Assembly (NCBI GenBank): GCA_008632985.1 | Contig: QPGO01000003.1 | Location: 248,001 to 312,000 of the forward strand | DNA: 64,000 bases | Reading direction: 5' to 3' | Source of the DNA: Psammoneis japonica | Taxonomy: Eukaryota | In this document: positions 1 to 64,000 of the stretch, piece by piece | How positions within the stretch are numbered: position 1 is the stretch's first letter | How the letters are laid out: the number at the start of each line of letters is the position of its first letter | The notes under the pieces: generated by a model | The model's database searches: none | Told to the model about the DNA's origin: nothing | What the model saw: only the letters and a program-made list of their open reading frames with translations | Made by a program: the position numbers and the translations under genes

Positions 1-121
1 AGACTACCGGTACAACTTGCACTTTTGTAGCAAGGACAACCTACAAAATTGGCCATTCTCTGAGTCAAAGAGTCCCCATAGAACATACAACAGATACAAT
101 TTCCTTGCAATCAAAAGGACA

Positions 122-2221
122 ATGGCAAATGCGAAGCTAATTGGATGTCTCGGGTTCCTTTTGTTTTGCAGCGCAGTCTCTACAAATCCATGCGCTACGC
201 AGTTTCCAAATCCGATCATATCAATTGCTCACGTTGAACGCTATAGAGGTGGTGATAGATTGAAATATCGTATGAGCGTTGATAACTACCAAAACATACC
301 GGACAGCCTTTTTGCTCCTTCTCCAGATCTTGCACCTTGTGGCCGAAACACCGAGGCATCACGAACATTTATCAATATCTACAGTGGCACTGGAAAAAGA
401 CTCTTTGGGTATTGCGCAATAACTTACACTCCTCAAGATCTCTACTTTTTTGCAGACCCTGGAGAAGTGACATCTGCCTATGTTCTTTTCTTTGACCGTC
501 GTTGCAACAGGAGATACGTTTCAAATACAATCCGTGCTCCAGTAACTGCAACTCCGACGCCTCAACCGACGGTGACTCCGACGCATATACCGACGCACTT
601 TCCAAGTCGCGCTCCCTCGCCAGGGCCTACAAAGCAACCTACAAAAGAGCCATCCAGATATCCGACCCCTGACCCAAGTCGTTCGCCGACGAGAGAACCA
701 ACAAATTCGCCCACTGTTTCGCCGACACAATCGCCAACGGCACCCCCAACAACTCAGTATCCAACTCTGCAACCGACAAAGTATGTTCCAAGCCAGGTTC
801 CTACTTCACTGTCAACAGTGGCACCGACAGAAATTACCCAGAAAGCGGATGAGACAAATTTCACAAAGGATTCACAAGAGATGAATCGTGAAGTCGGAAG
901 AGTATGTGACGGAAATGGCGATTGCCGTTCGAATACATGCCGAAACGGCGTGTGTATGTCATCGCCGGATTGCTTCCCCGTAAAGCACACTTATGGGTCC
1001 CCATTTCACAAACACAGGATCAACATCGTATTTGTTCCTTCCGCATTCGGCTCGGTTGGTCATAATGCGTGGCATGAACAGGTCAATCGTACTACTCGTT
1101 TCATGCAAAACTACAATATGTTTGCGGAAGAGATCGATGAGCTCAATGTCTTCATGGTGAATCCATTGAAACTCGATGTGTCATTTTGCAATTTGGGCTG
1201 TCGGGGATACGATCGACTCTTGTGCTGCGATATCAGACTCACGCATGCGTTGGCCGGCAAGTGCTTTCCAGTGGGTTCAAACCTCCAAACTATAGTCATT
1301 CATAACTCAAGGCAATATGGTGGTGCTGGATACACCAATGCAAATGTTGCCACTGCGACAATGCATCCTGCTTCCCCTCACGTATTAGTACATGAGCTTG
1401 GTCACTCACTCTTTGAATTGGCCGACGAGTACTCGTATGGAGACGGAACTGGACTTGAAGCTAATTGTGACACCGGATCGTGTGAGAAATGGTCAGACCT
1501 GATGGGAAGAAAGAACAGACCACTAGGATACGAGACAGTGAAGTGCATTCCTGGATGCGAGAATGGTAACTACTTTGTTGGAGGCCTAACATTCATGGAC
1601 GACTTGCTCTCTCCAGTTGGAGCCGTAAATGAACGATTTAGTTGCTGTACATATTTGTCGTTGACGAAAACGTTCCCATCCTACTGCGACGTTTTCAATC
1701 CATCTCCGAATTATCTCCGAGACTACTGCAAGAAGGATTACCAAAACTATGGCTTCTCAAGCTATGACAGCGAAGAACTTCTTACCATTCCAGGTTATGC
1801 GAACCAAGACAAGGCCAGCGCAAAGTACGTACAAGTTTCAGACCCAGTATTGGTGACAATTACATTCAGGTGGAAACGTCCGGGTGTCATGAAATTCAGA
1901 TCCAAGATCTCTTCATTAGAGTCGAGGATGTTCCGTAAGTCTCAGGTAAAAGGTGATTACCCTAGCCCGAAAGCTGCCGCAAAGGAAGGGGTCCAATCCT
2001 TATTGAAAGTGATTATCATGTACCGATCAGGAAGAGAGACACTTTTCTTCTCGAGAAATGAAATAATCGAAATCCCATTACCCGATCCAAATCAACCTGA
2101 GACAATCGCGAAAGATGCACCGCGGAGTGTGACAAAACAATCGAACGTCTTCGAACTGGTCATTGACAAGAACGGACGAGATATCGAAAAGATTCGTGTG
2201 AAGACAATGAAACGTCGGTGA
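122..2221 (+). CDS. Secreted zinc metallopeptidase, M64 (IgA peptidase)-like, with small N-terminal domain and Pro/Thr linker
   Basis: ATG at 122 followed by a signal-peptide-like hydrophobic stretch (MANAKLIGCLGFLLFCSAVS); PT/PS-rich linker; YGGAG...HELGHSLFELADEY zinc motif typical of family M64; Cys-rich. Confidence 0.8.
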   Translation: MANAKLIGCLGFLLFCSAVSTNPCATQFPNPIISIAHVERYRGGDRLKYRMSVDNYQNIPDSLFAPSPDLAPCGRNTEASRTFINIYSGTGKRLFGYCAITYTPQDLYFFADPGEVTSAYVLFFDRRCNRRYVSNTIRAPVTATPTPQPTVTPTHIPTHFPSRAPSPGPTKQPTKEPSRYPTPDPSRSPTREPTNSPTVSPTQSPTAPPTTQYPTLQPTKYVPSQVPTSLSTVAPTEITQKADETNFTKDSQEMNREVGRVCDGNGDCRSNTCRNGVCMSSPDCFPVKHTYGSPFHKHRINIVFVPSAFGSVGHNAWHEQVNRTTRFMQNYNMFAEEIDELNVFMVNPLKLDVSFCNLGCRGYDRLLCCDIRLTHALAGKCFPVGSNLQTIVIHNSRQYGGAGYTNANVATATMHPASPHVLVHELGHSLFELADEYSYGDGTGLEANCDTGSCEKWSDLMGRKNRPLGYETVKCIPGCENGNYFVGGLTFMDDLLSPVGAVNERFSCCTYLSLTKTFPSYCDVFNPSPNYLRDYCKKDYQNYGFSSYDSEELLTIPGYANQDKASAKYVQVSDPVLVTITFRWKRPGVMKFRSKISSLESRMFRKSQVKGDYPSPKAAAKEGVQSLLKVIIMYRSGRETLFFSRNEIIEIPLPDPNQPETIAKDAPRSVTKQSNVFELVIDKNGRDIEKIRVKTMKRR

Positions 2222-2787
2222 CTTGGATTCCTGAGAGTACAGAAAAATTTTATATGCGGTGAGTTTGGAGATTTGTTAGGCGTCAAATCATCTGTCGTTC
2301 TTCGCAGGGTTGATCTGCATGCTTGTCCTAATGCGCTCTCCACGGGATCAGAGCACATTATGTACTTGCTGAGGCCTAAAAAATGGCTGCAGAGGTTTCC
2401 GATCTTTGAACCATTCCATTAGACTCCACTGGCTCGAGTCCACAAACAAAGTTCCTGTAATGTGCTTGAACAAAATGTGAACAAGATTTTCGTTATGGTT
2501 CTCAAGGCAAGGTTGGGTCACACGACCAATTTGCTTTTCGTCGTACTGCCCAATTTTGAAAAATGGATGCATATGCTCGCTACAGTACATAGATACAGTA
2601 GTAGTATCTACTCTTACAGTACTGGAGAAGATTAGAATGTAAGTCATAGGGGCATAATCCGACAACAAAATGTCACATTGGCTTCCAAAAAATTGTCGGT
2701 CATCCAAGACGAGTTCTATCATAAGCCCTTCGAGTGAAATTGTGAGCGACTCGGAAGAAACGAAGTTACCATAACAGCACGCAAACC

Positions 2788-5700
2788 ATGGCGGCCAATC
2801 GAACAGAGAAACGCCTAATGCTCGCTACAGTGAATTGTATACAGCTACAGTCTGGAATAAAAAATTATCCAATGTTGAATTCAACGGTCAACGCTCCGCT
2901 TCGACCTTCCTGTTTCACTCTGGTTATTCTGCTTCTTCTTGTCTTTGTTGACAACGTTCAGTCTACGATGACCGTGGGGGTGTATGCTCAAAAGAAATTT
3001 AACGGCCCTGGATTAAACGACTGTAATGATGAAACTCTCAATGTGTTGTCAAACCTGGAATACTTGAAGAAATGGAATGGGGATTTCAGTGACTATATTA
3101 TCGACACATCAATTAAAACGTTCGCCGATCCCAATCTTGCATCGAAGCTACAAACCTTTAGTGCTTTCATCATGCCCACCATTCAAACCTATTCTCTCAG
3201 CGCTGTTCATGGATGGGGGGTTGCAGCAGAGAAGACCTTGAAAGAATATGTTGAAAACGGTGGAGTCTTGCTGGCAATGTCAGTGCAAACGAATACGCTC
3301 GCCTTTCTCAACTCGATTTTCCCTGGCTGGAACATTGGTGACGCTGGCTACTGCCGACCGAGAGTAAGAATAAGCTCAGGAAATGCTGCAGGAACTGTAT
3401 TTCAGGGGGGACCGAGCTCTGTGGATTGCCCGTCAACTACTAAGTTTATCACGTGCGGCAACGTTGCATGCACACCAATCTACGGGACGAAAAGCGCAGC
3501 AGTAGTGGCGATGCTTCCCTACGGATCCGGTTTTGTTATTCTTTATGCCTGGAGCTTCTACAACGGTGGTCATGCCATCAATATCCCGGGAGTCGGTACG
3601 CACCTTAACTGCCCCTACAGAAACAACCCATGGGCAACAGAAGTTCTTCCCCGTGCACTTGAGTTTGCAGAGCAACATTTTGTGGTTCAGAGAGCACGTT
3701 CACGAACGAGTCCACCTTCAATTGCACCCAAGGACTCCTCTGCTATGGTATGCCGCGATGACCCTCTAGGTTGGCACGATGCTGATGGTGAACAGTACAA
3801 CTGCATTTGGTACGGAAAGGATGACAATTGCCAACAATATGGAAATTTATTCGAAAACTTTGGTACCGTCGCGATGAATGCTTGCTGCTCCTGTGATGGC
3901 GGCCGAATGGTTGCAAAGAATGCGGATACTTCAACTGGACTAGTTTTGCCTCCCCCGACTTCATCTCCGTCGCGACAGCCTACCCATCTACCAACGCCAT
4001 CACCAACAAAGCAGCCGACTAGACCGCCTTCTTCGCGACCAACGGTCTCCCCGACGACTCATCCTACATTATATCCATCCCTTCCACCTACTCCATTTCC
4101 AACGCTCAATCCTACACCATCTCCCACGAAGCAACAGACAAATTCACCAACGACGATCCCTACTCCACCGCCCTCTACATCTCCGACAACTGCAACACCA
4201 ACATTCGAGCCGACGCCCCGTTCAACACTATCTCCCACGTTGGGACCCACAGCCAACCCGACGAAAGGTCCAACACGAGTTCCTTCCCCCAGGCCTTCAT
4301 TGCCTCCAACTCAAATTTTCACGTCTTTTCCCACCACGCCTCCAACTCCGAATCCGTCTCAACGACCGTCAAAGATGCCGACAAGCGGCCCAACTAGAAA
4401 TCCAACTGCATCACCTACACTTTCACCGACGAGCGAGCCAATGGAGACTATCACATCCCAACCTTCTGCGTCGCCTACAACTTTGTCGCCATCTCCAGCG
4501 CCCACGGTTCAACCCACAAGGATTCCTACTCCAGTTCCGACGAATCCTGAGGGCGAAGGACTGCTGAATTCTTCTCCGTCGTCAACCAAAACCAATTCAA
4601 CATACAGCGGGCAAGATCGGGCAAAAGCCTCAATTGAAGCGGGAAGACCATGCAGCATGAATCAGGAGTGCATATCAAATACATGCCGGAGTGGAGTTTG
4701 TATGTACTCGTCAGCTTGCTATCCACTGAAGCACAAGTTTGGGACCCAGTTTCACAAACACAGAGTCAACATTGTGTTTGTCGCCTCTGGTTTCAATACC
4801 GCCACCAAAGACGAGTGGAAAGATCGGGTCGACCATACCTACAAGTCGTTTGAGAACTACACCTTTTTCGGAAACAACATTGAACAACTCAACATGTTTC
4901 GAGTTGATCCATGGAAGTTGGACTCATCGTTCTGTTCACCCGATTGTGCAGGAATAGCTCGACTTCTCTGCTGTGACCAGCAGCGAGCTTTGGCTCTGGC
5001 GACCAAGTGCTTTCCTGTTGGCTCAAATCTTCAAACGGTTGTGATTCATAACTCAGAGTTATATGGAGGAGCAGGATATCGCTTTGACAATATCGCCACC
5101 GTCACTGTGCACCCGCGAGCGCCCTTGATTGCAGCGCACGAGCTGGGCCACTCGCTGTTTGACTTGACGGATGAATACAGCTACGGACCTGGAACGGATA
5201 GCGAGGCGAACTGCGCCTCAACCAGCAAATGCGACAAGTGGTCTGATCTTATCGACAACACTCCCGCACGGTATGATCCCGTCCAGTGCTTGCCTGGCTG
5301 TCGAAACAACAACTTTTATGTCGCATCACGATCCTTTATGAACGATCTGAAGAGTCCCATGGGAGCTGTCAATGAAAGATTCACTTGCTGCACCTATCAG
5401 GCCTTGACGAAATCCTTCCCGGCCTATTGCAATGTCTTTGACCCGTCCCCGAACTACCTCTTGAACTACTGCCGCGAGAAAGACTACCAACGTTATGGCA
5501 GAACAAGCTATGACTTGGAACCGCTCTTGTCTATAACCGACGGCACTCTTCTTCAAGACGCCAATACAAAATACGTGCAAGTTGAAAACCCAGTGTATGT
5601 CTCCATCACGTCCAAGAGAAAACGTTCGGGTGTTACCGTGTATCGAGCCAAACCACCGTTATCCCTCGATCCTGGAATGTTTCTTCGTTCGCGGGTTGAG

Positions 5701-5967
5701 GGCGAATTTACCAGTCCTAAAAAAGCCAGGAAAGATGGCGTAGATTCGCTTGTTAAGGTGATGGTATTCTATCGCACAGGGGAAGAAACCTTGTACTATT
5801 CCTTAAACGCAACCATTGAAGTACCGCCGTCTGATAATGTGGAAGAAGAAAATGGTGACCAGCGACTTGTTGTCTTTTCGGAAAAAGCAGAGAGCCTCAA
5901 TATCATCTTGAATAGCAAAGGAAGAGGAGTGAAGAGAGTTAGAGTAAAGGCCATTGATCTTCGATAA
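2788..5967 (+). CDS. Secreted M64-like metallopeptidase paralogue with a different N-terminal domain, a Cys module and a long PT linker (true start possibly 2872)
   Basis: Hydrophobic signal (FTLVILLLLVFV); CRDDPLGWHDADG...ACCSCDGG module; YGGAG...HELGHSLFDLTDEY; C-terminal half colinear with 122..2221. Confidence 0.8.
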   Translation: MAANRTEKRLMLATVNCIQLQSGIKNYPMLNSTVNAPLRPSCFTLVILLLLVFVDNVQSTMTVGVYAQKKFNGPGLNDCNDETLNVLSNLEYLKKWNGDFSDYIIDTSIKTFADPNLASKLQTFSAFIMPTIQTYSLSAVHGWGVAAEKTLKEYVENGGVLLAMSVQTNTLAFLNSIFPGWNIGDAGYCRPRVRISSGNAAGTVFQGGPSSVDCPSTTKFITCGNVACTPIYGTKSAAVVAMLPYGSGFVILYAWSFYNGGHAINIPGVGTHLNCPYRNNPWATEVLPRALEFAEQHFVVQRARSRTSPPSIAPKDSSAMVCRDDPLGWHDADGEQYNCIWYGKDDNCQQYGNLFENFGTVAMNACCSCDGGRMVAKNADTSTGLVLPPPTSSPSRQPTHLPTPSPTKQPTRPPSSRPTVSPTTHPTLYPSLPPTPFPTLNPTPSPTKQQTNSPTTIPTPPPSTSPTTATPTFEPTPRSTLSPTLGPTANPTKGPTRVPSPRPSLPPTQIFTSFPTTPPTPNPSQRPSKMPTSGPTRNPTASPTLSPTSEPMETITSQPSASPTTLSPSPAPTVQPTRIPTPVPTNPEGEGLLNSSPSSTKTNSTYSGQDRAKASIEAGRPCSMNQECISNTCRSGVCMYSSACYPLKHKFGTQFHKHRVNIVFVASGFNTATKDEWKDRVDHTYKSFENYTFFGNNIEQLNMFRVDPWKLDSSFCSPDCAGIARLLCCDQQRALALATKCFPVGSNLQTVVIHNSELYGGAGYRFDNIATVTVHPRAPLIAAHELGHSLFDLTDEYSYGPGTDSEANCASTSKCDKWSDLIDNTPARYDPVQCLPGCRNNNFYVASRSFMNDLKSPMGAVNERFTCCTYQALTKSFPAYCNVFDPSPNYLLNYCREKDYQRYGRTSYDLEPLLSITDGTLLQDANTKYVQVENPVYVSITSKRKRSGVTVYRAKPPLSLDPGMFLRSRVEGEFTSPKKARKDGVDSLVKVMVFYRTGEETLYYSLNATIEVPPSDNVEEENGDQRLVVFSEKAESLNIILNSKGRGVKRVRVKAIDLR

Positions 5968-6113
5968 AATGTATGTAACATTATTACTACGTTTCAAAAG
6001 TTGAACCATATGAGCCAGACTCTGTTGTGCATGGAACCGGGGAACTATGGTGTCAACAGCCAATGTCCTGTTATCGTCACACGTGTATCTTGCCCTCTTT
6101 CTACTTCTCCCAT

Positions 6114-6455
6114 TTAATTCTCGTCTTCAAACACAGTCACCACTTGAGCCGCATCGTCCAAACCGGCCATTCGAAGGTTGCGTCGAACACGCGTCTTGGC
6201 TTCGTACTCCTCCATTTTTTCTGGATTGTTTCTTCTCTCAAGAATCTGTTGCTGGAGGCGCTCTTGCTCCTCGTATTCACGTTGCTTTCTCGCTTCACGC
6301 TCTTTCCTCGCATCCTCGTTGAAGTAGTCAAACAGACCCATGGACAAGGGCGTGGTCGACGATGACACGCAGTGACGTGGTTGTTGCACGACAAACGACT
6401 CGCCCGAGGTGGCAAGCAAAAGAAGAGCAGTGGCAGCGGAAACAGAAAGCTTCAT
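6114..6455 (-). CDS. Small plastid-targeted coiled-coil protein
   Basis: Signal peptide ending GES-FVV (ASAFAP-like), Ser/Thr-rich transit peptide, then LSMGLFDYF and an E/R/K-rich helix. Confidence 0.7.
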
Positions 6456-6749
6456 TGTGTGTGGTTGTTTTTTAATTTGTCAGTATGGTTGTTGCCCGTG
6501 GATTTTTTGTGAAAAAAGAATTGTCGTGGTGCGGTTTTGCTTTGTTGTTTCTCATTGCGTGGTGGGTCGTGGTAGGTGGCGATTGTTGTGAGTCACTTTC
6601 TTTTCTGCAGTGGTGGCAATTTCAGACGTGTTTTACGATCGTAGTCAGTCATGTGGCGCCACCAAAAACGGTGTTATTTGCCCGTTTGCGTTGGGCCACG
6701 TGTGATCTAGCTACTTTAGCCAGTGGGCCCACTGTAACAGTTGAGGTCA

Positions 6750-8850
6750 TGCATTGCTGTTTTCCACTGTTTTCAGCACATTTCTGCATAAGATTGGGGA
6801 TGTGATGCAGCAACGGGGAGAAAACAATCTTGTGTCTCTTTGTTCTTCCTCTGCCCCAATTCCCTGAGCTGCTGTCCGCACGTGAAAAAAACCCGCGACT
6901 CAGAATTGAAAAAAAGAGCACAGCCCAAAAACATTGATGCAGGCATTTTGGGGGGGGGGGGGGGGGGGCACTGAAGTGTAAAAGAACAAAATGCAATTCT
7001 GTTTAGACTGGTGCTGCAGAGTGGAGGTCACAACAACACAAAACATCATGGCGGCGCAACTTTGTCGGTTTTGGCGGCAAGCATGAACTCCTGTGGAGTG
7101 CACACACAGAAGCATTGTGTCATTTCTACAAGAAAAAGACATTGTGCTCTGCAGGCTGCCAGACAGCTCAATCAAAAGATGCGCCATGCCGGCGCCAATC
7201 ACCAGCCATTGTTGCATGCTTTGCTGTTCACTGACAACGTCTCAGCTGGCAAGACCTTTCTAAAGTGTGGCTGCAATGTTGGGCCTGCTCAAGAACATTC
7301 AATGCTTCCTGCTGCTGGCCAAGGGGATGGCTCCAAACCACTGACATCTTCCATTGAAACTCTTCCATGCCAGCTGCAGCTCCGTCACGCCAGCCAATGC
7401 CCGACTCTGCACCATGCCCCAGGGCCCTGCCAACACTGAGACAGCGAGGGAGGGTTGGTCACAAAATCCGCCCATGGCAATTCAAACGGGAACAGAAAGT
7501 TGGTTGACCTGCAATGACTCCTTCATTCAACGCCAACAACAACATCACCATTTTCAGCCCCCACTCTAACAAATGACTGCCACTCGAATCCCAACTCGCC
7601 CCCCACTCTCCACCCTGCAGAGAGTCTCACAGAAATGCCAACAACATCATGGGGACAGGATTCTGGAGTTTCTGAGCGAGGCCATGTGCAGTGCAATTGC
7701 TCTGCAACAATGCTGCATGCAGCACACATGTGTCAATCTCATCTGCAGCACATGTCACAAATGATCAAGAGCCGCTCCACAATGAACAATGTCGAGTCAT
7801 CTTTGTTCCACTCAGTGACACAGCAAACTCATGGCAATCCACATGGTGAATCGCAAAAAGAGCACTGTTCCCAAAATTCCAAACATCGCCAAAGATGCAC
7901 CACAAAGCATCCCTCGACCCGGGAAAAACCGTGAAGCAAATGCATCGGATCTTTTCATCACACAGGCATTGACATGAGAGGGTGCTGTGCCAGCCAAATG
8001 AACAATGGGCAAGTGCCCAACACTCATGTGACCCCAGAAACCTTCAAAGCACGAATGTTCAAAATTGGCACAGCACACTTGACATGGATGACCAAACAGA
8101 AAAGATGAAAAACTTCGAGACAACGACATGCCTCGAATGCAACAAAACATGAGACACACAATGCAGCATTGAATGATTGACTTGCATTTTGAGAGGAGAA
8201 CACTTGAGTTCTTCTTGTTCTCCCATGGGGTTGCAATGGGCTTGCTTCTGCCCTCTCGGAGTGCCGGCATCTGTTTGAGCTGCTGTCTCTTGTCTCCTTG
8301 TCCTCACCATCAAGCACATGCCCAAGCTCAGAAAATTGAGCAGCAACGGCAGGACACATGCAAGGATCAGCAGGAAAAGATGCATGGATTGAAACGATGG
8401 TGAGACAATGATCCCCCAAACCAGAAGATGCGCGTGGCTTTTCCAGTGTGCCGAACGATGAACGAGTGACTTGCACTTTTGAAAGGAGAGCACTCAAGTG
8501 CTTCTAACTCATCTTCACCCCAAGGATCAAAATGGGCTCGCTCATCTTTTTCCTGAAGTCGCGTGGGCAGTTTCGTTGACAAGGAGGCAATGCCATGGAG
8601 GGCCGCACCGCCGCTTTGAATGCCCCCATCTGTTGATGGAAAACACAGAAAAAGTGCTTTCATCAGCCAATGACACAGGGCATCACTGTTGGACATGTCA
8701 CAAATTTGGCACAAATCATCGTGCAAAGCTGCGTGCACAAATTCACGTGGAAATCAAAGTTTTGCACCATGCCACCAAAACTGGAAAATCGCATTACACC
8801 CAATGTGTCCGTCGTTGTCCGCCATCGAACGCTGTGCGCATGCATCATTT
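6750..8850. other. TpA/CpG-depleted degenerate domain (probable decayed repeat/TE)
   Basis: Only 6 TA dinucleotides counted by eye in 6961-8760, versus about 17 in 300 bp of the coding region at 121-420; TG/CA excess; spurious C/H/Q-rich ORFs; G19 run at 6950-6968. Confidence 0.75.
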
Positions 8851-9082
8851 GCGATTCAATAAATGTGGATGACGTCAAACTTCAATTCGTTCTTCGGGAA
8901 GTTTCCCTGTCCGTCACTCCATCAGTTTCCCTGCAGTTTCAACGAGTTCCGGCAAAGATATCCGTCGGATCTTCTGCGTAGAACTTGTACTATCTTCTAC
9001 GCAGGGATCGGAGGGTGTATCCTTTGCCACGAGTTCTTTGTTCCAGCACACAAACATTTGTTGTGCTCCGTCGTCGTTGACC

Positions 9083-10791
9083 ATGTTGCTCTCCACCGGT
9101 CTCAAGACTCTAGCGAGTCGTCAGGTGAGTCTGGTTTCGTTACTTATCGCTCATATATTTTATGTTGCTTTTGTACAGTGAATCGGTTGTCTGAATAAAA
9201 TTGAAGCATTGATTTGACTTTGCAACATGAAACTTCTGGAAATGTCTGTTTTTGCCGTGAAAATCTTACCGTTTCTCTTTTTTTTTCATGTTGTAGGCAC
9301 GCTTTCTAACCATGTTGCATCTCGTTCCGTCACGACCTTGCAACAAACACTCATGGAGCAAGTACCCGAAAAACAAAAGAGCATTGCGGCTCTGAAAAAG
9401 GAACACGGATCTCACGTGTAAGTTATATTGCGAGGCATATAGCAAAAGATGAGGTGTTTTACCGGATGTGCTCTTTGTTTTTTGTTGCAACAGTTATGCT
9501 CACATTTCAAAATCACTGTTGTCTAAATCTATCATCACTATTATTCTAACAATCATAGTATCGGTGAAGTAACAGTTGATCAGTGCATTGGCGGTGCCCG
9601 TGGTGTAAAGTGCATGCTGTGGGAAACTTCCAATCTCGATCCCGAAGAAGGCATTCGTTTTCGTGGATTAACCATTCCCGAATGCCAAGCCGTTCTTCCC
9701 ACCTTTTCGGGAACCAAAGGAGACGGCGAACCCCTCTATGAAAGTTTGCTGTGGTTGCTCTTGACGAGCCAAGTCCCCACCAAGGAACAAGTCGATACGC
9801 TGACGGCCGATTTGCATACTCGCGCGGAAAGCAAGCTTCCCGCACACGTGGTGCCACTTCTAAACTCGTTGCCCAAGGACATGCATCCCATGACTCAATT
9901 TTCCATTGGACTCAATGCGTGTCAAACGGAATCGGAATTTGCCAAGGCCTACGCTGCCGGTGCACCCAAGACGGATTATCACGTGCACGTGTTGGAAGAC
10001 ATTCTCAATGTTCTGGCTGTGCTTCCCGAAATCGCCGCCACGATTTACCGCAATGTCTACTTTGATGGTGTTGTGAGCAAGGACACGTCATTGGATTATT
10101 CCGGTAACTTTTGTCGCATGCTCGGCTATGACAATCCATCCTTTGATGAATTGATGCGTCTCTACCTTTGCATCCATACCGATCACGAAGGTGGCAATGC
10201 TTCGGCACACACGACGCACTTGGTCGGATCGACCCTGTCGGATCCGTACCTTTCCTATGCCGCCGGACTCAACGCTCTTGCCGGTCCACTCCACGGTTTG
10301 GCCAATCAAGAAGTATTAAAGTGGATTCAAGACCTCAAGGCCAAATTCGAATCCGAGGGCAAAGAGTCAATGCCGAAACCATTACGGAATTTGCGTGGGA
10401 CACTCTGAACGCGAAAAAGGTCATTCCCGGTTACGGCCACGCCGTTTTAAGGAAAACGGATCCCCGTTATACCTGTCAACGTGAGTTTGCACTCAAACAC
10501 ATGCCGGAAGATGAACTCTTTCAAGTGGTGGATACCATTTATCAAGTCATGCCTGACATTCTAAAGGAGCATGGCAAGGTGGCCAACCCATACCCCAATG
10601 TCGATTCGCATTCTGGTGTGTTGCTTTGGCATTATGGATTTACGCAATTCCAATACTATACCGTATTGTTTGGTGTCAGTCGTGCGGTCGGTGGATTGGC
10701 TCAATTGTATTGGGATCGTGCTCTTGGATTGCCCTTGGAACGACCCAAGTCGGTTACGCCCGAGTGGTTGTGGTCTCAAGTGAGTAAATAA
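9083..10791 (+). CDS. CS: Mitochondrial citrate synthase (introns ~9125-9296 and 9418-9558; apparent 1-nt indels near 9120 and 10363)
   Basis: Motifs [64 protein letters not shown] intron 9418-9558 restores the frame ([17 protein letters not shown]). Confidence 0.93.
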
Positions 10792-11063
10792 AATCAGCGA
10801 CAAAATCAGATTGAGTTGAGTTTGTTGTGAACTTGCTTTGGACGATTGAGATTAGATGTGAAGGAGCACTGTAGGGTTATATATGATTTGGAAAGATGGG
10901 CACGGTGTTGTGCTCCAACGATAAAGAATGTACGGTAAAGAATTAGGAAAACGAGAGAGTTGGTCTCTTTCTTAGCCAATGGCACACCGCATGGGTAGTG
11001 TGGGGTGACACGAATTTTTTCCAGCATGAAACGTCCTGCTTTCCCGGCTTATGCACGCAACTG

Positions 11064-11096
11064 CTATGGATGATTCACTTTTGAACCACTGCCCTG
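11064..11096 (-). pseudogene. Remnant 3' end (last 10 codons plus stop) of a phytoene desaturase copy
   Basis: ctatggatgattcacttttgaaccactgccctg is identical to 20385-20417, the 3' end of PDS. Confidence 0.8.
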
Positions 11097-11686
11097 TATT
11101 GTTGACTCCAGTGTCGTCGGAGTGACCTCACAATAACAACCCCACCCCACCCCACCCCCACTAAAGGAGAATCAAAAGCCTAGTAAATCAGGAAGTAAGA
11201 TCTTTATTGCAAAAAGACAGTGAGAAGATGGCGCTGGTCCGCACCTTTGCTGACACTGAAGGGCCCTGTCTGAGCTGGGTCTCACCCTACAGGATGGAAA
11301 CATGCCCCCCACCACCACCACCACCATCACATGCCACCGAGAACATGCTGCCCATGCCAACCAAACTCACACCAACACATTACACATTGGTCGCGGCGGC
11401 GCCAGAAGAATCTGTCTCTAGAGTTTCGCGCGCACCAGTGAAGCAACAACGCGCAACATTTCGATGGGGCCCTATTACGTTTGGGCAGACATTATGGCAA
11501 TCGAAATAAATATGCCCTGGTACCACCCGTCAAACGTCGAAGCCACAAAGACGTGTCCGTTTTTTCACAACATCAATGATGACATAATGTTTCACTTTGT
11601 ACGGGTTAACGGGCATGAAGCGTTTTCACATCGTTTCCAGTTGTTTTCGTTACCTTACTTGTTACCCTTCCAAATCAAGCGTCACC

Positions 11687-14600
11687 ATGAATTCTGCTTT
11701 TTCAAGGCCTACGTGGATGGCGATGGCGTTGGTACCTCTCTTGCTATCTCAACTCGCCTTCTGTCAATGTGCAACGGAGGAGAAAGTGTCACTGAAGTCT
11801 CTTCTAAAAAGCAGCCACCAGAAAGCATGGGCACAAAACCATGCTGGAAGTGAAGAAATACTGAGGATCGTGGTGGATGAAAAGGCAGAGTTACCTGATG
11901 ATCTATCGTTGTTCGTGAAATACAAAAATCGTCGCGGCATCTCTGTCGTGAAGAAATTGTCGCGCAAATACAAGAAGCTACCACAGCAACGTGTAGTATC
12001 TATCGATGGAACTGACAAAGATACATTAGAAACTCTGCTTGACGATCCCAACATTGATTTTGTGGAAGCAAATCATAAGATTCACGCGCTCTTACCGCCG
12101 ACGAGTTTCAAGTACAAGGATCAGCTGAAGCGGAGCGAGCACAGTCGTGATCTTCAGGAACAGGTTGAATACGGAATAAAAATGGTTCAAGTTGACCAAA
12201 TGTGGGAGCTTTCTCGAAACGTTGAGCAGGTTGACAAGATGACTGTATGCATCATTGATAGTGGCATGGCTCTGGGACATCCGGATCTTCCCACTGAAGA
12301 CGTGACGGGAACAAACACCGGAATTGGTAATTGGTCTATTGACCCATATGGTCATGGCACACACTGCGTGGGAACAGTCGCTGCTTTTGGCAACAATAAT
12401 ATTGGTGTGAAAGGGATTTTGCAAAACACAACGAAATTCAACCTTCATATTGCCCGAGTATTGGATCGAAGAGGAGATGGGTCTGAATTGCTGTTGCTGA
12501 AAGGTCTCGATGCTTGTCTTTCTGCAGGAGCGAAAGTCATTAGCATGAGCGTAGGAGGATCAGGATTCAGCGAAGCATCTAAAAAAGCATTCAAAAAGGC
12601 ATATGACCAAGGCGCATTGCTTGTCGCTGCATCAGGAAATTCGGGAAACGCAGACTACGCCTATCCAGCATCGTTCCCTACGGTCATGTCGGTTGCGGCA
12701 GTCGGACGGAATGAAGAAGTTGCAGAATTTTCCCAGTACAACGATCAAGTGGAGATTTCAGCTCCTGGAATCAATATCATATCTACTGTCCCAGCGAATG
12801 CATATTGGAAAGATGGCTATGATTCACTAAGTGGTGAGTGTTTGTGAGTTTTAAAACCTTCTCCTCCATCTTTGTCTAATTCCTTCCGCTCTCGTCTTAC
12901 TGCCAGGGACATCTATGGCAACGCCCTTTGTATCAGGCATTGCTGCACTGGTGTGGTCGTACTTTCCAAAATGCACCAACACTGAAATTCGCAACGCTGT
13001 TGTACGAACAGCCCTGGATAGAGGTGACTCGGGTTGTGACCAAGAACTCGGATACGGGATTGTGCAAGCAAAAGACGCATACGACTTTTTATTGCGGGAA
13101 GGGTGTCTCGCTGAAAGAGACATCAAAACGAAGCTATCAGATGGTGCAATAGGTGGTTGCAAGCAAGACCCTCTTTACACCCAACCTCCAACACCTTCAC
13201 CGACAGAATTCCTTTGTGATGACAAAGACTTCATGCTGAATCTGACCACGGATGAGTGGGGAGCAGAAACATCGTGGGACCTTGTCGATTCAAACAAGCA
13301 GGTTGTGGAATCCGGTGAAACCCATCGCAGTTCAAGAAACTACATAACGAGGCTCTGTTTGCCGCTCGATAGCTACGTCTTTACCATTCGAGACAGCGAG
13401 AATGATGGAATGTGTTGCAACTATGGCCAAGGGGGTTACTCGGTTTACTTTGACGGAGTATTGCAAGGGGCCGGAGGAGAATTTGCAGGGTCAAAGCAAG
13501 TGGCATTCGGTAGCAAGCAGATTGCCCCAGCTCTGTCCCCATCCGTGGTACTTTCATCATCCCAACCGACTTCATCGCCTGCCGTGTTCACAAGCTTTCC
13601 AACATCTAATATATCCACGGAATCAGCAAAAAGAGCTCCGAACGGGCCATGTATTGACGATGATTCTTGGTTGTTTACAACGAAGAAAGGCGTCAAGAAG
13701 CCTTGTAGGTACTTGCAAACAAAAACAGTCTCACGTTGCCAACTGATAGGCACCAACAGATTTGGAGTTCCGGTGACAGGCCTTGCTGCTTGCCCTGTGA
13801 CCTGCGGTAGTTGTCAAGAAGGTAGTCATCAAGATAGTGTTCATTCCGTGTCTCTCCCTCCCACACAAATACAAATGCCACCATCAACATCTCCTTCACA
13901 AGTACAGACAACAGAGCTCACAAGGTCGCCAACCTCGGCTCCAACGCTTTCACCGACGGCTTCTCCTTCGTCGCGACCTACCAAACTGCCCACCAAGAAG
14001 CCAACGTCGCCCCCATCCTCTGTGACTCCCTCTCCATCAGCTCGAACAACGCACTCACCTACAGCACCTCCATCAAACTCTGATCCAACATCATTTCCAT
14101 CAAGATTGCTCACTCAGAGGCCAACATTACCTCCATCCAAAGCACCAACATCATTTCCGACGTCCAGGCCAACGACTTTGCCTACGATACCACAAACCTC
14201 TCTTCCGACTCCAGCGCAGCCTACCGCACCGACGTTCTCTCCAACCAAGAAACCAATGGTTTGTGTCGACGACCCACAAGGTTGGCATGATGCAGATGGT
14301 GAACAGTACAACTGCGATTGGTATGGAAAGGATGAAAACTGCCAACAATATGGAAACTTTTTTAAAAACTTTGGTACCGTCGCCAATGTGGCTTGTTGCA
14401 GATGCGGTGGCGGCCAAATGGTTTCAATGACTGCAGATGCGACTTTGCTTCCTACAAGGCCACCAACATCATCCCCAACGCCTCGGCCTACTTCATCAAC
14501 TTCAACTCCAACACGTCAGCCTTCGTCGTCACCAACCATGCCCCCAACAAGCAAGCCAACTTTGATCCCTGCGAAACGTCCGATTTCTACCACATTTACT

Positions 14601-15119
14601 TGTGAAAGTCATAATGGCAAAGATTTTCGACTATGCGACGTGGAGGGGGGAACTGCATGTTCTGCTTATGTTGAGCTGGACGGCGATAGCTGCGACGATT
14701 ACTGCGAATCCCGTGGGGGTACATGTCTGTCCTCGGAAACTACAGCTGGCTGGGGAGTCTCATGCCGAGACACAGGTAGAGGATCCTGCCGTGACAGAGA
14801 CCACAGCAGAATATGCTCGTGCAAGCCAAATTTGATGCCTATGAAAAGTCCTGTTTCTACCACATTTACTTGTGAAAGCCACAATGGCAAAGATTTTCGA
14901 CTATGCGACGTGGAGGGGGAAACTGCGTGTTCAGCCTATGTCGAACTGGATGGCGACAGCTGCGACGATTACTGCGAGTCCCGAGGGGGTACATGTCTGT
15001 CCTCAGAAACTACAGCTGGCTGGGGAGTCTCGTGCCGAGACACAGGTGGAGGGTCCTGCCGTGACAGAGTCCACAGCAGAATATGCTCGTGTTCCTTTGC
15101 AAATAACCAGAAACGTTAA
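11687..15119 (+). CDS. Secreted subtilisin-like serine protease (S8) with multiple C-terminal Cys-rich modules; intron 12834-12906; may extend to 15357 via a frameshift
   Basis: Catalytic triad IIDSG, HGTHCVG, SG/TSMATP rebuilt across a GT-AG intron; AASGN oxyanion motif; propeptide; DGMCCNYGQGGY domain; PT linkers. Confidence 0.9.
14584..15092 (+). repeat. Near-identical intragenic duplication (270-bp period) of a Cys-rich module
   Basis: tttctaccacatttacttgtgaaag at 14584 and 14854; both encode TCESHNGKDFRLCDVEG...SRICSC. Confidence 0.9.
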
Positions 15120-15599
15120 CTACGTCAACACACGGATGTGCATGGAGGAGGAAATAGAGTGTTCTGCACACATCAAGTCACCAAGAAACTGCTGCGATGA
15201 TTTCTGTGAGCAACAAGGCGCAACCTGCATTTTCGCTAGGACAATTTCTGGTGACAAACCCAGCTGCTGGGGTGGGTGGCTTGCATCTTGCAGAGAGAGA
15301 GAGAGAGAGAGCACTGGGGACAGCTTCCTTTGCACATGTTCATTGACACAATCGTGAAACCTAAGCCAACCAAGTTCTGCATGCGCAAAGCTCGTCTATG
15401 AAGTGAAGCATGAGACCATAAAATGCCGCTCGGTGGTTGCAGTGGACACTCCTCCATGATGTGTAATAACACAGTAGCTTATCTTTCAGTTCAAATCACT
15501 GCCTCCTCTGGTAAGCGACATTATTGTCCACGATGAAATACCGTGTTACTTTTTTGGGCTGTATTGCAGTGCTGCTTCCATGCTTGTAGGCTAGGAGGG

Positions 15600-18500
15600 G
15601 AAAGTTCATCCACGACCTGACAACATCAAAACACATGGAACTGCTGCAGCGCTGCAGTGACGATGAGACACATCACTCATGCCATCAACTGCTTCTGCTT
15701 TGTATCACAATGTTGCACCATTGACCCTCCTCCACTAAACTCAAGCATCCACTCAGTTGGTACATTGGTGGAGGTGGCACCAGAACACCACAGGGGATGA
15801 CCCGGCAGTGAAGGCGGAACTGGCTTCATCGTGGGTTTCAACACTGCGAACAGCCAAGCAAATGTGCGGCACACAGCCCAGTCAATAACAGACTCAGTCT
15901 TGACATTGTCAGAAGGAGACTCTCTCCTGCATCATTGGCTGCAAGTGCTTGTTGGCAATCACCAAATGAAACTCAACGTCCATTGACATTGGCACAACAA
16001 ACAAGCTTGACTTGGTGGCATCAATGCTGGAAATGTGGCAGCAATGCAAACACAGCAAAGACTCAAAGGTGTTGCATGTTTTCTGTCACATTTGCAAGGT
16101 CTTGGGACTTGTGACAGCAGTGTTTGCTCCTGCCAAAAACAATTTTCAGAAAGGGGGGCATGTGTGCAAGGTTGACTGTGCTCGTGCCGGTAGAAAGGTG
16201 AGGACAAAGAAGGATTTGCTTTGTTGTGTGGGGGGGCTGATGTGACTTTTTGTTGTCCAAAGAACCCTGACAACTTGTTGCATCACAAGGGCAAGTGTTG
16301 CTTTGAGACTTGGGAGGTTGCTGGCTCAAATCTCAAATTCAGGGATGGAACAAAATCAAAAGTTTTCACACATGGAGCACTTCAACAATGTTCTTTTGGC
16401 AAAGATGGAAGCAGTTGCTTAGAGGGCAAAGAAAACAATGTGGGAAACCCAGCTCATGTTTGGTTCCAGTGGGACAGTGCAACACTGCATGCTGGCCGGA
16501 CACTCTTGGGCTTTCTTGGCAGCAAATTTGACAAATGTTCTTGAGAGCTTGTGCTGCATCACCCAACTCCCCACTCACTGATTTTGATGACACATGCTTC
16601 TTCTGGCAATGGCAAAGATGGTTGCCAAAGAGCAAGGGCTTGAACATGGTGGATGGCATTTGCAGGGGGGGCTGTGGGTGCATCACTTCATCCTCGTGTG
16701 TGTGATTTTCACCTGGAAGGGACAATTGCTTGGTCATTCATGCATCACAATCAAGCAGTGAATGCACTTTTTGAGTGGGGTGGATGGGATGATTTTGCAA
16801 AGGGCTTGCAAGCCCTTTGTTGTGGAGCCCAAAAGTTTTCACAGCATGTTCGTTTTGACTCAGAAAAGACAGAGTCCCACTGGAGTGGAAATGACTGAGC
16901 ACCTTGATGTGGTGGTCATGGACAATTGTTGCCTGCTGGAGGAAGTGCATTGGCACATTCAGCAACATCATGGAAATGACCAGAAGCAGCCATTTGTTGG
17001 TGCATCAAATGACTCTGTTGAGAACATTTCAGATGAAACCAAGTTTAATTCCAATGACATCAACGGAAATGATTGGTCATCAACAGTTTGACAATTGACC
17101 CAAGGTGTCACAATTTTCAAAACAATGCAGTTTAAGGGTGCAAATTCTGTTTGTGTTTTGAGCGTGTGTTTGTAAAAAGCATCAAACACAACTTGTGTTT
17201 TAATCATTTGTGATGCAATTCTGAAAAACACATGTCTCACAGTTTCCAAGCTCAGCACGCAAACAACACAACAATGGCAGAAATGCCACTTTCATTCTTG
17301 AGAACTCAGTGGGGTGTCTGGCACCTTTCTTCACAATGTGATTGGCTTTTGCACCATGAGCAATGATGTCACGAGAAAAGATCCTGGGCTCTGGGCTCCC
17401 CACCTCCACTGCATTCAGCTGGCGGAACTTTGGCCATTGTTGCACTGTTGGCCTGGTGACCTCACAACTTGCGCTGCAAGCCATTTGTGCATTTTTCCAC
17501 AACTCGTACACGGCTTTGTAAAACTCCATTTCATTTGAGTGGAAAAATCTAAAAAGACAAAAAGAGGGCCAAAATTGCACCCAAAACACCAAACAAGGGG
17601 ACTTGCAACCCCAAGCTTTTGACAGCACGGCTTCAGTTTTTGAAAGTTGCTTCAAGATTTTGCAATTTTTGACAATGTGGATTAAGACACTGACAACACA
17701 GCTTCAGATTTTGACAATTTGGAGGATGTCTCAAGCCAGCTTCTGGCCAGAGAATTTTGCGCAGAGTTTGCACTGAAAGAGCCTGCAAGCCAGTGCATTT
17801 GGGTGATTTGGCCAGCACTGCTGAACAGATGCAATGTCTTTTGGGTGTGCAAAAATTTTGCAGTTGTGCTGGCAAAACCCCCATTGCTTTGATGGGCAGA
17901 CATTGTCCAGCCAGAAGCTGGCTTGAGGATTCCCCCAAAATGCTTCAGTGCACAAAAACAGAAAATGAGGTGCAAAACCACTGAGACCATGAGCGGCAAT
18001 GGCACCTTTGCTGCTTGTGACAGGTCACTTTGTCAGCACAAAAGGCTGGCCTCATGTGGCTCATGCTGGCATTGAGTGTCTCCTCCCTTTGATGAGCTGT
18101 CATTCACATGTGGTTGCTCTTTGTCAACATGCAAGAGCTTGAAGGTTGAAAGAGGTTTTCGGAAAGTGTGGTTGTGAAGTCTTTCATGCACTCAAAAGTT
18201 GCACAAGTCACAAACTGACAGAAATGCTGTGATGGCACTCAACTCAGCACATTTCTTGGCCTTTTTTCTGTTTCTCCTTGTTGAGATTGACAAACTTTGC
18301 CAACTGGCACTTTTTTTGACAAATGTGTCTCAGCCATGGCTTGTGCCACGTTGCTGCTGATGCTGTGGCTGGTCTGCACAGCACACAATGCAAGATTTTT
18401 TGTGCCAAACAAACGCGATGTTGGAGTGTCCATTGCTGCAGTGGCATCTGGCAAATGACAGCAATTCACTTCTGATGGTGGATGAAAATCTGTTGTGAAT

Positions 18501-20150
18501 TTTGCACAAACAGCATCAAAGCACAATGAGTTTCTGCAGAGGCCAAAGAAAACAAACACCCCAGCCAAGTTCATTTTTTCTTGTTGCCACACCTGCATGA
18601 CTTTGCTCTTGCAATCTGTGTGACAGCTGGTTGATTGGCGCTGGAAGAAAAAAAACAAAGAACAAAACACATGGCAGCCCAACAGTCTGGTGTCAAAAAG
18701 CAACCAAAAGTTGTTGAGGCTCATGGCGGCACAGAGTGACACTTGGGTGTGATTGTCACACTTGCCTTGTCCATGCTGGACCATCATGTTGTCATCACAC
18801 ACTGTTGTTGCACTGGTGGTGTGCAAGATTTGCAATTGTGTCTTGAGCTCAAACTTTGTCACACCTGACAATTGCCCTGTTCTAGACCCATGAGAGGATG
18901 ACACCTGATTTTGACAAAATGGTCTGAGATCATGTCAAATCTTAAACTGCCCAGTTTGAGATTTGCAAATCACGAGTGTCAAAGATTTTGTGTTTGCAGC
19001 TTCAGAGTGGTGGGGAACAAGAAAAATGTCCAAAGGACATCATTTGGACAATGTCAGTCCATTTGAAAAAAGTGTCACAAACATTGTCAGACAATGTTCA
19101 GCTCCCGGCATGCTTGTCGGATTGTTTTTCAACCAGATGCACACAGATGAAATGACCAGGTTCAGTTGTTTTTGCAGTTCTCCTCTGCACAGCTTTGATG
19201 ACCCAGTTGTCTGTGATGCTCAATTGCACCCAACAGCTCAATGGGAGACAACAAAGTCATGAAATCAGCCACTCAAGCAAGAAAGGGGGGTTGAGTCATG
19301 CACTGTTGGCTTCATGTGGAGAAGGACCACCACCTGCACCAAAGCCAGATCCTGCACCATGTGCCAGCCAGTGTGGCGGTGACATCCTTGTCTGTCATGA
19401 GAACCCTCTCAACACCAGCTTCTGTTGTGCTGGAGAAAAAACAGGGGCAGCGGTCACTGCAACAAGTCACAAAGAGAAGCACTTGTTTTCATGAAAGTTG
19501 ATCTTAAAAACACCTGTGCAGGCAATGACAACAGCGCCATCACAGTGAGTGCTTGCAGGAAATCAACATGACAAAGATGCTGGCTTTTGTGAAGAGAGCA
19601 AGTCAGAGGGTCACACTTTGTTTGTGGATCAAGGTGGAGCCACACCTGCAGCAACTTCAGGGAGAGCAACAGCAGCAGTTGTTTGGCAGCTGTTTGAAAC
19701 AACAAGTCAGGGGAGATGTGCCTCAAGGTTGGCAGGATTCTTTCTTGTCATGGCACCACTCATCCTTCAATCTGCATGTGCCCCCATGCCACTTGAAGGA
19801 AAACAGATCCCATCCTTGCCTGTCCACATGAGTTTGCACTCAAAAACAAGCTGGACAATGAACTCTTTTGCAAGTGGTGGGTGCCATCAGTCAAGTCATG
19901 CCTGGCATTTTGAAGGAGCATGGCAAAGTGGCCAATCCATGCCCCAATGCTGATTCACATTCTCTGGAATGTTGCTTTGGCATTGAGGATCATGCAGTTC
20001 CAGTGCTGTGTTGTCTTGCTTGGCATCGGTCTTGTGGTCAGTGGATTGGCTAAATGGTGTTGGGATCATGCTCTTGGATTGCCCTTGGAATGACCCAAGT
20101 CGGCCATGCCAGAGTGGTTGTGGTCTCAAGTGAGTCAACAATCAGGGACA
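15600..20150. other. TpA/CpG-depleted degenerate domain
   Basis: Very few TA or CG, TG/CA-rich, no credible ORF; ends in the decayed citrate synthase copy. Confidence 0.75.
19785..20140 (+). pseudogene. Decayed 3' fragment of citrate synthase
   Basis: Aligns to ~10437-10795 (e.g. caagtcatgcctggcattttgaaggagcatggcaaagtggccaatccatgcccc vs caagtcatgcctgacattctaaaggagcatggcaaggtggccaacccatacccc); indels, stops, TA->TG and CG->CA/TG changes. Confidence 0.9.
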
Positions 20151-20384
20151 AAATGATTTGAGTTTGTTGTAGAGATTGGATGTGAAGGAGCAGGGTTTTA
20201 AAGGATTTGGAGAAATGGGTGCGGTTGTGCTCCAAAAGAAATAGAATTTATTGTGAAGAATTAGGTTAATGAGAAAGTCGGTCTTTGTCTTAGCTAATGG
20301 CATGCCGCATAGGCAGCATTGAGGGACACGACATTCTTCCAGCATCATACGTTCTGCTTTCCCCGCTTTTTGTGCACACAACTG

Positions 20385-22182
20385 CTATGGATGATTCACT
20401 TTTGAACCACTGCCCTGCTGTCCGCCACCAAAAGCAATTGGATAATTTCCATTGACACCGACGGGAGACGTTTCCTGCAAATCGCGAGCGGTGACACTGC
20501 CGTCTACACCCTTAACTCCCCGTGTCGTTCGGTTTGCCACCTTGTCGCAAATCACCTCGGCCGCCAGTTTGCCACTCAGCACGGCTCCCTCCATGCTGCC
20601 CAAATACTTTTGCGTCGCATAGTCACCCGCAAGCACAAAGTTGGGAATGGGCGTCTCTTGACTTGGCCGATACTTGTTTCGTCCCGGTGTCGCGGCGTAG
20701 ACGCTTCGGGGAACACGCACCACGGCTGACTTTTCCACACGGGCACCTCCATTGGTGCACCGGGACCAATTTCGGTGGGAAAGAGCCGTGCCAATTCACC
20801 CATGGTTGCTTTAATAATTTCCTCATCGGAAGCGGCAATCCAATTCTTGTCGGAACCAGCCACGGGGGAACAGGGAGCGAACACCAACTCCAACATGGAA
20901 TTCGTATCCGAGGCGTATTCGTCACAACACGTTGACATGTCGGCATAGACGGAGAGCAGCGGACTCCGTGAAAAGCATAGTCCATCGACGGCTTGTTGGA
21001 GTTTGCGATCCAACCAAATGTGTACATTAATCACGGGAATACCCTCCAATTCATCCAATTGACGAAAAAACGGCATGGGTGACCATGCCTTGGGCACGAG
21101 ACGTTTAAACACATCCACGGGCATGGCCGATACATAATAGTCGGCCGTGACGGTTTTGCCATTGGCAAGCTTGAGACATTGGATGGACTTGTCCTTGTCG
21201 TTCAATTCAATACTCTTGACGGGCATACCGGCCTCGACTGCACCGCCACGAGCCATTACGTGTTCCACAATGGGTTGACATAGCCGATCGGGCTGGTTGC
21301 CATCCAAAAAGGCGTTTGCGATCCATCGGCTTCGTTAATGAATCGATTCATGGCTGTCAAAATGACAGTCATGGACAACTTGTCGGGATCAATAAAGTCG
21401 AGTGCCTTGCCCATGGCGATGAAAATTTCGTCATTGATGCGATCCGGCATGCCGTATTTTTGCATAAATTGCAGCACCGACAATTCGTCCTGTGCGTCAA
21501 TAAAGGATTGGCCCTCGACAAGCATGGGCAGCAATCCCGGAACCATTTTGATTTTTTCCTCTAGAGTCAACATTTCTGTATTGGATAAAATGGCAGCCGC
21601 CATGTTGAATGGAGCGGGGACGCCGGGAGGAAATTTGAATTTTGTAAATTGCCCGGGAAGCTCTTGCATGGCAAATGTCATGGAGTGTTCCTTCCATTGC
21701 AACCGTTCTTCAATATCGAGTTCCTCAAATAAATTCATCATATTAGGATAGGCTCCAAAGAATATATGCAAGCCGGTTTCAATCCAATCCCCGTCGGCGT
21801 CTTGCCATGCCGACACCTTGCCCCCCAGGACCTTGCGTGCTTCATACACGGTAGCTTTGTGACCTGCATCCGACAAGTACTTTGCACACGCGAGTCCAGA
21901 CAAGCCGCCGCCAATAATGGCAACAGTTTTGCTTTCAGATGTTTCTTCAGACGTGAATTTACGAGACAGTTCAGCAGCCTCTTTGTAATTTTGTGTCGCT
22001 TTTATTCTGGGTGGTGTCGGAAAGCGTTCTGTGGTGGTGCTCGACATTGAGAGTTTGTTGACGGATTTCTTTGCGCCATTTTTTGAGACTGAGTTAGGAA
22101 GATGTGGAACCAAGGCGTTTGTTGTTATTACAGAATTCAGAAAAACATAGCAAACGGCCGCTGCTGGGAACCAAGCCATCAT
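20385..22182 (-). CDS. PDS: Phytoene desaturase (15-cis-phytoene desaturase), plastid-targeted; apparent 1-nt frameshifts near 21313 and 20750
   Basis: [18 protein letters not shown] motif, [68 protein letters not shown] spread over three ORFs. Confidence 0.93.
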
Positions 22183-22291
22183 GGTGAACTCGCAGAACAC
22201 AGGTAACAGTGCTGAGAAAATGAAAAACACGAAAAACACGTCATTCAATCGATGGGGTTTAGGGCTTTGAACTTAACGTACGGTATGTAAC

Positions 22292-22325
22292 CTCGCTCGC
22301 CCGCCCGCCCGCCCGCCCGACCGCC
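22292..22325. repeat. (CCCG)n microsatellite in the divergent promoter region
   Basis: ctcgctcgcccgcccgcccgcccgcccgaccgcc between PDS (-) and the 22522 ORF (+). Confidence 0.8.
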
Positions 22326-22521
22326 TACCTCGAGATAGGTCCGTCCGTCTGTCACTCAGCAGCTGTGCAAGATCGCGATCTTGTTGCGGCAAGATGCAAG
22401 ATCGTATTTTTTTCTCGGAGGGAAGCAGAAAACAGTACTAAGGCTGAAGGATTCCAGATTGAAACCAATCATAAAATCAGCATACAGCACCAGAGTGCAT
22501 TTAAAACACAAAAAGTGACAA

Positions 22522-23157
22522 ATGTACAAGAAACTGCTTCTTACCCTCGCTGCGGCGTTTTTCACATCAGCCGCTGCCCCGCCAGGAACCAGCGCAGCAG
22601 CCACGACAGCAGGTCGACCCGTCGACGGCGAACCAACACGAGCCAGTCGAGAACTTTCAATGGGATATGATCTCCTTGGAACCATGTTTGACGGCCAGGG
22701 AAAGTTGTGGTTGCTCCCTACAATACGACTCGTAACGTTTAGCTCAACGCCCATTGACGAAGTCAAGTACGTGGCGAGGAAATTATCCGAATCGGGCAAG
22801 ACTCGAAAGAAACAGCTCAATGAGATGCGAAAATTGTCTCCCGACGCGTCTGAGAAGTATGCTACTTCCGCCGAGTCCAAGGATCCTTTCAAGGAGGCGA
22901 TTGCAGGAGTTGTTGCGTGGCGCGTCATTAAGGACATGCTCGATCGAAGCAAGGGCACATTTGACCTTAACTTTGTCTTGTTGCAGATTACTGCTTGTCG
23001 TTTGATTGCGGCAACCGCCAAGGCCTTGATTCCGTACGAGAATAATGTAGAAAGACGAGCATGGTTAAAATCTATTGATGCGGAGTATCGGGCTCTACGA
23101 GAGGAGTTGAAGGACATTATCAATACGTACGTTCGTGGCGAGGGTTCCGAGCAGTGA
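22522..23157 (+). CDS. Hypothetical protein with signal peptide
   Basis: 211-aa ORF, MYKKLLLTLAAAFFTSAAA N-terminus, normal composition, helical-looking. Confidence 0.6.
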   Translation: MYKKLLLTLAAAFFTSAAAPPGTSAAATTAGRPVDGEPTRASRELSMGYDLLGTMFDGQGKLWLLPTIRLVTFSSTPIDEVKYVARKLSESGKTRKKQLNEMRKLSPDASEKYATSAESKDPFKEAIAGVVAWRVIKDMLDRSKGTFDLNFVLLQITACRLIAATAKALIPYENNVERRAWLKSIDAEYRALREELKDIINTYVRGEGSEQ

Positions 23158-23776
23158 AGTGAAATAATAAAATGGAATTCTGTTCTAGACATAGAATGAT
23201 TTACAACATTGATATGGTTACTTTTAATATCAATAGCCGAAGCAGATTTGAAAAGCAAAGATCATTGTAGGGCCCCGCGGAACAGAAGCGGAATGGGTGG
23301 ATCGCACGAGTACGTAGCTTGTCGGACAACTATGAAACAATTGCCATGCCTACTTTGTAGAAGTCGAGGTGGTTACCGATCAGAATTGTTCAACAGAGCT
23401 TGAAGCCATGCTCGGTTGACAGTGTACGGGCATCTATTCTGGGTTACCGGTACTGCGAGAATTCCATCGCACCATCACGTTGACGAGATATCGCAAAGAT
23501 CGTCTGCAAAAGCGTTATTCGTTCATGAAGCTATTTTATTAAAAGAATCTTCTCCGGTTCACAATTGCGCTCGTCCCTGCCATCAACATCACATCCATGA
23601 GATACAAAACCCATAATGGAAGTGCAAAGTCGTATCAAGAGACAATTAATTTTCTCTAAAATCTAGAATCCGACATTGAATCAAAAACTTTGTTCTTGAC
23701 ACCGCTCTCAAGACAGTATTCACAGCAATAACGTTTCCAAAAGTCGAGTCGAGACAACAGCTAAGCGCACAGCAAC

Positions 23777-25138
23777 ATGCCATCGAAAGCCATTGGTCCG
23801 AATGATGTCATCTCGGTACAAGGTCAGTATCTCTACCAACGTGATGGGTCACGTTTCTTCATGAAAGGGATTGCCTTTCCAGTGTCAATGGATAAAACGT
23901 ACAATTCAACTGCGTGGGTGGGAATTCTGCATCAACTGAATTCTCTAGAGCTCAACTACAACACGATACGAGTGTATCGTATGGACCCCGAGATTGATTA
24001 CTCTGAATTTTTCGAGGCAGCAGCATCTCTAGGCATTTATGTAATTGTTCCTCTGACGGCACCATCTGGGGATGGAGTGCTGGAGAGAGAAACACCGGCC
24101 CCCGGTTGCTACAACAAGCGCCTTTACAATTACGGCATTGCTTGTTTGCGTAATTTTCTAAAGTACCCGAATGTTCTAGCCGGCTTGTTGGCAAATGAAG
24201 TCATGAATTCCGAATCATCTTGGACAGCCGCACCCTGCATCAAGGCCTATGGACGAGATTTGAAATTGCACATGGTCCAACAAAACAAGAGGCCGCTGCC
24301 GCTTCTTTATGCCGCACAGCACTCTGGAATTGGCCAAATTGGCGACGTGAATACCATGTGGCTCACGCTAAACTATCTCACGTGCCAGTCTTCATCGTTG
24401 TCGTCATCGTCCAATGCGCTGATGCAGCCATCTGCGATTGACATTTTTGGTGTCAACGTGGAGAGTTGGTGCAGTTCGTTAGGCTCCTTTGAATTCAACG
24501 AAGACGGCAGTGCAGGTTCTTACTATTCTCTATGGCTCGGTTTGCATCAGAGCACGATTCCATTGGTGTTTACAGAAATGGGCTGCTCCCGATTGCAGTT
24601 TGATCGAGACAATGGCCTCCACACGCCCGAGGGAACCCGAGATTGGAAACAGGTGCATGCGGTATTGCACGAAATGTCAGACACGTGGTCGGGCTTTTGT
24701 GCATACGCCTACAATGGCAATTCCATGTTTTACATGTTTCAAGGCGGACCGTGGCATTCCGAGCCTCTAGAACCAACGAAGGATTTCTACAACTTTCGCC
24801 AAGCACTCCAACAAGAGGGCGCTGTAGCTGGTGGTGGAGAAAAGCATCAAGATCCACCAACGGATTTTGAAAGGCTCTTTACGCCATCGTGTCGAGAAGT
24901 AAAAGATGATTTGCAATCCTGCTGCGGCATTGATTTGTATGGTTTTTCTCGTATTCCCTCTTTTGCTATCGAAATGGAAGGTGCATCTTTGCAACATGCC
25001 GGAGGGTTGAAGAGAAGCTTTCTGGGATCCTCTGTAGTGCTCGTGATGGTCTCTTTGGTGGTGGCTGTGGTTGGAGTGACATTGCGAAAAGTTACGAGGG
25101 ACAATTCTCAACGTTCCTCTTACCGAACTATCAATTGA
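23777..25138 (+). CDS. GH72 1,3-beta-glucanosyltransferase (Gas/Gel-like) with C-terminal transmembrane anchor
   Basis: RFFMKGIAF, NTIRVY, LGIYVIVPL, ANEV (acid/base), DIFGVNVESWC, FTEMGC (nucleophile), WSGFCAYAY; C-terminal hydrophobic helix. Confidence 0.85.
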   Translation: MPSKAIGPNDVISVQGQYLYQRDGSRFFMKGIAFPVSMDKTYNSTAWVGILHQLNSLELNYNTIRVYRMDPEIDYSEFFEAAASLGIYVIVPLTAPSGDGVLERETPAPGCYNKRLYNYGIACLRNFLKYPNVLAGLLANEVMNSESSWTAAPCIKAYGRDLKLHMVQQNKRPLPLLYAAQHSGIGQIGDVNTMWLTLNYLTCQSSSLSSSSNALMQPSAIDIFGVNVESWCSSLGSFEFNEDGSAGSYYSLWLGLHQSTIPLVFTEMGCSRLQFDRDNGLHTPEGTRDWKQVHAVLHEMSDTWSGFCAYAYNGNSMFYMFQGGPWHSEPLEPTKDFYNFRQALQQEGAVAGGGEKHQDPPTDFERLFTPSCREVKDDLQSCCGIDLYGFSRIPSFAIEMEGASLQHAGGLKRSFLGSSVVLVMVSLVVAVVGVTLRKVTRDNSQRSSYRTIN

Positions 25139-25499
25139 TGTGGCATGCTTTACTGGCCACTGCTCTCCAAGAAAGATTGATCGATTATGTCTTGTTTGAC
25201 TTTGTTGTCATTTTTTTGTGGTTAGGTATCTTTCAGAACTTAGAAGTCGCCCACTTGTTACAAATCGCGCAAGATGTCTAGCACAGTGTGCCATCGCATG
25301 GGAGAGTCTCGTTGTCACTGTTCCTTTTGATGTGTCAGGCTAGGAACATCGCCACATTCACTCGAGTTACATCACGACCGACCTCCCAAGCTACATGCCG
25401 GCGAGTTGAGGGTGATTCGGTTCGGTTGTTTCAAAAAACAAAAAACCAATGAGAAAAAATCCAGACCAAAGTAAACCAGAGTCGCCCACGTCTACAACC

Positions 25500-26848
25500 C
25501 CTCGTGCTCACAAATCATTGGCTTCTGAAATCCTTTCTGGGAAGCAGGCCAAACCTTTCATCGAGGGTTGATGTTTTCAAACACACCACTCCCACCCCCC
25601 TTGCCCATTGGTTGCTGGCACATTGTTGCCACACTCGACTTCCGCATCCCTTGAAGTGAAAGGATGCAAAACACACAACCTCCATGTCACAGCACCCTGC
25701 TGTTGTCATTGACAAATGGTGACACAAAGGAAAAGAGAGTGCACTGCCACAACCTGGCACTGGGCAAGCAACAGCACAAACACATCAAGGCAAGCTGCAA
25801 GAGAGTGGGGCATCACTAAGACTCAAGACAGCTGAGCATCAAAGAGGACACCACAAGGCACCACAGGATTGGCAGCACAAGAGAGTGCATCACATTGAAC
25901 AGCTTGATGATGCCGGCACCCCAAGAGTCGTGCAGGAGAGGGTGAATTGACTTGCACAAACAATCAGACAGGGGTGCAGAAAACTCAAAAAGCACAAGCA
26001 ATTAAGTGCAAACTTGTTCCCACAGCTTTTCAGACAGACTGCAAAATTCTATGTTGGCAGGAAAGAAGTTTGAAAGTTTGGGTTTGAGAATCTGACATTT
26101 TGACATGAAAGAGAGAGAGAGAGAGACAGAGAGAGCAAAAATCATCAATGCCATGTCACCATTGCCACATGACCCACATGCCCACAAGAGCAACAGCGAC
26201 AATGCCCCATCAGATGCCATGGGACAAAGTCAAACTCAAACCAGCCAGATGCTCCACAAAAACATCTTAAGCCCATGATGTTTGCTGTGCATGAGCTTGA
26301 AAAAATTGGCTGTGTTCATGACATGTCATCAGAAAATTTTCAACAGGGGCATGTCTCTTGTCAAGGCACATTTTCCCATGAGGTTCTTGGCTCCAATTTG
26401 TCAAGATTGCTGGTCTGGTGCAAGTCAAAATGGATCCAAGAACAAGAGCTGCAGCTTCCACTTTTCTCATGAAGGAGACAAAGCAGAGGAAAGCACCAGC
26501 AGCGCTTCTCTCCATTTTTCCAGCTGGGTGAAAAAACTGCTGGAGAGGCTTGTGATTTCACAAACAAGTTGGTGGTGTTGGAATTCCTTTTGCCAACATT
26601 TGCAAATGACAGCAGGTGAAAATTTTGTCTCCTCCAGCAGGACAATGCGCTGGTCTCTCAGGCATTCATGTGGGGGGCACTGCTTGTCTTTGCTGACAGC
26701 CAAGCACGTGGTGGTGCTTGGTGGTTTTGTCTTGATGTTGTGTGTAAAAAACAGCAGAAACAAGAGAAAGCAGCTGCTGACAAGTCAAAGACAGGGGCAA
26801 AACATGACACTTCACTGAGAAAACAAAGATGAAGACAGCAGAGCATGA
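25500..26848. other. TpA/CpG-depleted degenerate domain into which the copia element inserted
   Basis: Near absence of TA and CG; TA-poor sequence continues after the right TSD (33960 onward). Confidence 0.7.
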
Positions 26849-27124
26849 TGACAGGATTTGAACAGGATTTGGATGCGCGCGAAGTGTCGCGCGCTGTTTA
26901 GTTTACCGCGCACAGTTTTGTGTGCTTTAGTTCCGCGCGTTCACGCGCGATGTAGTTTGCTTTCGAGCCACAAGGCTCACAAGAATAATAACAGTAGCCC
27001 GATTATACCGACTTACCCGTCTTTCGGCTCCTGTAACGGTCTCTGAGCGGAGACTCATCTGCTATTTAGACAGCAGTAAGGAGTTATTGTTTGAATTCTT
27101 GCCATTTGCCTTCAATTTCTGTCA
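26849..27124 (+). repeat. 5' LTR
   Basis: tgacaggatttg...caatttctgtca; direct repeat of 33679-33954. Confidence 0.95.
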
Positions 27125-28063
27125 GATTAACAGTCTTGCTCATTGTCAACCCATTGAGCAACCGCCATCGTCGTCGTTGATTTACCAACGACGCTATTTC
27201 AATTCTACGTGGACCTCCGTATATATTCTACATACATCGGCAAGTCTACGCGCATTCAATACCAGGGCATCGGCAGGAAGTTAACGTCACCGTCAAGTCT
27301 CCTTACCGCTGGATATCTGGATTGATTATACTACCTTTGATCGCTGAAGACATACATTCAACGGTCATATCCAAGTCTATCCTTGATCCTCATCCCTTGA
27401 TATACCTATTCATCGGTTAACGGTCAAGAACCCTACATATTCAAGGATCTTCGTCGCTGAAGACATGTGTGTGTGTGCACATCTTCACGGCCAAGAACCT
27501 GTACCCACTCTTCGGACTGCGGTTTTGCCACCACTCTACAAGCACACCGAGTCCATTGCACCTGATCTACCCCGGACTGCTGGTGCTCTACAGTTCTGCT
27601 AGGTCCACGAGGACGACTGTGAGAGCAAGCAGCCGTGATTGCAACCCACATTGGGGCGAGGGTGCTTTCCCGCGTTTGTTCGTTCGTCCACAGCGCCTGA
27701 CGCCTGCGTCAACTGGCCAGCCTGATCGGGAAATCCAACCGACATAAAATAAGAACGGTTCGGGGGTCTTGTCCACCTCTAGTCAGCTCACCTGCAGGGG
27801 TTTGCAACCCGCTGCTCCGCTCGCAAGCAACCCAAAGCGCCACCAGCTGCGGGTTTGGACGTGCCGGCACAACTCTACGGACCGGACAGGAAGTTTAGCA
27901 CTCAACAACGAACGGGACAACAAAGCCCGGCGACTTCTGATTTTAAGACAGCTCAAGATTTCAAGTCAAGTCTGTTTCAAGTCAAGCCTGTTCTCACCCA
28001 AGTTTCGAGTCTGCCTTCGCTTCCCAACCCGAATTGATTGTCCTGACACCACTTTCATCTACC

Positions 28064-31000
28064 ATGGTTCTCACTCGTCAGCAACAAACCGATGGTTTCG
28101 AGCACGTTGTTGGAACCGTGCTTGCCCAAGGTGCTGGGAGTCCTCTTCGTTCAGCTTTGGCCCAAGACGGCATGGACTCGCATCAGGAACCATTCACGTT
28201 CATGCCGTCCCAAATCGACTCGCTTGAGTGTGACAACGGCACTGATGCAATCCCTTTGCCCCGTGGTTATGAGAACATGTTAGCAGCACTGGTCAGCCTG
28301 TGCATTGTCAAAGCACACAAGGGTCTTGACGTTGCCAACGACTCCTCTTTGTTCGCGCATGACGAGTTCCTTGCCTGCCGCCTCAGCCCGGACTGCATGT
28401 CCTCTGTGTCCATCGGCAGCTCACCCCTTGCACCTCCACATGTCACCAACCCGACCAAGGCACGCGACCCGGTGCGAGACTTCAAGCGAGGCATCAAGCG
28501 TGATCCCACCGCTTTCACGGCTCTCAAATCCGACAAGCAGTGGCACACTTGGCACACCTCACTTGTGGCACAAGCCCGTGCCCAAGACGTCGAGTGCATT
28601 CTAGACTCGTCGTACAAACCGACCAGCCCCGAAGACAAACTGCTCTTCACTGAACAGCAAAAGCACATGTTCGCCGTCTTCGAACGCATCCTTCTCACCG
28701 ACAAGGGCAAGGCTCTCATTCACGAAAATGTGGGGTCTTCTGACGCACAGACCGTCTGCCGCTCCTTGTCTGAGTGCGCGCTTGCCTCCACCCGTGCATC
28801 CATCGAGTCCTCCACCCTGCTCATGCACCTCACCACCGCACGTCTTGGTGATGGCACTTGGAAAGGCCCGACCCACGGGTTCATCCTTCATTGGCAAGAT
28901 CAGTTGCGCAAGTGCGAGGCGCTCGTCCCTGCCAGTGACCACTTCTCTGAAGGACAGAAGCGCGTCATGCTCGAGAATGCCGTGCACCCTGTCGAGGAAC
29001 TCCGTGCTGTCAAGAACCAAGCTGATCAGCGCCGCACGCAGAGTGGCAAGAGCCTCACATACGATCAACACTGTGGCTTGCTCCTCTCCGCGGCAGCTCA
29101 GTGCGACAGCACGTTTCAACCCAAGACGACACCCAGAGCTCCCCGACGCGCCATGTGCGCACACGACGTCTGCTCCGAGGAACCGTCCGACGATGTGTTC
29201 TACGACATTGACAGCGATGTTGACGTCCTTCAAGCCAATGCTGCCTGCACCCGCGGTCCCAGCCTCACCGGTGTCCAATGGAGACGTCTCCCTCCCGACC
29301 ACCAACGGCTCTGGGATTCGTTGCCCGATTCCTCCAAGGCGATCATCCTTGAGCATTCTCGTCCGCCTCCCCGCAACCCGCGAGCCAGCAACTGCCATGA
29401 GTCTGTTACGGCCAACCTTCACGACCAACACCTTGGGAGTGACGGTGATGTCAACTTGTCCAACACGACTCCTGCTGACTGTGGTGACCCCGCTGCACAT
29501 GTGGACGCCACTTCGGACAATCCCATCCTGGCGCACCTCACCAAGCGCAAGCCACTGCCACCCGGTGATCTGCAACGTCTGTTGTCTCCTAACCAAGCCC
29601 CCAATGCCAGTCGACCGGGGCCATCCGCCGCTTCCTCTACCCCGCCAGCTTCTGCAGATAACACAGAACTTAACGGCCGCACTCACCGCCGCGTTGACAA
29701 CCACAATGTCATTTGCTCTGCCTCTGCTCATCGCTCCACACGCACTGGCGCTCTAGTCGATCGTGGGGCCAACGGCGGCATTGCTGGCGACGACGTTCGC
29801 GTCATCGCACGCACCTCTCGCCAAGTCGACGTTCAGGGCATTGACGATCATCAATTGGTGGACACCCCCATTGTCACCGCTGGTGCTGTCATTGAGACCC
29901 AGCGTGGTCCCGTCATCGCCATCCTCCATCAGTGCGCATGCACGGGAAAGGGCAAGACCATCCATTCCTGCGGCCAGCTCGAATGGTGCAAACAGGATGT
30001 CAACGATCGCTCTGTCAAGGTGCCCAACGGCTTGCAACGTATTGCCACTCCTGATGGCTGTGTCATCCCCATTGACATCAAGGCTGGCCTGCCTTGTGTT
30101 GCCATGCGACCTTACACTGACGCCGAATGGGACACCCTGCCCCATGTCATCCTCACCGGTGATGACACATGGACCCTTCCGTCCTCGATCACTCTGTCAC
30201 TGACGACGACCAGTGGTGCGACGCGATCTCTGACCTGCAGGACGATCCCACTGCCAACCTGTTTGACGAATGCGGCAACTGCCGTCACCGTGTCGTTGTC
30301 AACGAGACCATCTTGTCCGCTTCCTTGTCTGCCGATCACGCATCCGCCCTCGATGATCACCTCATTCCGAACGACGACGTGTTCTGCGAGTGTCATCTGC
30401 ATGCGATTGACCCCCAGGGCGATGACGTTCCACCTCCGGAGCGCACTGTACAGCCCAAGGACCCCCCCTTCGAGTCTCTTCGGCCTTGCTTTGGCTTCCT
30501 ACCTGCCGATGCGGTCCGTCGTACTTTTGACTGCACCACGCAGCACGCCCGCATGCCCGCCGGTACACACCTTCGCAAGGCCTGCAAATCACCCAACCCC
30601 GCCCTCAATGTGCACCGCCGCAACGAGCCTGTCGCCACTGACACCGTTCATGCCGACACCCCGGCCGTCGACTCTGGTTGCACCAGCGCCCAACTGTTTG
30701 TTGGCACCGCGTCTGCCGTCACTGACGTCTGCGGCACTAAGACGGACAAAGAGTTTGTCAACACACTCGAGGATCAGATCCGTGAACGTGGTGCCCCATC
30801 CAAACTCATCAGCGACCGTGCTCAAGTTGAGATCAGCAACAAAGTGCTCGGGATCCTGCGCACCCTCTTCATCTCCAGCTGGCAAAGTGAGCCTCACCAG
30901 CAACACCAAAACTTTGCCGAGCGTCGATGCCAGACCGTGAAGCGCGTGGCGAACACTGTCATGGACCGTTTTGGTTCGCCCGCCCACACATGGCTGCTGG

Positions 31001-33731
31001 CGCTCATGTGCGTGTGCTTCATGCTCAACCACACAGCGTCCCCACGTCTCCACTGGCGCACGCCCCTCGAGACTCTCACTGGATCCACCCCGGACATCAG
31101 CCCATTGCTTCGCTTTCACTGGTGGGAACCAGTGCACTTCCACCTCGATGATTCCGATTGGCCGTCCGAATCCCGTGAGTTGCGTGGACGCTTCGTTGGC
31201 ATTGCTGAGCACGTCGGCCACCAGATGACCTTCAAGATCCTATCTGACGAGACTCAGAAGATCCTCTGCCGGTCCAACGTTCGCTCCGCTGCCCCCGATC
31301 CTGCCGTTCGAAACCTGCGTCTTGATCCTCCTGATGGGAGCCACCTGAACCCATCATCAAATCTCGCCATGACGACAACCCCGTCGATTCTCCTGATGGG
31401 GAGATCAGGACACCCAAGATGCCAGTTTTCGATCCGCAAGACATCATTGGACGTACCTTCCTCATGCAGCCACAAGAGGACGGACAACGCCACAGAGCTC
31501 GCATCGTCAAGGCCGTCGAAGACCACGAATGGAAAGTGAACGGCAATCCCGAGCTCACCAAGTTCGTCTGCTCTGTCAACAATGACGAATACGAGGAAGT
31601 CCTTGCCTGCAATGACATCATGAATCACATTGAGCAAGAAGACGAAGACACCACCATTTGGAAATTTCGACGCATCGCATCACACGAAGGACCTCTGAAG
31701 CCTCACGACCCAACCTGGAAAGGCTCAAGCTACAACATCATGCTTGAATGGGAAAGTGGGGAGATCACGTCCGAGCCTCTTGCCATCATCGCCAAGGACG
31801 ACCCCGTCACCTGTGCCATCCATGCACGAGAGAACGGACTCCTAGACACGGATGGCTGGAAGCGGTTCCGCACTATCGCGAGGCGCCAAAAGAAGCTATT
31901 TCGCATGGCCAACCAAGCCAAGCTTCGCTCCTTCCGCACTGCACCTCGCTACAAGTGCGGATACAAAGTTCCCCGGAACTACAAACACGCCATGTCACTG
32001 GACGAACGCAACGGCAACCGCAAGTGGGGAGACGCAACTAATCTCGAGATGGACCAACTCGATGAATACGAAGTCTTCCATGACTGCGGGCCCTTCAAGT
32101 CTTCCACTCCTCCTGCGGGACACAAGAAGATCCGAGTGCACCTGGTGTTCGACGTGAAACACGACGGTCGCCACAAGGCACGACTCGTAGCCGACGGGCA
32201 CCTCACGGACGTACCTGTCGACAGTGTCTGCTCGGGAGTAGTCTCCCTCCGTGGCCTTCGGCTGATGATTTTCCTGGCCGAACTCAACGAGCTGGAGACA
32301 TGGGCCACCGACATTGGCAATGCCTGCCTTGAAGCCACCACCAAGGAGAAGCTTTACATTGTAGCTGGACCCGAATTTGGCAAACTCGAAGGACACATCC
32401 TTGTCATCCACAAGGCACTGTATGGACTGCGCAGCTCCGGTCTCCGCTGGCACGAGCGCTTCGCCGACTGCCTGCGAGCTGAAGGCTTCTTCCCCTGCCG
32501 CGCCGAACCCGACATTTGGATGCGCAGGAACGGCAACCACTGTGAACACATTGGCGTTTATGTGGATGACCTCGCCATTGCCATGAAAGACCCTCAATCT
32601 TTCATCGACACTCTCACGGAAAAGCACAAGTTCAAGCTCAAGGGTGCAGGACCCATTGAGTTCCATCTGGGTTGCGACTTTTCCCGGGACCCCGACGGAA
32701 CCTTGTGCCTGTCTCCGCGCAAGTACATCGAGCGCATGGTCGACAGCTGCACCCGATTGTTTGGGGAGAAACCTGCCACCAACGCCCTGTCACCTCTAGA
32801 GAAGGGTGACCACCCCGAACTGGACACTTCCGAACCACTGGGACCCGATGGCATTCACAAGTTCCAGTCTCTTGTTGGTTCACTCCAATGGGCAGTGTCC
32901 CTTGGTCGAATTGACATTGCCACGGCTGTCATGTCACTCTCTAGCTTCCGAGCTGCACCCCGTCAAGGCCACTTGGATCGTGCCAAACGCGTCTGTGGGT
33001 GCCTCTCCAAGATGCGACACGGTGCTCTCCGCGTTCGTACGGAAGAGCCCGACTGTTCGGATCTCCCTGCTCCGGCCTGTGAATGGATGCATTCCGTGCA
33101 TGGTGAAGCAGAAGAGATGGTCCCGAAGGACGCTCCACCGCCCCTTGGCAAGTTCGTCACTGCCACCCACTACGTCGATGCAAACTTGTGCCATTGCATG
33201 CTCACCGGACGCTCTGTCATGGGAATGCTCCACTTCCTCAACAAATTCCCGGCTGATTGGTTCTCCAAGAAACAAGCCACCGTGGAGACTGCAACCTGCG
33301 GATCTGAATTTGTTGCCGCAAGGAATTGTGTTGAGCAGATTGTCGACCTGCGCATCACCCTGCGCTGCCTTGGCGTCCCGATCCGTAATGTCAGTTACAT
33401 GTTCGGTGACAACAAGTCGGTTGTAGACAGTGCCACCATCCCGCACTCCAAGTTACACAAGCGACACACCGCACTGTCGTTCCACCGTGTGCGTGAGGCA
33501 ATTGCCTCTGGTTACCTTGAGTTCCACTTCATCGAAGGCTCCCGCAACCCTGCTGACATTCTCAGCAAGCATTGGGGTTGCTCCCAAATCTGGGACCTTC
33601 TCCGCCCCCTCATGTTCTGGAACTTCATCCCATCCGAAGTCGAATCTGTTTCTGTAGCTCCTCAAGCAAACTGGGGAGTGACAGGATTTGAACAGGATTT
33701 GGATGCGCGCGAAGTGTCGCGCGCTGTTTAG
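28064..33731 (+). pseudogene. Copia gag-pol polyprotein, Tyr-depleted, with frameshifts near 30175 and 31350
   Basis: Protease LVDRGANGG; integrase DTVHAD/SDRAQVE/HQNFAER; RT VFDVKHDGRHKARLVA and YVDD; RNase H DNKS and NPADILSKH. Confidence 0.9.
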
Positions 33732-33954
33732 TTTGCCGCGCACAGTTTTGTGTGCTTTGGTTCCGCGCGTTCACGCGCGATGCAGTTTGCTTTCGAGCCA
33801 CAAGGCTCACAAGAACAATGACAGTAGCCCGATTATACCGACTTGCCCGTCTTTCGGCTCCTGTGATGGTCTCTGAGCGGAGACTCATCTGCCATTTAGA
33901 CAGCAGCAAGGAGTTGTTGTTTGAATTCTTGCCATTTGCCTTCAATTTCTGTTG
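33679..33954 (+). repeat. 3' LTR (hypermutated at TpA)
   Basis: Direct repeat of the 5' LTR with 11 internal substitutions plus the terminal dinucleotide. Confidence 0.95.
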
Positions 33955-34381
33955 CATGATGAAAAGAGGACGGGCAATTTGCGGGGACTCACACAGAGGA
34001 GTCGAGGAACTGGTGGCAAACGTCCACCACGCAAACGTCTCTATTCTCTGTTCGTAAAATGGCTTCACTGCATGGAATCAACGAGGAAAAATTCAAAATG
34101 ACCCCATCCATCCTGGTCCGCGGTCACGCAAAATGTTTTTGGTTGACTGACTCGCACAGACCATTTTGGAAATTTGTGCAAACAGGGGAATGTGGGTTTC
34201 ACTGCACGACTCACTCACCAACCCCTGTAGGATTGTACGCAATTCCGTATGTGAAGTGTGATCGCGGTTATGGTGTCGAGTGAGTCTTGCACGTACCTCT
34301 TGCCTAACGTTTCGTCCATTTCAACTCTTTCCTACTTCTACTTGTCTGACGATGCTCGAATACGTCTAAAAAACAAACGTG

Positions 34382-36951
34382 ATGAACAGTGATAATCAGA
34401 AAGACCATCGTGAAGAATGCGGCAGGACTGAACAAGGTGTAAACGAGCCAACGAATGCCCACGCCAACAACAGGACGGCGAAGAAAAAGAAAAGTCATAC
34501 ACGACGAGGCGAGCAAAATCATGAGGAAAAAGAAGAAACAAATGAAGAGCACGCATCGACCAAACGCTCTTTTACGAGCAACGAGAAGAAAGGCCGACCA
34601 GGAAAAGATCGAAAAGGAGAGGAGATTATCGAAGAACAGCGCGTCGACCCGGGTGTTGCGGTCACGGAGGAACCACTCGTACCACCCGAAAAGCTTTCTG
34701 CAGTCGGCCAACGCCAAGCAGTTCGGCGTGAGGCTCTTTACGAATACACCGAGACACAAAGCTCACATTTGAAAATCAATCCATTATCGACGCCTTCTTC
34801 TTCGAGCAGTGATAACGACAAGCCCGTGTTTCTGGAAAAACGCCAAGTGTTTCGCAGCGGGAATGAGCATTTTTTGGATGAACAATATGAAAAATTAGAC
34901 TATACTGCTGACGAGAAGAAATCAAAATATCGCACTCACCGAGATGAGTTGTTGATACAAGATACAGCGGAGTCAAAAAAGAAGAAAAGAAAAATTCGTC
35001 GTGCTACCAGACAGAAGCAAGTAAGAGAAGAAGAAGAAAACATGGAAGTGCAATCTCGTGTAGATCCAATTCTTGCTCTCTGGTTGGTGACTCAAACATT
35101 GTATCAGAAACGGAGGAACGGCTAGTATCACCCGTCGGGGCTTTTGCAGTCAGCCAACGCCAAACAACTCGACGTTCTGTTCGTCATCAAGATTCCGAGA
35201 CGCAATGGTCAGATTTGGAATCCGTTCATTCTAACCTGTCTTTATTGTCGTCTGTGGCTCCTTTTCAAGATGGCGGGATACCCGTTGGGGCTTTTGCGGT
35301 CAGCCGTGGCCAAGCAACTCGACGTTATGTTAGTCGTCAGGATTCCGACACGCAATGGTCAGATTTGGAATCCGTTCATTCTAACCTGTCTTTATTATCG
35401 TCTGTGGCTCCGCTTCAAGATGGCGGAACTCCAATGCTTTTGGAGGCACAGCTGGCACGGCCGGTTGAAGATCTCGAAGCTGAATTGTCTCGTCGACAAG
35501 CCGAAGAAATGCAGGGTCTGCAGACAGAGATTGAGGATCTTCGTCAGTCACAGCTATCGAATCTCCCGCTCGCACATGCAGAAGTGACAAAAGGGATCCA
35601 GAAAAGGAAGCGACTGCTGATGTTTTGTATAATGTCATTGGTTGTAGCTGTCATGGTTTTCGTTGCAGTAATCGTTTCAACCCAGCAACGGACAGAATCA
35701 CCAACCAACGCTCCAACGACGGGTACTCAAGTCGTATTGAATAGAACGTGGAGTCAGGTTGGACAGGATCTTGCCGGAGAAGCGCCCGAAGACCAATTTG
35801 GCATTTCTCTCTCTTTATCGCGTGACGCAAGAGTCATGGTCGTAGGAGCAACTCAAAAAAAGTTAAAAGGCAACACTCATGGTTATGCGTCGGTCTTTCA
35901 ACTAGAAAAGGCAACCAATTCTTGGACACGCAAGGGCCAAGTTCTGATTGGAGATGAACGCCAAGACCTTTTCGGCATGTCGGTGTCGCTGAATAGTGAT
36001 GGAACGATTCTTGCTGTTGGGGCACTACAGAAGAGAGATAGAGATGGTATATCAGATGCGGGCTATGTTCGAGTGTACGAGTACAATGTGGTCACCGAAA
36101 AATGGGACCAACTTGGAAAGACGATGAGAGGAGACGCAGTTGGCGATGAATTTGGTACTTCTGTTTCATTGTCCAGTGCGGGAGACACTCTAGTGGTTGG
36201 AGCAAGGAGGGCCGACACCAGTAATGGGATCAGTTCTGGAATAGTTCGAGCATTTCGCTACAACCGTGGGACCTTGTCGTGGGTACAACTTGGCCAGACA
36301 CTTGCTGGTCAAACAGAATATGATCTTTTTGGTGAATCCGTGTCCTTAAGCAGTTCCGGCTCAATTTTTGCTGCCGGTGCACGTTCAAGTGATATAGGAG
36401 GAAGAAATGCTGGTCTGATAGCCATGTACAGATACAATTCGACATCGGCAATGTGGCTGCTGATGGGTGAAACCATCAGTGGGGAACCTGGAGGCTTGCT
36501 TGGAAGTTCAGTTTCTCTTAGTAGTAACGGGATGATTGTTGCCGCGGGTGCGCCAGGATCAAGTGATGGGAGGGTTTTGAGTTATGAATATGACGTTGAA
36601 ACGTCAACATGGACACAACGGGGCCAAACCCTAGAGACCCAACAACAAGGCGATGACTTTGGTGGTTCTGTATCGTTGAACGGAGAAGGAAATATGCTGG
36701 CAGTAGGAAGTCGTTTTCACAATGCCGGTGGGTTAACGAATTCCGGCCAAGTTGTCATCCTAATATATGACATTGACGCTGAGGAATGGCATCAGTTGGG
36801 TGAAGGTTTGTATGGTGAAGCTTCAGAAGATCGGTTCGGACATTCAGTGTCGCTCTCTGGCAATGGAACCATTGTAGGAATTGGTTCAAGTGGGAGCTAT
36901 CCCAACAGTAATAGCTCGGGATCAGCGTACACATTCAAAATGATTGAATAG
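34382..36951 (+). CDS. Type II membrane protein with extracellular FG-GAP beta-propeller (apparent frameshift near 35080)
   Basis: Charged low-complexity N-terminus, TM (LLMFCIMSLVVAVMVFVAVIVS), about 7 repeats of DxFGxSVSLS...LAVGA; the frameshift is inferred from the paralogue (GDSNIV...SPVGAFAV). Confidence 0.8.
35131..35430 (+). repeat. Tandem 150-bp intragenic duplication
   Basis: cccgtcggggcttttgcagtcagcc at 35131 and cccgttggggcttttgcggtcagcc at 35281. Confidence 0.9.
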
Positions 36952-37221
36952 AGCCAAAACTTCCAGTATCCTCTTCTCTAGTAGAGCGACTTAGACTACT
37001 AACTACTAGACTACTGTGCCATCGCTATATTTTTCGCCACCACCTCTGTCTGTCTGTCTGTTTGGATATTGAAGCAAACAGCGGAAAGCGCGTTTCACTG
37101 CCACGACTGACACGTACGCTTCGCTTCCTTATATCTAAAGTGCGGCTCATTTACAGTATTGTTTCATCACATATCCTCTTCATTATTCTGATTGAGATTT
37201 GCAGTCTATCGACAAGCAATA

Positions 37222-39981
37222 ATGAGGCGCAGTGACATGGATAAGCAGAAAAACCGCAATGAAAGAAGTGGAAGGGCTGATCAAGTTTTTAATGGAGAAA
37301 ACGTAGACTCAAATGAAGAACAAGCCTCGAACGAATCGGAATGCGTTTCCCAGAACAAAAGGAGGAAGAAGAAAAGCCACTCTGGAAAAGGCAAAACAGG
37401 CCAAGGCAAAATCACGAAGCACGACGATCAGGTTGCTTCTCTTGGTCCTAGACATGTGCCACATGCGGATCTGAAGGACTATAATACAAAGAACAAAACG
37501 AAGAAGAAAGAGAAGAGGTGTCTCCCTGGAGGAGGTCAAAAGGACGAAGCCATCATCGAAGTGCATGTCGATAATGGGACTGCTTTCAACCCAGATCATA
37601 TCAGACACTCAACTGCGGTTGAACGTACTTCGAACAAAAAGAAGAAACGGAAGAAGAAACGCAAAACAGGAGAAGAGAACGAGAACGAAGACAACTTCGA
37701 TCCGCTTCTTGGAATGAATTCCAGCCATGTGATAAACACAGGTGAAACGAAGGACAAGAAGAAGCGCAACCCCGGAGAAGAATCGAAACGCGAAAGTAAC
37801 GTCGAAGAACAGTTCGACACGGCTGCTCTGATCCATCTAAACAACGCGCCAAACGAGGAGGAGTCCCTAGCATCATCACTTGTTGGAGCTCTCCCAGTGC
37901 GCCGACGCCAAGCAATCCGACGAGATGTTCTTTATGAAGATAACAAGAGACGAAGCACATACTTGAAAGTCAATACATCATCGGCGCCTGCTCTGCCTCG
38001 TGATGACGACACACCGGTATTTTTGAAAGCGAAACTCTCACCGCCAGAAGACATGTCATGGAGCAAGAATGAGCCTTTTTTGGATGAACCAAATGGCGAA
38101 GACTGCACCACTAAGGAGAACAACACGAAACGCCGTTCTCGCCGAGAGCAGCTACTAAGGCAAGAAGGCATGCTGGAATTGAAAATACAAAAGGCTTCGA
38201 AAAAAAACATTTCTATGAAGACGAAGACAAGAAACAGTCGTCGCACTACAAGTGAAAAAGAAGACGAATCTGGCAAAGATCTGCTTGATACAGTTGTTGT
38301 GGTAGACAACTCCAACATTGTACCAAACACAGAACCACCGGCATCACCCGTTGAAGCTTTTTCAGTTCGCCGAACCCACGGGTCAGATTGGGGAACAGCC
38401 CACTCCGATCTATCATTGATGCTCTCTGTGGCTCCTCATGAAGTCGGGACACCAATGATTTTGGAGGCGCAACTCGCGAGACCAATTGATGACATCGAAG
38501 CTGGCATGTCTCGTCGAAAACAGGAGCACGGAGAAGAAATGCATCGTCTACAGACAAAGGTACAGGAACTTCGCAGATCACAGCTGACGAATCTACCGCT
38601 CGTTCATGCAGAAGTGGCAAAAGGTATACAACACAGGAAGCGTGTGATGGTTATCTGCGTTGCGTTGGTATTTCTTGCTATTCTTGGGGCTGCTGTTGGT
38701 GCAATCGTTTCAACACAAAAACGGACAGAATCGCCTTCCAACTCGCCAACAGTCCGTACTGATGTCGTATTGAATGGAACTTGGAGTCAGGTCGGAAATG
38801 TTCAAACTGGCAAGAATGCTGAGGACTATTTTGGTACTTCTGTCTCGTTGTCGCGTGATGCAAGAGTCATGGCCGTGGGAGCCACTCAATACTGTTCCAA
38901 AGGCGACAGTCGTGGATATGCTTCTGTGTATCAATTAGACGAATCAACGCAATCTTGGATAAGCATGGGCCAAGTTTTGTCGGGGAACGCGAACCAAGAT
39001 GTTTTCGGTAGATCTGTGTCGCTAAATCGTGATGGCACAATTCTCGCGGTTGGGGCACCACAGAAGGGAGAATGCAATGGTAAATCTGGTGCCGGCTATG
39101 TCCGAGTGTACGAGTACAATGTCGTCACAGAAATGTGGGGGCAACTTGGCAGTGACATAAGCGGAGAAACAGGAGGTGATGAACTTGGTTTTTATGTGTC
39201 ATTGTCCGACACGGGAGATACTCTAGTGGTAGGGGCACGGAGGGCCGACACTAGCAATGGGATCAATTCTGGATTGGTTCGTGCCTTTCGGTACAACCGT
39301 GGCACCTCGTCATGGGAACAACTGGGGCAGACAATTTCTGGGCAAGCTGCATTTGATATGTTTGGCGTTGACGTGGCCTTAGATAGTTCTGGCTCCATTC
39401 TTGCGGTTGGGGCGCGCTCCAATGATTTGGGCGGGAAAAATGCTGGCCAGGTCTCCATATACAAATACAATGCGACCTCGGCGATGTGGCTGCCAATGGG
39501 TGAACCCATCATTGGAAAAACTGGTGACTTGTTTGGCTATTCTGTTTCTCTTAGCCAAAGTGGCTTGATCGTTGCCGCGAGTGGGACGAAGGTGAACGAA
39601 GAGAGAGTTGTCGTTTACGCGTATAACAATGAGACCTCAGAATGGATGCAACGGGGTCAAACCCTAGAGACTCAACAGCCAGGTGATCGCTTCGGGCATT
39701 ACGTTTCCTTGAACGGAGAAGGAAACGTGTTGGCTGTAGGAAGTCGCTTCCACAATGCCAGTGGAGTAACAGAGTCCGGTCAAGTTGTCATGCTAAAGTA
39801 TGACGTTGACACGGATGCATGGAAGTATCTGGGCGAAGGCCTAAATGGTGATACCGAAGAAGAGCGGTTCGGAAATTCAGTGTCGCTATCTGGAAATGGC
39901 ACCTTAGCGATTGGTTCGAGTTTGAGTGATCCCAACGGGGCCAGTTCAGGGTCCGTGTACGTATTCCAAATGATTCACTAG
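37222..39981 (+). CDS. Tandem paralogue: type II membrane FG-GAP beta-propeller protein
   Basis: Same architecture; strong protein and DNA similarity to 35215-36951 (e.g. GYVRVYEYNVVTE, DTLVVGARRADTSNG). Confidence 0.85.
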   Translation: MRRSDMDKQKNRNERSGRADQVFNGENVDSNEEQASNESECVSQNKRRKKKSHSGKGKTGQGKITKHDDQVASLGPRHVPHADLKDYNTKNKTKKKEKRCLPGGGQKDEAIIEVHVDNGTAFNPDHIRHSTAVERTSNKKKKRKKKRKTGEENENEDNFDPLLGMNSSHVINTGETKDKKKRNPGEESKRESNVEEQFDTAALIHLNNAPNEEESLASSLVGALPVRRRQAIRRDVLYEDNKRRSTYLKVNTSSAPALPRDDDTPVFLKAKLSPPEDMSWSKNEPFLDEPNGEDCTTKENNTKRRSRREQLLRQEGMLELKIQKASKKNISMKTKTRNSRRTTSEKEDESGKDLLDTVVVVDNSNIVPNTEPPASPVEAFSVRRTHGSDWGTAHSDLSLMLSVAPHEVGTPMILEAQLARPIDDIEAGMSRRKQEHGEEMHRLQTKVQELRRSQLTNLPLVHAEVAKGIQHRKRVMVICVALVFLAILGAAVGAIVSTQKRTESPSNSPTVRTDVVLNGTWSQVGNVQTGKNAEDYFGTSVSLSRDARVMAVGATQYCSKGDSRGYASVYQLDESTQSWISMGQVLSGNANQDVFGRSVSLNRDGTILAVGAPQKGECNGKSGAGYVRVYEYNVVTEMWGQLGSDISGETGGDELGFYVSLSDTGDTLVVGARRADTSNGINSGLVRAFRYNRGTSSWEQLGQTISGQAAFDMFGVDVALDSSGSILAVGARSNDLGGKNAGQVSIYKYNATSAMWLPMGEPIIGKTGDLFGYSVSLSQSGLIVAASGTKVNEERVVVYAYNNETSEWMQRGQTLETQQPGDRFGHYVSLNGEGNVLAVGSRFHNASGVTESGQVVMLKYDVDTDAWKYLGEGLNGDTEEERFGNSVSLSGNGTLAIGSSLSDPNGASSGSVYVFQMIH

Positions 39982-40342
39982 CAGGTGACCTTTTCCCATC
40001 CTCTCGGAACCATGGGTGCGGGTATCACCATCGAAAAACTACCACGACCGCTGGACACTAAGCTGCGGAACTCGCGCTACAATATCCCATATTCAAACGT
40101 TGGCAAAATCGAAGTAGGAGCACGACTTTGGGTCTTTGGCACCCAACTTGACTGTACGAGGAACCGAAGATTCTTTTGCTTTGGTATAATATGTTAAGGA
40201 GCACTTGCATCATGTCAAGATGATTCGAGCTTCACCTCCATAACAACTCTCCCGGCGACTAGATGATTCGAGCTCGTCTCGAAATGGGGCAAGACGAGAC
40301 CTAATGAGCGTCAAGAGACAGACGCAGCATATGTGGATCATT

Positions 40343-42184
40343 TTAGTACCATGAGTCTTCTTTCTCCTCCTGTTGTATCTGTTCATTGGTTTTCCCCCCA
40401 CGATTGGGCACGGTTTGATGTTTTGACTTCTTCTCAGTTGGCCGGTAGGATTGTGTGCGTTCACGGTCGTAACCATTGTTAGGACGATTTCTCGTCTGCG
40501 CCCGACTTGCATCCTTGCCGTTCTTGCTTTCGCTATTCGGACGGTAACGTTGATAAGTTGGCGAGCCTGATGTTGTCCTTTGTCGTTGAGTCGTAGAAAC
40601 CTCCGCATCAGGTTGAGCTGCAGATCGACCACGAATCACGTATTGAATCCACCTCAAATCTTGATTTGCTGTCCGCAACACCATGCTTTGACTGCGCTTT
40701 AGACCTAAATGTTTTGTAGCACTCTGAAACAGAAATCATCAGAGCGGTATGGAAACAACAGCTTCACACTCTCAAAGACCGCCGTTCTCTTACCTTGTTT
40801 CCTGACAAGACCCACGCTTGCGTGTCGGGTGGGCAGTTTTCCCGTAAAAACACGCGCAAGGATTCCCATGACTCGTGATCTTCGTCGGACAAGCGGACAC
40901 CCCATGGTGGATTGGTTACAACCAAAACATTTTCACTACTACCTTTTTTCAATTGAAACTCACGACAGTCTTGTTGTTGGACTTGAACCACCCGCGACAA
41001 TCCCGCCGCGTGCAATGATTGTTCGAGAATATCCAAAGCACCGTCATGAATGTCATTGGCAAGAATGGTAACTCTTTCGCTATCACGCAATTTTGCAATC
41101 CCGCTTGAGCACGTTGCGTGGCATCCAACAACAACGCCTTCCAAATGGCAGAAGCGTCTTCGTCTTGGTGCTTCCACTTGAGAACGGGTGGTATTGTTGT
41201 TGTCCCATTACCCCGCACTTGATTCTCATCAATCCTGGCGCAATGTCTGCAGCCATCATGGCAGCTTCCAGAACAAGCGATCCACTCCCGCACATGGGGT
41301 CCACCAGTGTCAAGACTCCTTGTTTTTCATCCTGTAACATACTTTTCCAATCCGTCATCAACAGCAGTCCAGCAGCTAGCGATTCCTTCATGGCTGCCTT
41401 GTGAATGACACCACCACGTCGGTATCCACGCTTGTGCAAGCTTGACGACGAATGCAAACTACGCCACAGGGTAAAGTCGGCGCTCTCTCCGTTATTATTA
41501 CCACGCAAGATGCAAACCAACGGCACGTCGGCATCCTCTACATCCACATTGGGTCGATCTCCTCGTAAATCACGAATCTCATCACAAATGGCATTCTTGA
41601 CAGTCATGCAGTATAATGCGAATGCGAAATGTCCTTGGGCAAACGATTGTTGAGAATGGCTTTTACAGACAGGGTCAATAATCCTCCTTGGCCGTCGCCC
41701 ATGAGGTCCTTGACATGACGCTCCTTCTCAATTCCTCATACAAGTCGTCTCGCGTTTCAATCGAAAAGCCATTGCTTACAAATTCCAAAATGCGATGGGC
41801 CGTGCGAACCCATAGCAAGGCACGTAAACCCATTTGCAAATTTCCTTGAAAGAAAACGGCTGAATTTCCTGACGTCTCTACCGCGAAAGCTCCCAATTCT
41901 TGCAGTTCGTTCGACAGTACATTTGCCAATCCGGGTATGCACGTTGCCAAGTATTGGCGATTGTTGTTCTGCACTGTATCCATAGTATCGTCCCTGAACG
42001 ACACTGACAGGCTGCTTGGGGTGGTGGTGGGCTCGAGCTGATGGCGATTGAACGAAACATCATCAAGAGAACCTTTCGGAAAACGAAATGAATTCTTGCG
42101 TTTTGCCGTTGAAAAAGCAGTTGTAAAATCAAGGCACATCCATAACCAGCAGCAAGTAAGGACAATTCTTCTTATATGAAACAT
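40343..42184 (-). CDS. THUMP-domain RNA methyltransferase (RlmL/UPF0020-like), organelle-targeted; intron ~40724-40793; several apparent 1-nt frameshifts
   Basis: YLATCIPGLANVL, SLHKRGYR, AAMKESLAAGLL, DPMCGSGSL, ANDI, VTNPPWGVRL in successive frames; signal ending TTAFS. Confidence 0.85.
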
Positions 42185-42329
42185 GATGAGTACACAAGTA
42201 AACAGACGAGACACCTTTTTGGCATGACAGGAATTCGAATGCCGGTACAGTGCGATGCATGCGGAATGAATGAAGGGGATAGGGCATGTTCTTTTCTCTC
42301 GTCTCAACGTCTCACCGTTACCATCGGGA

Positions 42330-44040
42330 TATGAGCCGATGGTGAACTTTGCCATCTGCCATGGCATGTGCCTCTGGGGCAGACGCAAAGCCGATCTGTC
42401 GAGTGCATGAGCTGCCTCTCTCTGCATTTTGCACACTGGCAGATTTCCAACCCTGTCTTTGTCGCAGGCTTTCTTGTTAACTCTCCTGTCCTGCACAGGA
42501 GGTGCTGCTGGTGTCATCGGCAGCAGCAAGGTGGCTTCGCACTGACTGCAGGTGAGGGTGAGAGAGATGGCTTGTGCAGACAAGAAATCACCCTGCTGGT
42601 CTCATGCACACAGAGCATGCTGGAAGTGACCATGAGAAATTCTGCAAGGAATCTGGGCTGCCCCAAGGCCAAGCCCCAGGGTGAGGCCAAGGCAAGGGCC
42701 CGCTGCAGATTCCTCTGGCAGGATGATGAAGCAGCAGCCAGGCCAGCTCTTTTTGTTTTGTGGGCTGGTGTTGTGCTTGCTTTTTCATGGTCGAGAGACA
42801 AAGCTGTTGAGAATTTGTGAACAGAGAAATTTTGTTGTTTGGTTGGCATTTTCAACAGTCAAAATTTTCACTTGAGAGTGTGGCAGCATGTGGGTGTGTG
42901 TGAGAAAAAGCCAAAGGTTGCCAGTGTTTTTTCTCTTGCACAGTTGGCCGCAACATTTTCATGAGAGCAGACAATGTGTCACCCAATTGCACTGTGAGCA
43001 ACTGCTGTCACACAACATCACACCAGCTCACATGACATCACATGGAATCACAGCTCTGCATGAAACATCAAAGCAACTGACCAGCAGCCTCCAGGCAGGG
43101 GTTGCTCCCCAGCATTGAACACATCTCAAAACCAGCCAGCCACATCAGAAATCACATCTCCTGGTTGCTGCATGCATGGCTTTGCAACAACTCTGTGTTC
43201 TGAGACCTGCTCTGGGCAAGATTCCTGAAATTCTCACAAAATGCAACCTGGAGTTGTCAACCCATTGTGATTTTACCATGGATTTTCAAGTTCAGCAGCT
43301 GTTGACTGGGTGCCAGATCATGATTTCTGAGTTGAGATTTCCACCTGCTGGCCAAAAAAACACATGCTGTGATTCCCGCACAGGTTTCACACAATGACAA
43401 ATTGCAGTGACTTCTTTGTCATGTGCTTTTGGAAAATGTCTGCACACAAGTGCTCGTGGAATTGTTTTGCCCATGTGGGAGATCAGCTCTGCACTTGCTT
43501 CCATTGGTGCTGCAAAGCCACCAGCACTTGCTTTTCTGCAGCAGAGATGTTGCCACCAGCGTTGAAGGGGACACGCTGCTTTGTCACTGCTTGGGACGAG
43601 GTGTGGCACTGTCATGGTGATGTGTGCCTCTTTGTGCTTCTTCTTTGATTGGCAGCACATTCCATGAGCTTGATGATTCCCACCTGCGATCATTGTTTTC
43701 TTGGCCCATTGCTTCGCCTGCTCATGCTCCTTTTGCAAGAACAAAGTGCAGCCATCACTCATCCCATTGGGTGGACAATGCAAGCAACAACAACCCTTCC
43801 CCACATTGTCTTTTCAAGCATCACATCAAGAGTTTTTTTCCTTCCATCTTCACTTTGATCTTCTGCAGCATCGCTTTTTCCGACTGTGTCTGCGGTCGCT
43901 CTGCCGGACAATGAGGAGCGCATTTCCTTGCTTGTCTCACATCACCTACGATGAGGCAGTCTCGCGCGCGCTCGCATTTTTTGGTGCCCATCCACGAATG
44001 CGGCTCTGCATTTCCGTTGTGAGAGATTTCAAATTTTTGA
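42330..44040. other. TpA/CpG-depleted degenerate domain
   Basis: Near absence of TA; abrupt switch to TA-rich AT DNA at ~44060. Confidence 0.7.
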
Positions 44041-44303
44041 AGCGTCCACCAGACATTCAAAATATATGAGAATGATGTCTTACATAATTTTTCAACGGAA
44101 TCCAATTCAGAATATTCCAACAACAGAAATGTAGCTTTTTCCATGAATTGAAGTTCATTTAGTTATTAAGATCCTTTAACATATTCTATTTCTTTTAGTA
44201 CATCTGTTTTTAATTATCACGTTTTACGATAACATTATAAACAATTCTAAGTTTCAATAACCTCTAAAATTGAGATATAGATTTTTCTATATAGTTGAAG
44301 TCA

Positions 44304-44325
44304 CCAAATTTTTCGAAAAATTTGG
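44304..44325. repeat. Perfect 22-bp palindrome
   Basis: ccaaatttttcgaaaaatttgg equals its own reverse complement. Confidence 0.9.
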
Positions 44326-44685
44326 CGGATCCGAGAAGGCTGTTTTGGGTTTTGTGGCGTGATCTTCTTCCCACTTTTTCCAACCTTAGCGTCAGTCGAC
44401 AAGCGTTGTGTACAATCAAGGTAAGCGTTGCCATGAGAAACGATAGAAAGGGTAGGCAGAGCTGCGGTACATCGATAGGCCCGTCGACGGTTATAGCACA
44501 TTGAATGGCAGATGATCACGGCTTGTTTGTCTTTTCAACTCACGCCTAGGACAATAACTCACGTGCACAACTTGCTCTTTGTTTCGCCCAGGTCACCTGA
44601 TATCTCATCCTGGATCTAGGGTGTGGAGTAAACTCAGGTACTGACCAATCGTGTGCGTGAATACGTTACTTGGAAATCGGACGCA

Positions 44686-46242
44686 ATGAGAGTCTTGGTT
44701 GCCTGGATCGTCGCAGTCGCCGTGCTCCTGAGCACTCAGTGCGCCGCATCTTCGGACGAGTCTCGAAAACTGTCTCGCGTGCTCAGCCAACGAGGAGGAA
44801 AAGGTTGGTATTCAAGTAGCAGTAGCAGTAGCAGTAGCAAGAGCAAAGGAGGCAAAAAGGGAAGTAGCAGCAAAAGCAAAGGTGGCAAGAAGGGAAGTAG
44901 CAGCAAAAGCAAAGGTGGCAAGAAAGGAAGTAGCAGCAAAGGTAGTAGCAGCAAAGGTAGAAAGCCACCGCCGCCCAAGCCCAAACCCAAGCCCAAACCC
45001 AAGCCTCCACCACCCAAACCCAAACCCAAGCCTCCACCGCCCAAGCCGAAACCCAAGCTTCCGTCGCCAAGCCCTTCGCCCAAGCCACCTTCACCCTCGC
45101 CCAAGCCGCCTTCACCCTCGCCTAAGCCACCATCACCCTCGCCCAAGCCACCGTCTCCTCCAAGCTCTAGCAAATCCATGGGCGGCAAGAAGGGAAGCGG
45201 TACCGGCAGCAGCGGCAAAAGCAGCAGTGGCAAGAAGGGAAGCGGCACCGGCAGCAGCGGCAAAAGCAGCAGTGGCAAGAAGGGAAGCGGCACTGGCAGT
45301 AGCGGCAAAAGCAGCAGTGGCAAGAAAGGGAGTGGTGGCGGCAGTAGCGGAAAAAGCAAAAGTGGCAAGAAGGGAAGTGGCAGCAGCACCGGTGCCGGGC
45401 ACCCACCTTCTCCTCCATCATGCCCGGCTACCTGTCCTTGTTTCACCATGAATCAAGTTCATCTGCTAGAAGGTGAACCTGACTGTCAGATCTTTGATCA
45501 AGGCTCTGTAATTGAGTTTATCAATGATGACGGCAAAATCATTGCAGATGTGTGCACCGGACCCAGGTGTGGCGAACGTGATACGGTTGAGTGCTTCTTT
45601 GTTATTGGAGACCACGTTGAAATTGGACGCGACAGAAGCATCAGTGACGAGGAAGACGAAGCCTGTCGCGCTATCATTGCCCACTACTGCGATGAGCCGC
45701 CACCGCATCCGACGCCACCATCCCCACCCGGACCCTCGCCCAAGCCGCCCAAGCCTGCGACTCCACCACACCCTCCCGCACCCGCACCCAAGCCTGACAA
45801 GTCTAAGAGTGGATCTTCGGCCAAGAGTGCGTCTTCTGGGGGCAGCTCTGGATCTGCAGCCAAGAGCGCGTCTTCTGGGGGCAGCTCCGGATCTGCAGCC
45901 AAGAGCGCGTCTTCTGGGGGCAGCTCCGGATCTTCAGCCAAGAGTGCGTCTTCTGGGGGCAGCTCGGGAGCTTCAGCCAAGAGTGCGTCTTCTGGGGGCA
46001 GCTCTGGAGCTTCAGCCAAGAGTGCGTCTTCTGGGGGCAGCTCTGGAGCTTCTGCCAAGAGTGCATCTTCTGGGGGCGGCTCTGGAGCTTCAGCCAAGAG
46101 TGCCTTTTCTGGGGGCAGCTCTAGATCTTCTGCCAAGAGTCCGTCTTCTGGGGGCAGCTCCATATATAGTTCTGACTCCAACGGATTTTCCGCCAAGAGC
46201 AAAGCCACAGGTGGTAGTGCGCATTCGAGAGCCATTCATTGA
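44686..46242 (+). CDS. Secreted silaffin-like K/S/G/P-rich protein with central Cys domain
   Basis: Signal peptide, RKL/RVL motifs, KSKGGKKGSSS and KSSSGKKGSG repeats, (KP)n and (KPPSPSP)n, Cys domain, about 9 AKSASSGGSSGxx repeats (39 bp, ~45820-46160). Confidence 0.75.
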   Translation: MRVLVAWIVAVAVLLSTQCAASSDESRKLSRVLSQRGGKGWYSSSSSSSSSKSKGGKKGSSSKSKGGKKGSSSKSKGGKKGSSSKGSSSKGRKPPPPKPKPKPKPKPPPPKPKPKPPPPKPKPKLPSPSPSPKPPSPSPKPPSPSPKPPSPSPKPPSPPSSSKSMGGKKGSGTGSSGKSSSGKKGSGTGSSGKSSSGKKGSGTGSSGKSSSGKKGSGGGSSGKSKSGKKGSGSSTGAGHPPSPPSCPATCPCFTMNQVHLLEGEPDCQIFDQGSVIEFINDDGKIIADVCTGPRCGERDTVECFFVIGDHVEIGRDRSISDEEDEACRAIIAHYCDEPPPHPTPPSPPGPSPKPPKPATPPHPPAPAPKPDKSKSGSSAKSASSGGSSGSAAKSASSGGSSGSAAKSASSGGSSGSSAKSASSGGSSGASAKSASSGGSSGASAKSASSGGSSGASAKSASSGGGSGASAKSAFSGGSSRSSAKSPSSGGSSIYSSDSNGFSAKSKATGGSAHSRAIH

Positions 46243-46636
46243 AGCGCTTAGACAAGAAGTTTTAGAGGCCCGTGCCTCTGAAACACTCTGATTCATATAA
46301 GATATTGTGTATTTTATGGAAAGGAATGCGAAGGGTACAAGATTTTTTGTGCTGTTTCCTTCGCTACACCTTTTCATGATGTGTCGCGGAAATGGGTCAC
46401 GACTAGCTAGACTCTATTTGTGGTTTTGTTTCAGTGTCGCTACATGTTAATATAGTGCTGCTGTAACATAGTCAATGGATTAACTACACGTAAAGAAATA
46501 TCGCCGAAATCTGACTGGCATGTTCAAGTTTCTCAAATAAAAGCAAAGTTGGGAAAAAGAGTCGTCTGGCCTTCCATCGGCAGATAGCGGTGTCTCAAAT
46601 CTATTGTAAGTTTCGCTGAAACGCTGAAACATCACC

Positions 46637-47620
46637 ATGACGACGTTGATCCGCATCTTTTGCAGACGCCGCAATGATGAGGATTATGAAGCCTTTCTTA
46701 TTTCCCCCGGACTATCGTTTGATGATTTGGAGCGAGCGTTTGCCAATCGATTTGGTGAAGCAACAACAACGCGAGGAAAGCTGTTTCTTTTATCTGAAAA
46801 CGACCGAGTGCGTATTCGCGGATTGGAATATTTAAAGGAAAACGACAAGGTCCTATATGAGCCAAACGCAGCTCCTCAAGGCACTTGCCATCGTCCTGGT
46901 GATCGGACTGTAAATACAGACGAAAATCGAAACGAAGAACAGGACCAAGTCGCCAAGCCAAAAATTGGAGAAAAGTACTTTGTAAAAGACAACGACATTG
47001 AATACCCAGTCAGGGTTGCTGCGCCACCGAGAGCTCAAAAACAGGATAAGGGCTCATGCTATGTAAAGTGGATTGGTTATGCCGGTGGAAAGGTGGTGAA
47101 GGATTCAGACCTTCTACCATGGACGGAGGAGCGCGAGAATGCGTACAAGGAAAAATGTGATCGCAGACAGAATCACGAACGAGCCAAAAGGGAAAAGCAG
47201 CAACAAAAGGAAGAACGAGTACGAAAGCGAAAAGCAAATGAGCGAAAAATCGCTAGGGCTCAAAAGAAACAAGCGAGAATGGAACAAGACGAACGAAATC
47301 GCCGTGCTTTGGACGTCATGCACGGACCACCAACCGATGCATCAGACCTTGATCAAGTGGAAATGGGTGAAGAAGGGACATGGGTCAGACAAGTTTCCAA
47401 GAAACGAATCGTCTATTTTGCCATTGACGACGAAACCATCAAGATGATTGCAGCCAAGTTCCCGTACATTAATGTGGACAAGCTTCTTTATGACAACAAG
47501 CCAATACATGATGGACTCACCATGTGCAAGAGGTTCAAACCTTGTGCCAAGATTGTAATGCCCATATCGTGGTATGCACGCCCCTTCAAGCCCAGCAATG
47601 TAAATAATTCTTCCGTGTAA
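46637..47620 (+). CDS. Hypothetical protein with Tudor/chromo-barrel-like segment, coiled coil and LysM-like C-terminus
   Basis: 327-aa ORF; KIGEKYFVK...YPVRV...CYVKWIGY; K/R/E-rich helix; DETIKMIAAKF..NVDKLLYDN. Confidence 0.55.
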   Translation: MTTLIRIFCRRRNDEDYEAFLISPGLSFDDLERAFANRFGEATTTRGKLFLLSENDRVRIRGLEYLKENDKVLYEPNAAPQGTCHRPGDRTVNTDENRNEEQDQVAKPKIGEKYFVKDNDIEYPVRVAAPPRAQKQDKGSCYVKWIGYAGGKVVKDSDLLPWTEERENAYKEKCDRRQNHERAKREKQQQKEERVRKRKANERKIARAQKKQARMEQDERNRRALDVMHGPPTDASDLDQVEMGEEGTWVRQVSKKRIVYFAIDDETIKMIAAKFPYINVDKLLYDNKPIHDGLTMCKRFKPCAKIVMPISWYARPFKPSNVNNSSV

Positions 47621-47899
47621 ATGGATAAGATGCCTTGCAACGCTGCATTGTTTGCTTTTCTAATAGATAGTAGTGGTTCCACAGTCTTCTTGCTGTGTAG
47701 AGCATCCATGCTAATGACAAGTGTTTCATTACCGGGACGTTAATGCTTTCTAAAGCATCCGTGTCCTATGCTGATGATCCCAGTAAGATGACAGTGGTAC
47801 CTAGAGTAGAGAGTTAACTAAATTTCTTTTAAGAAACGAGCGTTCGGGCATTGCTTTTTTTTTAGCTTCTGCAGCCGGCATGTCTGGGGTGGAACGGAA

Positions 47900-50800
47900 G
47901 GTTTCATCATTGGATCTACCGGCTGAACATCCAAGAGCACAATTTCCACCGGTTCATTAGGCCCACATCTCAGGCCACAACTTGGCCATCAGGAGTCCCA
48001 ACATCTAACCCAACATTTTGTCCAACCCTGTTGTTGACGTCTGTGACTGTGTTGAGACCAACAGTTGCTCCAACAATGCAGCCATAAAAACCTCCAGCTG
48101 CAACACCAACAAGTCACCCAACCTCTCAACCAACGGCAAAACTGACAATGCTCCATGCAAAACCCATCACAATTGCACCATCCATTTCAGCAAAAGTCCA
48201 GCTGCTGCCAAATGCAGTTGACAGGGGCTGCAAAAAGTCCACCAAAGCTGGATGGCCATGCTCAACAAATGTGCAGTGCAAGACAAACACATGTTGAAAT
48301 GGAGTTTGCGTGTCATCGTCTGCTTGCTGTCCAGTGAAGCACAAGTTTGGGACTCAGTTTCACAAACACAAAATCAACATTGTCTTTGTTCCATCAGCAT
48401 TTTCCTTGGTTGGTCACAAGGCCTTGCATGATCAGGTCAACAAGACACAAAGATTCATGCAAAACTGCAACATCTTTGCTGAAGAGATCAATGAGCTGGG
48501 GTGCAATGGCATTGATTGATTGTTGTGGTGAGAGGTTCTTTGATGCATCTTTGCAGCTTCTTTTGAGCATCTTTCTTCTCACATTTCTTCTCATCTTTCA
48601 TTCATCATTTTCAGCTGCAATGTTCAATGCACCCACAATTTGGCCAGCAAATGCTTCCCTGTTGGAACCAATCTTCAAACTGTCATTGTTCACAACTCAA
48701 AGCAATGTGCTGGTGGCGCAGGATGCACTGACGTGAACATTGCTGTGGCAACAATGCATCCTGCAGCCCCTCTTGCATTGGCACATGAGCTTGGTCACTC
48801 GCTCTTTGAACTGACGGATGAGCACTCTTGTGGAGACGGAAATGGCAATGAACCAAATTGTGATGACATGTCATGTGACAAATGGTCGGATCTGATGAAA
48901 CAAAAGAACAGGCCACAAGGTCACACTGGAGTGCAATGCCTCCCAGGATGCAAAATTGGTGACCACTTTGTTGGAGGCAGGACCTTCATGAACAACCTGA
49001 GTGCTCCCATTGGAGCAGTCAATGAAAGGTTTAGTTGCTGCACACATTTGTCATTGACTGAGGTTTTTCCTGCCTGTTGTCATGTCTTTGACCCCTCCTC
49101 AAATTTTCTCTTGAACTGCTGCTGCAAGAGGGATTGCAAAAACCATGGCACCTCCAACTGTGAAAGCAAAGATGCTCTTGCCATGCCGGGTTTCATTGAC
49201 AAAGACAAGGCCTCTGGAAAATGCATGCAAGAGTCTGACCCTGCAATGGTGACAATGTTGTCCAAAGTGAAACGCTCAGGAGCTGCCGCATTCTGAACAA
49301 CACGGGAACCATCAGAGCTGAGCATGTTTCTAAAGTCCAAGGTTGGTGGCGGTTTTCCCAATCCAAAAGCTGCAGCAAAGAAGGGAGTGAAATCCTTGCT
49401 GAAAGTCATGGCACAACACAGACAAGAAGGAAAAGAGACTGTTTGTTTTTTGAGGAGCACAACCATCAATTGTGCTGTGGTTTTTGAACATTTGTCAGTT
49501 GTCAGCCACTGCTCTCCAGCTCTTGCGAGCATTCACAGCTCACACTGGCAGCTGCTTTTCAGGAACACTGACACAAAACAGATCCAAATGAAACGTTGTC
49601 AAAGACATTGTTGATGGCCTGCACCCAAGCAAACAAACACAATGACAAGATCTTCAGGGCTTGTCACTGACCTTGTTGCCAACTGCTGTCAGCTTGGTGA
49701 CCAAAGAAAACAAGGAAATGGACAAAACTGCAGGACACACAACAATGACACAAGACTGGCTGAACAAAAAGAAAACCATGGAAAACAGACTGACCCAATG
49801 GTGAATTTGTGGGGGGGCTGTGAGAAAAATCATCTGCATGCAAACCTTGGCCACATCACGAAGACTGGACTTGCTTCACAGATCAACCATCATGTGGGGG
49901 GTGATGCAACAGTGGTGAGAGCATTGACGTGAGGTGGTGCAAACATTGCAAGTCTGGTGGTGGCATTTTCTTTTAGTTTCTCCCAACAAGTTGCTGGGGT
50001 CTCCACTCTGTTCAGGTGGACACTGTGGCTTTTGCATCTTGTTTTCTGCAAGCAAGATTTCTCCACAAGATTTCTCCACACAGTCAACCAAAATGACCAT
50101 GTGGAGAAATGTCACGACCCTCGTGAAATGATCAGGCTTGTCTGCACGCAAGAAGCTTCTGCAAAAATCTGAGAATGTGAGCAGCAGCAACAGCCCACAA
50201 ACAAAGCAAGTGGCACAAAGCACAAAAAACTGCAGGTCGGATCCAGAGCTTGGTGTGTGCACAGGCAGCTCTCTTTCTCTCTCTGCAGATCTCCAAGCAC
50301 AAAAAATTGACATTGCAACAATGACAGTGGCTTTGCCAATGAGCAACATCACAGAAAAAACTCTGTGTGCTGTGATCTTGAGGAGTTTTGCATGCCACCA
50401 CAGTGTGGAAATGATTGTAAAAAAAGAACTTGCACATGAGCACACACATCTGTTCTCAACTGAAATGCCAGCCCAGCTGGCCCAGCGCTGTGACCAAACA
50501 ACCTGGTTGTTGAGATGGAACAAAGCAGCCAAATGAAAGCACACGCAGTGCCAAAAGTCTCTTGCACCTGCTGCAGCACCTGCTGTCACTCTTTTGCCAG
50601 CAGCGTCTGTTTGCACTTTGTGAGAGAACAGCCTCATTCACAAATTCTGCTCCGTGTGCTTGAACAAAGCATCAAATGCCCACAAAGCTGCCAAGAAGTG
50701 CTTTCATCTTTGTGCAAAGACAACATGTCTGTCATAAAAAAGTGCAAGCAATGTGGCAAGCCAGACATTCACCAGCAACATGCAAAGAATGGACCAAAAC

Positions 50801-52010
50801 AAAGCAGGCAGGAAAGCCTTCTTTTGCAATGACCATCAAGGTTGCTTGAAGTGAGGACATTGCTGGCAAGCTTTCAAGGCAAAAATGACCAGGCTGCATC
50901 TGGTGCAATGAGTTTGGGTGCTGCTTTTGGGAAGCTGGCTGTGGCACTTGGAGGAAGAACAAACATCTCATCAAGTGTTGAAGCTCTGCTCACAAGCTCT
51001 TTTTGACAACAATGGCTGGGTGCTGCTTGCACCCAGGCATGACTGCACTCTGTGGCAAGCAAAAATTTCATCCTTCTTGAAACAAGGTCTCAAACACAAT
51101 GTGTGTGTTGATCAAAAGATGGCTGCTTGAGTTGTGTGTTTCTTTTTCACATGGCCGCTGGATGAGCGACAACCCATTTGAAAAAAAATCAGCACCAACC
51201 GTTGAAAGTGTTTCTGAGCATCGCAAGTGGGTTGCACTGCCGTCCATTGTTTCACATGTGACACAGTGTTTTTTGTGTGAAAAGAGAAAAAAGCTTTGAA
51301 AGAAGTTGAGACATTGTGGCACAAAGGTTGGCTGCACCTGAGATCATTTTTTCAATTCTTTGCAAGTTTGTGTCAGGGCTCTTTGGGAGATCATGTTGCC
51401 AGCAGCCGCTGCAACTAGCAGAAAGCAGCAAAAGCAATCACAGCTGATGCGCCCCAGCTCCAGGTGGGGCCTCATGCTGCTGCACACTGTGGCAGGAGAG
51501 TTTTTTGACAACACGTGCTGAACATCGGAGTGATGCATTTTTTGTGAGCAAAGCCAAAGGCTTCTCATTGCAACCATTTGTTGTGATGCAACAAAAGTCA
51601 CCTGGGCATTTTCTTCAATGTCTGAAGAAAATGCCCTGGCAAAGCAAGAAATGATGCCAGCTTTGAGCGCAAATGAGAGAGTGCACACACACGTGCTGTT
51701 TGCAAAATTGTCTCTTTCTGTTGGTGATTGTCAATGCATGCACCTCCCAACAATTTTGTTGCAGAGCTTGTGTGTGGAATTCTGTGGGCCCAATGCCACA
51801 CGGAGCCCCGCCTGGGGCTGGAACACGCCAGCAACTGGTTTCTCTTCTCTCTGAGTCGCCGCCAACAAGGTGGGGGGAGCAAAAAGATGACAGAAAATGC
51901 ACAGAGTGCAGTGCAGCCCCAGCACATTTGGGAGCATGGCCACTCCCAACATGGGAGGTCTGGAGCACGATGTCTTTCCTAGATGTGAGGAGAAAAAATG
52001 CACAACATGG
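47900..52010. other. TpA/CpG-depleted degenerate domain (includes the M64 pseudogene)
   Basis: Near absence of TA and CG; TA returns abruptly at ~52010. Confidence 0.75.
47930..49440 (+). pseudogene. Third M64 peptidase paralogue, hypermutated
   Basis: Colinear with 122..2221 from the PT linker to the C-terminal domain; HELGHSLFELTDEH; stops, deletions, no Tyr codons in 48640-49296. Confidence 0.92.
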
Positions 52011-52086
52011 CTAATTGCCGTCAGAGGGAGGATTGCCACTCCCAACTGGGAGGTCTGTAAGTGGTACGGAAGAAGACAGAGAAGAC

Positions 52087-53623
52087 CTCCCACGGATCGT
52101 AACATAACGCTGTACCAGGCTAACTGGCACAGCTTAAAAAAATCGCAACGTGCGATTTTTTTGGTTCCTGGTACAAAAACGAAAAATTCTACGCAGAATT
52201 TGCGTAGCCACCATGGCGAATTTGTTTCGCGTCCACCGTCGTTGTCACCTGTTTTCACGAGGTGAGTCACTCAGGATATTGTCGACATTTGTCTATAGCA
52301 CCATTACGTGTTGGCTGAATTTTGACAAGTGCCACTCCGCGCAAGAATATCGATTTCGATTCCTTCGGTGTATGAGTCTGCCGCTGTTGTCGTCGTTCCG
52401 GTATGTTTCGTCGAGTTTGTTATTATTTCCCTCCTCTCATCCCTTTACCTATGCCTCATTCGTTTCATAATAAATATAGATAAAAGGCGCTGATGTGTAT
52501 GGCACCTTTGGAGTGTTTGAGACGAGCTCTGGACGTCGCGGCTCGTGGTTGGTGTGTTTCCAACAGACGACAGCGGTCCGGCACTTATTCTGTTTGTTTC
52601 TCGGTCCGCACGCAGATTCTTCCCCACGAAAGGGCCTCATGATTTACTTTATGGAATATGTTGATGATACAAACAGTGGTGTTCATGGATCATGTATTAA
52701 AACACGGTGTGTGAGTTCTCTGGCAAGCCAGGTGGCCTTGCAAGAAATTCCTTGAAGACCTCTCTGCATCCGATGACATTATGGACACCCTGATCTATTT
52801 GACAACCCAGAAAACTTGGTATCATTAGGAGGTCGAAAGATATCAATCTCTTGGAGGACATCTTTGCAGGTTACAACAACGTCATTCGTGGTGGATCAGT
52901 TGGTTTCAAGGAGCATTTGCAGGTGGGAAAAGGACGTGTACGTGGTTATGCTGGCAATGTTTGATTCGGAGAAGATTGGTGACAGAAACATCACTCCTAT
53001 GGGAATTATTCAGATACTGTTGGGTGGGCTTTATTCTTGCCCGAGGTGCAAAGTATCGTGCGATTGGCCGGGGTTTGTTACTCAGATCACTCCATGCAAT
53101 GAGTAGTATCTATTTTTTGCATCGAGTCACCTTTATCTGGGAATCGAGCTGGCATCTTTTCACAGTCTTATTATAACTCTCTTAGCTCTTTATTTGTTTT
53201 GTTTTCCTGCGGACCTCCTTTTGACTTCAATCCGGCCGTGTCGACGACTCGACCCGAGTTTCCCGATTCGTCACACTTACATTATGCTGGTACAGTCAAG
53301 AGAGTAAAAGTTCTGAAAGAGATCTTTCTTCACTCTTCTGTCAATCAACTTTCCAGTTGAAAGAGATGCACTCGTGTTGTTTTGGACTGGTGGTGAGTAG
53401 ACGGGGTGCTGAATGAAGTTCAAAAGCATGAGAGAATCGAACCTCTTGGTACCGGCCGGTACAATAAATAGGCGGGAGTGTGGAGTGTTACCGGCATAGG
53501 ATTGGGGTGGAGGCCAGACATTTTGTGCTATTACGGCTACGTGATTCGTACGAGGTACGTAGAAATCACGTAGAAATCTCTCTGTGCGCCAGTTGAAATA
53601 ATATATGTTACGATCCGAGGGAG
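52087..53623. repeat. Inverted repeat pair bracketing ~1.5 kb of non-coding DNA
   Basis: ctcccacggatcgtaacata (52087-52106) vs tatgttacgatccgagggag (53604-53623), 19/20 complementary, with further patchy inverted matches inside. Confidence 0.6.
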
Positions 53624-54460
53624 TGGAGGATTGCTTGCGGCAAAGCCCTCGCTCCCGCATCGAGCGAAGCGAAGGCGGTGTCGGGCGATGGACAGACCCG
53701 CTGGCAGCTTGGTGAGCGAGCGAGCTCTTCGATCTACAGAAAGAATAAACAGGCGTCAGACGCCAGTTTCCTAGCGTTTTACCGGTAAAACAATTATGTA
53801 GAAATTGTGTACAATTTTAAAAAAGAGATGAGGTTGGATCGAAAAATGCGACAGAGACGCACAAAAACGCGACACAACACGACAAGCGACAATGGCGACC
53901 ATGTGGGGATAAAAACAATATCCACACTAATTTCAGGCATACTGCAGTAACAATATAAACATGATAAGTGTAGCTGATACAATAATTGGCTCGCTGGTGT
54001 CTATCTAATAGCTCTAATCGATCATTCGAGATGATGCCATTGTCATCAATATCCCGTATTGTTGCTACGCGTAATTCACGTAGAAAATTGCAAAAAAAGC
54101 CATTGACAACGATGCTCTGAAATCAACCACAAACTGCATCCAGAGTCAATATGGGCGCACATCTATACTTATTACTCGCCATAAGACATATCCAATGCGT
54201 TTCGTCTCACAAAAATTAGTCAACAGCGTCACCGGCGGCACGCCATTGTCAGCATCGAATGCCGTACAAAAAGCACGGGGACGACGGAAATCGGCTTCGT
54301 CTGTCGCATTTGTCTGTCTATCGCCCGTTTGTCTCGTAGAATCTACGAGAAAGTTCCCATACATTTTACGGTCTGTCCATGCTTCATCTGACGCCTGTTT
54401 ATTCCTGACAACCGTTTATTCCTCGCGCTTCGATCGCTCTTCGCACTTTTCTTCGCGACC

Positions 54461-55138
54461 ATGGTGAGACATCAGGTGGTGTGGCGTGTCGGCTTCACAA
54501 CGGGTAGTCGAATAGCTTCGACGAATTATATAACACGACACACACAACGGAAACTTTCATCTTTTTCTGAAGCGAAAATAGCAGCAACCAAAAAATGGTT
54601 TGAGACTGTGGTTGTAGGAGAAAAGCTCTGCCCGTTTGCATTGCCCCTGCTCAAGCAACCAGAATTGGTGCGCATTGTGTCCTTGAAGTCATCACTGCCG
54701 AATGAAGCAATTGTAAAGAATGTACGAAATGAGGTGAATTTGCTAATGGATGATTCTTCGAGACAGGAAACCACTCTGGTAGTCATGGATGCACCGTTTC
54801 TGCAGCACTTTTTGCATTTTGTACGATTCTCCTGGACGCTCCAGACGGATGCCATTCCAGAGGAATACCAAAACAAATTGCAGCTCGTCTTGTTTCATCC
54901 TCATGCCACTCACGATACTTATGCCTCAAACCACGTACCGCCCAATCCATCGGATTATACAACTCGATCACCCTACCCAACGATACATCTCTTGAGAGAA
55001 CAAGACGTCATGAGTGCGGTTCAAAGCGGGTATCCCAATTTGGAGCAGTTACCAGCACGAAATAAACGAAAACTTCAAGAACAAGGTATTGAAGCTTGCC
55101 AAGAGAGACTTCAGCGGTGTTTTGATGCAAAGCAATAA
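54461..55138 (+). CDS. DUF1415-family protein
   Basis: TKKWFETVVVGEKLCPFA, ETTLVV, QLVLFHP, DYTTRSPYPTIHLLRE, PARN motifs; basic N-terminal presequence. Confidence 0.8.
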   Translation: MVRHQVVWRVGFTTGSRIASTNYITRHTQRKLSSFSEAKIAATKKWFETVVVGEKLCPFALPLLKQPELVRIVSLKSSLPNEAIVKNVRNEVNLLMDDSSRQETTLVVMDAPFLQHFLHFVRFSWTLQTDAIPEEYQNKLQLVLFHPHATHDTYASNHVPPNPSDYTTRSPYPTIHLLREQDVMSAVQSGYPNLEQLPARNKRKLQEQGIEACQERLQRCFDAKQ

Positions 55139-55813
55139 TACCTAGAGTATAACAAGACCGTAAGCTGAGTTTCTGATCTCATGTGTGTGCACGTTGATTC
55201 GAGGACTGTACAATGAAGTAGCTATGCACCTTTAGGGTAGTTATGTTCTAAGAAAAGATTGAATTCCAGGGACAAGCGGAAACAAGAACTTAGAAATCTT
55301 ACTCGCTACGTAGGATGCAGTAGTAGTAGCATCGGGCGCTGGCACTGCGGCAACATCGCAACGTTTGCTCAGAGCTCGCACTAGTTTCTACAAAACACCA
55401 TGAACAAACCAATTGTGAAAAAAAAGCACACCCTCATCACTGCGGATTACCCTGTCTCACCGCATCTACGCCATCGCGCCTAGAGAACTGCACCACCACA
55501 ACCCGCTGGAAGTGTGCGATGCGACACACCTTTCGTAAAGACTGCTTGTGTAGGTCATTTCAGGAAGGTAAGGATGCTTTTGCGTTCTGCGGCAAACGCA
55601 AATGGTAGTGTCGAGAAAGAAGGCTTGTAGAGATATGAATTCACTAATAAAAGACCATGAATTATTTTTTTCAGTTTTTCGCTTCAAAGGGAGTTGGTCT
55701 GTGATATAGAGGCCTAAAGGGAACGTGTGTGGAGACTGTGTATTTGTTTTGTAAGCAACAAGCAAATCATCATTCTTCCAGCGTTCAAGTCGTCGGAGCT
55801 TCCAAAAGTGCTG

Positions 55814-57610
55814 TTAGGGACAGTCCGGCACCGAACCACTATCAGCAGGGCTTCTGGGAGGCACGACACAAACAGGAGCGGACGTTGGTCCATAGTTGGT
55901 AGAACTGCAATTGAAATTGCCACCACCGGCACCGGTGCAACAAATGTCGTCACCCACTTCGTTGCAAGTGTATATGCCATCAACCGGGGTATCTGCAACA
56001 ACGGGACAAAATGGCAGATTCTGAACAACGTCTCCAAACCTGCAAAACGTTGATGGATGGGGCGGAGTGTTTTCCTCGCCAAGGCATTTTGTACCGCATG
56101 TGGTACTGCACGTCGAAGTGCCGAGCGCTCCAAGTGCGACCTTGACACATCCGCTGGTTGAAGGGCAGCATTTACCTCGGCCGTTGTTTAAGGCACTGAC
56201 AACCTTGTATGCGTCATCGCATAGGCTCTTTTTCTCTGTGGTGCATAATCCGCTACCCTGACAGACACCGTCGATACAATCCTCTGTGGGATCACATTCA
56301 GTCTCGTCGACACAACCGGGGCAGGGGTTAGCACAACTTCCACTGCCATCGCACGCATCCGAGCAGTCGCAGTCAAAGATGCAACTTTCGCCTTGGTTAT
56401 TCTTTTTTGACAAGCAAAAGTCTGCTTCGCATATGCATTCGCAGGTAACAGGGTCGCATGTGCCTCCCGCACCGTCACTGGGGCGTCCACCGCAGTCACT
56501 ATCTTGACTGCACTCTTGGAGCAAGCCCTCGGCATCAAATTTCGTCACACATCGTCCAGTGGGTGAACCAGAGGGAACGTCACTAGGTGACTGCGACGGA
56601 GCTTGGCTGGGCATACTAGAAGGTGTCGTCGACGGAACGTCGCTTGGCATGGGTACTGTGGGACTTTCACTCGGTGAATCGGACGGAACTGCTGACGGAG
56701 CATCACTTGGCGAGCTCGACGGACTGTCACTGGGTGACTGCGACGGGGTTTGGCTGGGCATACTAGTAGGAGCACTCGACGGGACGCTACTCGGCGCGGT
56801 TGATGGAACGTCACTTGGCATGAGGGCTGTGGGACTTTCACTTGGTGAGTCGGACGGAACTCCCGACGGAACACCGCTGGGCGAGCTCGATGGAACGCTG
56901 CTAGGTGACTGAGACGGGCTTTGGGTGGGCATACTAGAAGGAGCGCTCGACGGAACGCTACTCGGTGTGCTTGATGGAGCGTCACTTGCCATGGGTTGTG
57001 TGGGACTTTGACTTGGTGAATCAGAGGGACTACTCGACGGAACATTAGTTGGCATATCACTCGGTGCGTCACTTGGTGAGCTGCTTGGCACACCAGAGGG
57101 AACGTCACTGGGCGTACTCGAGGGAACACTGAATGGGACATCAGTTGGCATGTCACTTGGTGAGCTTGAGGGAGCAACAGACGGGTCGCCAGGGTCGGGT
57201 ATCAGGACAAAAGTCGGATTGGCAGAAGGCACTTCAGTTGGCACTTCGGTCGGCGCAGAAGACGGAGATAGACTCGGCTCAGCAGGAGGGTCTGTAACGT
57301 CCGGCAGAGTCGGTCTTCGAGTGGGACGAGGACCCGGTCTGGGTCCCGGTCCCGGTCTCGCGGGGAACCGTAAGAATCCTTTCCCCTTTCCCTTGCTTCC
57401 CTTTCCTTTGGCCTTCTTGGGAGGCCTCCTTTTCTTTGGGCGCCTCTTCTTCACCTTCTTTCCCTTGCCTCTCCGGGGTGGAGGTTTAGGGCGTTTGTTC
57501 CTTCGCGGCTTTCCTCTCCCCACTTTTCCTCGCTTCATATAATTGAACCGAGAGCCTGCGAGTGAACAAACAACATAGGCAAGGAGAACAAGTAGAGTTA
57601 AGTATCGCAT
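55814..57610 (-). CDS. Secreted mucin-like protein: basic K/R/G-rich N-terminus, PSxxPS repeats, Cys-rich C-terminus
   Basis: MRYLTLLVLLAYVVCSLAG signal; KGKGSKGKGKG; long SDVPSSSP-type repeats; EGF-like Cys clusters. Confidence 0.75.
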   Translation of the reverse strand: MRYLTLLVLLAYVVCSLAGSRFNYMKRGKVGRGKPRRNKRPKPPPRRGKGKKVKKRRPKKRRPPKKAKGKGSKGKGKGFLRFPARPGPGPRPGPRPTRRPTLPDVTDPPAEPSLSPSSAPTEVPTEVPSANPTFVLIPDPGDPSVAPSSSPSDMPTDVPFSVPSSTPSDVPSGVPSSSPSDAPSDMPTNVPSSSPSDSPSQSPTQPMASDAPSSTPSSVPSSAPSSMPTQSPSQSPSSVPSSSPSGVPSGVPSDSPSESPTALMPSDVPSTAPSSVPSSAPTSMPSQTPSQSPSDSPSSSPSDAPSAVPSDSPSESPTVPMPSDVPSTTPSSMPSQAPSQSPSDVPSGSPTGRCVTKFDAEGLLQECSQDSDCGGRPSDGAGGTCDPVTCECICEADFCLSKKNNQGESCIFDCDCSDACDGSGSCANPCPGCVDETECDPTEDCIDGVCQGSGLCTTEKKSLCDDAYKVVSALNNGRGKCCPSTSGCVKVALGALGTSTCSTTCGTKCLGEENTPPHPSTFCRFGDVVQNLPFCPVVADTPVDGIYTCNEVGDDICCTGAGGGNFNCSSTNYGPTSAPVCVVPPRSPADSGSVPDCP

Positions 57611-58299
57611 TGTTACGAGAGTCGGTTCTTTCTGCGGGAGTAGAACAATGAAAGCCTTCGAACCGAAGAACAAACTGTGTTGCAGGTGCAATCAACCCAC
57701 AACAAGAAGGAACGCTTTATCACACGCAAGATCACTTTTTTCGCTCGTGGCCTGCTCGTGGCCAAAATTTCAGAAAAGGGCTGATGATAATTGATTCTTA
57801 TTGCCCCTATTCATAAATAAAATGAATTTGATTCTCCGTGAATGCCGGTTATGACTGCATTGAACTTGGCTCCTAAGTATTTCTATTGCCTCCAGACAAA
57901 AATTCGGCGGCATAAATCTTTAATAATCGGTTCAATTGAACAATTTGCATCGTTAATCACATTTTAACATTTATGTGGAAGCTCTTAAATCATTGGATGT
58001 CCGATTTAAAAGACATCGCACTTAGTATGTCATAGTATGTTTGTATGGTACTGTACGATACGTCTGCGACGAATGTCCTAAGACGTATTCGTAGACCTGA
58101 GAAGACATTTTGTGCAAATGCTTACGTATGACGGCGTAGGACTCATCTTTAACTCGTATACGGGACTCTAAATTTTTTTAAGGCAATACTAATCGTAGTG
58201 AAACCACATCAAAACTGATAGTCAATCTGTGACCAAATTATGTTTTGCCCTTCTTCTTGGACCGTTCTCAACTTTACTGTACTTCCCTGTTGGGAGTGA

Positions 58300-61200
58300 A
58301 CTAAACCCCACTACCTTTCCTCCCTGCTTCCCTGCTGTACAGTGTGTGCAGCTCCTTCTGCTCCAATGTCATCAAAGATGTCTTCCTTAGTGATCAAGGA
58401 ATGTCAAGAATTGCTTCCCATCTCGTCTTGCTGTCCCAAGAAGAGCAAATGATGAAGAAACACTCCACAAAGTGTTGAAAACCGAAAACTCCATCTACAA
58501 CACATTGGTTCTCTTGCAATGAAGCACTGCAAGAGGCTTTCCGGAGTAAAAAGAAACAGCAATCTATCCCACAAAGAGGTCGTTGTACAGATGCCACTGT
58601 AGAAGATGTGCCCGCAAGTCTCTCAGAATTTTGCTCACAAGGTTCGAGTTCTTTGGTGGAACACGCGCTTTGAATGGCAGAAGAAATGCGGATGCTGATG
58701 CTGCTGCTGCACAACAGCAACAGCAAGCAGAATTCTCTCTTACTGTGTTTTGGAACTTTGTTCTGAAACAGCCATGCGACATGCGTGCACACTGCTTTGA
58801 TCCCTCTGCAATGGAATGTCTTTTGCTCAAGTCTGCATGTCGAGTTGGAAAGCGACATGGGGAAGCTGCTCTGTTGCTTCTCTGGAATTGCTCAATGCGA
58901 TGTTAATTCTTCCACTGCAAAAATCAATGCTTGACTTGTTGTGGACAGAACACTCGCAAACGTGTCTTTGTGCGAGGCATGCGAAGCGGAAACCCAAACG
59001 AGTTGGCATTGATTTTTGGAAACCTTGGTGCAAGGGCGGGCATTGCAAACACCCAAACTACAAGGATTCAGTGCGTCGTTGTCCGAAGACCACGACGGAC
59101 AGAGCAACACTATAGAACAACAGCAACAGCAGTTGCGGCTGGGCAAAATGGGGGGGGGGGGGGACATTGAGGAGCAAACCGACGGATTGCCGTGTTGTGT
59201 GCGACAAGGAGTGTTTGAAAATTTGCTCGGAACATCGATCAAGGAGCACTGGAGAGTGTTTCTCGCATTTGCGACTTTCTGTGCTCTTTGATGCTCATGT
59301 CTAACTCAAAGAAGTTGTCGTCGAAGCAAGAATGATGGAGGAACCGGATTGGGATGTCCTGCTGCAGGCCAAGAATGAAGCATCGGACATTGTTGGTTGG
59401 CGTTCGCAACAGCCATGCGCTTTTTGGCACGACACCCGCTCCCACTGAATAGAGCATCACAATCCTCACAATTTGTTGGTCAATGGCTGCGACAAAGCAA
59501 GCTCTAAATCTTGAAGAAGGACAGTTCAAAGTTGGCTGCTTCCGCCTTGGAAGAAGCACATGAAACTGAGGACTCTTGAAAGGCTGTCAATGGAGTTCCC
59601 AATCGTTTTGCGCTGGAATTGGCCAAACTGCACACAACACGGACAAGGCTCGTGACTTGTGTGAGCATTCCTGCAGTCAAAGTTCCTGCGTGCTCAAGCA
59701 AGTTGATGACCTTGGAGCAGTGCCACGGAGTGTAGATTGAACTGGAACTTGCGCCAAGGAAAAGTGGGACGATGCACTGTCCTCAACTCTGCGTGCTGCA
59801 GCAGTGCCAAAGTGTCTTTGCTTTTCAGGTTTGCTCTTGGATGTTGAAGAATCCTCGCAAACTGTTGCTGTGTCACCATGGATTCCTAAAAATTGAGCCA
59901 TGGAACTCAAGGTGGCCACTCCCATGCACACTGTGAACTTTGTTTTGTTTCTCAAGGATCAAAAGTGCGTTGAAAAACCCTTTGCAGTCTATGAACGAGG
60001 TGTCAAACTGTTTGCTTTCCTCGTGCGGGTGCAAAATTGCTTTGGAAGAATCATCTCGAAGCCTTTGTCGAAGGATGCAGCGGATTGAAAAGGAACGAAT
60101 GCGCGGCTTGCTTCAACATTGAAAAAAAAACATGCCCTCCAGAAGAATCCTACGAGTTCTTTATGCTGGAAGGCAAGTTTGAAGTAAAACGCGGTCTGAC
60201 GAAATGTGCTCTTGGCACCGGTCGTGCCATGCAAGAAAAGGCTCCACTCAAGGAAAAGAGTGTGACCTGTCAGCTCTTTGTTGCAGCCGCGACATGAGAC
60301 ATTCATTGAGAAGGAGTTTCTGCTCTTCCTGATTGTCCTGTGGCAACAATGTGTTTGGACTGCATGCGAAAATGGAAACGTCGTTGCATGAACAAGTGGA
60401 TCGCGCACATGCATTGTTGGCGTGCGGTGCGCAACCTGCGGATCCTCGTTGGTTTCCAGAGCATGATTGTCACCCCTTTGGGTGTTGCCATTGCCTCTGA
60501 GACAGCAAAAAATTCTGAGGCAGCTTAAATGAACATTCAACACAAACGCACAAAGGCATTGCACAGGCAATCAGCTCTGCACGTGTGTGTCTCAACAGAC
60601 AAAGTTTTGCTTAATTGCATGTTTGCTTGTTCTTTGAACAGTTCACAACATTCATGTGGAAGCTCCCCCAGTGGCCCCAAATCCCAATTTTTGGACATGT
60701 CAGAGCTGCTGGCATTGGACATTGCCCTTTCTCCCACTCGCGCGCTCTCGCACCACACCTGCGCATCCTGGCTCCGGCCCCAACCGTCCCAACGATTTTT
60801 GTGCAGCAGTGCTTGCAACAAAAACATCAGAGATGATTCTTCGCAACCTCCGCAGTGCAAAGTGTGTGTGCGTTGCCTCCAATGAGATGCGCCGTTTGAT
60901 TTCGGAAAAACTCCCTCTCCCATGAGCCGCAATCTTGTTCATGGCAGTGCCAAGGTGTGCAAATGGTCGTCCCTGACAAAACTTTAAATTCTGCTGCTGT
61001 TTCGCTCATCTGTTGCCAATGTCTTTCTTTCAGCTCCATTGGCAGTGTCACAGAAGTCTTTTCTGATGGCTGCCAGCATGAAAAAGCTGCTTCATGAATG
61101 GGGACATGTTCACGGCACCTCTGTTTTTGACAGCCAGCCTCGTGAGACATGGCTGCACAGCACAAAGCCAAGAGCCCATCGCCACTGCAAGGTGGGCAGG

Positions 61201-64000
61201 AATCAAGGTTTTTCCATGCAACTTGAAAGGTGGCTTGGCACATTTCATCAGATCTCAACTTTGGGTTTCCAGCACTTTTTACAGCACCTTGTGCATGGTG
61301 ATGAGATGTGCAAGGAAATGCTGCAACATTGTGGTTGTTCGCATGCGACACTTGGGGGGAGCTCGTTTTTTCCAGAGAGCCTGAATCTTCTGCTCACAGC
61401 AGTGCACACTTTTTGGCAAACTCAGCATCTTGATGGAGCCTTGCACTGTTGCTTCCTCTTCCATGATGGTGGCAGGTGTGTGTGTGCAGCCTTCACACAC
61501 ACACATGCACACACACCCAGGAACAACCAACACTTTGCAATCTTTGGAGCTGGGTGTTTTTTGACTCGCAGCAAGAATTTGGGGGGGTTGTCCAATGTTC
61601 CTGAGTCACCTCCCTTTTCTGCAGTGTCAATGAAATGGCAACAACCTCCTTTTTCTCTCACAACTTTTTCTTCCCACTGTGCTTTCTGCATGGCCCTGGT
61701 TGGTGGCTTGGGTTGCTGGAAAGTGGTTGTGTGGAACACCCAGCTGCTTGCAAAATGCAATGTTGCAAGTGGGTTGAGCTTGCTTGGTCTCTTCTCAAAA
61801 TGTTCCTTCTGAGAGTGCTGCCTCCACACAATGGCTGAGCACTTCCAGCTCCTTTTGAAGGCTGTGTTGATGAAAATGACACCAGCACGTGGAAGTCAAT
61901 TGTCGTTTTGAATCCCACATCATTTGTTCTCTCTTTTTTTTTTCCAAATCCAAGGTCCATGAGATGCTGGCTTTTGCCTCTGTTTCAAGCATCAGCTTTG
62001 TCAAAAGGGCAGCTGCAAGAGAGAGAGGCTTTTTGCCAAGCAAGCTCATCTTCTGCTGACAACTTGGGGTGGGCAGCATGATTGTGGCAGGCACACTGGC
62101 AAGAGCTGCTGCTTGCATTGGCCATGGACTGCACAGAGACAGGATGAGAGCAGTCTGTGAGAGAATGATGCTGTTTTCTCAGACACGTCAACTTTCATGG
62201 TGCCAGCAGAGCCATTGCCACATTTGACAGCACAGAGGGCATTCCTCCAGGTTTCTGAATCCTGAAGCTGCTGGTGCAACCCATCCACCACTGCTGCAAG
62301 AGTGTTTTCTGGGGCTCAAGTTTGCAGTGACCCCAACACACACCCCAGGACTGACTGTGGGTGATCTTTGTGAGTCAAATTCTGGGCTCTGGTTCTTGTG
62401 AGTGGCAAGATTTGCAGCACTTTGCTTGTTTGTTTTTGTCAAACTCTCTTTGCTGACTCTCAAGAGCTGATCAATGTGCTCATGATCTGTTGCTTGCTTC
62501 TTTTGTCTGCCTCATGTTGAATCTCGTTTTGTGACTTCTCAGCCATGGCATGACCAGACGCAGTTGCGCCGTCATGGCAAAACACAAGCAGTTTTCATGA
62601 CAGAGTGCACCACTTTTGGGCAGCCATGCACGGGGGCACCTTGGCATCAACTCATTGCAAACTTTGTCATCATCAACATCCCAGTTTGTGCAGCTGTCAA
62701 TTGGATGTGTCCCACCTCTCTCTGGCGATCTTCCGCCTCTGTCTCGATGCGTTCCAGCCCTGGGTGGGAGCTCGTAGTGCTGGGGTGTGACCTGGTGCAA
62801 AAAAGCATGTGGGATTCTACAGGATCTAAAAATTGGAAAATGGCGAGTTTTGCGAAGCATCAGGCTTCATCAAGACTGAGGATTTTGACACCAGATCACG
62901 CCAGTTACATTCTTGAATGCCTGTGGAATGCACCCAAGCATGTTAAACTTCATGAACAAAGCTTCAGAATGCTCTGCAGCCGTTGCAAAAACCGCCATTT
63001 TTTCCAATGATTTTTTCTTTTGGTCGCAGACATGAAACCAACCACCAAATTTGCTCATGACATTGGCTTCTCTAATTCATTTGCAACATTAACTTCTCAA
63101 CGGACACTCACTTTCCATTCCTCTCACACTGTGAAATTTGAAATCATTTTCGTCCACTTCGAAAAAAAATGAATGGATGGAACCGAGCACCGTCCAAGTC
63201 GCGAAGTGTTTTGTCAGCAATGATCAACGTAAGTTGCAACCCAACAACAACCATGAGAAGCACATGATTCCCATTTCCCATTTTCTTTTTTGTTCAAACA
63301 AGCATGGGGAAAATTGGCAGGAATCACAAAGCTGTTCCACCACTGTTGTTGTAAAACAGGTGGTCACTTCAGACTTTGATCTCCTTCCAATCTCTGAAGA
63401 CAACCCTTTGCCACAGGGGTGCCGCAACAAAAGAGAAGTGATGGACAAAGGTGGGGTGCAGGTTAAGTGCGAAAGGCACGAAGAGATCATTGAGGAGCTG
63501 GCACATTGAGTTGCTCTCAATCATGAGGAAATCGATGAAAATAAAAGCAGTGATGATGAGGGGGGCAGCGAGAGTGAGATGGAGGGCGATGATGACATTG
63601 ACAACAGCAGCGACAGTTGACAACAGCACTGCATTGCATGAGTGCAACTCACATTGGCAGGCATCCGTGTGTCCACCTCTGCCCAGGTACAGAGTGCAAC
63701 TCCGTTGCATGCAGTGCCAAGAAAGAAAACAGCAGCACAGCCAATTGATGCCCAGCATCTGCCACAATGCTTGTGTGTGCATCAACATCAAAAGCTGCGT
63801 CAGTGCCCAATGCCACATCATGTCCAATGCCTTGCACACCTGCACTTGCCTTGGGAGCAAAGAAAGACAGAAACATGTCGTGAGAGATGCGTGAAGGGCA
63901 ACAATTGACAATCAAAAGAGTGCGTGCCAGCAGACTGGTTGACCGTTCCTGGCATCTGTTGCTGCAGCTGCATCCATTCCCAACATTTTGCTGCTCTCTG
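58300..64000. other. TpA-depleted degenerate domain running off the window end
   Basis: TA scarce throughout; CG partly retained at ~58500-60900 and mostly lost beyond; G14 run at 59150-59163; no credible ORF. Confidence 0.7.

Follow-up and report, generated by a model that had tools for sequence, protein, structure and literature searches.

TA-poor blocks in the window

The window, that is, the whole 64 kb stretch of Psammoneis japonica DNA analyzed here, contains two tandem working M64-peptidase genes (2–5967, forward strand, with Pfam Peptidase_M64 found in both) and a working citrate-synthase gene of normal TA density (9527–10791, forward strand; Pfam Citrate_synt, E = 1.6e-59 and 1e-31). 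Using 300-bp windows with at most 3 TA each, we called eight TA-poor sub-blocks (6751–8950, 15751–20200, 25401–26900, 27901–31850, 32251–34200, 42301–44050, 47951–52050, and 58601–63950), which together make up 39.5% of the window. Their TA observed/expected ratio is 0.04–0.22 versus 0.57 outside, with 0.04–0.08 in six old blocks and 0.15–0.22 in the body of a Copia element, and 87 of the 253 one-kb windows have a ratio of 0.25 or less. At the outside rate, the old blocks should contain 739.5 TA, yet they have 81 (Poisson P = 3e-210), and the Copia body has 48 instead of 225.5. TG and CA reach ratios of 1.3–1.9 in the blocks versus 1.2 outside, while AA (1.02–1.34 versus 1.16) is not depleted. 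The TA-poor blocks are confirmed as a genuine feature of this DNA.

Change points in TA density, given below as block edges, separate 0.9–3.5 TA per kb inside from 30–50 per kb outside, and most boundaries are less than 150 bp wide. The initial annotation had described six sharply bounded domains; the coordinates match, but the first and last left edges are gradual (6116–6789 and 58339–58741), and the third domain is a composite of an old block (25401–26848) and a Copia insertion (26849–33954). Its count of 6 TA in 6961–8760 was exact, whereas the density outside the blocks is 11.5 TA per 300 bp rather than about 17.

No strand is assigned to the old blocks. D1 (6751–8950; left edge gradual from ~6116, right edge sharp at 8795) contains 9 TA in 2200 bp, with observed/expected ratios of 0.06 for TA, 0.51 for CG, 1.80 for TG, and 1.57 for CA. 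D2 (15751–20200; TA 0.06, CG 0.15; edges 15762 and 20170) has an amine-oxidase gene on one side and a subtilase gene on the other. D3a (25401–26848; TA 0.08, CG 0.26; left edge 25494) adjoins the Copia insertion site, and D4 (42301–44050; TA 0.05, CG 0.33; edges 42331 and 44063) lies upstream of an RlmL/THUMP methyltransferase gene, with 30 TA in the ~230 bp past 44063. D5 occupies 47951–52050 (TA 0.04, CG 0.20; edges 48086 and 51980), and D6 (58601–64000; TA 0.08, CG 0.47; left edge gradual from ~58339) continues past the end of the window. A Pfam search matched no family in the stop-free ORF pieces of D1 and no credible family in D6.

Block sequence in a second read set

Run X1, a second accurate read set that probably comes from the same sample as the assembly and whose platform is not on record, is independent as a read set, not as a culture. 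It contains 92% of the words sampled from 42200–52100, and one of its contigs (3297 nt, depth ~57, against a single-copy k-mer depth of ~56) covers 17112–20408 in D2, where 13 substitutions and 8 indels separate it from the assembly; for the X1 contigs over genes, these counts are 12 and 1 in 4528 nt. Half of the listed indels (6/12) fall in homopolymer runs of at least 3 bases, so the assembly and X1 differ in error profile, and both agree on the TA-less sequence.

Modified bases cause transition-type miscalls in nanopore data, the assembly has long-read-type homopolymer indels, and the blocks are probably methylated, judging by their CpG decay. An artefact of sequencing, base calling, or polishing where heterochromatin carries modified bases is nevertheless highly improbable (the initial annotation had raised a base-calling artefact), since the contigs of this separate read set carry the identical TA-poor sequence at normal depth. 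Strand-specific miscalls would moreover yield a mixed consensus and not clean TG or CA, the replacement of tyrosine by cysteine or histidine described below is also present in two proteins of other assemblies (P0213 and P0178), and the available text of a preprint on Bigelowiella natans reports the same mutation type called from Illumina data (Mettrop et al., bioRxiv 10.64898/2026.01.13.699255).

Pseudogenes in the old blocks and their working paralogs

A hypermutated citrate-synthase pseudogene fragment was found in D2 (19784–20141, forward strand; blastn against 10437–11096, 77.5% identity over 668 nt; tblastn E = 8e-21). None of its 16 aligned ancestral TA survives, 9 having become TG and 2 CA; 8 of the 19 aligned CG became TG and 6 CA, and 1 survives. 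D5 contains a hypermutated M64-peptidase pseudogene (47917–49608, forward strand) that matches the gene at 2–2221 by tblastn (E = 2e-148, 45% identity) and Pfam Peptidase_M64 just below the cut-off of 26 (24.8 bits, E = 1.5e-5). Here, 15 of the 42 aligned TA became TG, 13 became CA, and 1 survives, and 21 of the 45 aligned CG became TG or CA. In the control comparison of the two working M64 copies, 13 of 24 TA are kept, without a TA-specific excess of A>G. Live genes were said to be untouched, and indeed neither the citrate-synthase gene nor the two M64 genes carry hits.

A Copia insertion hit after integration

The Copia element is flanked by the target-site duplication CATGA (26844–26848 and 33955–33959), as read from the sequence, and all its parts lie on the forward strand. 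Its 5′ LTR (26849–27124) holds 15 TA (observed/expected 0.82) and, having normal TA density, serves as the reference copy for the 3′ LTR. The leader (27125–27600), with 30 TA in 476 bp (0.91) and a change point at 27601, is likewise spared. The gag-pol body (27601–33678) keeps only 56 TA in 6078 bp (0.20) at a CG ratio of 0.92, a combination that marks recent hypermutation, and the tyrosine share of its three ORFs is 0.7%, 0%, and 1.6%, versus 2.4–4.8% in genes. An extra G is present in most other Copia copies at 30170 and 31335, the points of frame change. The reverse-transcriptase/RNase H ORF (31335–33731; Pfam RVT_2, E = 4e-28) has an intact YVDD motif at 32559.

In the hypermutated 3′ LTR (33679–33954), 5 of 15 TA and 20 of 21 CG survive. 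The LTRs differ at 11 sites, comprising 6 TA→TG, 4 TA→CA, and 1 CG→TG change (P = 2.5e-9 for at least 10 of 11 differences landing on TA bases). All 10 TA changes sit in the 3′ LTR, with both strands affected within 274 bp. The host flank to the right (33960–34200, unstranded; change point 34228) has 2 TA versus 9.2 expected (P = 0.005) and 12 CG; this TA-poor, CpG-normal stretch may reflect hypermutation that spread in place, which, given the small sample, is only suggestive.

The polarity of the change was tested at columns of the reverse-transcriptase ORF where at least 80% of 60 homologs have tyrosine. Of 21 such columns, 7 still have Tyr, and the other 14 now read Cys (9), His (3), Trp (1), or Phe (1). 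At columns where another residue is conserved, 94–100% are intact, with Phe (18/18), Trp (12/12), His (19/19), and Arg (31/31) all kept in the same ORF. Further TA→TG changes at conserved columns account for 2 Ile→Val, 1 Thr→Ala, and 1 Ile→Met, three of these four spanning codon borders. Most genomes have slightly fewer TA than expected, yet nothing specific speaks for natively TA-poor foreign DNA or for selection against TA: the host genes behind the pseudogenes in the blocks have TA-normal working copies, replacing conserved tyrosines is damaging rather than selected, and Copia relatives are TA-normal (78 related loci, TA observed/expected 0.49–1.02; 0 of 1577 one-kb windows at 0.25 or below). 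Such an origin is contradicted by the polarity tests, and we give it next to no credence.

For the Copia body only, A-specific editing of RNA or cDNA by an ADAR- or APOBEC-like enzyme, accumulated over retrotransposition cycles, could be proposed. The family is very high-copy (summed k-mer depth 50,000–116,000 in run X1), with many near-identical words; TG gained more than CA on the sense strand of the body (observed/expected 1.49 versus 1.28); the 5′ LTR and leader escaped; and this copy has CA at 28152–3 where all X1 contigs aligned there have TG, so Copia lineages with different hits were amplified. Some of the body's TA loss could be older than integration, or linked to transcription or cDNA. 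As a full account, however, editing is improbable. The LTRs were identical at integration, yet the 3′ LTR alone has since taken 10 TA hits, spread over both strands; the host flank is TA-poor too; near-single-copy blocks with host pseudogenes show an identical signature; and editing would leave five out of six domains unexplained. Animal ADAR (A-to-I, on dsRNA) and APOBEC3 (C-to-U, on minus-strand cDNA) similarly leave clustered transitions in retroelements, but each of their editing events precedes integration and affects a single strand, and the neighbor preference of ADAR, for a 5′ U according to the available text of the preprint (10.64898/2026.01.13.699255), is loose, while the changes found here are post-integration, on both strands, strictly dependent on a 5′ T, and extend to non-retroelement DNA.

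Because the LTRs of one insertion diverged after integration, both strands were hit, and near-single-copy blocks outside transposable elements are affected, the process acts on DNA, as had been proposed, after integration and on both strands. As a separate observation, the TA-normal island formed by the 5′ LTR and leader within a hit element is not explained by simple chromatin spreading.

Sequence context of the change

The LTR pair, both pseudogenes, and the conserved-tyrosine test agree with the initial reading that TA was replaced by TG or CA. Between the LTRs, A>G occurred at 10 of 30 A with a 5′ T and at none with a 5′ A, C, or G (0/47, 0/33, and 0/32). In the citrate-synthase and M64 pseudogenes, the corresponding counts after a 5′ T are 13/33 and 31/86, compared with 0.03–0.12 after other 5′ neighbors, and control pairs of working paralogs had no 5′-T excess of A>G. 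A TpA-specific A:T→G:C change in non-functional DNA that strictly requires a 5′ T is supported, and the strict TA specificity first suggested was borne out by the undepleted AA and by the LTR counts. At least 4 adjacent TG↔CA swaps are present among the 40 variants listed; these are hits that other copies or alleles acquired independently.

TA survival depends on the NTAN context, from 0 (ATAC) up to 0.58 (TTAA). The hit A (n = 49) is followed by C in 22 cases, T in 15, A in 7, and G in 5; this preference for a 3′ pyrimidine is modest (37/49 on hit strands versus 29/49 on the unhit strand), and the hit order is TAC/TAT > TAG > TAA.

Pol eta is prone to misincorporation opposite T in WA motifs, most of all at TA, and the WA>WG phase of somatic hypermutation also yields A>G at TA in a targeted region. 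Error-prone repair by such a Y-family polymerase in chronically damaged or late-replicating DNA is disfavored, and we regard it as most improbable: an A preceded by another A shows no raised A>G rate (7/56, 9/134, and 0/47 versus 0.10–0.17 in controls), AA is as frequent in the blocks as outside or more so, and the near-saturation of TA, with almost nothing else changed in the young LTR, is unlike patch repair and far above the known mutagenesis of repair patches.

Proposed process and comparison with known systems

We consider it probable (about 0.8) that an endogenous chromosomal hypermutation of TpA to TpG or CpA, confined to non-functional blocks, operates in this diatom with the signature of the TpA hypermutation of B. 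natans. The T:A pairs of 5′-TpA-3′ steps would become C:G, with TpG or CpA set by the strand hit, in a near-saturating process that would run at least two orders of magnitude above the background substitution rate.

In mutation-accumulation lines of B. natans, a chlorarachniophyte, two integrated viral regions acquired 231 mutations, of which 230 were A>G or T>C, all of these on TpA (Mettrop et al., bioRxiv 10.64898/2026.01.13.699255). As far as the available text of that preprint goes, the two systems share a near-exclusive A:T→G:C change at TpA in which the strand decides between TpG and CpA, as well as confinement to discrete regions, where rates exceed the background by orders of magnitude, and the larger B. 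natans target, an integrated giant virus, is transcriptionally silent. B. natans is a rhizarian and P. japonica a stramenopile, and according to the same text the targets there are giant-virus and virophage insertions, whereas here they are an LTR retrotransposon and intergenic, near-single-copy blocks that contain host pseudogenes. De novo mutations were seen there, while ours are deduced from fixed differences; the TA ratio is 0.45 in the B. natans NCLDV region and a near-saturated 0.04–0.08 here. CpG decay accompanies hypermutation here, and "CpG" occurs 0 times in the available preprint text; the 3′-neighbor preference TAY > TAG > TAA is reported for the diatom blocks. The statement in the initial annotation that no such system had been described is outdated in general by this preprint, but our literature search for such hypermutation in diatoms found no report. 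The diatom would be the second reported case, the single earlier one being in this unrelated alga.

Since TA is a palindrome, the sequence does not tell which base, A or T, is attacked. A polynucleotide deaminase could turn adenine into hypoxanthine, which would be copied as G at the next replication, and we hold adenine deamination of this kind to be about an even bet. TadA and ADAT2-3 edit the U-A-C of the anticodon loop, a motif that the hit order TAC/TAT > TAG > TAA recalls. Alternatively, the thymine of TpA might be modified, e.g., by TET/JBP-type oxidation to 5-hydroxymethyluracil, with T>C arising from mispairing with G or from faulty repair; all data read equally well as T>C at RpTpA or as A>G at TpApY, and 5-hydroxymethyluracil of dinoflagellates is enriched at TpA and TpC. 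We know of no T modification, however, that yields clean, saturating T>C transitions, and the B. natans authors, in the available text, prefer A-deamination, likewise without proof (10.64898/2026.01.13.699255), so that attack on thymine appears unlikely.

The position of the blocks suggests that silent, methylated chromatin is targeted, and such heterochromatin targeting might serve in defense by inactivating mobile or defunct DNA. The initial annotation had named both repeats and heterochromatin as targets and had called the system RIP-like, after fungal RIP. RIP, which depends on RID/DNMT4, is also DNA-level and block-wise, and its near-saturating transitions wreck mobile elements and duplicates while leaving adjacent genes intact. 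Two of the blocks hold duplicates of nearby genes, one domain is a multi-copy retrotransposon, and RID-related DNMT4 enzymes, to which the available text assigns no function, are encoded by diatoms and above all by centric species (PMC9998398). A duplication trigger acting through homology pairing is nonetheless very unlikely. RIP hits both copies of a duplication, whereas here the working citrate-synthase gene and both M64 paralogs were spared, as was the 5′ LTR, which is no less repeated than the 3′ LTR; the citrate-synthase duplicate extends to 20417 and is free of hypermutation for the ~270 bp past the edge of D2. In addition, X1 depth is at the single-copy level in most bins of the old blocks measured (D3a ~58–61; D2 mostly ~56, with 87–150 in its left 2 kb). 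As had been noted, the chemistry is also opposite: RIP changes C to T mainly at CpA, creating TpA and lowering GC, and here TpA is destroyed and GC raised. Paralogs, block edge, depth, and 5′ LTR contradict a homology-triggered mechanism within the window, where the process is independent of sequence homology.

CpG loss in the same blocks

The CpG depletion of the old blocks had been overlooked in the initial annotation. CpG observed/expected is 0.15–0.51 in the six old blocks versus 0.83–0.95 in the Copia body. 5-methylcytosine on diatom transposable elements is documented in the available text of PMC9998398, and CpG→TpG/CpA decay in the blocks would be its expected footprint in silenced diatom DNA, as in the pseudogenes, where 14 of 19 and 21 of 45 aligned CG were converted. 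Such decay cannot remove TpA, is slower (0.92 for CG versus 0.20 for TA in the young Copia copy), and is seen in related Copia loci of other organisms that have not lost TA; in metagenome loci, CG is as low as 0.03 while TA is 0.5–0.6. Because the young Copia copy lost TA and kept CG, the two losses are separate processes, and TpA hypermutation is faster than, and independent of, the CpG decay that erodes the same blocks later. Combined, they would convert every TA and CG step to TG or CA. YR steps number 242.3 per kb outside and 240.9 per kb in the old blocks, and the old blocks differ from the outside by −34.0 TA and −36.3 CG per kb, a summed loss (−70.3 per kb) close to the gain in TG + CA (+69.0 per kb).

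TA-poor blocks alternate with islands of ordinary genes

In 500-bp windows, normal DNA (TA observed/expected ratio ~0.4–0.9) alternates with stretches holding only 0–4 TA dinucleotides. Segmentation by 300-bp windows with at most three TA gave eight sub-blocks that together occupy 39.5% of the window. Two of them (27901–31850 and 32251–34200) lie in the body of a Copia retrotransposon; the other six (6751–8950, 15751–20200, 25401–26900, 42301–44050, 47951–52050, and 58601–63950), which are also depleted in CG, are called old blocks here. The domains drawn in the initial annotation, made by a model from the sequence alone, match this segmentation, and a recount of 6961–8760 gave the 6 TA that it reports. 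The TA ratio was 0.04–0.08 in the old blocks (81 TA against 739.5 expected, P = 3e-210) and 0.15–0.22 in the two Copia-body sub-blocks (48 against 225.5 expected), compared with 0.57 outside. The TG and CA ratios rose to 1.3–1.9 inside the sub-blocks, compared with 1.2 outside, while AA, AT, and TT showed no depletion.

Edges were located at 8795, 15762, 20170, 25494, 42331, 44063, 48086, and 51980. Most are less than 150 bp wide, with 0.9–3.5 TA per kb inside and 30–50 per kb outside, although two left edges are gradual. The edges lie ~250–900 bp away from neighbouring ORFs, and one falls 10–30 bp past the stop codon of a pseudogene, about where the neighbouring amine-oxidase gene should have its 3′ end. 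This placement would fit protection of transcribed units. Just outside the right edge of the block at 42301–44050, the stretch 44063–44300 carries 30 TA in ~230 bp at a GC content of 36%; it lies upstream of the next gene and is probably a promoter region, and the contrast in TA between the two is abrupt.

Between the blocks, ordinary genes stand in islands of two to four. They encode two M64 peptidases, a citrate synthase, a subtilase, an amine oxidase, a GH72 glucanosyltransferase, two FG-GAP proteins, an RlmL/THUMP methyltransferase, and a DUF1415 protein. The GH72 protein is closest, among named sequences, to those of Thalassiosira profunda (63% identity) and Skeletonema menzelii (58%), which points to a diatom of the Thalassiosirales. 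The ORF at 44632–46242 matches no Pfam family and consists mostly of tandem repeats, whose periods are 33, 27, 21, 45, and 39 nt, including nine 39-nt copies at 45810–46160; its Gly/Ser/Lys/Pro-rich product is probably secreted or part of the cell wall. A PT-repeat protein gene contains 2.5 copies of a 171-nt repeat (56557–57140), and in the subtilase gene a 270-nt sequence is duplicated in tandem at the 3′ end (14551–15091, 91% identity).

The blocks contain a retrotransposon, pseudogenes, and unannotated DNA

The targets comprise the Copia element, two pseudogenes, and intergenic blocks without annotation. The Copia LTR retrotransposon (26849–33954) has LTRs at 26849–27124 and 33679–33954, a 5-bp target-site duplication (CATGA), a purine-rich tract immediately upstream of the 3′ LTR, and an ORF with an RVT_2 profile match at 31335–33731. 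An M64-peptidase pseudogene (47917–49608, tblastn E = 2e-148) lies at the start of the block 47951–52050, and sequence comparison showed a citrate-synthase pseudogene, represented by its 3′ part, at the end of the block 15751–20200. Stop-free ORF pieces of 70 amino acids or more number 153 in the blocks; 150 were compared with Pfam (three edge pieces were left out). No credible family was found in 149 of these 150, the M64 remnant being the sole exception, and seven other matches with E values of 0.0003–0.007 were all far under their cut-offs. Likewise, tblastn with 23 window proteins, including the three Copia ORFs, returned only the M64 and citrate-synthase fragments and one self-match. Neither tRNA genes, Rfam families, nor tandem arrays were found in the blocks of the window, and no viral genes were seen among their contents.

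Copy number was read from X1, a separate read set. Depth was ~56, the single-copy level, in most bins of the blocks at 15751–20200 and 25401–26848, with 87–150 in the left 2 kb of the former. The Copia family is highly abundant, with a summed depth of 50,000–116,000.

TpA is changed to TpG or CpA

The LTRs of one insertion are identical at integration, and their differences record what happened afterwards. The two LTRs differ at 11 of 274 positions, with six TA to TG, four TA to CA, and one CG to TG, and all ten TA changes sit in the 3′ LTR, where 5 of 15 TA and 20 of 21 CG survive. A to G change affected 10 of the 30 A preceded by T but none of the 112 A preceded by another base, and the chance of at least 10 of the 11 differences falling on TA bases is 2.5e-9. 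With 10 of 15 TA sites changed in the 3′ LTR against one other change in ~244 non-TA positions (both LTRs), TA changed faster than other substitution by at least two orders of magnitude.

Protein conservation gives the ancestral state. When the reverse transcriptase ORF was aligned with 60 homologs, 21 columns had Tyr conserved at 80% or more. The Copia copy keeps Tyr in seven of them and shows Cys (TGY) in nine, His (CAY) in three, Trp (TGG) in one, and Phe in one. Conserved residues of other kinds were retained (Phe 18/18, Trp 12/12, His 19/19, Arg 31/31, Pro 25/25), which indicates that TA was ancestral and that its loss is damage rather than adaptation. In further conserved columns, two Ile to Val, one Thr to Ala, and one Ile to Met replacements also reflect TA to TG, and in three cases the TA spans two codons.

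The two pseudogenes gave the same picture against their working paralogs. Of 16 aligned TA in the citrate-synthase pseudogene, nine became TG and two CA, none survived, and five had other fates; for M64, the 42 aligned TA gave 15 TG, 13 CA, one survivor, and 13 others. CG became TG or CA at 14 of 19 and 21 of 45 sites, respectively. By comparison, two control pairs of working paralogs kept 24 of 57 and 13 of 24 TA and showed no excess of A to G after a 5′ T. The initial annotation's core reading, a change of TpA to TG or CA that leaves live genes untouched, is thus borne out by the LTR pair, the conserved tyrosines, and both pseudogenes; the working paralogs carry no hits.

Hypermutation of the Pol eta type, at WA, had been put forward in the initial annotation as a candidate. 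It does not agree with the data, as A to G at ApA occurred at background level (0/47, 7/56, and 9/134) and AA is kept, which upholds the strict TA specificity claimed in the same annotation. ADAR/APOBEC editing before integration was also rejected, because the two LTRs differ by ten such changes, on both strands, and non-retroelement DNA is affected.

Related Copia loci from metagenomes were compared using the best 80 of 614 confirmed matches, a selection that favours intact copies. In the 78 loci so obtained, the TA ratio was 0.49–1.02 and the TA-loss signature was not found. None of their 1577 one-kb windows had a TA ratio of 0.25 or lower, compared with 87 of 253 in the window.

CpG decay is a separate and slower process

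The depletion of CpG in the six old blocks had been overlooked in the initial annotation. The CG ratio is 0.15–0.51 in these blocks and 0.83–0.95 in the Copia-body sub-blocks, and the depletion, together with the change of CG to TG or CA, is the signature of 5mC-type decay. Pyrimidine-purine (YR) steps are nearly constant, with 242.3 per kb outside and 240.9 in the old blocks. Per kb, the old blocks have 34.0 fewer TA and 36.3 fewer CG than the DNA outside and 69.0 more TG plus CA, so that all the lost TA and CG have turned into TG or CA. Only TG and CA were gained in this mass balance, the CG change being overlaid on the TA change. CpG decay explains half of the TG/CA gain and none of the TA loss.

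The two losses also occur apart. The young Copia body has a TA ratio of 0.20 with a CG ratio of 0.92, and some related metagenome loci among the best 80 of 614 matches show the reverse, with CG as low as 0.03–0.24 and TA at 0.5–0.6. Two separate processes are therefore at work, a fast TA loss and a slow CpG decay. Four of these loci (L069, L003, L004, and L026), which belong to other organisms, are strongly CpG-depleted (0.03–0.24) with normal TA, a composition that, judged from the sequences, is methylation decay without the TpA process.

The TA-poor sequence recurs in a second type of data

We consider it very improbable that the TA-poor sequence is an artefact of sequencing or base calling. 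The X1 reads derive from a single sample of a single study, which is probably that of the assembly, and they contain 92% of the sampled 31-mers of 42200–52100, a stretch that is 59% block. Inside a block, an X1 contig of 3297 nt across 17112–20408 (depth ~56) differs from the window by 13 substitutions and 8 indels; a contig of 4528 nt across the genes at 20919–25445 (depth ~56) differs by 12 substitutions and 1 indel. The initial annotation had proposed checking whether TA appears in other reads, and the X1 contigs lack it likewise. Six of the 12 listed indels lie in homopolymer runs of at least three bases (G7, T6, A8), and such indels are residual long-read assembly error against accurate reads. 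The assembly and X1 therefore differ in error profile and share the TA-less sequence, which amounts to agreement between two data types. Moreover, strand-specific miscalls at modified bases would be expected to give a mixed consensus, whereas clean TG or CA is seen, and mutations of the same kind were called from Illumina data in the alga Bigelowiella natans (10.64898/2026.01.13.699255).

The differences at 16229, 18261, 18647, 19505, and further positions are mainly 1-bp homopolymer indels (G7, T6, A8, A5), and indels against X1 number 8 in 3.3 kb of block and 1 in 4.5 kb of genes.

Neighbouring bases, repeated changes, and spreading

Relative survival of TA in the old blocks depended on its neighbours. 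It was 0 for ATAC, 0.02 for ATAT, 0.05 for GTAC, 0.065 for ATAA, 0.09 for CTAC, 0.11 for CTAG, 0.17 for GTAA, 0.34 for CTAA, and 0.58 for TTAA, a ranking that gives an order of change of TAY > TAG > TAA. Part of the surviving TA may have been newly created later. Among 49 scored changes, the 3′ neighbour of the changed A was C in 22, T in 15, A in 7, and G in 5; on the unhit strand, the counts were 15, 14, 12, and 8, respectively, so the effect has the same direction and is modest. The double change of TA to CG was rare (1/42 in M64), which fits a strict need for an intact TA. The order of changes along the 3′ LTR (TG TG CA CA TG TG TG CA CA TG) shows no clear runs, with few sites.

To the right of the Copia element, 240 bp of host DNA contain 2 TA against 9.2 expected (P = 0.005) with normal CpG (12 CG), which suggests, in a small sample, spreading in place.

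In the part of the window covered by the X1 contigs, 256 of 320 variant places are transitions. Contexts were classified in the 40 variant rows listed, of which 6 are TA to TG/CA relative to the window, 7 CG to TG/CA, 10 opposite, and 17 unclassified. Eight of the ten opposite rows listed form four adjacent swaps between TG and CA, at 15165–6, 15169–70, 16292–3, and 28152–3. Such swaps are expected if two copies or alleles were hit on opposite strands at one ancestral TA or CG, and they are a hint of repeated independent changes. A further adjacent swap of this kind stands at the terminus of the Copia element, where the final two bases are the canonical CA in the 5′ LTR (27120–27124) and TG in the 3′ LTR (33950–33954). 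Beside a block edge, a half-depth contig (~30 vs 56) at 15092–15425 has 26 listed differences in 330 bp, five of them TA to TG/CA and four CG to TG/CA. This contig may stem from the second haplotype, with the block edge displaced, or from a paralog of the 270-bp tandem repeat at 14551–15091.

Proposed mechanism

The observation is confirmed and the interpretation first given to it is supported in its core. Most likely, an enzyme directed to particular regions attacks TpA steps in chromosomal DNA, and the changed base is fixed as G:C at the next replication. We favour deamination of adenine to hypoxanthine by a polynucleotide deaminase, to which we give a probability of about 0.5. TadA and ADAT2-3 edit the U-A-C of the anticodon loop, and the TAY preference recalls this target by analogy. 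An attack on the T of TpA is unlikely by our estimate, even though TA is palindromic and its sequence is compatible with either base being hit. We infer from block position and CpG decay that silent, methylated chromatin is targeted and that the role may be defence.

The initial annotation had called the process RIP-like with different chemistry. The second half of this reading stands: fungal RIP changes C to T at CpA, creates TpA, and lowers GC, whereas here polarity tests show TpA destroyed and CpA/TpG created. The first half, triggering by repeats or homology, does not. Working paralogs and the 5′ LTR are intact while the twin 3′ LTR is changed, the citrate-synthase duplicate extends beyond the block edge for ~270 bp in which TA and CG are normal, and near-single-copy DNA is changed, the two old blocks compared being mostly at single-copy depth. 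The diatom case thus differs from RIP both in its opposite chemistry and in the absence of a homology trigger.

Comparison with B. natans and other hosts

For natural targeted A:T to G:C hypermutation of chromosomal DNA, the literature searched holds a single earlier account, a preprint of 2026 on B. natans, which is a rhizarian alga. In that preprint, 231 of 302 nuclear single-nucleotide mutations in B. natans mutation-accumulation lines fell in two integrated viral regions, 230 of the 231 were A>G or T>C, all on TpA, and the rate in these regions was ~6e-7 per site per generation, in some lines only; the authors propose an ADAT2-like enzyme, without proof (10.64898/2026.01.13.699255). It mentions neither diatoms nor CpG (10.64898/2026.01.13.699255).

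Three sequence-level features of this type, as described there, are found in the diatom blocks. Change is confined to discrete regions, as the sharp edges and the TA densities on either side indicate, it goes almost exclusively from A:T to G:C (A>G or T>C in 10 of the 11 LTR differences), and every such change is on TpA in the LTR pair, the TA fates, and the Tyr codons, which become TGY or CAY. It is the same kind of phenomenon as one described only months ago, of which the diatom is an additional case. Compared with that account, the diatom adds a stramenopile, blocks of retrotransposon and host pseudogenes, near-saturation, and a joint footprint of CpG decay; the B. natans mutations arose de novo in cultured lines, while the diatom case is known from fixed differences alone. 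The view in the initial annotation that no such system had been described holds for diatoms, for which the literature searched gave no report of TpA-specific hypermutation, but not in general, given the preprint. Diatom DNMT4 enzymes, including those of centric diatoms, are RID-related and without known function (PMC9998398).

Two Copia homolog proteins from other assemblies carry the same signature. Among the 120 homologs listed, P0213 keeps 41% and P0178 55% of 22 conserved Tyr, having lost 13 and 10, respectively, with Cys, His, or Arg in most of the places; retention is 95% in the median homolog and 82% in the one ranking just above these two. Their sources would be further hosts. The two proteins come from ENA contigs of 46,825 and 10,361 bp, respectively.

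That a diatom shows this strict TpA signature as well would mean that the process is probably widespread and old rather than a curiosity of a single species. Tentatively, and with rather less confidence than in the deamination itself, we propose that a chromatin-guided DNA adenine deaminase is an old defence shared across at least the SAR supergroup (diatoms and chlorarachniophytes), taking the role of RIP with opposite chemistry. It would be still active in this diatom, acting episodically on silenced blocks, and together with the decay of methylated cytosine would erase all TA and CG steps, with ~40% of a gene-rich locus remodelled; the TAY preference would then reflect descent from TadA/ADAT2-3, and P0213 and P0178 would mark further hosts. 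The diatom material constrains the mechanism through its sharp edges, an LTR pair as a clock, a separable CpG decay, and a 3′-neighbour preference, and since diatoms can be engineered, knockouts could identify the enzyme. Base-editing research would have an interest in a natural DNA adenine deaminase that operates in chromatin. Loss of TAA and TAG stops and of tyrosines also produces long false ORFs and hides transposons and pseudogenes from similarity searches.

Features of the Copia copy

The 5′ LTR and leader (26849 to ~27600, 45 TA) form an intact island between an old block and the changed body. On the sense strand of the body, the gain of TG exceeds that of CA (observed/expected 1.49 vs 1.28), and its GC content of 56–60% is higher than TA loss alone would give on the 40–53% of its relatives. 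Some of the TA loss in the body may therefore be older than this insertion, or connected with transcription or cDNA. At 28152–3, all X1 contigs have TG where the window copy has CA, which suggests that differently changed lineages of the family were both amplified.

At 30170 and 31335, most other family copies have one extra G (13 and 8 X1 contigs, which account for roughly two thirds and half of the depth, respectively). The frame changes of the Copia ORFs coincide exactly with these two sites, pointing to two 1-bp deletions in short G runs, in this copy or in the assembly, but for which the element would be predicted to have a single long gag-pol frame.

What the first reader, a model, noticed from the sequence alone, without database searches (positions are those of the whole stretch)
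26849..33954. LTR pair as an internal control: 10 of 11 internal differences are TA losses, all in the 3' LTR
LTRs are identical at insertion. The 5' LTR has 15 TA dinucleotides and 10 are changed in the 3' LTR (6 to TG, 4 to CA; e.g. gtttaccg->gtttgccg, tgtag->tgcag, gaataata->gaacaatg, gctatt->gccatt). Only 1 of about 21 CpG changed (aacgg->gatgg) and no other site differs internally. The mutation is therefore post-insertional, on both strands, far faster than background and context-specific. LTR-divergence dating would be invalid in this genome.
Basis: seen in the sequence. Interest (0 to 1): 0.9.

Follow-up and report, generated by a model that had tools for sequence, protein, structure and literature searches.

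The report
TA-specific hypermutation in a diatom retrotransposon
One end of a jumping gene in a diatom genome has lost two thirds of its TA steps to TG or CA while its twin end kept them, which points to a fast, locally aimed DNA-editing process so far reported only in one unrelated alga.

Summary
The two 276-bp LTRs (26849-27124, 33679-33954; 5-bp target duplication) differ at 11 internal sites. Ten are TA in the 5' LTR against TG (6) or CA (4) in the 3' LTR; one is CG against TG.

The family state at these 11 sites could not be read, so the direction rests on indirect evidence, which agrees in three outgroup tests:
- In this element's own pol, 6 of 24 conserved Tyr codons survive; 15 are now Cys or His codons.
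- Two host pseudogene pieces lost 0-of-17 and 0-of-15 kept TAs against intact paralogues and diatom orthologues.
- The TA-poor zone runs from about 27450 through the 3' LTR and 273 bp into host DNA.

The host is a diatom. About a third of the non-element window lies in blocks almost free of TA and CG. The same TpA-to-TpG/CpA signature was measured directly in Bigelowiella natans in a 2026 preprint. I read this as a new member of that kind, aimed by position rather than by homology.

Caveat: the family has over 1000 copy-equivalents, and no contig laid was shown to support the LTR bases.

The parts
26844..26848 (+). Left copy of the 5-bp target-site duplication
   Evidence: Same five bases as 33955-33959
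26849..27124 (+). 5' LTR, 276 bp, TG...CA ends with a 6-base terminal inverted repeat; 15 TA, 21 CG; TA o/e 0.82
27125..27946 (+). Leader. TA is dense up to 27438 (26849-27438: 40 TA, o/e 0.94), thinner in 27439-27600 (o/e 0.46) and sparse beyond
27947..30165 (+). Open frame for the gag and protease region; no Pfam hit; TA o/e 0.15, CG o/e 0.89
30166..31334 (+). Integrase-region frame, shifted by a missing G at 30170 relative to about two thirds of family depth. All 4 conserved Tyr are lost (2 Cys, 1 His, 1 Phe)
   Evidence: (table 4)
31335..33731 (+). Reverse transcriptase and RNase H frame (RVT_2, E 3.8e-28), shifted by a missing G at 31335 relative to about half of family depth. 6 of 20 conserved Tyr kept; 9 Cys, 3 His, 1 Trp, 1 Phe
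33679..33954 (+). 3' LTR, 276 bp, preceded by a purine-rich tract; 5 TA, 20 CG; TA o/e 0.32; last two bases TG instead of CA
33955..33959 (+). Right copy of the target-site duplication
27450..34227 (.). TA-poor, CpG-normal zone: element body, 3' LTR and 273 bp of host flank. The flank holds 2 TA; only 0.66% of 1370 normal 273-bp host windows have 2 or fewer
25500..26848 (.). Older block that abuts the 5' LTR and is almost free of both TA (5) and CG (10) in 1349 bp
15900..20130 (.). TA- and CG-free block (14 TA, 31 CG in 4231 bp). Its right end is a citrate synthase pseudogene piece (19784-20135) with three in-frame TGA
47950..52000 (.). TA- and CG-free block (10 TA, 45 CG in 4051 bp) holding a degraded Peptidase_M64 copy (48245-49293)

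Best explanation
A Ty1/copia-type LTR retrotransposon of a very high-copy diatom family inserted here with identical LTRs. Afterwards a DNA-level process turned 5'-TA-3' into TG or CA, a transition of the A on one strand or the other. It acted on a bounded stretch of about 6.8 kb: most of the element body, the whole 3' LTR and about 270 bp of host DNA. The 5' LTR and the first ~330 bp of leader lay outside it.

The two LTRs began with the same sequence yet fared differently, so the process is aimed by position (a chromatin or transcription domain, inferred), not by sequence homology. The same process, followed more slowly by CpG-to-TpG/CpA decay, has run to completion in older non-genic blocks of the window, which are now almost free of TA and CG.

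The chemistry is inferred, not shown. The likeliest route is enzymatic deamination of adenine to hypoxanthine in TpA, as proposed for Bigelowiella natans. A modified thymine in TpA that mispairs with G would leave the same footprint, because TA is its own complement.

Shown: the pattern, its direction in three polarised cases, and its regional limits. Inferred: that the LTR differences arose after insertion in this copy, the domain targeting, and the enzyme.
For: LTR pattern:
- 10 of 11 internal differences are TA (5') against TG/CA (3'), P = 2.3e-9.
- Both outcomes occur (6 TG, 4 CA), so both strands are hit.

Direction:
- In this element's pol, 6 of 24 conserved Tyr columns are kept: 11 Cys as TGY, 4 His as CAY, 1 Trp, 2 Phe. 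Of the other conserved columns, 341 of 363 and 118 of 124 are kept. Outgroups were 67 of the 120 listed relatives and 22 long ones.
- Peptidase_M64 triple: TA shared by two intact paralogues is kept in 0 of 17 sites of the block copy (8 TG, 6 CA, 3 other). Shared CG is kept in 1 of 6. Other shared dinucleotides are kept 44-89%.
- Citrate synthase piece: 0 of 15 TA kept (9 TG, 2 CA) and 1 of 18 CG kept (8 TG, 6 CA). 24 diatom orthologues side with the intact copy at all 7 changed Tyr codons.

Regional limits and timing:
- TA o/e is 0.94 in 26849-27438, 0.20-0.22 in 27601-33678, 0.32 in the 3' LTR and 0.12 in the 273-bp right flank, then 0.51.
- TA retention is similar across the zone: 5 of 15 in the 3' LTR, 6 of 24 Tyr codons, and 2 TA in the flank where normal windows average 10.4.

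Controls:
- Relatives' pol TA o/e has minimum 0.32 and median 0.71 (79 loci), against 0.25 here.
- In 7 terminal-repeat pairs of relatives, 11 of 73 differences are of TA type, 6 against 5 by side.

Precedent: a mutation-accumulation experiment in B. natans found 230 of 231 new mutations in two integrated viral regions to be A-to-G or T-to-C, all on TpA, at about 6e-7 per site per generation. It also found 124 TpA-poor clusters (bioRxiv 10.64898/2026.01.13.699255; outline, Results and Discussion read).
Against: - The states of the 11 LTR sites in other copies were not seen. One search lists 40 of 381 variable places and none of the 11; searches found no other LTR.
- The family sums to 5e4-2.5e5 depth against about 60 for the flanks. 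Base-level assembly of one copy could therefore mix copies, and no listed contig bridges a flank into an LTR.
- Among the 40 visible places, none shows the whole family carrying TA where this copy has TG/CA. TA alleles at such places reach 7-51% of depth. Part of the body's TA loss may therefore predate this insertion.
- Short repeats inside the LTR give one hint for TA and one for TG as the older state.
- Why the zone starts inside the leader is unexplained.
- CpG is untouched in the element (o/e 0.87-1.04) but erased in the older blocks, so two processes, or one with two rates, must be assumed.
Confidence: 0.78

Rival explanations
1. Mixed ancestry of the two ends. Either the 5' LTR plus leader (or the body plus 3' LTR) was overwritten by gene conversion from another family member, or the assembly or polishing of this >1000-copy family joined bases of an edited and an unedited copy. 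TA-to-TG/CA editing would still be real in the family, but this LTR pair would not be a clean internal clock.
For: Family depth is about 1000 times that of the flanks, and TA/TG/CA polymorphism at 7-51% of depth occurs in the leader and gag region. No listed contig ties the LTR bases to the unique flanks. The TA-rich part is one contiguous stretch of about 600 bp, a plausible conversion tract.
Against: The 5-bp target duplication is intact, which argues against recombination between elements. The TA-poor zone continues 273 bp into single-copy host DNA, which copying from another element cannot explain. The flanks agree with independent contigs at 898 of 899 bases (1 and 0 other letters, table 8).
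Confidence: 0.13
2. A RIP-like process ran the other way: C-to-T at CpA (and G-to-A at TpG) created TA in the 5' LTR and leader, while the 3' LTR keeps the original state.
For: The raw pattern is symmetric and, taken alone, looks like light fungal RIP. RIP indices of the 5' LTR are TA/AT 1.07 and (CA+TG)/(AC+GT) 1.06, against 0.38 and 1.53 for the 3' LTR. One internal LTR repeat fits TG as the older state at 26929.
Against: All three outgroup-polarised data sets in this window show TA loss, none TA gain. Where the block copy and one intact paralogue share CA or TG (166 sites), the third copy has TA in only 5. The TA-rich part has near-neutral composition, like the relatives, while the TA-poor part is the outlier. 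The host is a diatom; in two full-text searches that named diatoms none of the listed titles or abstract openings reported RIP in a diatom (listings only, no paper opened).
Confidence: 0.04
3. Editing before integration. A deaminase edited the RNA or the reverse-transcription intermediates. Because the 3' LTR's second strand is copied last, edits ended up in the 3' LTR only.
For: From established retroviral reverse transcription (recalled, not tested here): the minus-strand LTR template is copied twice at different times, so late damage could mark the 3' LTR only. Conserved Tyr codons changed to Cys codons (TA to TG on the sense strand) 11 times against His codons (TA to CA) 4 times, a mild sense-strand bias.
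Against: Both strands are hit about equally in the LTR (6 TG, 4 CA). The depletion extends into 273 bp of host DNA that was never reverse-transcribed. The same signature saturates host pseudogenes that are not retroelements.
Confidence: 0.03
4. Selection rather than mutation: TA is avoided in this element and in the blocks for a functional reason such as RNA stability, stop-codon avoidance or DNA structure.
For: TA is under-represented in most genomes (established knowledge). Even the gene-bearing parts of the window have TA o/e of about 0.4-0.7.
Against: The changes destroy nearly invariant Tyr residues of RT, RNase H and integrase and create in-frame stops in the citrate synthase piece. Two LTRs with the same function differ.
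Confidence: 0.02

Closest known systems
TpA-to-TpG/CpA hypermutation of integrated viral DNA in Bigelowiella natans (Mettrop et al., bioRxiv 10.64898/2026.01.13.699255, 2026)
   Same: The dinucleotide rule is identical: only TA, giving TG or CA according to strand. Both are clustered in regions of kilobases, leave TpA-poor and CpA+TpG-rich clusters as a long-term footprint, are far above background, and have targets that include reverse-transcriptase-bearing sequences (Results read).
   Different: That case is a chlorarachniophyte (Rhizaria); this host is a diatom. There the evidence is new mutations in culture; here it is a footprint only. There the regions still hold 3.3% and 9.2% TA; here old blocks are at 0-0.8% TA per 500 bp. 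The paper has no occurrence of CpG, LTR, retrotransposon or diatom. Here CpG is co-erased in old blocks, host pseudogenes are hit, and an LTR pair shows that identical sequences 6.8 kb apart fare differently.
Repeat-induced point mutation (RIP) of Neurospora and other fungi
   Same: A context-specific burst of transitions on both strands that degrades mobile and duplicated DNA, ruins reading frames and makes LTR dating unusable.
   Different: RIP changes C to T, mostly at CpA, and so creates TA and lowers GC. Here TA is destroyed and GC rises (LTR GC 0.475 to 0.507). RIP marks both copies of a duplication by homology. Here one LTR of a pair, and one paralogue of two or three, is hit.
CpG decay by deamination of 5-methylcytosine in methylated DNA (vertebrates, plants; transposon methylation in diatoms, recalled)
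   Same: A self-complementary pyrimidine-purine step is converted to TG/CA in silenced DNA while protected islands keep it. The spared 5' LTR and leader resemble a CpG-island-like escape. CpG itself is lost in the old blocks.
   Different: The fast target here is TA, not CG: 10 of 15 against 1 of 21 in the same LTR. Methylation was not measured here, and I know of no eukaryotic base modification tied to TpA decay (recalled, not searched).
ADAR (A-to-I, 5' U preferred) and APOBEC3 (C-to-U) hypermutation of retroelements
   Same: Deaminase-type transitions with a neighbour preference. ADAR's preferred U-A context matches TA.
   Different: Those enzymes act on RNA or single-stranded cDNA before integration. 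They give one-strand bias and identical LTRs, and ADAR is a metazoan enzyme (established knowledge). Here both strands, host flank DNA and non-retro pseudogenes are affected.
Diatom Ty1/copia-like retrotransposons (CoDi elements; name recalled, not checked in a paper here)
   Same: RVT_2 reverse transcriptase, integrase before RT, TG...CA LTRs and a 5-bp target duplication. The nearest Atlas clusters are from Bacillariophyta.
   Different: No member above 72% protein identity was found in the collections, so this family is not represented there. This copy has two frameshifts and has lost 18 of 24 conserved Tyr.

Membership tests
TpA-to-TpG/CpA regional hypermutation (B. natans type) | Changes fall on TpA only and give TpG or CpA | tested here: met
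   10 of 11 internal LTR differences. 14 of 17 and 11 of 15 polarised TA sites in pseudogenes turned to TG/CA. 15 of 18 lost Tyr codons are now TGY/CAY.
TpA-to-TpG/CpA regional hypermutation (B. natans type) | Direction is AT to GC (TA is the ancestral state) | tested here: met
   Outgroup polarisation in three data sets. Not tested at the LTR sites themselves.
TpA-to-TpG/CpA regional hypermutation (B. natans type) | Confined to regions of kilobases with rates orders of magnitude above the rest | tested here: met
   The zone 27450-34227 and six blocks have sharp TA-free stretches up to 1495 bp, against a median TA spacing of 19 bp. TA sites changed 10 of 15 against 1 of 244 other bases in the LTR.
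TpA-to-TpG/CpA regional hypermutation (B. natans type) | New mutations observed in real time (mutation accumulation) | not testable with these tools
   Only a footprint is available. No time series or parent-offspring data.
TpA-to-TpG/CpA regional hypermutation (B. natans type) | Targets are foreign or silent DNA | tested here: inconclusive
   Targets here are a retrotransposon and non-genic blocks with pseudogene pieces. Of 66 block ORFs, 1 has a credible Pfam hit. Expression and chromatin state were not measured.
TpA-to-TpG/CpA regional hypermutation (B. natans type) | Candidate ADAT2-like DNA adenine deaminase in the host | not testable with these tools
   No whole genome is held for this window.
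Fungal RIP | C-to-T at CpA that creates TpA and lowers GC | tested here: not met
   The polarised changes destroy TpA. 5 TA gains in 166 shared CA/TG sites.
Fungal RIP | All copies of a duplicated sequence are marked by homology | tested here: not met
   One LTR of two and one paralogue of two or three is changed.
Ty1/copia LTR retrotransposon | RVT_2 reverse transcriptase with integrase upstream of it | tested here: met
   RVT_2 E 3.8e-28. The integrase-region frame 30166-31334 aligns to the N-terminal part of long relatives, 118 of 124 conserved non-Tyr columns kept. No Pfam rve hit was obtained for it.
Ty1/copia LTR retrotransposon | Direct LTRs with TG...CA ends, 5-bp target duplication, polypurine tract before the 3' LTR | tested here: met
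   The 3' LTR end reads TG instead of CA.
Pre-integration deaminase editing (ADAR/APOBEC type) | Single-strand bias, and edits confined to reverse-transcribed sequence | tested here: not met
   6 TG against 4 CA in the LTR. Depletion extends into the host flank and into host pseudogenes.

The most novel reading that the evidence does not exclude
Diatoms possess a position-guided (chromatin-domain, not homology-guided) DNA-editing defence that deaminates adenine in TpA on both strands. It can strip a newly inserted retrotransposon of most of its TA steps while the insertion is still young. With slower CpG erosion, possibly by the same dual A/C deaminase, it turns about a third of the non-genic DNA in this window into sequence free of TA and CG. 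If the B. natans system is the same, this would be an ancient genome-defence mechanism shared across SAR algae. It would also give TpA scarcity, long attributed to selection (recalled), a mutational cause.
Probability: 0.35. Interest if true: 0.92.

Novelty: new member of a known kind. Interest (0 to 1): 0.8.

Why it matters
1. It would be the second lineage, and the first diatom, with TpA-specific DNA hypermutation. So far this is known from one 2026 preprint on a chlorarachniophyte. Five full-text searches listed no other paper whose title or abstract opening reports it. Only the preprint was opened, so the absence rests on listings, and each listing showed only part of its hits (for example 12 of 293).

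2. The LTR pair is a natural experiment. Two identical sequences in one element fared differently, so targeting is by place rather than by homology. That narrows the mechanism and separates it from RIP.

3. It gives relative rates within one locus: TA sites 10 of 15, CpG 1 of 21, other bases 1 of 244.

4. Practical consequences in such genomes:
- LTR-divergence dating is inflated about tenfold (4.0% against 0.41%).
- Repeat and pseudogene annotation by similarity fails in edited blocks; 65 of 66 block ORFs have no credible family.
- Dinucleotide-based inferences about selection on TpA need revisiting.

Tried and rejected
- Whole genome: none is held, so LTR pairs genome-wide and deaminase genes could not be searched.
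- Family state at the 11 LTR sites: read laying printed 40 of 381 variable places and none of the 11. Contigs that fit both LTRs may have been laid on the better-matching one, so nothing can be concluded from that absence.
- A degenerate 25-base LTR pattern found 0 stretches in metagenome contigs, 0 in viral contigs and 1 in genome contigs. That one is a 26-base chance match in a cyanobacterial contig with no further similarity.
- The protein collection holds no member of this family. The best pol identity among the 120 listed hits is 70% (72%), so a search with LTR-encoded frames was not attempted.
- Short repeats inside the LTR as an internal outgroup gave one site favouring TA and one favouring TG: inconclusive.
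- Block content: Pfam on 30 and then 66 ORFs gave only the Peptidase_M64 remnant and one sub-threshold HAT-repeat hit.
- Host taxonomy: the Atlas with citrate synthase was uninformative. A 'longer' protein search missed normal-length orthologues. The 'near' search settled it.
- Gag/protease region: only 12 conserved columns and no Tyr among them, so no test there.
- Earlier notes of this scan held nothing on this genome. The listed phage findings on CA/TG or TpA bias are unrelated.
They may hold CpG or retrotransposon details that the main text lacks.
Full report
WHAT IS THERE

The interval is a 7.1-kb Ty1/copia-type LTR retrotransposon.
- It has two 276-bp LTRs (26849-27124 and 33679-33954), an identical 5-base target duplication on either side, and a purine-rich tract before the 3' LTR.
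- Three overlapping open frames are separated by two frameshifts. The last frame carries RVT_2 at E 3.8e-28.
- The nearest protein clusters come from Bacillariophyta.
- A host gene 17 kb upstream, citrate synthase, is 83-90% identical to named diatom orthologues (Nitzschia, Asterionellopsis, Mayamaea, Conticribra, Fistulifera). The host is therefore a diatom.
- No whole genome is held for the window.

THE OBSERVATION

It holds exactly as written.
- The LTRs differ at 13 positions: 11 internal and the last two bases.
- Ten of the 11 internal differences are TA in the 5' LTR against TG (6) or CA (4) in the 3' LTR. The eleventh is CG against TG.
- TA counts are 15 and 5; CG counts are 21 and 20.
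- Only 30 of 276 bases lie in a TA. The chance of 10 of 11 differences falling there is 2.3e-9, and 10:0 one-sidedness has P = 0.002.
- Divergence is 4.0% with TA bases and 0.41% without them.

DIRECTION

- The family is enormous. Summed contig depth is 5e4-2.5e5 over the element against about 60 on the flanks, all from one sample.
- A degenerate LTR pattern found no other copy in three collections.
- The protein collection holds no relative closer than about 70%.

I therefore polarised the process elsewhere.

1. The same element. I aligned the RT/RNase H frame with 67 of the 120 listed relatives (57-66% identity).
- 20 columns have Tyr in at least 80% of relatives. This copy keeps 6 and has Cys (TGY) at 9, His (CAY) at 3, Trp at 1 and Phe at 1.
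- 341 of 363 other conserved columns are kept.
- In the integrase frame, 0 of 4 conserved Tyr are kept (2 Cys, 1 His, 1 Phe), against 118 of 124 other columns.

2. A block at 47950-52000 holds a degraded copy of two intact tandem Peptidase_M64 genes.
- Where both intact genes share TA (17 sites), the block copy keeps none: 8 TG, 6 CA, 3 other.
- Shared CG is kept in 1 of 6. Other shared dinucleotides are kept 44-89%.

3. The right end of a block at 15900-20130 is a copy of the 3' part of citrate synthase.
- 0 of 15 TA are kept (9 TG, 2 CA, 4 other) and 1 of 18 CG (8 TG, 6 CA, 3 other).
- It has three in-frame TGA codons.
- 24 diatom orthologues agree with the intact gene at all 7 changed Tyr codons.

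There is no sign of the reverse change. Where the block copy and one intact paralogue share CA or TG (166 sites), the third copy has TA in 5.

The pol region of this element has TA o/e 0.25. That is below all 79 metagenomic relatives (minimum 0.32, median 0.71). The 5' LTR plus early leader is at 0.94. The TA-poor part is thus the derived outlier.

WHERE IT ACTED

| Stretch | TA |
|---|---|
| 26849-27438 | dense, 40 TA, o/e 0.94 |
| 27439-27600 | thinning, o/e 0.46 |
| 27601-33678 | sparse, o/e 0.20-0.22 |
| 3' LTR | o/e 0.32 |
| first 273 bp of right flank | 2 TA, o/e 0.12 |
| from 34228 | back to 0.51 |

- Only 0.66% of 1370 normal 273-bp host windows have 2 or fewer TA.
- CpG stays normal throughout this zone.
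- TA retention is alike in the 3' LTR (5 of 15), at conserved Tyr codons (6 of 24) and in the flank (2 where normal windows average 10.4). This fits one exposure of one domain after insertion.
- The extension into host DNA argues against editing before integration and against simple copying from another element.
- The last two bases of the 3' LTR read TG where the 5' LTR has CA. Other copies also end in CA (loose-end consensus, table 7).
- A C-to-T change that creates TA, followed by fast TA-to-TG, would explain this. It would also explain the six CA (this copy) against TG (family) doublets among the visible rows.
- At one doublet (32836-7) the relatives' Leu fits a TA-containing ancestor better than a CpG one (consensus).

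THE WIDER WINDOW

The element is not a special case.
- Six blocks total 18,434 of 56,894 non-element bases: 6900-8600, 15900-20130, 25500-26848, 42400-44000, 47950-52000 and 58500-64000.
- They are complex, non-repetitive sequence almost free of TA, and mostly of CG too, with CA/TG at 1.7-2.0 times expectation.
- TA-free stretches reach 1495 bp, against a median TA spacing of 19 bp.
- The gene-bearing parts between them keep TA o/e near 0.4-0.8 and CG near 1. They hold Peptidase_M64, citrate synthase, subtilase, amine oxidase, GH72 and FG-GAP proteins.
- The blocks form a series:
  - the element: TA mostly gone, CpG intact;
  - 58500-61000 and 7000-8500: TA gone, CpG 0.4-0.9;
  - 16000-20000 and 48000-52000: both gone.
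- This suggests that TA loss is the fast step and CpG loss the slow one. It matches 10 of 15 against 1 of 21 in the LTR.
- Of 66 ORFs of 100 residues or more in the blocks, only the M64 remnant has a credible Pfam hit.

WHAT IS KNOWN

Full-text searches turned up one directly relevant paper: Mettrop et al., bioRxiv 10.64898/2026.01.13.699255. I read its outline, Results and Discussion.
- In a mutation-accumulation experiment with the chlorarachniophyte Bigelowiella natans, 231 of 302 new nuclear point mutations fell in two integrated viral regions.
- 230 of those were A-to-G or T-to-C, and all of them lay on TpA. The rate was about 6e-7 per site per generation. Only some lines showed it.
- The genome also holds 124 TpA-poor, CpA+TpG-rich clusters, and reverse-transcriptase domains are enriched among TpA-poor genes.
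- The authors propose an ADAT2-like DNA adenine deaminase.
- The main text never mentions CpG, LTRs, retrotransposons or diatoms. Its supplements were not available to me.
- Four further searches listed no other paper whose title or abstract opening reports this signature, and none for diatoms. Apart from the preprint I judged them by listing only, and each listing showed only part of its hits.

CONTROLS IN RELATIVES

- Of the 79 metagenomic loci with related elements, 41 were at least 5.5 kb and were scanned for terminal direct repeats; 17 had one.
- I dropped 6 pairs with no mismatch (probably assembly overlaps), 2 long duplications and 2 pairs below 90% identity.
- In the remaining 7 pairs, 11 of 73 differences are of the TA type, 6 with TA in the first copy and 5 in the second.
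- The pattern is therefore not a general property of such LTR pairs.

MECHANISM

Shown:
- a TA-specific transition on both strands, in the direction TA to TG/CA;
- confined to bounded stretches;
- much faster than CpG decay and than all other changes.

Inferred:
- It acts on integrated DNA.
- It is aimed by position rather than by sequence, because two identical LTRs fared differently.
- The escaping 5' LTR and leader behave like a protected promoter island.
- Chemistry: adenine deamination in TpA is my first choice, about half of the probability I give the main explanation. A modified thymine at TpA that mispairs with G is the main alternative. The two cannot be told apart from sequence, because TA is self-complementary.
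- CpG loss in old blocks may be ordinary 5-methylcytosine decay in the same silenced domains, or a second activity of the same enzyme.

WEAKNESSES

- The LTR sites themselves are not polarised.
- No read or contig ties the LTR bases to this copy in a family of more than 1000 copy-equivalents.
- Part of the body's TA loss may be inherited, since among visible rows TA alleles at this copy's TG/CA sites reach only 7-51% of depth.
- Internal LTR repeats give conflicting hints.
- Gene conversion or a polishing chimera between an edited and an unedited copy would leave the process real, but would spoil this pair as a clock.

VERDICT

It is best filed as a new member of the TpA-hypermutation kind just described in B. 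natans: a diatom host, retrotransposon and pseudogene targets, saturation, and CpG co-erosion. The added insight is that targeting is positional.

Noticed in passing
window 6900-8600, 15900-20130, 25500-26848, 42400-44000, 47950-52000, 58500-64000: Six blocks of complex sequence almost free of TA and largely of CG, with CA/TG at 1.7-2.0 times expectation. Together they make up 18,434 of 56,894 non-element bases. The genes between them keep normal TA and CG.
   Followed up: partly
window 19784-20135 and 48245-49293: Pseudogene pieces of citrate synthase and of Peptidase_M64 lie inside blocks. Tyr codons are turned to Cys or His codons, Arg CGN codons to TGN or CAN, and the citrate synthase piece has three in-frame TGA. 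The homology continues about 300 bp past the block edge at 20130, so the block boundary does not follow the duplication boundary.
   Followed up: yes
window 25500-26848 versus 33955-34300: The TA- and CG-free block on the left ends exactly at the insertion site, while the right flank has normal CpG from its first 20 bases. Either the element landed on a block boundary, or the element affects where blocks end. Unexplained.
   Followed up: no
window 26851 and 33954 (table 8): The single-copy flank contigs of run X1 stop at 26851 and start at 33954 with 21 unlaid letters. These are the points where a filled and an empty site would diverge. This hints that an empty-site allele exists in the sample, that is, a young heterozygous or polymorphic insertion. 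Not verified.
   Followed up: no
window 30170 and 31335: This copy lacks a G that 66% and 50% of family depth carry at these two places (table 4). These are exactly the two frameshifts between the three pol frames.
   Followed up: partly
window 27844-5, 28152-3, 28191-2, 28648-9, 29069-70, 32836-7; 27123-4 versus 33953-4: Adjacent double differences: CA in this copy against TG in 34-100% of family depth, and CA in the 5' LTR against TG in the 3' LTR at the LTR end. This is expected if TA is a short-lived intermediate or ancestor that resolves either way.
   Followed up: partly
window 26849-33954 (table 2): The family is extremely abundant in the only sample that holds it. Summed contig depth is 5e4-2.5e5 against about 60 on the flanks, and 338 of 376 variable places are transitions.
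   Followed up: partly
L011, L004, L006 (metagenome contigs): A few related elements from other organisms have pol-region CpG o/e 0.21-0.28 with TA o/e 0.42-0.48 and CA/TG about 1.5. These could be milder or different decay regimes in other diatoms.
   Followed up: no
L001:401-425: A 26-base identity between the start of the LTR and a cyanobacterial genome contig, with no similarity beyond it. Taken as chance.
   Followed up: yes
window 14551-15091, 35130-35426, 45811-46160, 56571-57044: Tandem repeats of about 270, 150, 78 and 150 bp inside coding-looking regions. Not examined.
   Followed up: no

Follow-up and report, generated by a model that had tools for sequence, protein, structure and literature searches.

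A complete copia element in a diatom contig

The window analysed here (the whole 64,000-nucleotide stretch of Psammoneis japonica contig QPGO01000003.1) contains, at 26849–33954, one structurally complete Ty1/copia-type LTR retrotransposon, a single insertion in a diatom host (Table 1). Its LTRs are direct repeats of 96% identity; the 5′ copy has TG...CA ends, and the final two bases of the 3′ copy are TG. The target-site duplication can also be read as 6 bp (GCATGA), which would shorten the LTR by one base. Just upstream of the 3′ LTR lies a short run of purines, GGGGAG. The GH72 gene has matches in Thalassiosira profunda (63%) and Skeletonema menzelii (58%), on which the host was read as a centric diatom.

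Coding sequence extends from the first methionine of the first long frame (28064) to the stop of the third (33731). The RVT_2 match has E = 4.1e-28 and scores 99 bits (cut-off 31.6). A Pfam search with the gag and protease-region frame gave no match; its 3′ part (29477–30172) is colinear with the N termini of long relatives. For the integrase-position frame (387 aa, upstream of the reverse transcriptase) no integrase model matched in Pfam, and the same holds for the relatives P0031 and P0120; comparison of P0031 with solved structures found no integrase.

The four sequencing runs used belong to one sample and one study, possibly also the source of the window assembly, with no platform on record. 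Contigs of X1, a separate run of the same sample, carry an extra G after 30170 (44817/67617 summed depth) and after 31335 (42765/86171), and both ORF breaks, each a 1-bp G deficit, may be assembly errors. The family is hugely abundant, with a summed word depth of 48,000–119,000 over the element against ~56 in the flanks (a ~1000-fold repeat).

Table 1 Features of the copia element and its immediate surroundings (window coordinates).
Feature	Position	Strand	Observation
Target-site duplication CATGA, left copy	26844–26848		Same 5 bases directly 3′ of the 3′ LTR
5′ LTR, 276 bp, termini TGACAG...CTGTCA, unmutated	26849–27124	+	Direct repeat with 33679–33954
5′ leader, exempt from TA loss	27125–27600	+	26 TA within 27128–27438; TA sparse beyond ~27600
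Hypermutated domain, ~70% of TpA to TpG/CpA, CpG retained	27600–33954		TA observed/expected mostly 0.0–0.3 per 250 bp; CG ~0.9
Gag and protease-region frame, first Met to first frame break	28064–30169	+	Open frame
Frame break 1, one G of a short G run absent from window	30170	+	Context cat/gga (slash marks the break)
Integrase-position frame	30172–31334	+	Colinear with residues ~190–580 of long relatives, 49–56% identity
Frame break 2, one G of a G run absent from window	31335	+	Context gat/ggga
Reverse transcriptase/RNase H frame, with the listed Tyr>Cys/His changes	31338–33731	+	Open frame; alignment of relatives
RVT_2 (Ty1/copia-type reverse transcriptase) domain	32109–32747	+	Pfam PF07727, residues 258–470 of 31338–33728
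3′ LTR, hypermutated	33679–33954	+	Position-by-position comparison with 5′ LTR
Target-site duplication CATGA, right copy	33955–33959		Matches left copy

TpA is lost from the interior in one direction

Positions 27947–33678 hold 50 TA (observed/expected 0.19), with CG at 0.91; the 5′ LTR has 15 TA (0.82), and LTR and leader together have 52 (~0.8). Onset of the loss is a step near 27450–27600, not a gradient. The 5′ LTR and first ~500 bp of leader (~750 bp together) are spared, a feature missing from the first-pass annotation. On the 3′ flank of the element the TA ratio is 0.29 at 34001–34250 and 0.42–0.56 farther on; surrounding genes have 0.5–0.7. Interior GC is 0.57 against ~0.48 for the whole window.

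At the 40 sites with TA in at least 40% of 77 relatives, the window reads TG at 17, CA at 9, TA at 11 and TT at 3. CG sites chosen likewise are kept at 35/39, compared with 11/40 for TA. Codon-aligned to L001, the closest relative, the window has TA at 16, TG at 20 and CA at 21 of the 98 TA sites of L001. The reverse, TA in the window opposite TG or CA in L001, occurs 0 and 2 times, respectively. Third codon positions of the family show a general C/G shift against relatives (AT>AC 48/136, TG>CG 39/133), and at codon boundaries the CA class is inflated by it. TG and CA outcomes are interleaved (13 runs against 12.7 expected), without strand-coherent tracts.

As TA loss is incapable of creating stop codons, the interior frames stay open: each has 3–12 TAA plus TAG, against 13–39 in an equal-length control stretch, and long off-frame ORFs occur. 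The first-pass annotation had the element disabled by missense rather than nonsense changes, with ORFs long and seemingly intact. That interpretation is supported, with the qualification that the frame is broken twice (30170 and 31335), perhaps through the assembly errors considered above.

Conserved tyrosines are replaced by cysteine and histidine

Conversion of conserved Tyr to Cys or His across the copia polyprotein had been proposed from the sequence alone, and comparison with relatives bears it out. The conserved-column counts cover the integrase and reverse-transcriptase frames from 30172 on, the gag/protease third (28064–30169) lying outside them. Against 33 long relatives, 401 columns are at least 90% conserved and the window is identical at 377. 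Tyrosine is kept in 4 of 18 such columns (9 are now Cys, 3 His and 2 Phe, some of them in core reverse-transcriptase motifs), compared with 373/383 for all other conserved residues. Fisher's test of Tyr>Cys/His (12/18) against change at the other residues (10/383) gives p = 3.4e-13.

For the third frame we used 120 relatives, counting columns covered by at least 60 of them at a consensus of at least 90%. The window agrees at 281 of 299 conserved columns; the 18 differences include nine Y>C, three Y>H and one Y>F, and 4/17 conserved Tyr are kept. All four Tyr-consensus columns of the integrase-position frame have changed (two to C, one each to H and F). Where at least 50% of relatives have Tyr (32 columns), the window has C at 13, H at 5, Y at 10, F at 3 and W at 1. 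The nine motifs originally listed all lie within the frame 31335–33731, and 10 of the 11 Cys/His that they imply occupy Tyr-majority columns (118–120 relatives), as at residues 299 (Y in 119/120), 331 (120/120) and 678 (119/120); the ambiguous column is residue 619 (M 53, Y 44 of 120). Every Cys or His replacement codon is TGY or CAY, which gives the direction as TA loss, again as first suggested.

When relatives were aligned and tested for shared Cys/His, Tyr proved to be retained. Of 80 metagenomic loci, 77 have at least 14/17 conserved Tyr (13/14 or better where fewer columns are covered), and 119 of 120 database proteins keep these residues bar scattered single changes. Among the 80 loci, L080 keeps 1/17 (TA observed/expected 0.01), L044 8/15 and L079 9/16; among the 120 proteins, P0074 keeps 9/17. 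In all four, the erosion is of the same kind, at other sites. The three loci are unrelated metagenome contigs and, like P0074, come from other projects. Forty private single-step missense changes of the window include 22.3 at TA (15.3 TA>TG, 7.0 TA>CA), three CpG transitions and two other transitions, both A>G.

The LTRs differ at TA sites

Thirteen substitutions, every one a transition, separate the two LTRs. At ten of them the 5′ LTR has TA and the 3′ LTR has TG (6) or CA (4), amounting to 10 of 15 ancestral TA, and the opposite arrangement (TA in the 3′ LTR, TG/CA in the 5′) has no case. Elsewhere in the LTR 3/246 non-TA bases have changed, and CpG is kept at 20/21. Because the LTRs of one insertion, bounded by an intact target-site duplication, differ at TA sites one way, we infer that TA conversion acted after integration. 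The LTR contrast could stem from a gene-conversion patch or from chimeric assembly of a ~1000-fold repeat, either of which would weaken that timing.

The same signature recurs outside the element

Duplicated DNA of the window that is not transposon-derived shows the same TA fate. In the paralogue pair formed by gene 1224–2013 and 48614–49409, 26 of 38 TA have become TG/CA; in a second pair (10437–11096 and 19784–20417) the count is 15 of 30. The process is thus not tied to reverse transcription. Older TA-free patches of the window are depleted in CpG too, with an excess of TG/CA. Over the 3297 bp of the TA/CG-free stretch 17112–20408, X1 contigs (word depth ~56) agree with the window but for 13 mismatches and 8 gaps, which speaks against an assembler artefact. 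In unique DNA (16229–26050), the window lacks single bases relative to run contigs at 8 places, several in homopolymers.

Other family copies have TG where the window has CA at 28152–3 and 32836–7, independent hits on one site; the latter makes a CCA (Pro) codon in the window, CTG in family copies, with Leu in relatives. Family copies in X1 differ from the window by 106 A>G, 108 T>C, 82 G>A, 77 C>T and 79 transversions, that is, window A/T against G/C in reads at 214 places and the reverse at 159. This near balance fits many independently mutated copies, without amounting to proof. Among the window states listed over the element, at least nine differ from essentially all run contigs.

A proposed DNA-level, post-integration explanation

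We put at roughly 0.6 the probability that the copia element underwent domain-limited, DNA-level, post-integration hypermutation from TpA to TpG/CpA. A process acting on chromosomal DNA would have converted ~70% of TpA in the integrated element to TpG or CpA, through A:T-to-G:C transitions on one or the other strand of the TA step, which is its own complement. The domain affected would begin at ~27600 and take in the whole 3′ LTR, with almost nothing else altered. In coding sequence, TAY (Tyr) would become TGY (Cys) or CAY (His), while ATA (Ile) would turn into a Met codon and CTA (Leu) into a Pro codon. TAA and TAG stops would be removed too, leaving a polyprotein crippled by missense and all six frames unusually open. 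The change is specific to TA, runs one way, far outpaces change at non-TA sites and recurs in other elements. It probably acts in place on DNA and, by analogy with fungal RIP, may be a genome defence aimed at DNA that is silenced or repeated. As to the chemistry we favour, as a conjecture, an enzyme that deaminates adenine at 5′-TA-3′ to inosine, which is then read as G.

Deamination before integration, of genomic RNA (ADAR- or ADAT-like A-to-I) or of single-stranded cDNA during retrotransposition, would suit a profile in which mutation spares the PBS-adjacent region and 5′ LTR but reaches everything downstream, 3′ LTR included, since reverse-transcription-coupled editing is able to produce a similar one. 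In standard reverse transcription the second strand transfer leaves minus-strand U3-R-U5 single-stranded once more, so that edits absent from the 5′ LTR could accumulate in the 3′ LTR. The flanks, with the TA ratios given above, are not clearly affected. We nonetheless regard this route as unlikely: editing of one strand gives one change type, whereas TA>TG and TA>CA are interleaved in the interior (17 and 9) and both occur in the 3′ LTR (6 and 4), the onset is a step without a gradient, and the non-transposon duplicates share the TA fate.

Rather poor odds attach to native inheritance, with the whole family being Cys/His-bearing and TA-poor through functional substitution or a mutated master amplified in trans. 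The enormous size of the family and its own GC-rich codon usage are compatible with it, and since nine of the listed window states differ from essentially all contigs, many others may be shared with part of the family. Inheritance could not produce the 10 TA-site differences between the element's own LTRs, replacement of 14/18 invariant Tyr with 373/383 other conserved residues kept is unlike functional change, and family copies differ mostly by transitions in both directions (214 and 159, against 79 transversions in X1).

Very improbable, in our judgement, is an artefact of sequencing or assembly, in which the real DNA still has TA and a modified base at TpA of silenced DNA is misread or long reads err systematically. 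The eight missing bases indicate that the assembly has, or differs by, small errors, and the lack of a platform record also leaves room for this view; against it, X1 contigs of up to 315 kb reproduce the TA-free DNA almost exactly, the erosion of Tyr to Cys/His is also found in a database protein and three unrelated metagenome contigs, all from other projects, and each site reads as clean TG or CA, with no mixture. Ordinary slow decay that needs no dedicated mechanism, perhaps aided by GC-biased conversion between copies, hardly merits credence: interior GC is raised and the surrounding genome is also TA-poor, but ~70% of TA against 3/246 non-TA LTR bases and 10/383 conserved residues is a contrast well over tenfold, only 1/21 LTR CpG has changed, and we know of no TA specificity in GC-biased conversion.

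Comparison with known systems

Post-integration TpA hypermutation resembles RIP of ascomycete fungi in that repeated chromosomal DNA is permanently inactivated, on both strands, by dense transitions at one preferred dinucleotide whose skew serves as an index. RIP converts C:G to T:A, chiefly at CpA, and so generates TpA (PMC2621366, PMC6963459). The copia element instead changes from A:T to G:C, so that TpA is destroyed, GC rises and stop codons are removed, in a diatom host. Fungal RIP itself was rejected, the changes being TA to TG/CA with 0 reverse LTR cases and Tyr lost rather than gained. The mutated domain stops close to where the 3′ LTR does, and it leaves out ~500 bp of leader and the 5′ LTR, which is as much repeated as its 3′ counterpart, an outcome not predicted by a simple homology-triggered RIP-like model.

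APOBECs deaminate C on minus-strand cDNA and so yield G>A on the plus strand only (PMC4866542). Their editing of LTR retrotransposons and endogenous retroviruses likewise leaves integrated copies hypermutated, the changes being clustered and favouring a particular dinucleotide context; unlike it, the present process affects A:T pairs, interleaves both strand outcomes, leaves differing LTRs and extends to non-retroelement DNA. APOBEC-type cDNA editing was rejected, as the 40 private changes include no G>A/C>T class outside TA and CpG.

ADAR hyperediting and ADAT/TadA share the A-to-G outcome. These deaminases prefer a 5′ U/T neighbour. They act on RNA (dsRNA or tRNA), and the ADARs are enzymes of metazoans, whereas the window carries heritable DNA changes on both strands. 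Hyperediting of transcripts by an ADAR-type enzyme was rejected on the interleaved TG and CA outcomes and the 10 TA sites at which the LTRs differ. Decay of CpG through 5-methylcytosine is alike in that a self-complementary pyrimidine-purine dinucleotide is lost to TG/CA in silenced DNA; here, however, CpG is intact (0.91; 20/21 in the LTR) with TA 70% gone, which makes the TA process separate and much faster. Methylation-driven decay of the copia interior was rejected on the same ratio and the 35/39 conserved CG kept.

The element's likeness to CoDi (diatom copia) retrotransposons consists in its Ty1/copia-type reverse transcriptase (RVT_2) and diatom host. A term search of Maumus et al. 2009 on CoDi (PMC2806351) for hypermutation, RIP and dinucleotide bias gave no hits. 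A literature search found no description of TA-specific hypermutation of repeated DNA. To our knowledge, the hypermutation systems described as inactivating mobile DNA all work by cytosine deamination (RIP, APOBEC) or RNA editing (ADAR).

A wider reading is possible and we offer it tentatively, at less than even odds: a diatom lineage may possess a heritable RIP-like defence of opposite chemistry, in which a putative enzyme system recognizes chromatin domains that are silenced or repeated and makes A:T-to-G:C changes at symmetric TpA in their dsDNA. A natural deaminase of adenine in DNA, in effect an ‘adenine base editor’ of the cell, would be the simplest agent. Together with CpG decay it would drive both self-complementary pyrimidine-purine steps to CA/TG, disabling transposon proteins through Tyr>Cys/His and erasing stops. 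If true, conversion of A:T to G:C that is dense, heritable and specific to TpA would give genome defence a new mutational chemistry, and this in a major lineage of algae; it would predict a DNA-acting enzyme of possible base-editing use and would account for islands of odd composition and for the spurious long ORFs of assembled diatom genomes. For annotation, TA-free DNA is open in all frames and invites false gene calls, and hypermutated transposons look intact; the TA observed/expected ratio with Tyr>Cys/His counts offers a simple index for dating or classifying diatom transposon copies. Relatives of the element are abundant in aquatic metagenomes.

Architecture of the element and its open frames

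The Ty1/copia LTR retrotransposon at 26849–33954 is present as one copy within the window. Its two LTRs are 96% identical, with termini TGACAG...CTGTCA, and an identical 5-base sequence, CATGA, lies on either side of the element. The three long frames are colinear with long relatives, alignment placing the junctions at ~30172 and ~31335. Frame 3 carries a Ty1/copia reverse transcriptase (RT) domain (Pfam RVT_2, E = 4e-28); frames 1 and 2 match no Pfam family, even at E ≤ 1. No Pfam integrase model is matched by frame 2, nor by two intact relatives that we scanned, so this absence is a property of the clade. A sequence search of the PDB with one database relative (P0031) returned chance matches only. 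The element adjoins a GH72 gene (23765–25138), described in a protein atlas only as 'eukaryote, GH72', whose best matches are from the centric diatoms Thalassiosira profunda (63%) and Skeletonema menzelii (58%).

Conversion of TpA to TpG or CpA (hereafter TA loss) deletes TAA and TAG and is unable to create stops. The interior contains 3–12 TAA plus TAG per frame, compared with 13–39 in an equally long control stretch, in keeping with the view of the first-pass annotation that the ORFs of this element stay long. The off-frame and antisense ORFs are a by-product of stop-codon loss, not genes.

Features of the copia element and TA/CG-free patches (window coordinates)
Feature	Coordinates	Strand	Size	Remark
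5' LTR	26849–27124		276 bp	direct repeat (repeat search and alignment)
3' LTR	33679–33954		276 bp	direct repeat (repeat search and alignment)
Long frame 1	27947–30940			first Met 28064
Long frame 2	30166–31539			integrase-position frame
Long frame 3	31335–33731			reverse transcriptase frame
Off-frame/antisense ORF	28601–29752	-	383 aa	
Off-frame/antisense ORF	28605–29756	+	383 aa	
Off-frame/antisense ORF	31995–32789	-	264 aa	
TA/CG-free patch	7001–9000			
TA/CG-free patch	~15640–20400			
TA/CG-free patch	25501–26848			
TA/CG-free patch	~42300–44000			
TA/CG-free patch	48001–52000			
TA/CG-free patch	~59000–64000			

Tyrosine is selectively lost from conserved columns

The same annotation had proposed that TA loss converts copia tyrosines to Cys or His, disabling the element by missense. 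All nine motifs quoted for this are found, and an origin from Tyr fits 10 of the 11 Cys/His residues, which occupy Tyr-majority columns; it is ambiguous for residue 619, where relatives have Met (53) ahead of Tyr (44).

Frame 3 was aligned with the best 120 of 2638 database matches (63–70% identical), taking columns of at least 90% consensus with at least 60 relatives present. The window agrees at 281/299 such columns, and the 18 that differ include nine Tyr>Cys, three Tyr>His and one Tyr>Phe changes; 4 of 17 conserved tyrosines survive. Apart from Thr (10/13), the remaining residue classes are each retained at 97% or above. A second alignment used 33 long relatives (the 36 with at least 1000 residues, minus the much more distant P0001, P0115 and P0119), and leaves 377 of 401 conserved columns unchanged over the integrase-position and RT frames. 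Tyr is kept at 4/18 of these (Y>C 9, Y>H 3, Y>F 2), compared with 10 changes among 383 non-Tyr residues (Fisher's test, p = 3.4e-13). A third variant, built from pairwise HSPs at a consensus of at least 80% with the database protein P0074 excluded, gives 26 Tyr columns that now read C (12), H (4), Y (8) or F (2), and 466/493 non-Tyr columns unchanged. The conserved-column counts cover the integrase-position and RT frames, the gag/protease third lying outside; a MAFFT alignment of that third with the long relatives was misaligned (47/82 'conserved' columns differing) and was discarded, adding fragments gave 0 usable columns, and the pairwise approach gave none with at least 15 relatives.

Changes are directed from TA and spare CG

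Every replacement codon is TGY or CAY, the direction that had been predicted from TAY. We defined private missense changes by a consensus of at least 60% and a window residue found in less than 10% of relatives (n = 56). The 40 single-step changes divide into TA>TG (15.3), TA>CA (7.0), CpG transitions (3), other transitions (2) and transversions (12.7). In codon-aligned DNA, the 98 TA sites of L001, the closest metagenomic relative, correspond to TA (16), TG (20) or CA (21) in the window; the reverse case, window TA against TG or CA in L001, occurs 0 and 2 times. In a pool of 22 relatives, obtained by dropping L080, L079 and L044 from the 25 loci of highest similarity, 2079 TA sites read CA (26%), TG (23%) or TA (11%) in the window. 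At 40 sites with TA in at least 40% of 77 unmutated relatives, the window has TG at 17, CA at 9, TA at 11 and TT at 3, and it keeps 35/39 comparable CG sites. The interior (27947–33678) retains 50 TA, an observed/expected ratio of 0.19, with CG at 0.91.

Relative to its relatives the family favours C/G at third codon positions (AT>AC 48/136, TG>CG 39/133). This partly confounds the CA class where it falls on codon boundaries, but leaves the Tyr codons unaffected. Of 55 TA that survive in the window copy, 27 have G/C on both sides (28% in relatives), a flanking preference that we treat as weak because it is not seen in L079 or L044.

Recurrence in other elements

TA observed/expected in the RT region is 0.43–1.13 in 77/80 metagenomic loci, compared with 0.27 in the window; the other three loci are L080 (0.01), L079 (0.31) and L044 (0.36). 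Those 77 loci have lost 0–3 conserved tyrosines, which goes against the possibility that active relatives also carry Cys or His at these positions. L080 keeps 1/17 tyrosines (C 4, H 8, F 4), L044 keeps 8/15 (C 5, H 2) and L079 keeps 9/16 (C 1, H 5, F 1). P0074, among the 120 proteins, keeps 9/17 (C 5, H 3) and is distinct from all three loci, with an identity of no more than 65% to each. Judged from these sequences, Tyr erosion arises independently in other elements too. The copia element has undergone a TpA-specific conversion of A:T to G:C. The outcomes expected from each strand are both present, the rate is far above background, and in this element the process is independent of CpG decay; it recurs in other elements. 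The TG:CA ratio varies among elements (16:7, 4:8, 1:5 and 5:2; chi-square p = 0.036), a difference that is suggestive only.

The hypermutated relatives L080, L079 and L044 stem from unrelated metagenome assemblies. L080 has 3 TA across its whole 2766-bp contig, and its CG is also lowered (0.26–0.56).

The LTR pair and the timing of mutation

Comparison of the LTRs gives 13 differences, every one a transition. At ten, TA in the 5' LTR faces TG (6) or CA (4) in the 3' LTR, and none of the 13 runs in the opposite direction; the others are one CpG transition and the final two bases, CA versus TG. Both LTRs are copied from a single template at integration, and the TA differences therefore argue for mutation in the chromosome. 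Three independent estimates put the proportion of TA changed at ~70% (LTR 10/15, conserved TA sites 29/40, Tyr 14/18), set against 3/246 non-TA LTR bases and the 10/383 non-Tyr residues, which justifies the word hypermutation.

Strand-coherent tracts, as left by processive deamination of a single strand, were not found: the two outcomes, TG and CA, are intermixed along the sequence (13 runs, 12.7 expected), which also argues against editing of single-stranded RNA or cDNA.

The 5' LTR is unmutated (15 TA, observed/expected ~0.8) and the leader is intact to about 27450–27600 (37 TA, observed/expected ~0.8; 26 TA within 27128–27438). A sharp chromatin-domain boundary is one possible cause; alternatively, gene conversion by an unmutated copy may later have patched this part, or the assembly of so abundant a repeat may be chimeric. 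Either of the latter two would weaken the LTR argument, leaving those from tyrosines and paralogues unaffected.

TA loss outside the element

Two non-TE paralogue pairs show the same changes: in 1224–2013 versus 48614–49409, 26/38 TA and 19/34 CG have become TG/CA, and in 10437–11096 versus 19784–20417, 15/30 TA and 16/29 CG. The degraded paralogue 48267–49409 (compared with 913–2013 and 4637–5513) sits within a TA/CG-free patch; its paralogues at 2–2221 and 2746–5967 are normal Peptidase_M64-domain genes. The patches, of kilobase scale, have 1–8 TA and 5–17 CG per kb, with CA+TG at ~1.8–1.95 times expectation, and their edges are sharp, with ordinary genes between. Tandem FG-GAP-repeat paralogues (35350–36951 and 38374–39981) are 72.6% identical over 1.6 kb and have ordinary TA and CG, so duplication alone is no trigger of the TA process.

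We considered whether the patches are old, recognisable transposons. This is unsupported, as 86 patch ORFs of at least 90 aa contain no Pfam transposon domains, only a Peptidase_M64 relic. The patch 25501–26848 abuts the 5' end of the copia element exactly but does not extend past the 3' end (CG observed/expected 0.9–1.4 from 34001), placing copia at a patch edge. Two sites within a TA-free patch, 15886 and 17507, read TA in the window and CA in a run contig; TA loss may be polymorphic or ongoing.

The TpA process probably acts within delimited domains of the chromosomal DNA and may serve repeat silencing. As a conjecture, the chemistry would be adenine deamination at 5'-TA-3'; ADAR and ADAT/TadA enzymes have a 5'-U/T preference. 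Alternatively, a modified thymine could mispair, or a methylated adenine could be deaminated. Full-text literature searches, supplements aside, yielded no account of TpA>TpG/CpA hypermutation, the matches being C>T systems (RIP, APOBEC) or RNA editing only, and no link of 6mA or 5hmU to diatom repeats. Term searches within PMC2806351, 10.1101/2025.10.24.684338 and PMC9258296 likewise found neither.

Family copies and frame breaks in sequencing-run contigs

Contigs from four runs of one sample in one study were compared over 15001–35000 at a likeness of at least 85%. Word depth is ~56 in unique flanks, and depth in one run, X1, is mostly single-copy over 15001–26339; summed depth across the element reaches 48,000–119,000, and the copia family is thus very abundant. 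The TA/CG-free sequence 17112–20408 is reproduced by a run contig (record 2) with 13 mismatches and 8 gaps. Copies in X1 differ mostly by transitions, which run both ways (A>G 106, T>C 108, G>A 82 and C>T 77, against 79 transversions). Among the differences listed, the window has CA and the contigs TG at 28152–3 and 32836–7, the latter making the window codon CCA (Pro) where contigs have CTG and relatives Leu. This contrast is that expected from independent hits on either strand of an ancestral TA.

Contigs in X1 carry an additional G behind 30170 (44817/67617 summed depth) and behind 31335 (42765/86171), both in short G runs; each would shift the downstream frame by one. In unique DNA the window is one base short against X1 contigs at 16229, 17188, 18261, 18647, 19505, 19616, 21312 and 26050, several of them homopolymers; these are likely to be small assembly deletion errors or allelic indels. 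The frame breaks at 30170 and 31335 may therefore be assembly errors and not real lesions. One X1 contig joins 27144 to 27843, skipping 698 leader bases, and represents a leader-less variant of the copia family.

Follow-up and report, generated by a model that had tools for sequence, protein, structure and literature searches.

A host M64 peptidase paralogue of the diatom Psammoneis japonica in a domain depleted of TpA and CpG

Introduction

A 64-kb stretch of Psammoneis japonica contig QPGO01000003.1 (positions 248,001 to 312,000, hereafter the window) contains a degraded copy of an M64 peptidase gene that has exchanged its tyrosine codons mostly for those of cysteine and histidine. Is this copy a host gene, and if so, what kind of process has altered it? 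An earlier note, made from the sequence alone, took the copy for a duplicate of a host gene and concluded that the process is limited neither to retroelements nor to an RNA/cDNA stage. Here we follow up this interpretation, delimit the affected DNA and weigh the possible explanations.

Results

Structure and ancestry of the M64 pseudogene

The features discussed are listed in Table 1. The pseudogene (P) was delimited by tblastn with the product of the intact gene A, residues 160/209-739 of which match 47917/47962-49608 (E 1e-141 to 1e-148). P is truncated at the 5' end, with no counterpart of the first 160-200 or so codons of gene A, and a single reading frame can be followed through to its own terminal TGA at 49612-49614. 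The gene copy thus extends from 47917/47962 to this stop, and the limits of 47930..49440 given previously have to be corrected. Six in-frame stops are present (TAA at 48085; TGA at 48295, 48517, 48529, 48541, and 49294), at least two of which are CGA to TGA conversions. Three of the six are located in the CT-rich stretch, which may represent either an intron (GTGAG...TTTCAG) or replaced sequence. The parent genes are intronless, which makes intron loss uninformative as to a retrocopy origin of P.

Table 1. Positions of the features within the 64-kb window
Feature	Position	Strand	Basis or remark
M64 peptidase pseudogene P	47917..49614	+	tblastn with gene A, stops, Tyr count, tree
218-codon ORF inside P	48640..49296	+	includes HELGH, the M64 zinc-site motif
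CT-rich stretch of P	48497..48607	+	unalignable to A or B; gap in blastn and in transition-blind alignment
Gene A, intact M64 peptidase	122..2221	+	closest paralogue of P; TA and CG normal
Gene B, intact M64 peptidase	2788..5967	+	outgroup for polarising changes
TA/CG-depleted domain holding P	47870..51975		10 TA and 48 CG in 4106 bases
Remainder of the domain, outside P	49615..51975		without Pfam family, LTR, TIR or homologue in the window
Partial (3') copy of the citrate synthase gene	19784..20417	+	parent 10437-11096; converted only in 19784-20140
5' LTR of Copia	26849..27122	+	unconverted, 15 TA and 21 CG
3' LTR of the same Copia	33679..33952	+	10 of 15 TA converted (6 TG, 4 CA), 1 of 21 CG converted

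We take P to have been functional once, since it has no frameshift over 1.65 kb, its indels are all in frame, and its differences at non-target sites follow a 22%, 17%, and 36% pattern over the codon positions. The Pfam family PF09471 matches the ORF of P with an E-value of 1.5e-5 (24.8 bits, slightly below the 26-bit cut-off), and the HELGH motif is kept; genes A and B are both over the cut-off (E 3.6e-11 and 1.4e-10, respectively).

In a tree of in-frame sequences, in which 16 of 40 outside homologues were used, the three genes group as (B,(A,P)) within a lineage-specific host M64 clade, with supports of 100 and 99. The branch leading to P is 0.82 long versus 0.19 for gene A. The position of P as sister of gene A in the host's own M64 clade supports its origin from a host gene, in agreement with the earlier note, and a fragment of another host gene, coding for citrate synthase, has been converted as well (see below). 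Neither poly(A) after the stop of P nor flanking repeats around it were found in the sequence.

Tyrosine loss and conversion of TA and CG in P

There is no Tyr in the entire frame of P (549 codons). The 218-codon ORF (plus stop), for which the absence of Tyr had been reported, aligns with positions 1250-1906 of gene A, where there are 15. In the MAFFT alignment these correspond to seven Cys, five His, two Phe and one Ala in P. The lone Ala is due to a one-codon insertion in P (QCAGGAGC vs. Q-YGGAGY) and becomes Cys when the alignment is shifted by hand, which gives eight Cys, five His (13 C/H), and two Phe, precisely the fates described before. The four motif pairs quoted as examples (QYGGAGY to QCAGGAGC, DEYSY to DEHSC, CCTY to CCTH, and DYQNYG to DCKNHG) are all found in the alignment. 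Conversion of TpA and CpG leads to just such replacements, as it turns Tyr codons TAY into His CAY or Cys TGY; it also turns CGA into TGA stops and makes TAA and TAG vanish.

P retains only 6 TA and 19 CG dinucleotides, far fewer than expected by chance: 2000 mononucleotide shuffles of its sequence have 122 TA (minimum 96) and 90 CG (minimum 65) on average. Among the 51 TA of gene A, one is kept in P, 17 are replaced by CA and 15 by TG, whereas 19 of 51 are kept in the A to B control. The 51 CG of gene A behave similarly: three are kept in P (15 are now CA and nine TG) and nine in B. The difference between TA sites and other sites is highly significant in the comparison of A with P (Fisher test, p=3.5e-9) but not in that of A with B (p=0.66). 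The enrichment at target sites, whose absence relative to the true parent gene would have spoken against the earlier interpretation, is present when only the 19 TA common to A and B are considered: P keeps none of them, 15 being converted (8 TG, 7 CA) and one replaced by CG. Contigs of this genome that carry further paralogues point in the same direction, as P has CA or TG where the others have TA or CG in 20 of the 26 differences listed inside P. CA and TG are about equally frequent in P (208 vs. 178).

The depleted domain around P

The depletion of TA and CG is indeed present at the locus described earlier, but it does not end at 49440 and continues to about 51975. TpA O/E in the resulting domain is 0.03 and CpG O/E is 0.21, with CA and TG numbering 486 and 452 (p=0.28). 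The six frames of this block contain 16 TAA/TAG vs. 205 TGA stops; since TAA and TAG are almost absent, long ORFs in depleted DNA are partly a by-product of the depletion.

Most of the domain is single-copy at 80% or higher likeness. A 6040-base contig built from a separate set of accurate reads confirms the sequence: it spans 46023-52062 with only three differences and has a single-copy depth of 65.5. Those reads derive from the sample that was also used for the assembly, and so do not represent an independent strain. At two of the three differing sites TA is found in the reads against CA or TG in the window, a hint that conversion continues today.

No Pfam family was matched by the six frames of 49441-52000, and no LTR or TIR was found there. 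A transition-blind (purine/pyrimidine-coded) search with 47800-52100 matched only genes A and B within the window; two further matches, of 81 and 79 bits, scarcely exceed the reversed-sequence null of 74 bits. A 253-codon ORF at 49879-50637 on the reverse strand was compared by phmmer with 1.84 billion proteins, and its single match (E 8.7e-4, no family) was judged to be noise. The 2.4 kb adjoining P could be a degraded mobile element, in which case P could have been converted as a bystander by spreading.

Conversion elsewhere in the window

A Copia element with an RVT_2 domain in its body and CATGA at both flanks throws light on the process. Of the 11 sites at which its LTRs differ, 10 have TA in the 5' copy and either CA or TG in the 3' copy; the remaining one has CG and TG, respectively. 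All conversions are located in the 3' LTR and affect both strands, while none of its approximately 200 positions outside TA and CG has changed. As the LTRs were identical at integration, the changes must have been made in the integrated element, where either strand could be hit, so the conclusion that it is not limited to an RNA/cDNA stage stands. The small proportion of CG converted in the 3' LTR compared to that of TA indicates that TA is converted before CG. In the body of the Copia element and in two further blocks, at 7-8.8 kb and 59-61 kb, TA is scarce but CG is still present.

Next to an old depleted block, the 5' LTR has escaped conversion, as have some 450 bases following it. This is not foreseen by any simple silent-domain model.

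The partial copy of the citrate synthase gene permits the limits of conversion to be compared with those of the duplication. In 19784-20140 none of the 16 TA of the parent is kept (11 have become TG or CA) and one of 18 CG is kept. In 20141-20417, 5 of 12 TA and 4 of 10 CG are kept. The parent gene is normal in composition and untouched. Conversion ends at about 20140, within the duplicated stretch, suggesting targeting by domain and not by homology. The view that P was hit for being a duplicate is not supported: besides this boundary, TA and CG are at normal levels in the intact tandem genes A and B and in a pair of FG-GAP paralogues with 73.6% identity over 1.6 kb. The other part of the earlier claim, that retroelements are not the only targets, is borne out by P and the citrate synthase piece, both host-derived.

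Converted DNA amounts to 18.2 of the 64 kb, or about 28% of the window. The depletion signature flagged 33 of 127 1-kb segments here and none of 877 in 47 metagenome loci encoding M64 relatives, which served as a specificity control for the signature and not as a survey of other diatoms. The transition at domain edges takes no more than 100-250 bases and is thus sharp. TA is retained in genes and in the short spacers between them, and the region at 52-54 kb has normal TA and CG, yet it contains no long ORF and is multi-copy. CA and TG are approximately equal in six of the ten regions tested, including P and its domain; they differ in the other four (p 0.002-0.046).

In the other depleted blocks, none of 73 ORFs of at least 90 codons reached the Pfam cut-off, and neither reverse transcriptase nor integrase was among them, so these blocks cannot be confirmed as retroelements. 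Rfam and tRNA scans of the 64-kb window found nothing, the proteins scanned from the window had no matches to deaminase families, and no usable pattern was seen in the sequence context of surviving TA.

Discussion

Proposed explanation and its alternatives

We consider it likely that P is a formerly functional host M64 paralogue lying in a probably silent 4.1-kb domain, which was saturated by a local, domain-targeted hypermutation at TpA and CpG. P, once a working paralogue sister to gene A, would have lost its 5' end and would now be part of a single-copy stretch of probably silent DNA. Integrated double-stranded DNA would be hypermutated locally until saturation, with TpA changing quickly to CpA or TpG, and CpG changing to TpG or CpA at about one-twentieth of that speed. 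Each site would change once, because the first change removes the target on both strands. The target would be set by the domain, most likely by untranscribed or repressed chromatin, and not by homology, foreignness or retroelement status. The spectrum and direction of the changes, the use of both strands, the action after integration and the limits of the domains come directly from the comparisons presented above, while the link of conversion to silencing is something we infer. The chemistry is probably deamination: at TpA, of the adenine following T, by an enzyme of the ADAT/TadA type such as was suggested for Bigelowiella natans, and at CpG, of (methyl)cytosine. Ordinary decay through methylation could instead be responsible for the loss of CpG, as a process of its own. 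P, which lacks its N-terminal codons, may have been silenced before it was converted. As at least two stops of P are CGA to TGA changes, conversion might itself have inactivated the gene. A role of the process in gene-family turnover, as put forward in the earlier note, is thus no more than a possibility.

An untargeted alternative, in which TpA and CpG decay genome-wide and selection spares functional DNA only, so that dead DNA drifts free of TA and CG, appears unlikely. It would account for the recognisable contents of the depleted blocks, all of them pieces of dead genes, and for the retention of TA in genes and short intergenic spacers; the unconverted end of the citrate synthase copy may lie in the 3' UTR of a neighbour gene with a stop near 20576. 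However, LTRs of equal age differ 11 to 0 in conversions and show no other type of change, which points to a TA rate far above the background. Neither the sharp edges nor the normal TA and CG at 52-54 kb are expected from such decay. Misreading of modified bases, with TA and CG retained in the true sequence, is a different matter. Long-read base callers misread methylated motifs as transitions, and every change seen here is a transition. Nevertheless, such an artefact is extremely improbable: the k-mer contig from the reads agrees with the window except at three sites, which is impossible to obtain from noisy long reads, strand-wise misreading would often give CG from TA (seen in only one of the 19 polarised TA), and P also contains ordinary divergence and in-frame indels.

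Two further alternatives concern the way in which P could have been recognised or formed. A RIP-like homology-dependent defence would have struck P and the citrate synthase fragment as duplicates; both recognisable targets do copy genes found elsewhere in the window, and RID-related DNMT4 enzymes of unknown function are described in many diatoms in the part of the source available (PMC9998398). We regard it as very unlikely, though, as the direction of change at TA is opposite to that of RIP. Instead of the high TpA/ApT and low (CpA+TpG)/(ApC+GpT) which RIP produces, P has 0.06 and 1.93, respectively. RIP mutates both copies, whereas neither gene A nor the citrate synthase gene has been touched, conversion of the citrate synthase copy stops inside the duplicated stretch, other paralogue pairs are unaffected and the domain is mostly single-copy. 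P could also be a 5'-truncated retrocopy edited before integration by an ADAR- or APOBEC-like activity, as its incomplete 5' and complete 3' ends resemble those of LINE-type retrocopies and a 5' U is preferred by ADAR and ADAT enzymes (bioRxiv 10.64898/2026.01.13.699255, in the text accessible). Editing of this kind is highly unlikely, since the LTR changes post-date reverse transcription or are very late in it and affect both strands, the domain extends 2.4 kb past P, poly(A) is absent and the citrate synthase copy is only partly converted; conversion of CG to TG or CA on both strands would also require a second editor.

Relation to known systems

The closest counterpart of the proposed domain-targeted hypermutation is the process reported in Bigelowiella natans, where viral inserts that are silent and single-copy acquire de novo TpA to TpG/CpA changes at a rate about 1000-fold over background, and an ADAT2-like adenine deaminase has been put forward as the agent (Mettrop et al., 2026, bioRxiv 10.64898/2026.01.13.699255). 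As far as the accessible text of this preprint goes, both systems convert TpA to TpG and CpA only, on both strands, act in local single-copy domains and leave lasting clusters poor in TpA and rich in CpA and TpG. In our material, A:T to G:C changes at TpA constitute 10 of 11 LTR differences, and they were found at 15 of 19 sites in P and 11 of 16 in the citrate synthase copy; the strands are used evenly (6 TG and 4 CA in the 3' LTR, 8 and 7 in P), and the domains are local (edges at about 47870, 51975, and 20140) and single-copy (depth 65.5). The differences are also clear. B. natans belongs to Rhizaria and P. japonica, a diatom, to Stramenopiles; the targets described there are foreign, whereas P and the citrate synthase piece are host-derived; TpA O/E of 0.03 indicates saturation here, compared to Rho of 0.45 for an NCLDV insert there. 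CpG is also lost here, while the part of the preprint available to us does not mention it. The rate given above is that of B. natans itself, and in P. japonica the footprint is read from sequence.

RIP of Neurospora and other ascomycetes has in common with our case the irreversible, local, transition-only scrambling of unwanted DNA, which introduces stop and missense changes and destroys copies. However, RIP changes C:G to T:A at CpA and makes TpA, whereas here TpA is consumed and CpA and TpG are made, so that the indices are inverted. RIP also needs duplication and hits both copies, unlike the process seen here, which leaves parents untouched and ignores the homology border. Methylation-driven CpG decay of silenced repeats, known from vertebrates, plants and the CG-methylated transposons of diatoms, resembles the slower, CG to TG/CA half of the signal, but the faster and more complete loss of TpA is beyond its reach. 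APOBEC3 and ADAR likewise cause deaminase-type hypermutation with a dinucleotide context (a 5' U in the case of ADAR) and leave fossil footprints in genomes. They act on cDNA or dsRNA with strand bias or in connection with retrotransposition, in contrast to the changes on both strands of resident non-retroelement DNA described here.

Implications

TpA-specific hypermutation of resident DNA has, to judge from the accessible text of the preprint, a single prior report, limited to foreign DNA of one chlorarachniophyte (bioRxiv 10.64898/2026.01.13.699255), and no report of it in diatoms was found in the literature searched, including the available part of PMC2806351. What is new is that a diatom is concerned, that a host gene is hit and that CpG is lost too, although more slowly. 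A recently described DNA-scrambling process appears to strike host genes, probably silenced ones, besides viruses and jumping genes. The saturated signature in a diatom makes it possible to test whether targets are chosen by silence or by foreignness, as well as the role of the process in paralogue death and its antiquity in SAR.

There are also practical consequences. With TAA and TAG lost, converted DNA contains long spurious ORFs on either strand, divergence of LTRs is useless as a clock here, and similarity searches miss converted pseudogenes and transposons. A natural TpA-specific DNA editor would be of interest for base editing.

More tentatively, we speculate that diatoms may possess a homology-independent counterpart of RIP, which edits any silenced resident double-stranded DNA at TpA and, more slowly, at CpG, is shared with chlorarachniophytes and is old in SAR; this broader proposal is possible but rather doubtful. 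If it is true, silenced DNA, foreign or host, would be irreversibly scrambled by an enzyme system acting through natural DNA adenine deamination at TpA, and members of gene families would be finished off or even killed by it.

Composition of the window and its depleted blocks

The window is eukaryotic, with many genes and few introns. Its citrate synthase shows 83-90% identity to diatom proteins (Nitzschia, Asterionellopsis, Mayamaea, Conticribra, Cylindrotheca, Fistulifera), with none of the 120 matches listed exceeding 90%, so the source organism is a diatom. Sequence of normal composition has a TpA O/E of about 0.5-0.7 and a CpG O/E of about 0.9-1.1. In six blocks, which sum to 18.2 kb (28% of the window), TA is almost absent, CG is scarce and CA and TG are close to double. 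When 1-kb windows were flagged for a TpA O/E below 0.2 combined with a mean CpA/TpG O/E above 1.5, 33 of 127 were flagged here and none of 877 in 47 metagenome loci (at least 3 kb) encoding M64 relatives. The blocks at 7000-8800 and 59000-61000 are intermediate, with a TpA O/E of 0.07-0.14 and a retained CpG O/E of 0.4-0.7. The body of a Copia element is likewise TA-poor with much CG left, and the old blocks have neither dinucleotide, so TA was lost first. Tandem internal repeats with units 87-91% identical occur within three coding sequences of normal composition.

Features of the window
Feature	Position	Remark
M64 gene A	122-2221 (+)	intact, closest paralogue of P
M64 gene B	2788-5967 (+)	intact, outgroup
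Depleted block 1	~7.0-8.8 kb
Citrate synthase	9527-10405
Parent of citrate synthase copy	10437-11096	last 350 bases of CDS and ~300 bases downstream
Tandem repeats	14551-15091	subtilase
Depleted block 2	~15.8-20.14 kb
Citrate synthase copy	19784-20417
Depleted block 3	~25.5-26.85 kb, resuming 33.95-34.2 kb
Copia element	26849-33952	RVT_2 in body
FG-GAP repeat genes	34948-36951 and 37192-39981	tandem, intact
Depleted block 4	~42.45-43.8 kb
Tandem repeats	45184-46161	unnamed gene
Depleted block 5	~47.87-51.98 kb	contains P
M64 pseudogene P	47917-49614 (+)
Tandem repeats	56560-57053	PT-rich protein
Depleted block 6	~59-64 kb

A converted M64 pseudogene

An earlier note had placed an M64 copy at 47930-49440. 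Its identity is correct, but the pseudogene (P) is longer: tblastn aligns residues 160/209-739 of gene A with 47917/47962-49608 in one frame, and P ends with its own TGA at 49612-49614. The reported absence of Tyr from the ORF at 48640-49296 is borne out and extends to all 549 codons of P. The aligned part of A has 15 Tyr; with a one-codon insertion taken into account, P has Cys at 8 of these positions, His at 5 and Phe at 2.

Out of 51 TA in A, P keeps one and has CA at 17 and TG at 15, while B, used as a control, keeps 19. For the 51 CG of A the figures are 3 kept, 15 CA and 9 TG, against 9 kept in B. Change at TA exceeds that at other sites between A and P (p=3.5e-9) and shows no such excess between A and B (p=0.66). 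Where A and B share TA, and so reveal the ancestral state, P retains 0 of 19 (8 TG, 7 CA and only 1 CG); 2 of 9 shared CG are kept. P contains 6 TA and 19 CG, the minima in 2000 shuffles being 96 and 65, respectively. The enrichment does not rely on A as the parent, since in 20 of the 26 listed differences between P and contigs of other M64 paralogues P has CA or TG and the others have TA or CG. Two of the six in-frame stops (48295 and 49294) align with Arg of A, which fits the proposed CGA to TGA route.

A tree of the three M64 copies and 16 outside homologues gives (B,(A,P)) with supports of 100 and 99, and a larger tree, from an incomplete search, also pairs A with P (support 100). P thus arose by duplication within this lineage's own M64 family and is not virus-borne. 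Its branch is 0.82 long against 0.19 for A, and in a transition-blind purine/pyrimidine alphabet its likeness is 86% to A and 78% to B. The first 160-200 codons are missing from P, and the end of another gene, of normal composition, lies upstream of 47917. The frame is unbroken over 1.65 kb, every indel is a multiple of three, and differences outside target sites affect codon positions 1, 2 and 3 at 22%, 17% and 36%. Judging by the sequence, P probably still worked as a gene while most of its differences from A built up, and became defunct rather late.

Support from sequencing reads

One public read set, probably from the assembly's own sample, contains 96% of the sampled words. It yielded a 6040-base contig (k-mer depth 65.5) spanning 46023-52062 with three differences from the window. 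A contig of this kind is beyond noisy long reads, which makes it very unlikely that misread modified bases are behind the depletion at 47870-51975. The block with P has the depth of its flanks and is thus single copy. Further contigs (80-95% likeness) cover only the M64 core at 48.0-49.3 kb, at most 10 at one site, and are other paralogues of the family. At two of the three differences (50521 and 50782) the window has CA or TG and the reads TA, a type found in none of four differences outside the block; these few sites hint that conversion is still running or heterozygous.

The stretch at 51700-54300, adjoining the end of the depleted domain, has normal TA and CG and no long ORF. Its summed contig depth (at least 80% likeness) is 900-3200 against 65 for single-copy sequence, so a multi-copy family is located there.

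Conversion of a resident Copia element

The Copia element is flanked by CATGA on both sides and has LTRs of 274 bases each, which differ at 11 sites. Ten of these carry TA in the 5' LTR, replaced by TG (6) or CA (4) in the 3' LTR; the eleventh is CG versus TG, and no other kind of difference was found between the two. As an LTR pair is identical when integrated, these changes struck resident DNA; they affect both strands, run in a single direction and are confined to one of the LTRs. This agrees with the earlier view that the process is not restricted to an RNA/cDNA stage. The TA change rate in the 3' LTR is far above background and that of CG is lower (10/15 TA versus 1/21 CG, an estimated rate ratio of about 20). 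The TA-poor zone covers about 27600-34200; the 5' LTR and some 450 bases that follow it lie outside this zone and are unconverted.

Within this zone the body has a GC content of 56-60%, a TA O/E of 0.21, normal CpG, 0-1.6% Tyr and long overlapping ORFs on both strands, so its open frames may be no proof of intactness. The element is nested in an older TA/CG-depleted block (25500-26848 and 33955-34200), meaning that new insertions land, or are tolerated, in converted DNA.

Content and targeting of the blocks

The only recognisable content of the depleted blocks is P and the piece of citrate synthase. No Pfam families were found in six frames of 49441-52000, none of 73 ORFs of the other blocks reached the Pfam cut-off, no terminal repeats were found in the block of P, and a search of 1.84 billion proteins gave no convincing relatives of the 253-codon ORF beside P. 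Retroelement status is thus clearly evident for Copia only, and the other blocks are not assignable as retroelements. Converted DNA yields long false ORFs, such as these 253 codons at 49876-50637 (-): the six frames of 47870-51975 contain 16 TAA/TAG against 205 TGA. A weak Syf1/CRNKL1 HAT-repeat match at 59995-60294 (+) in a TA-poor block (E 2.7e-4, below cut-off) could be the remains of a further host gene that was converted.

A degraded mobile element might make up the 2.4 kb next to P, and P might have acquired its state by spread from there; this is the chief reservation on regarding a host gene as the target. The citrate synthase copy speaks against homology-dependent targeting, including duplication as a trigger if the earlier note meant this. 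Its part at 19784-20140 keeps 0 of 16 parental TA and 1 of 18 CG, while 20141-20417 keeps 5 of 12 and 4 of 10; this split at ~20140 puts the conversion edge inside the duplicated stretch, matching the edge of the depleted block. The paralogue pairs of genes A and B and of the FG-GAP repeat genes are untouched, which also argues against such targeting; the latter are 73.6% identical over 1.6 kb and normal in TA and CG. The indices of repeat-induced point mutation (RIP) are also the reverse of what RIP gives (TpA/ApT 0.06, (CpA+TpG)/(ApC+GpT) 1.93).

Relation to known systems

The same signature is described in the text of a 2026 preprint on Bigelowiella natans (bioRxiv 10.64898/2026.01.13.699255). 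Its mutation-accumulation lines gained 231 mutations in two integrated viral regions, both silent and single-copy; 230 of them were A to G or T to C, all at TpA and at a rate ~1000-fold that of the background. The B. natans genome has 124 TpA-poor, CpA+TpG-rich clusters, and an ADAT2-like deaminase was proposed as the agent. That text does not mention CpG, pseudogenes or diatoms; its supplementary tables may include host genes as depleted sequences. The window differs in lineage, saturation, the accompanying CpG loss and the host-derived DNA struck. Our literature search found no report of TpA-targeted hypermutation in diatoms, and passages of a diatom Copia paper do not mention the process (PMC2806351). 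Many diatoms have RID-related DNMT4 enzymes without known function, according to parts of a paper about their DNA methyltransferases (PMC9998398); as a lead, these enzymes concern the CG changes and not those at TA.

Overall, these observations would best be explained by editing of the B. natans type that acts on resident DNA and is limited to domains in silent regions, its chemistry and targeting signal being what we infer. The process may also influence gene-family turnover, as the earlier note proposed. As P and the citrate synthase piece are host-derived, the process is not restricted to retroelements, as had been suggested earlier.
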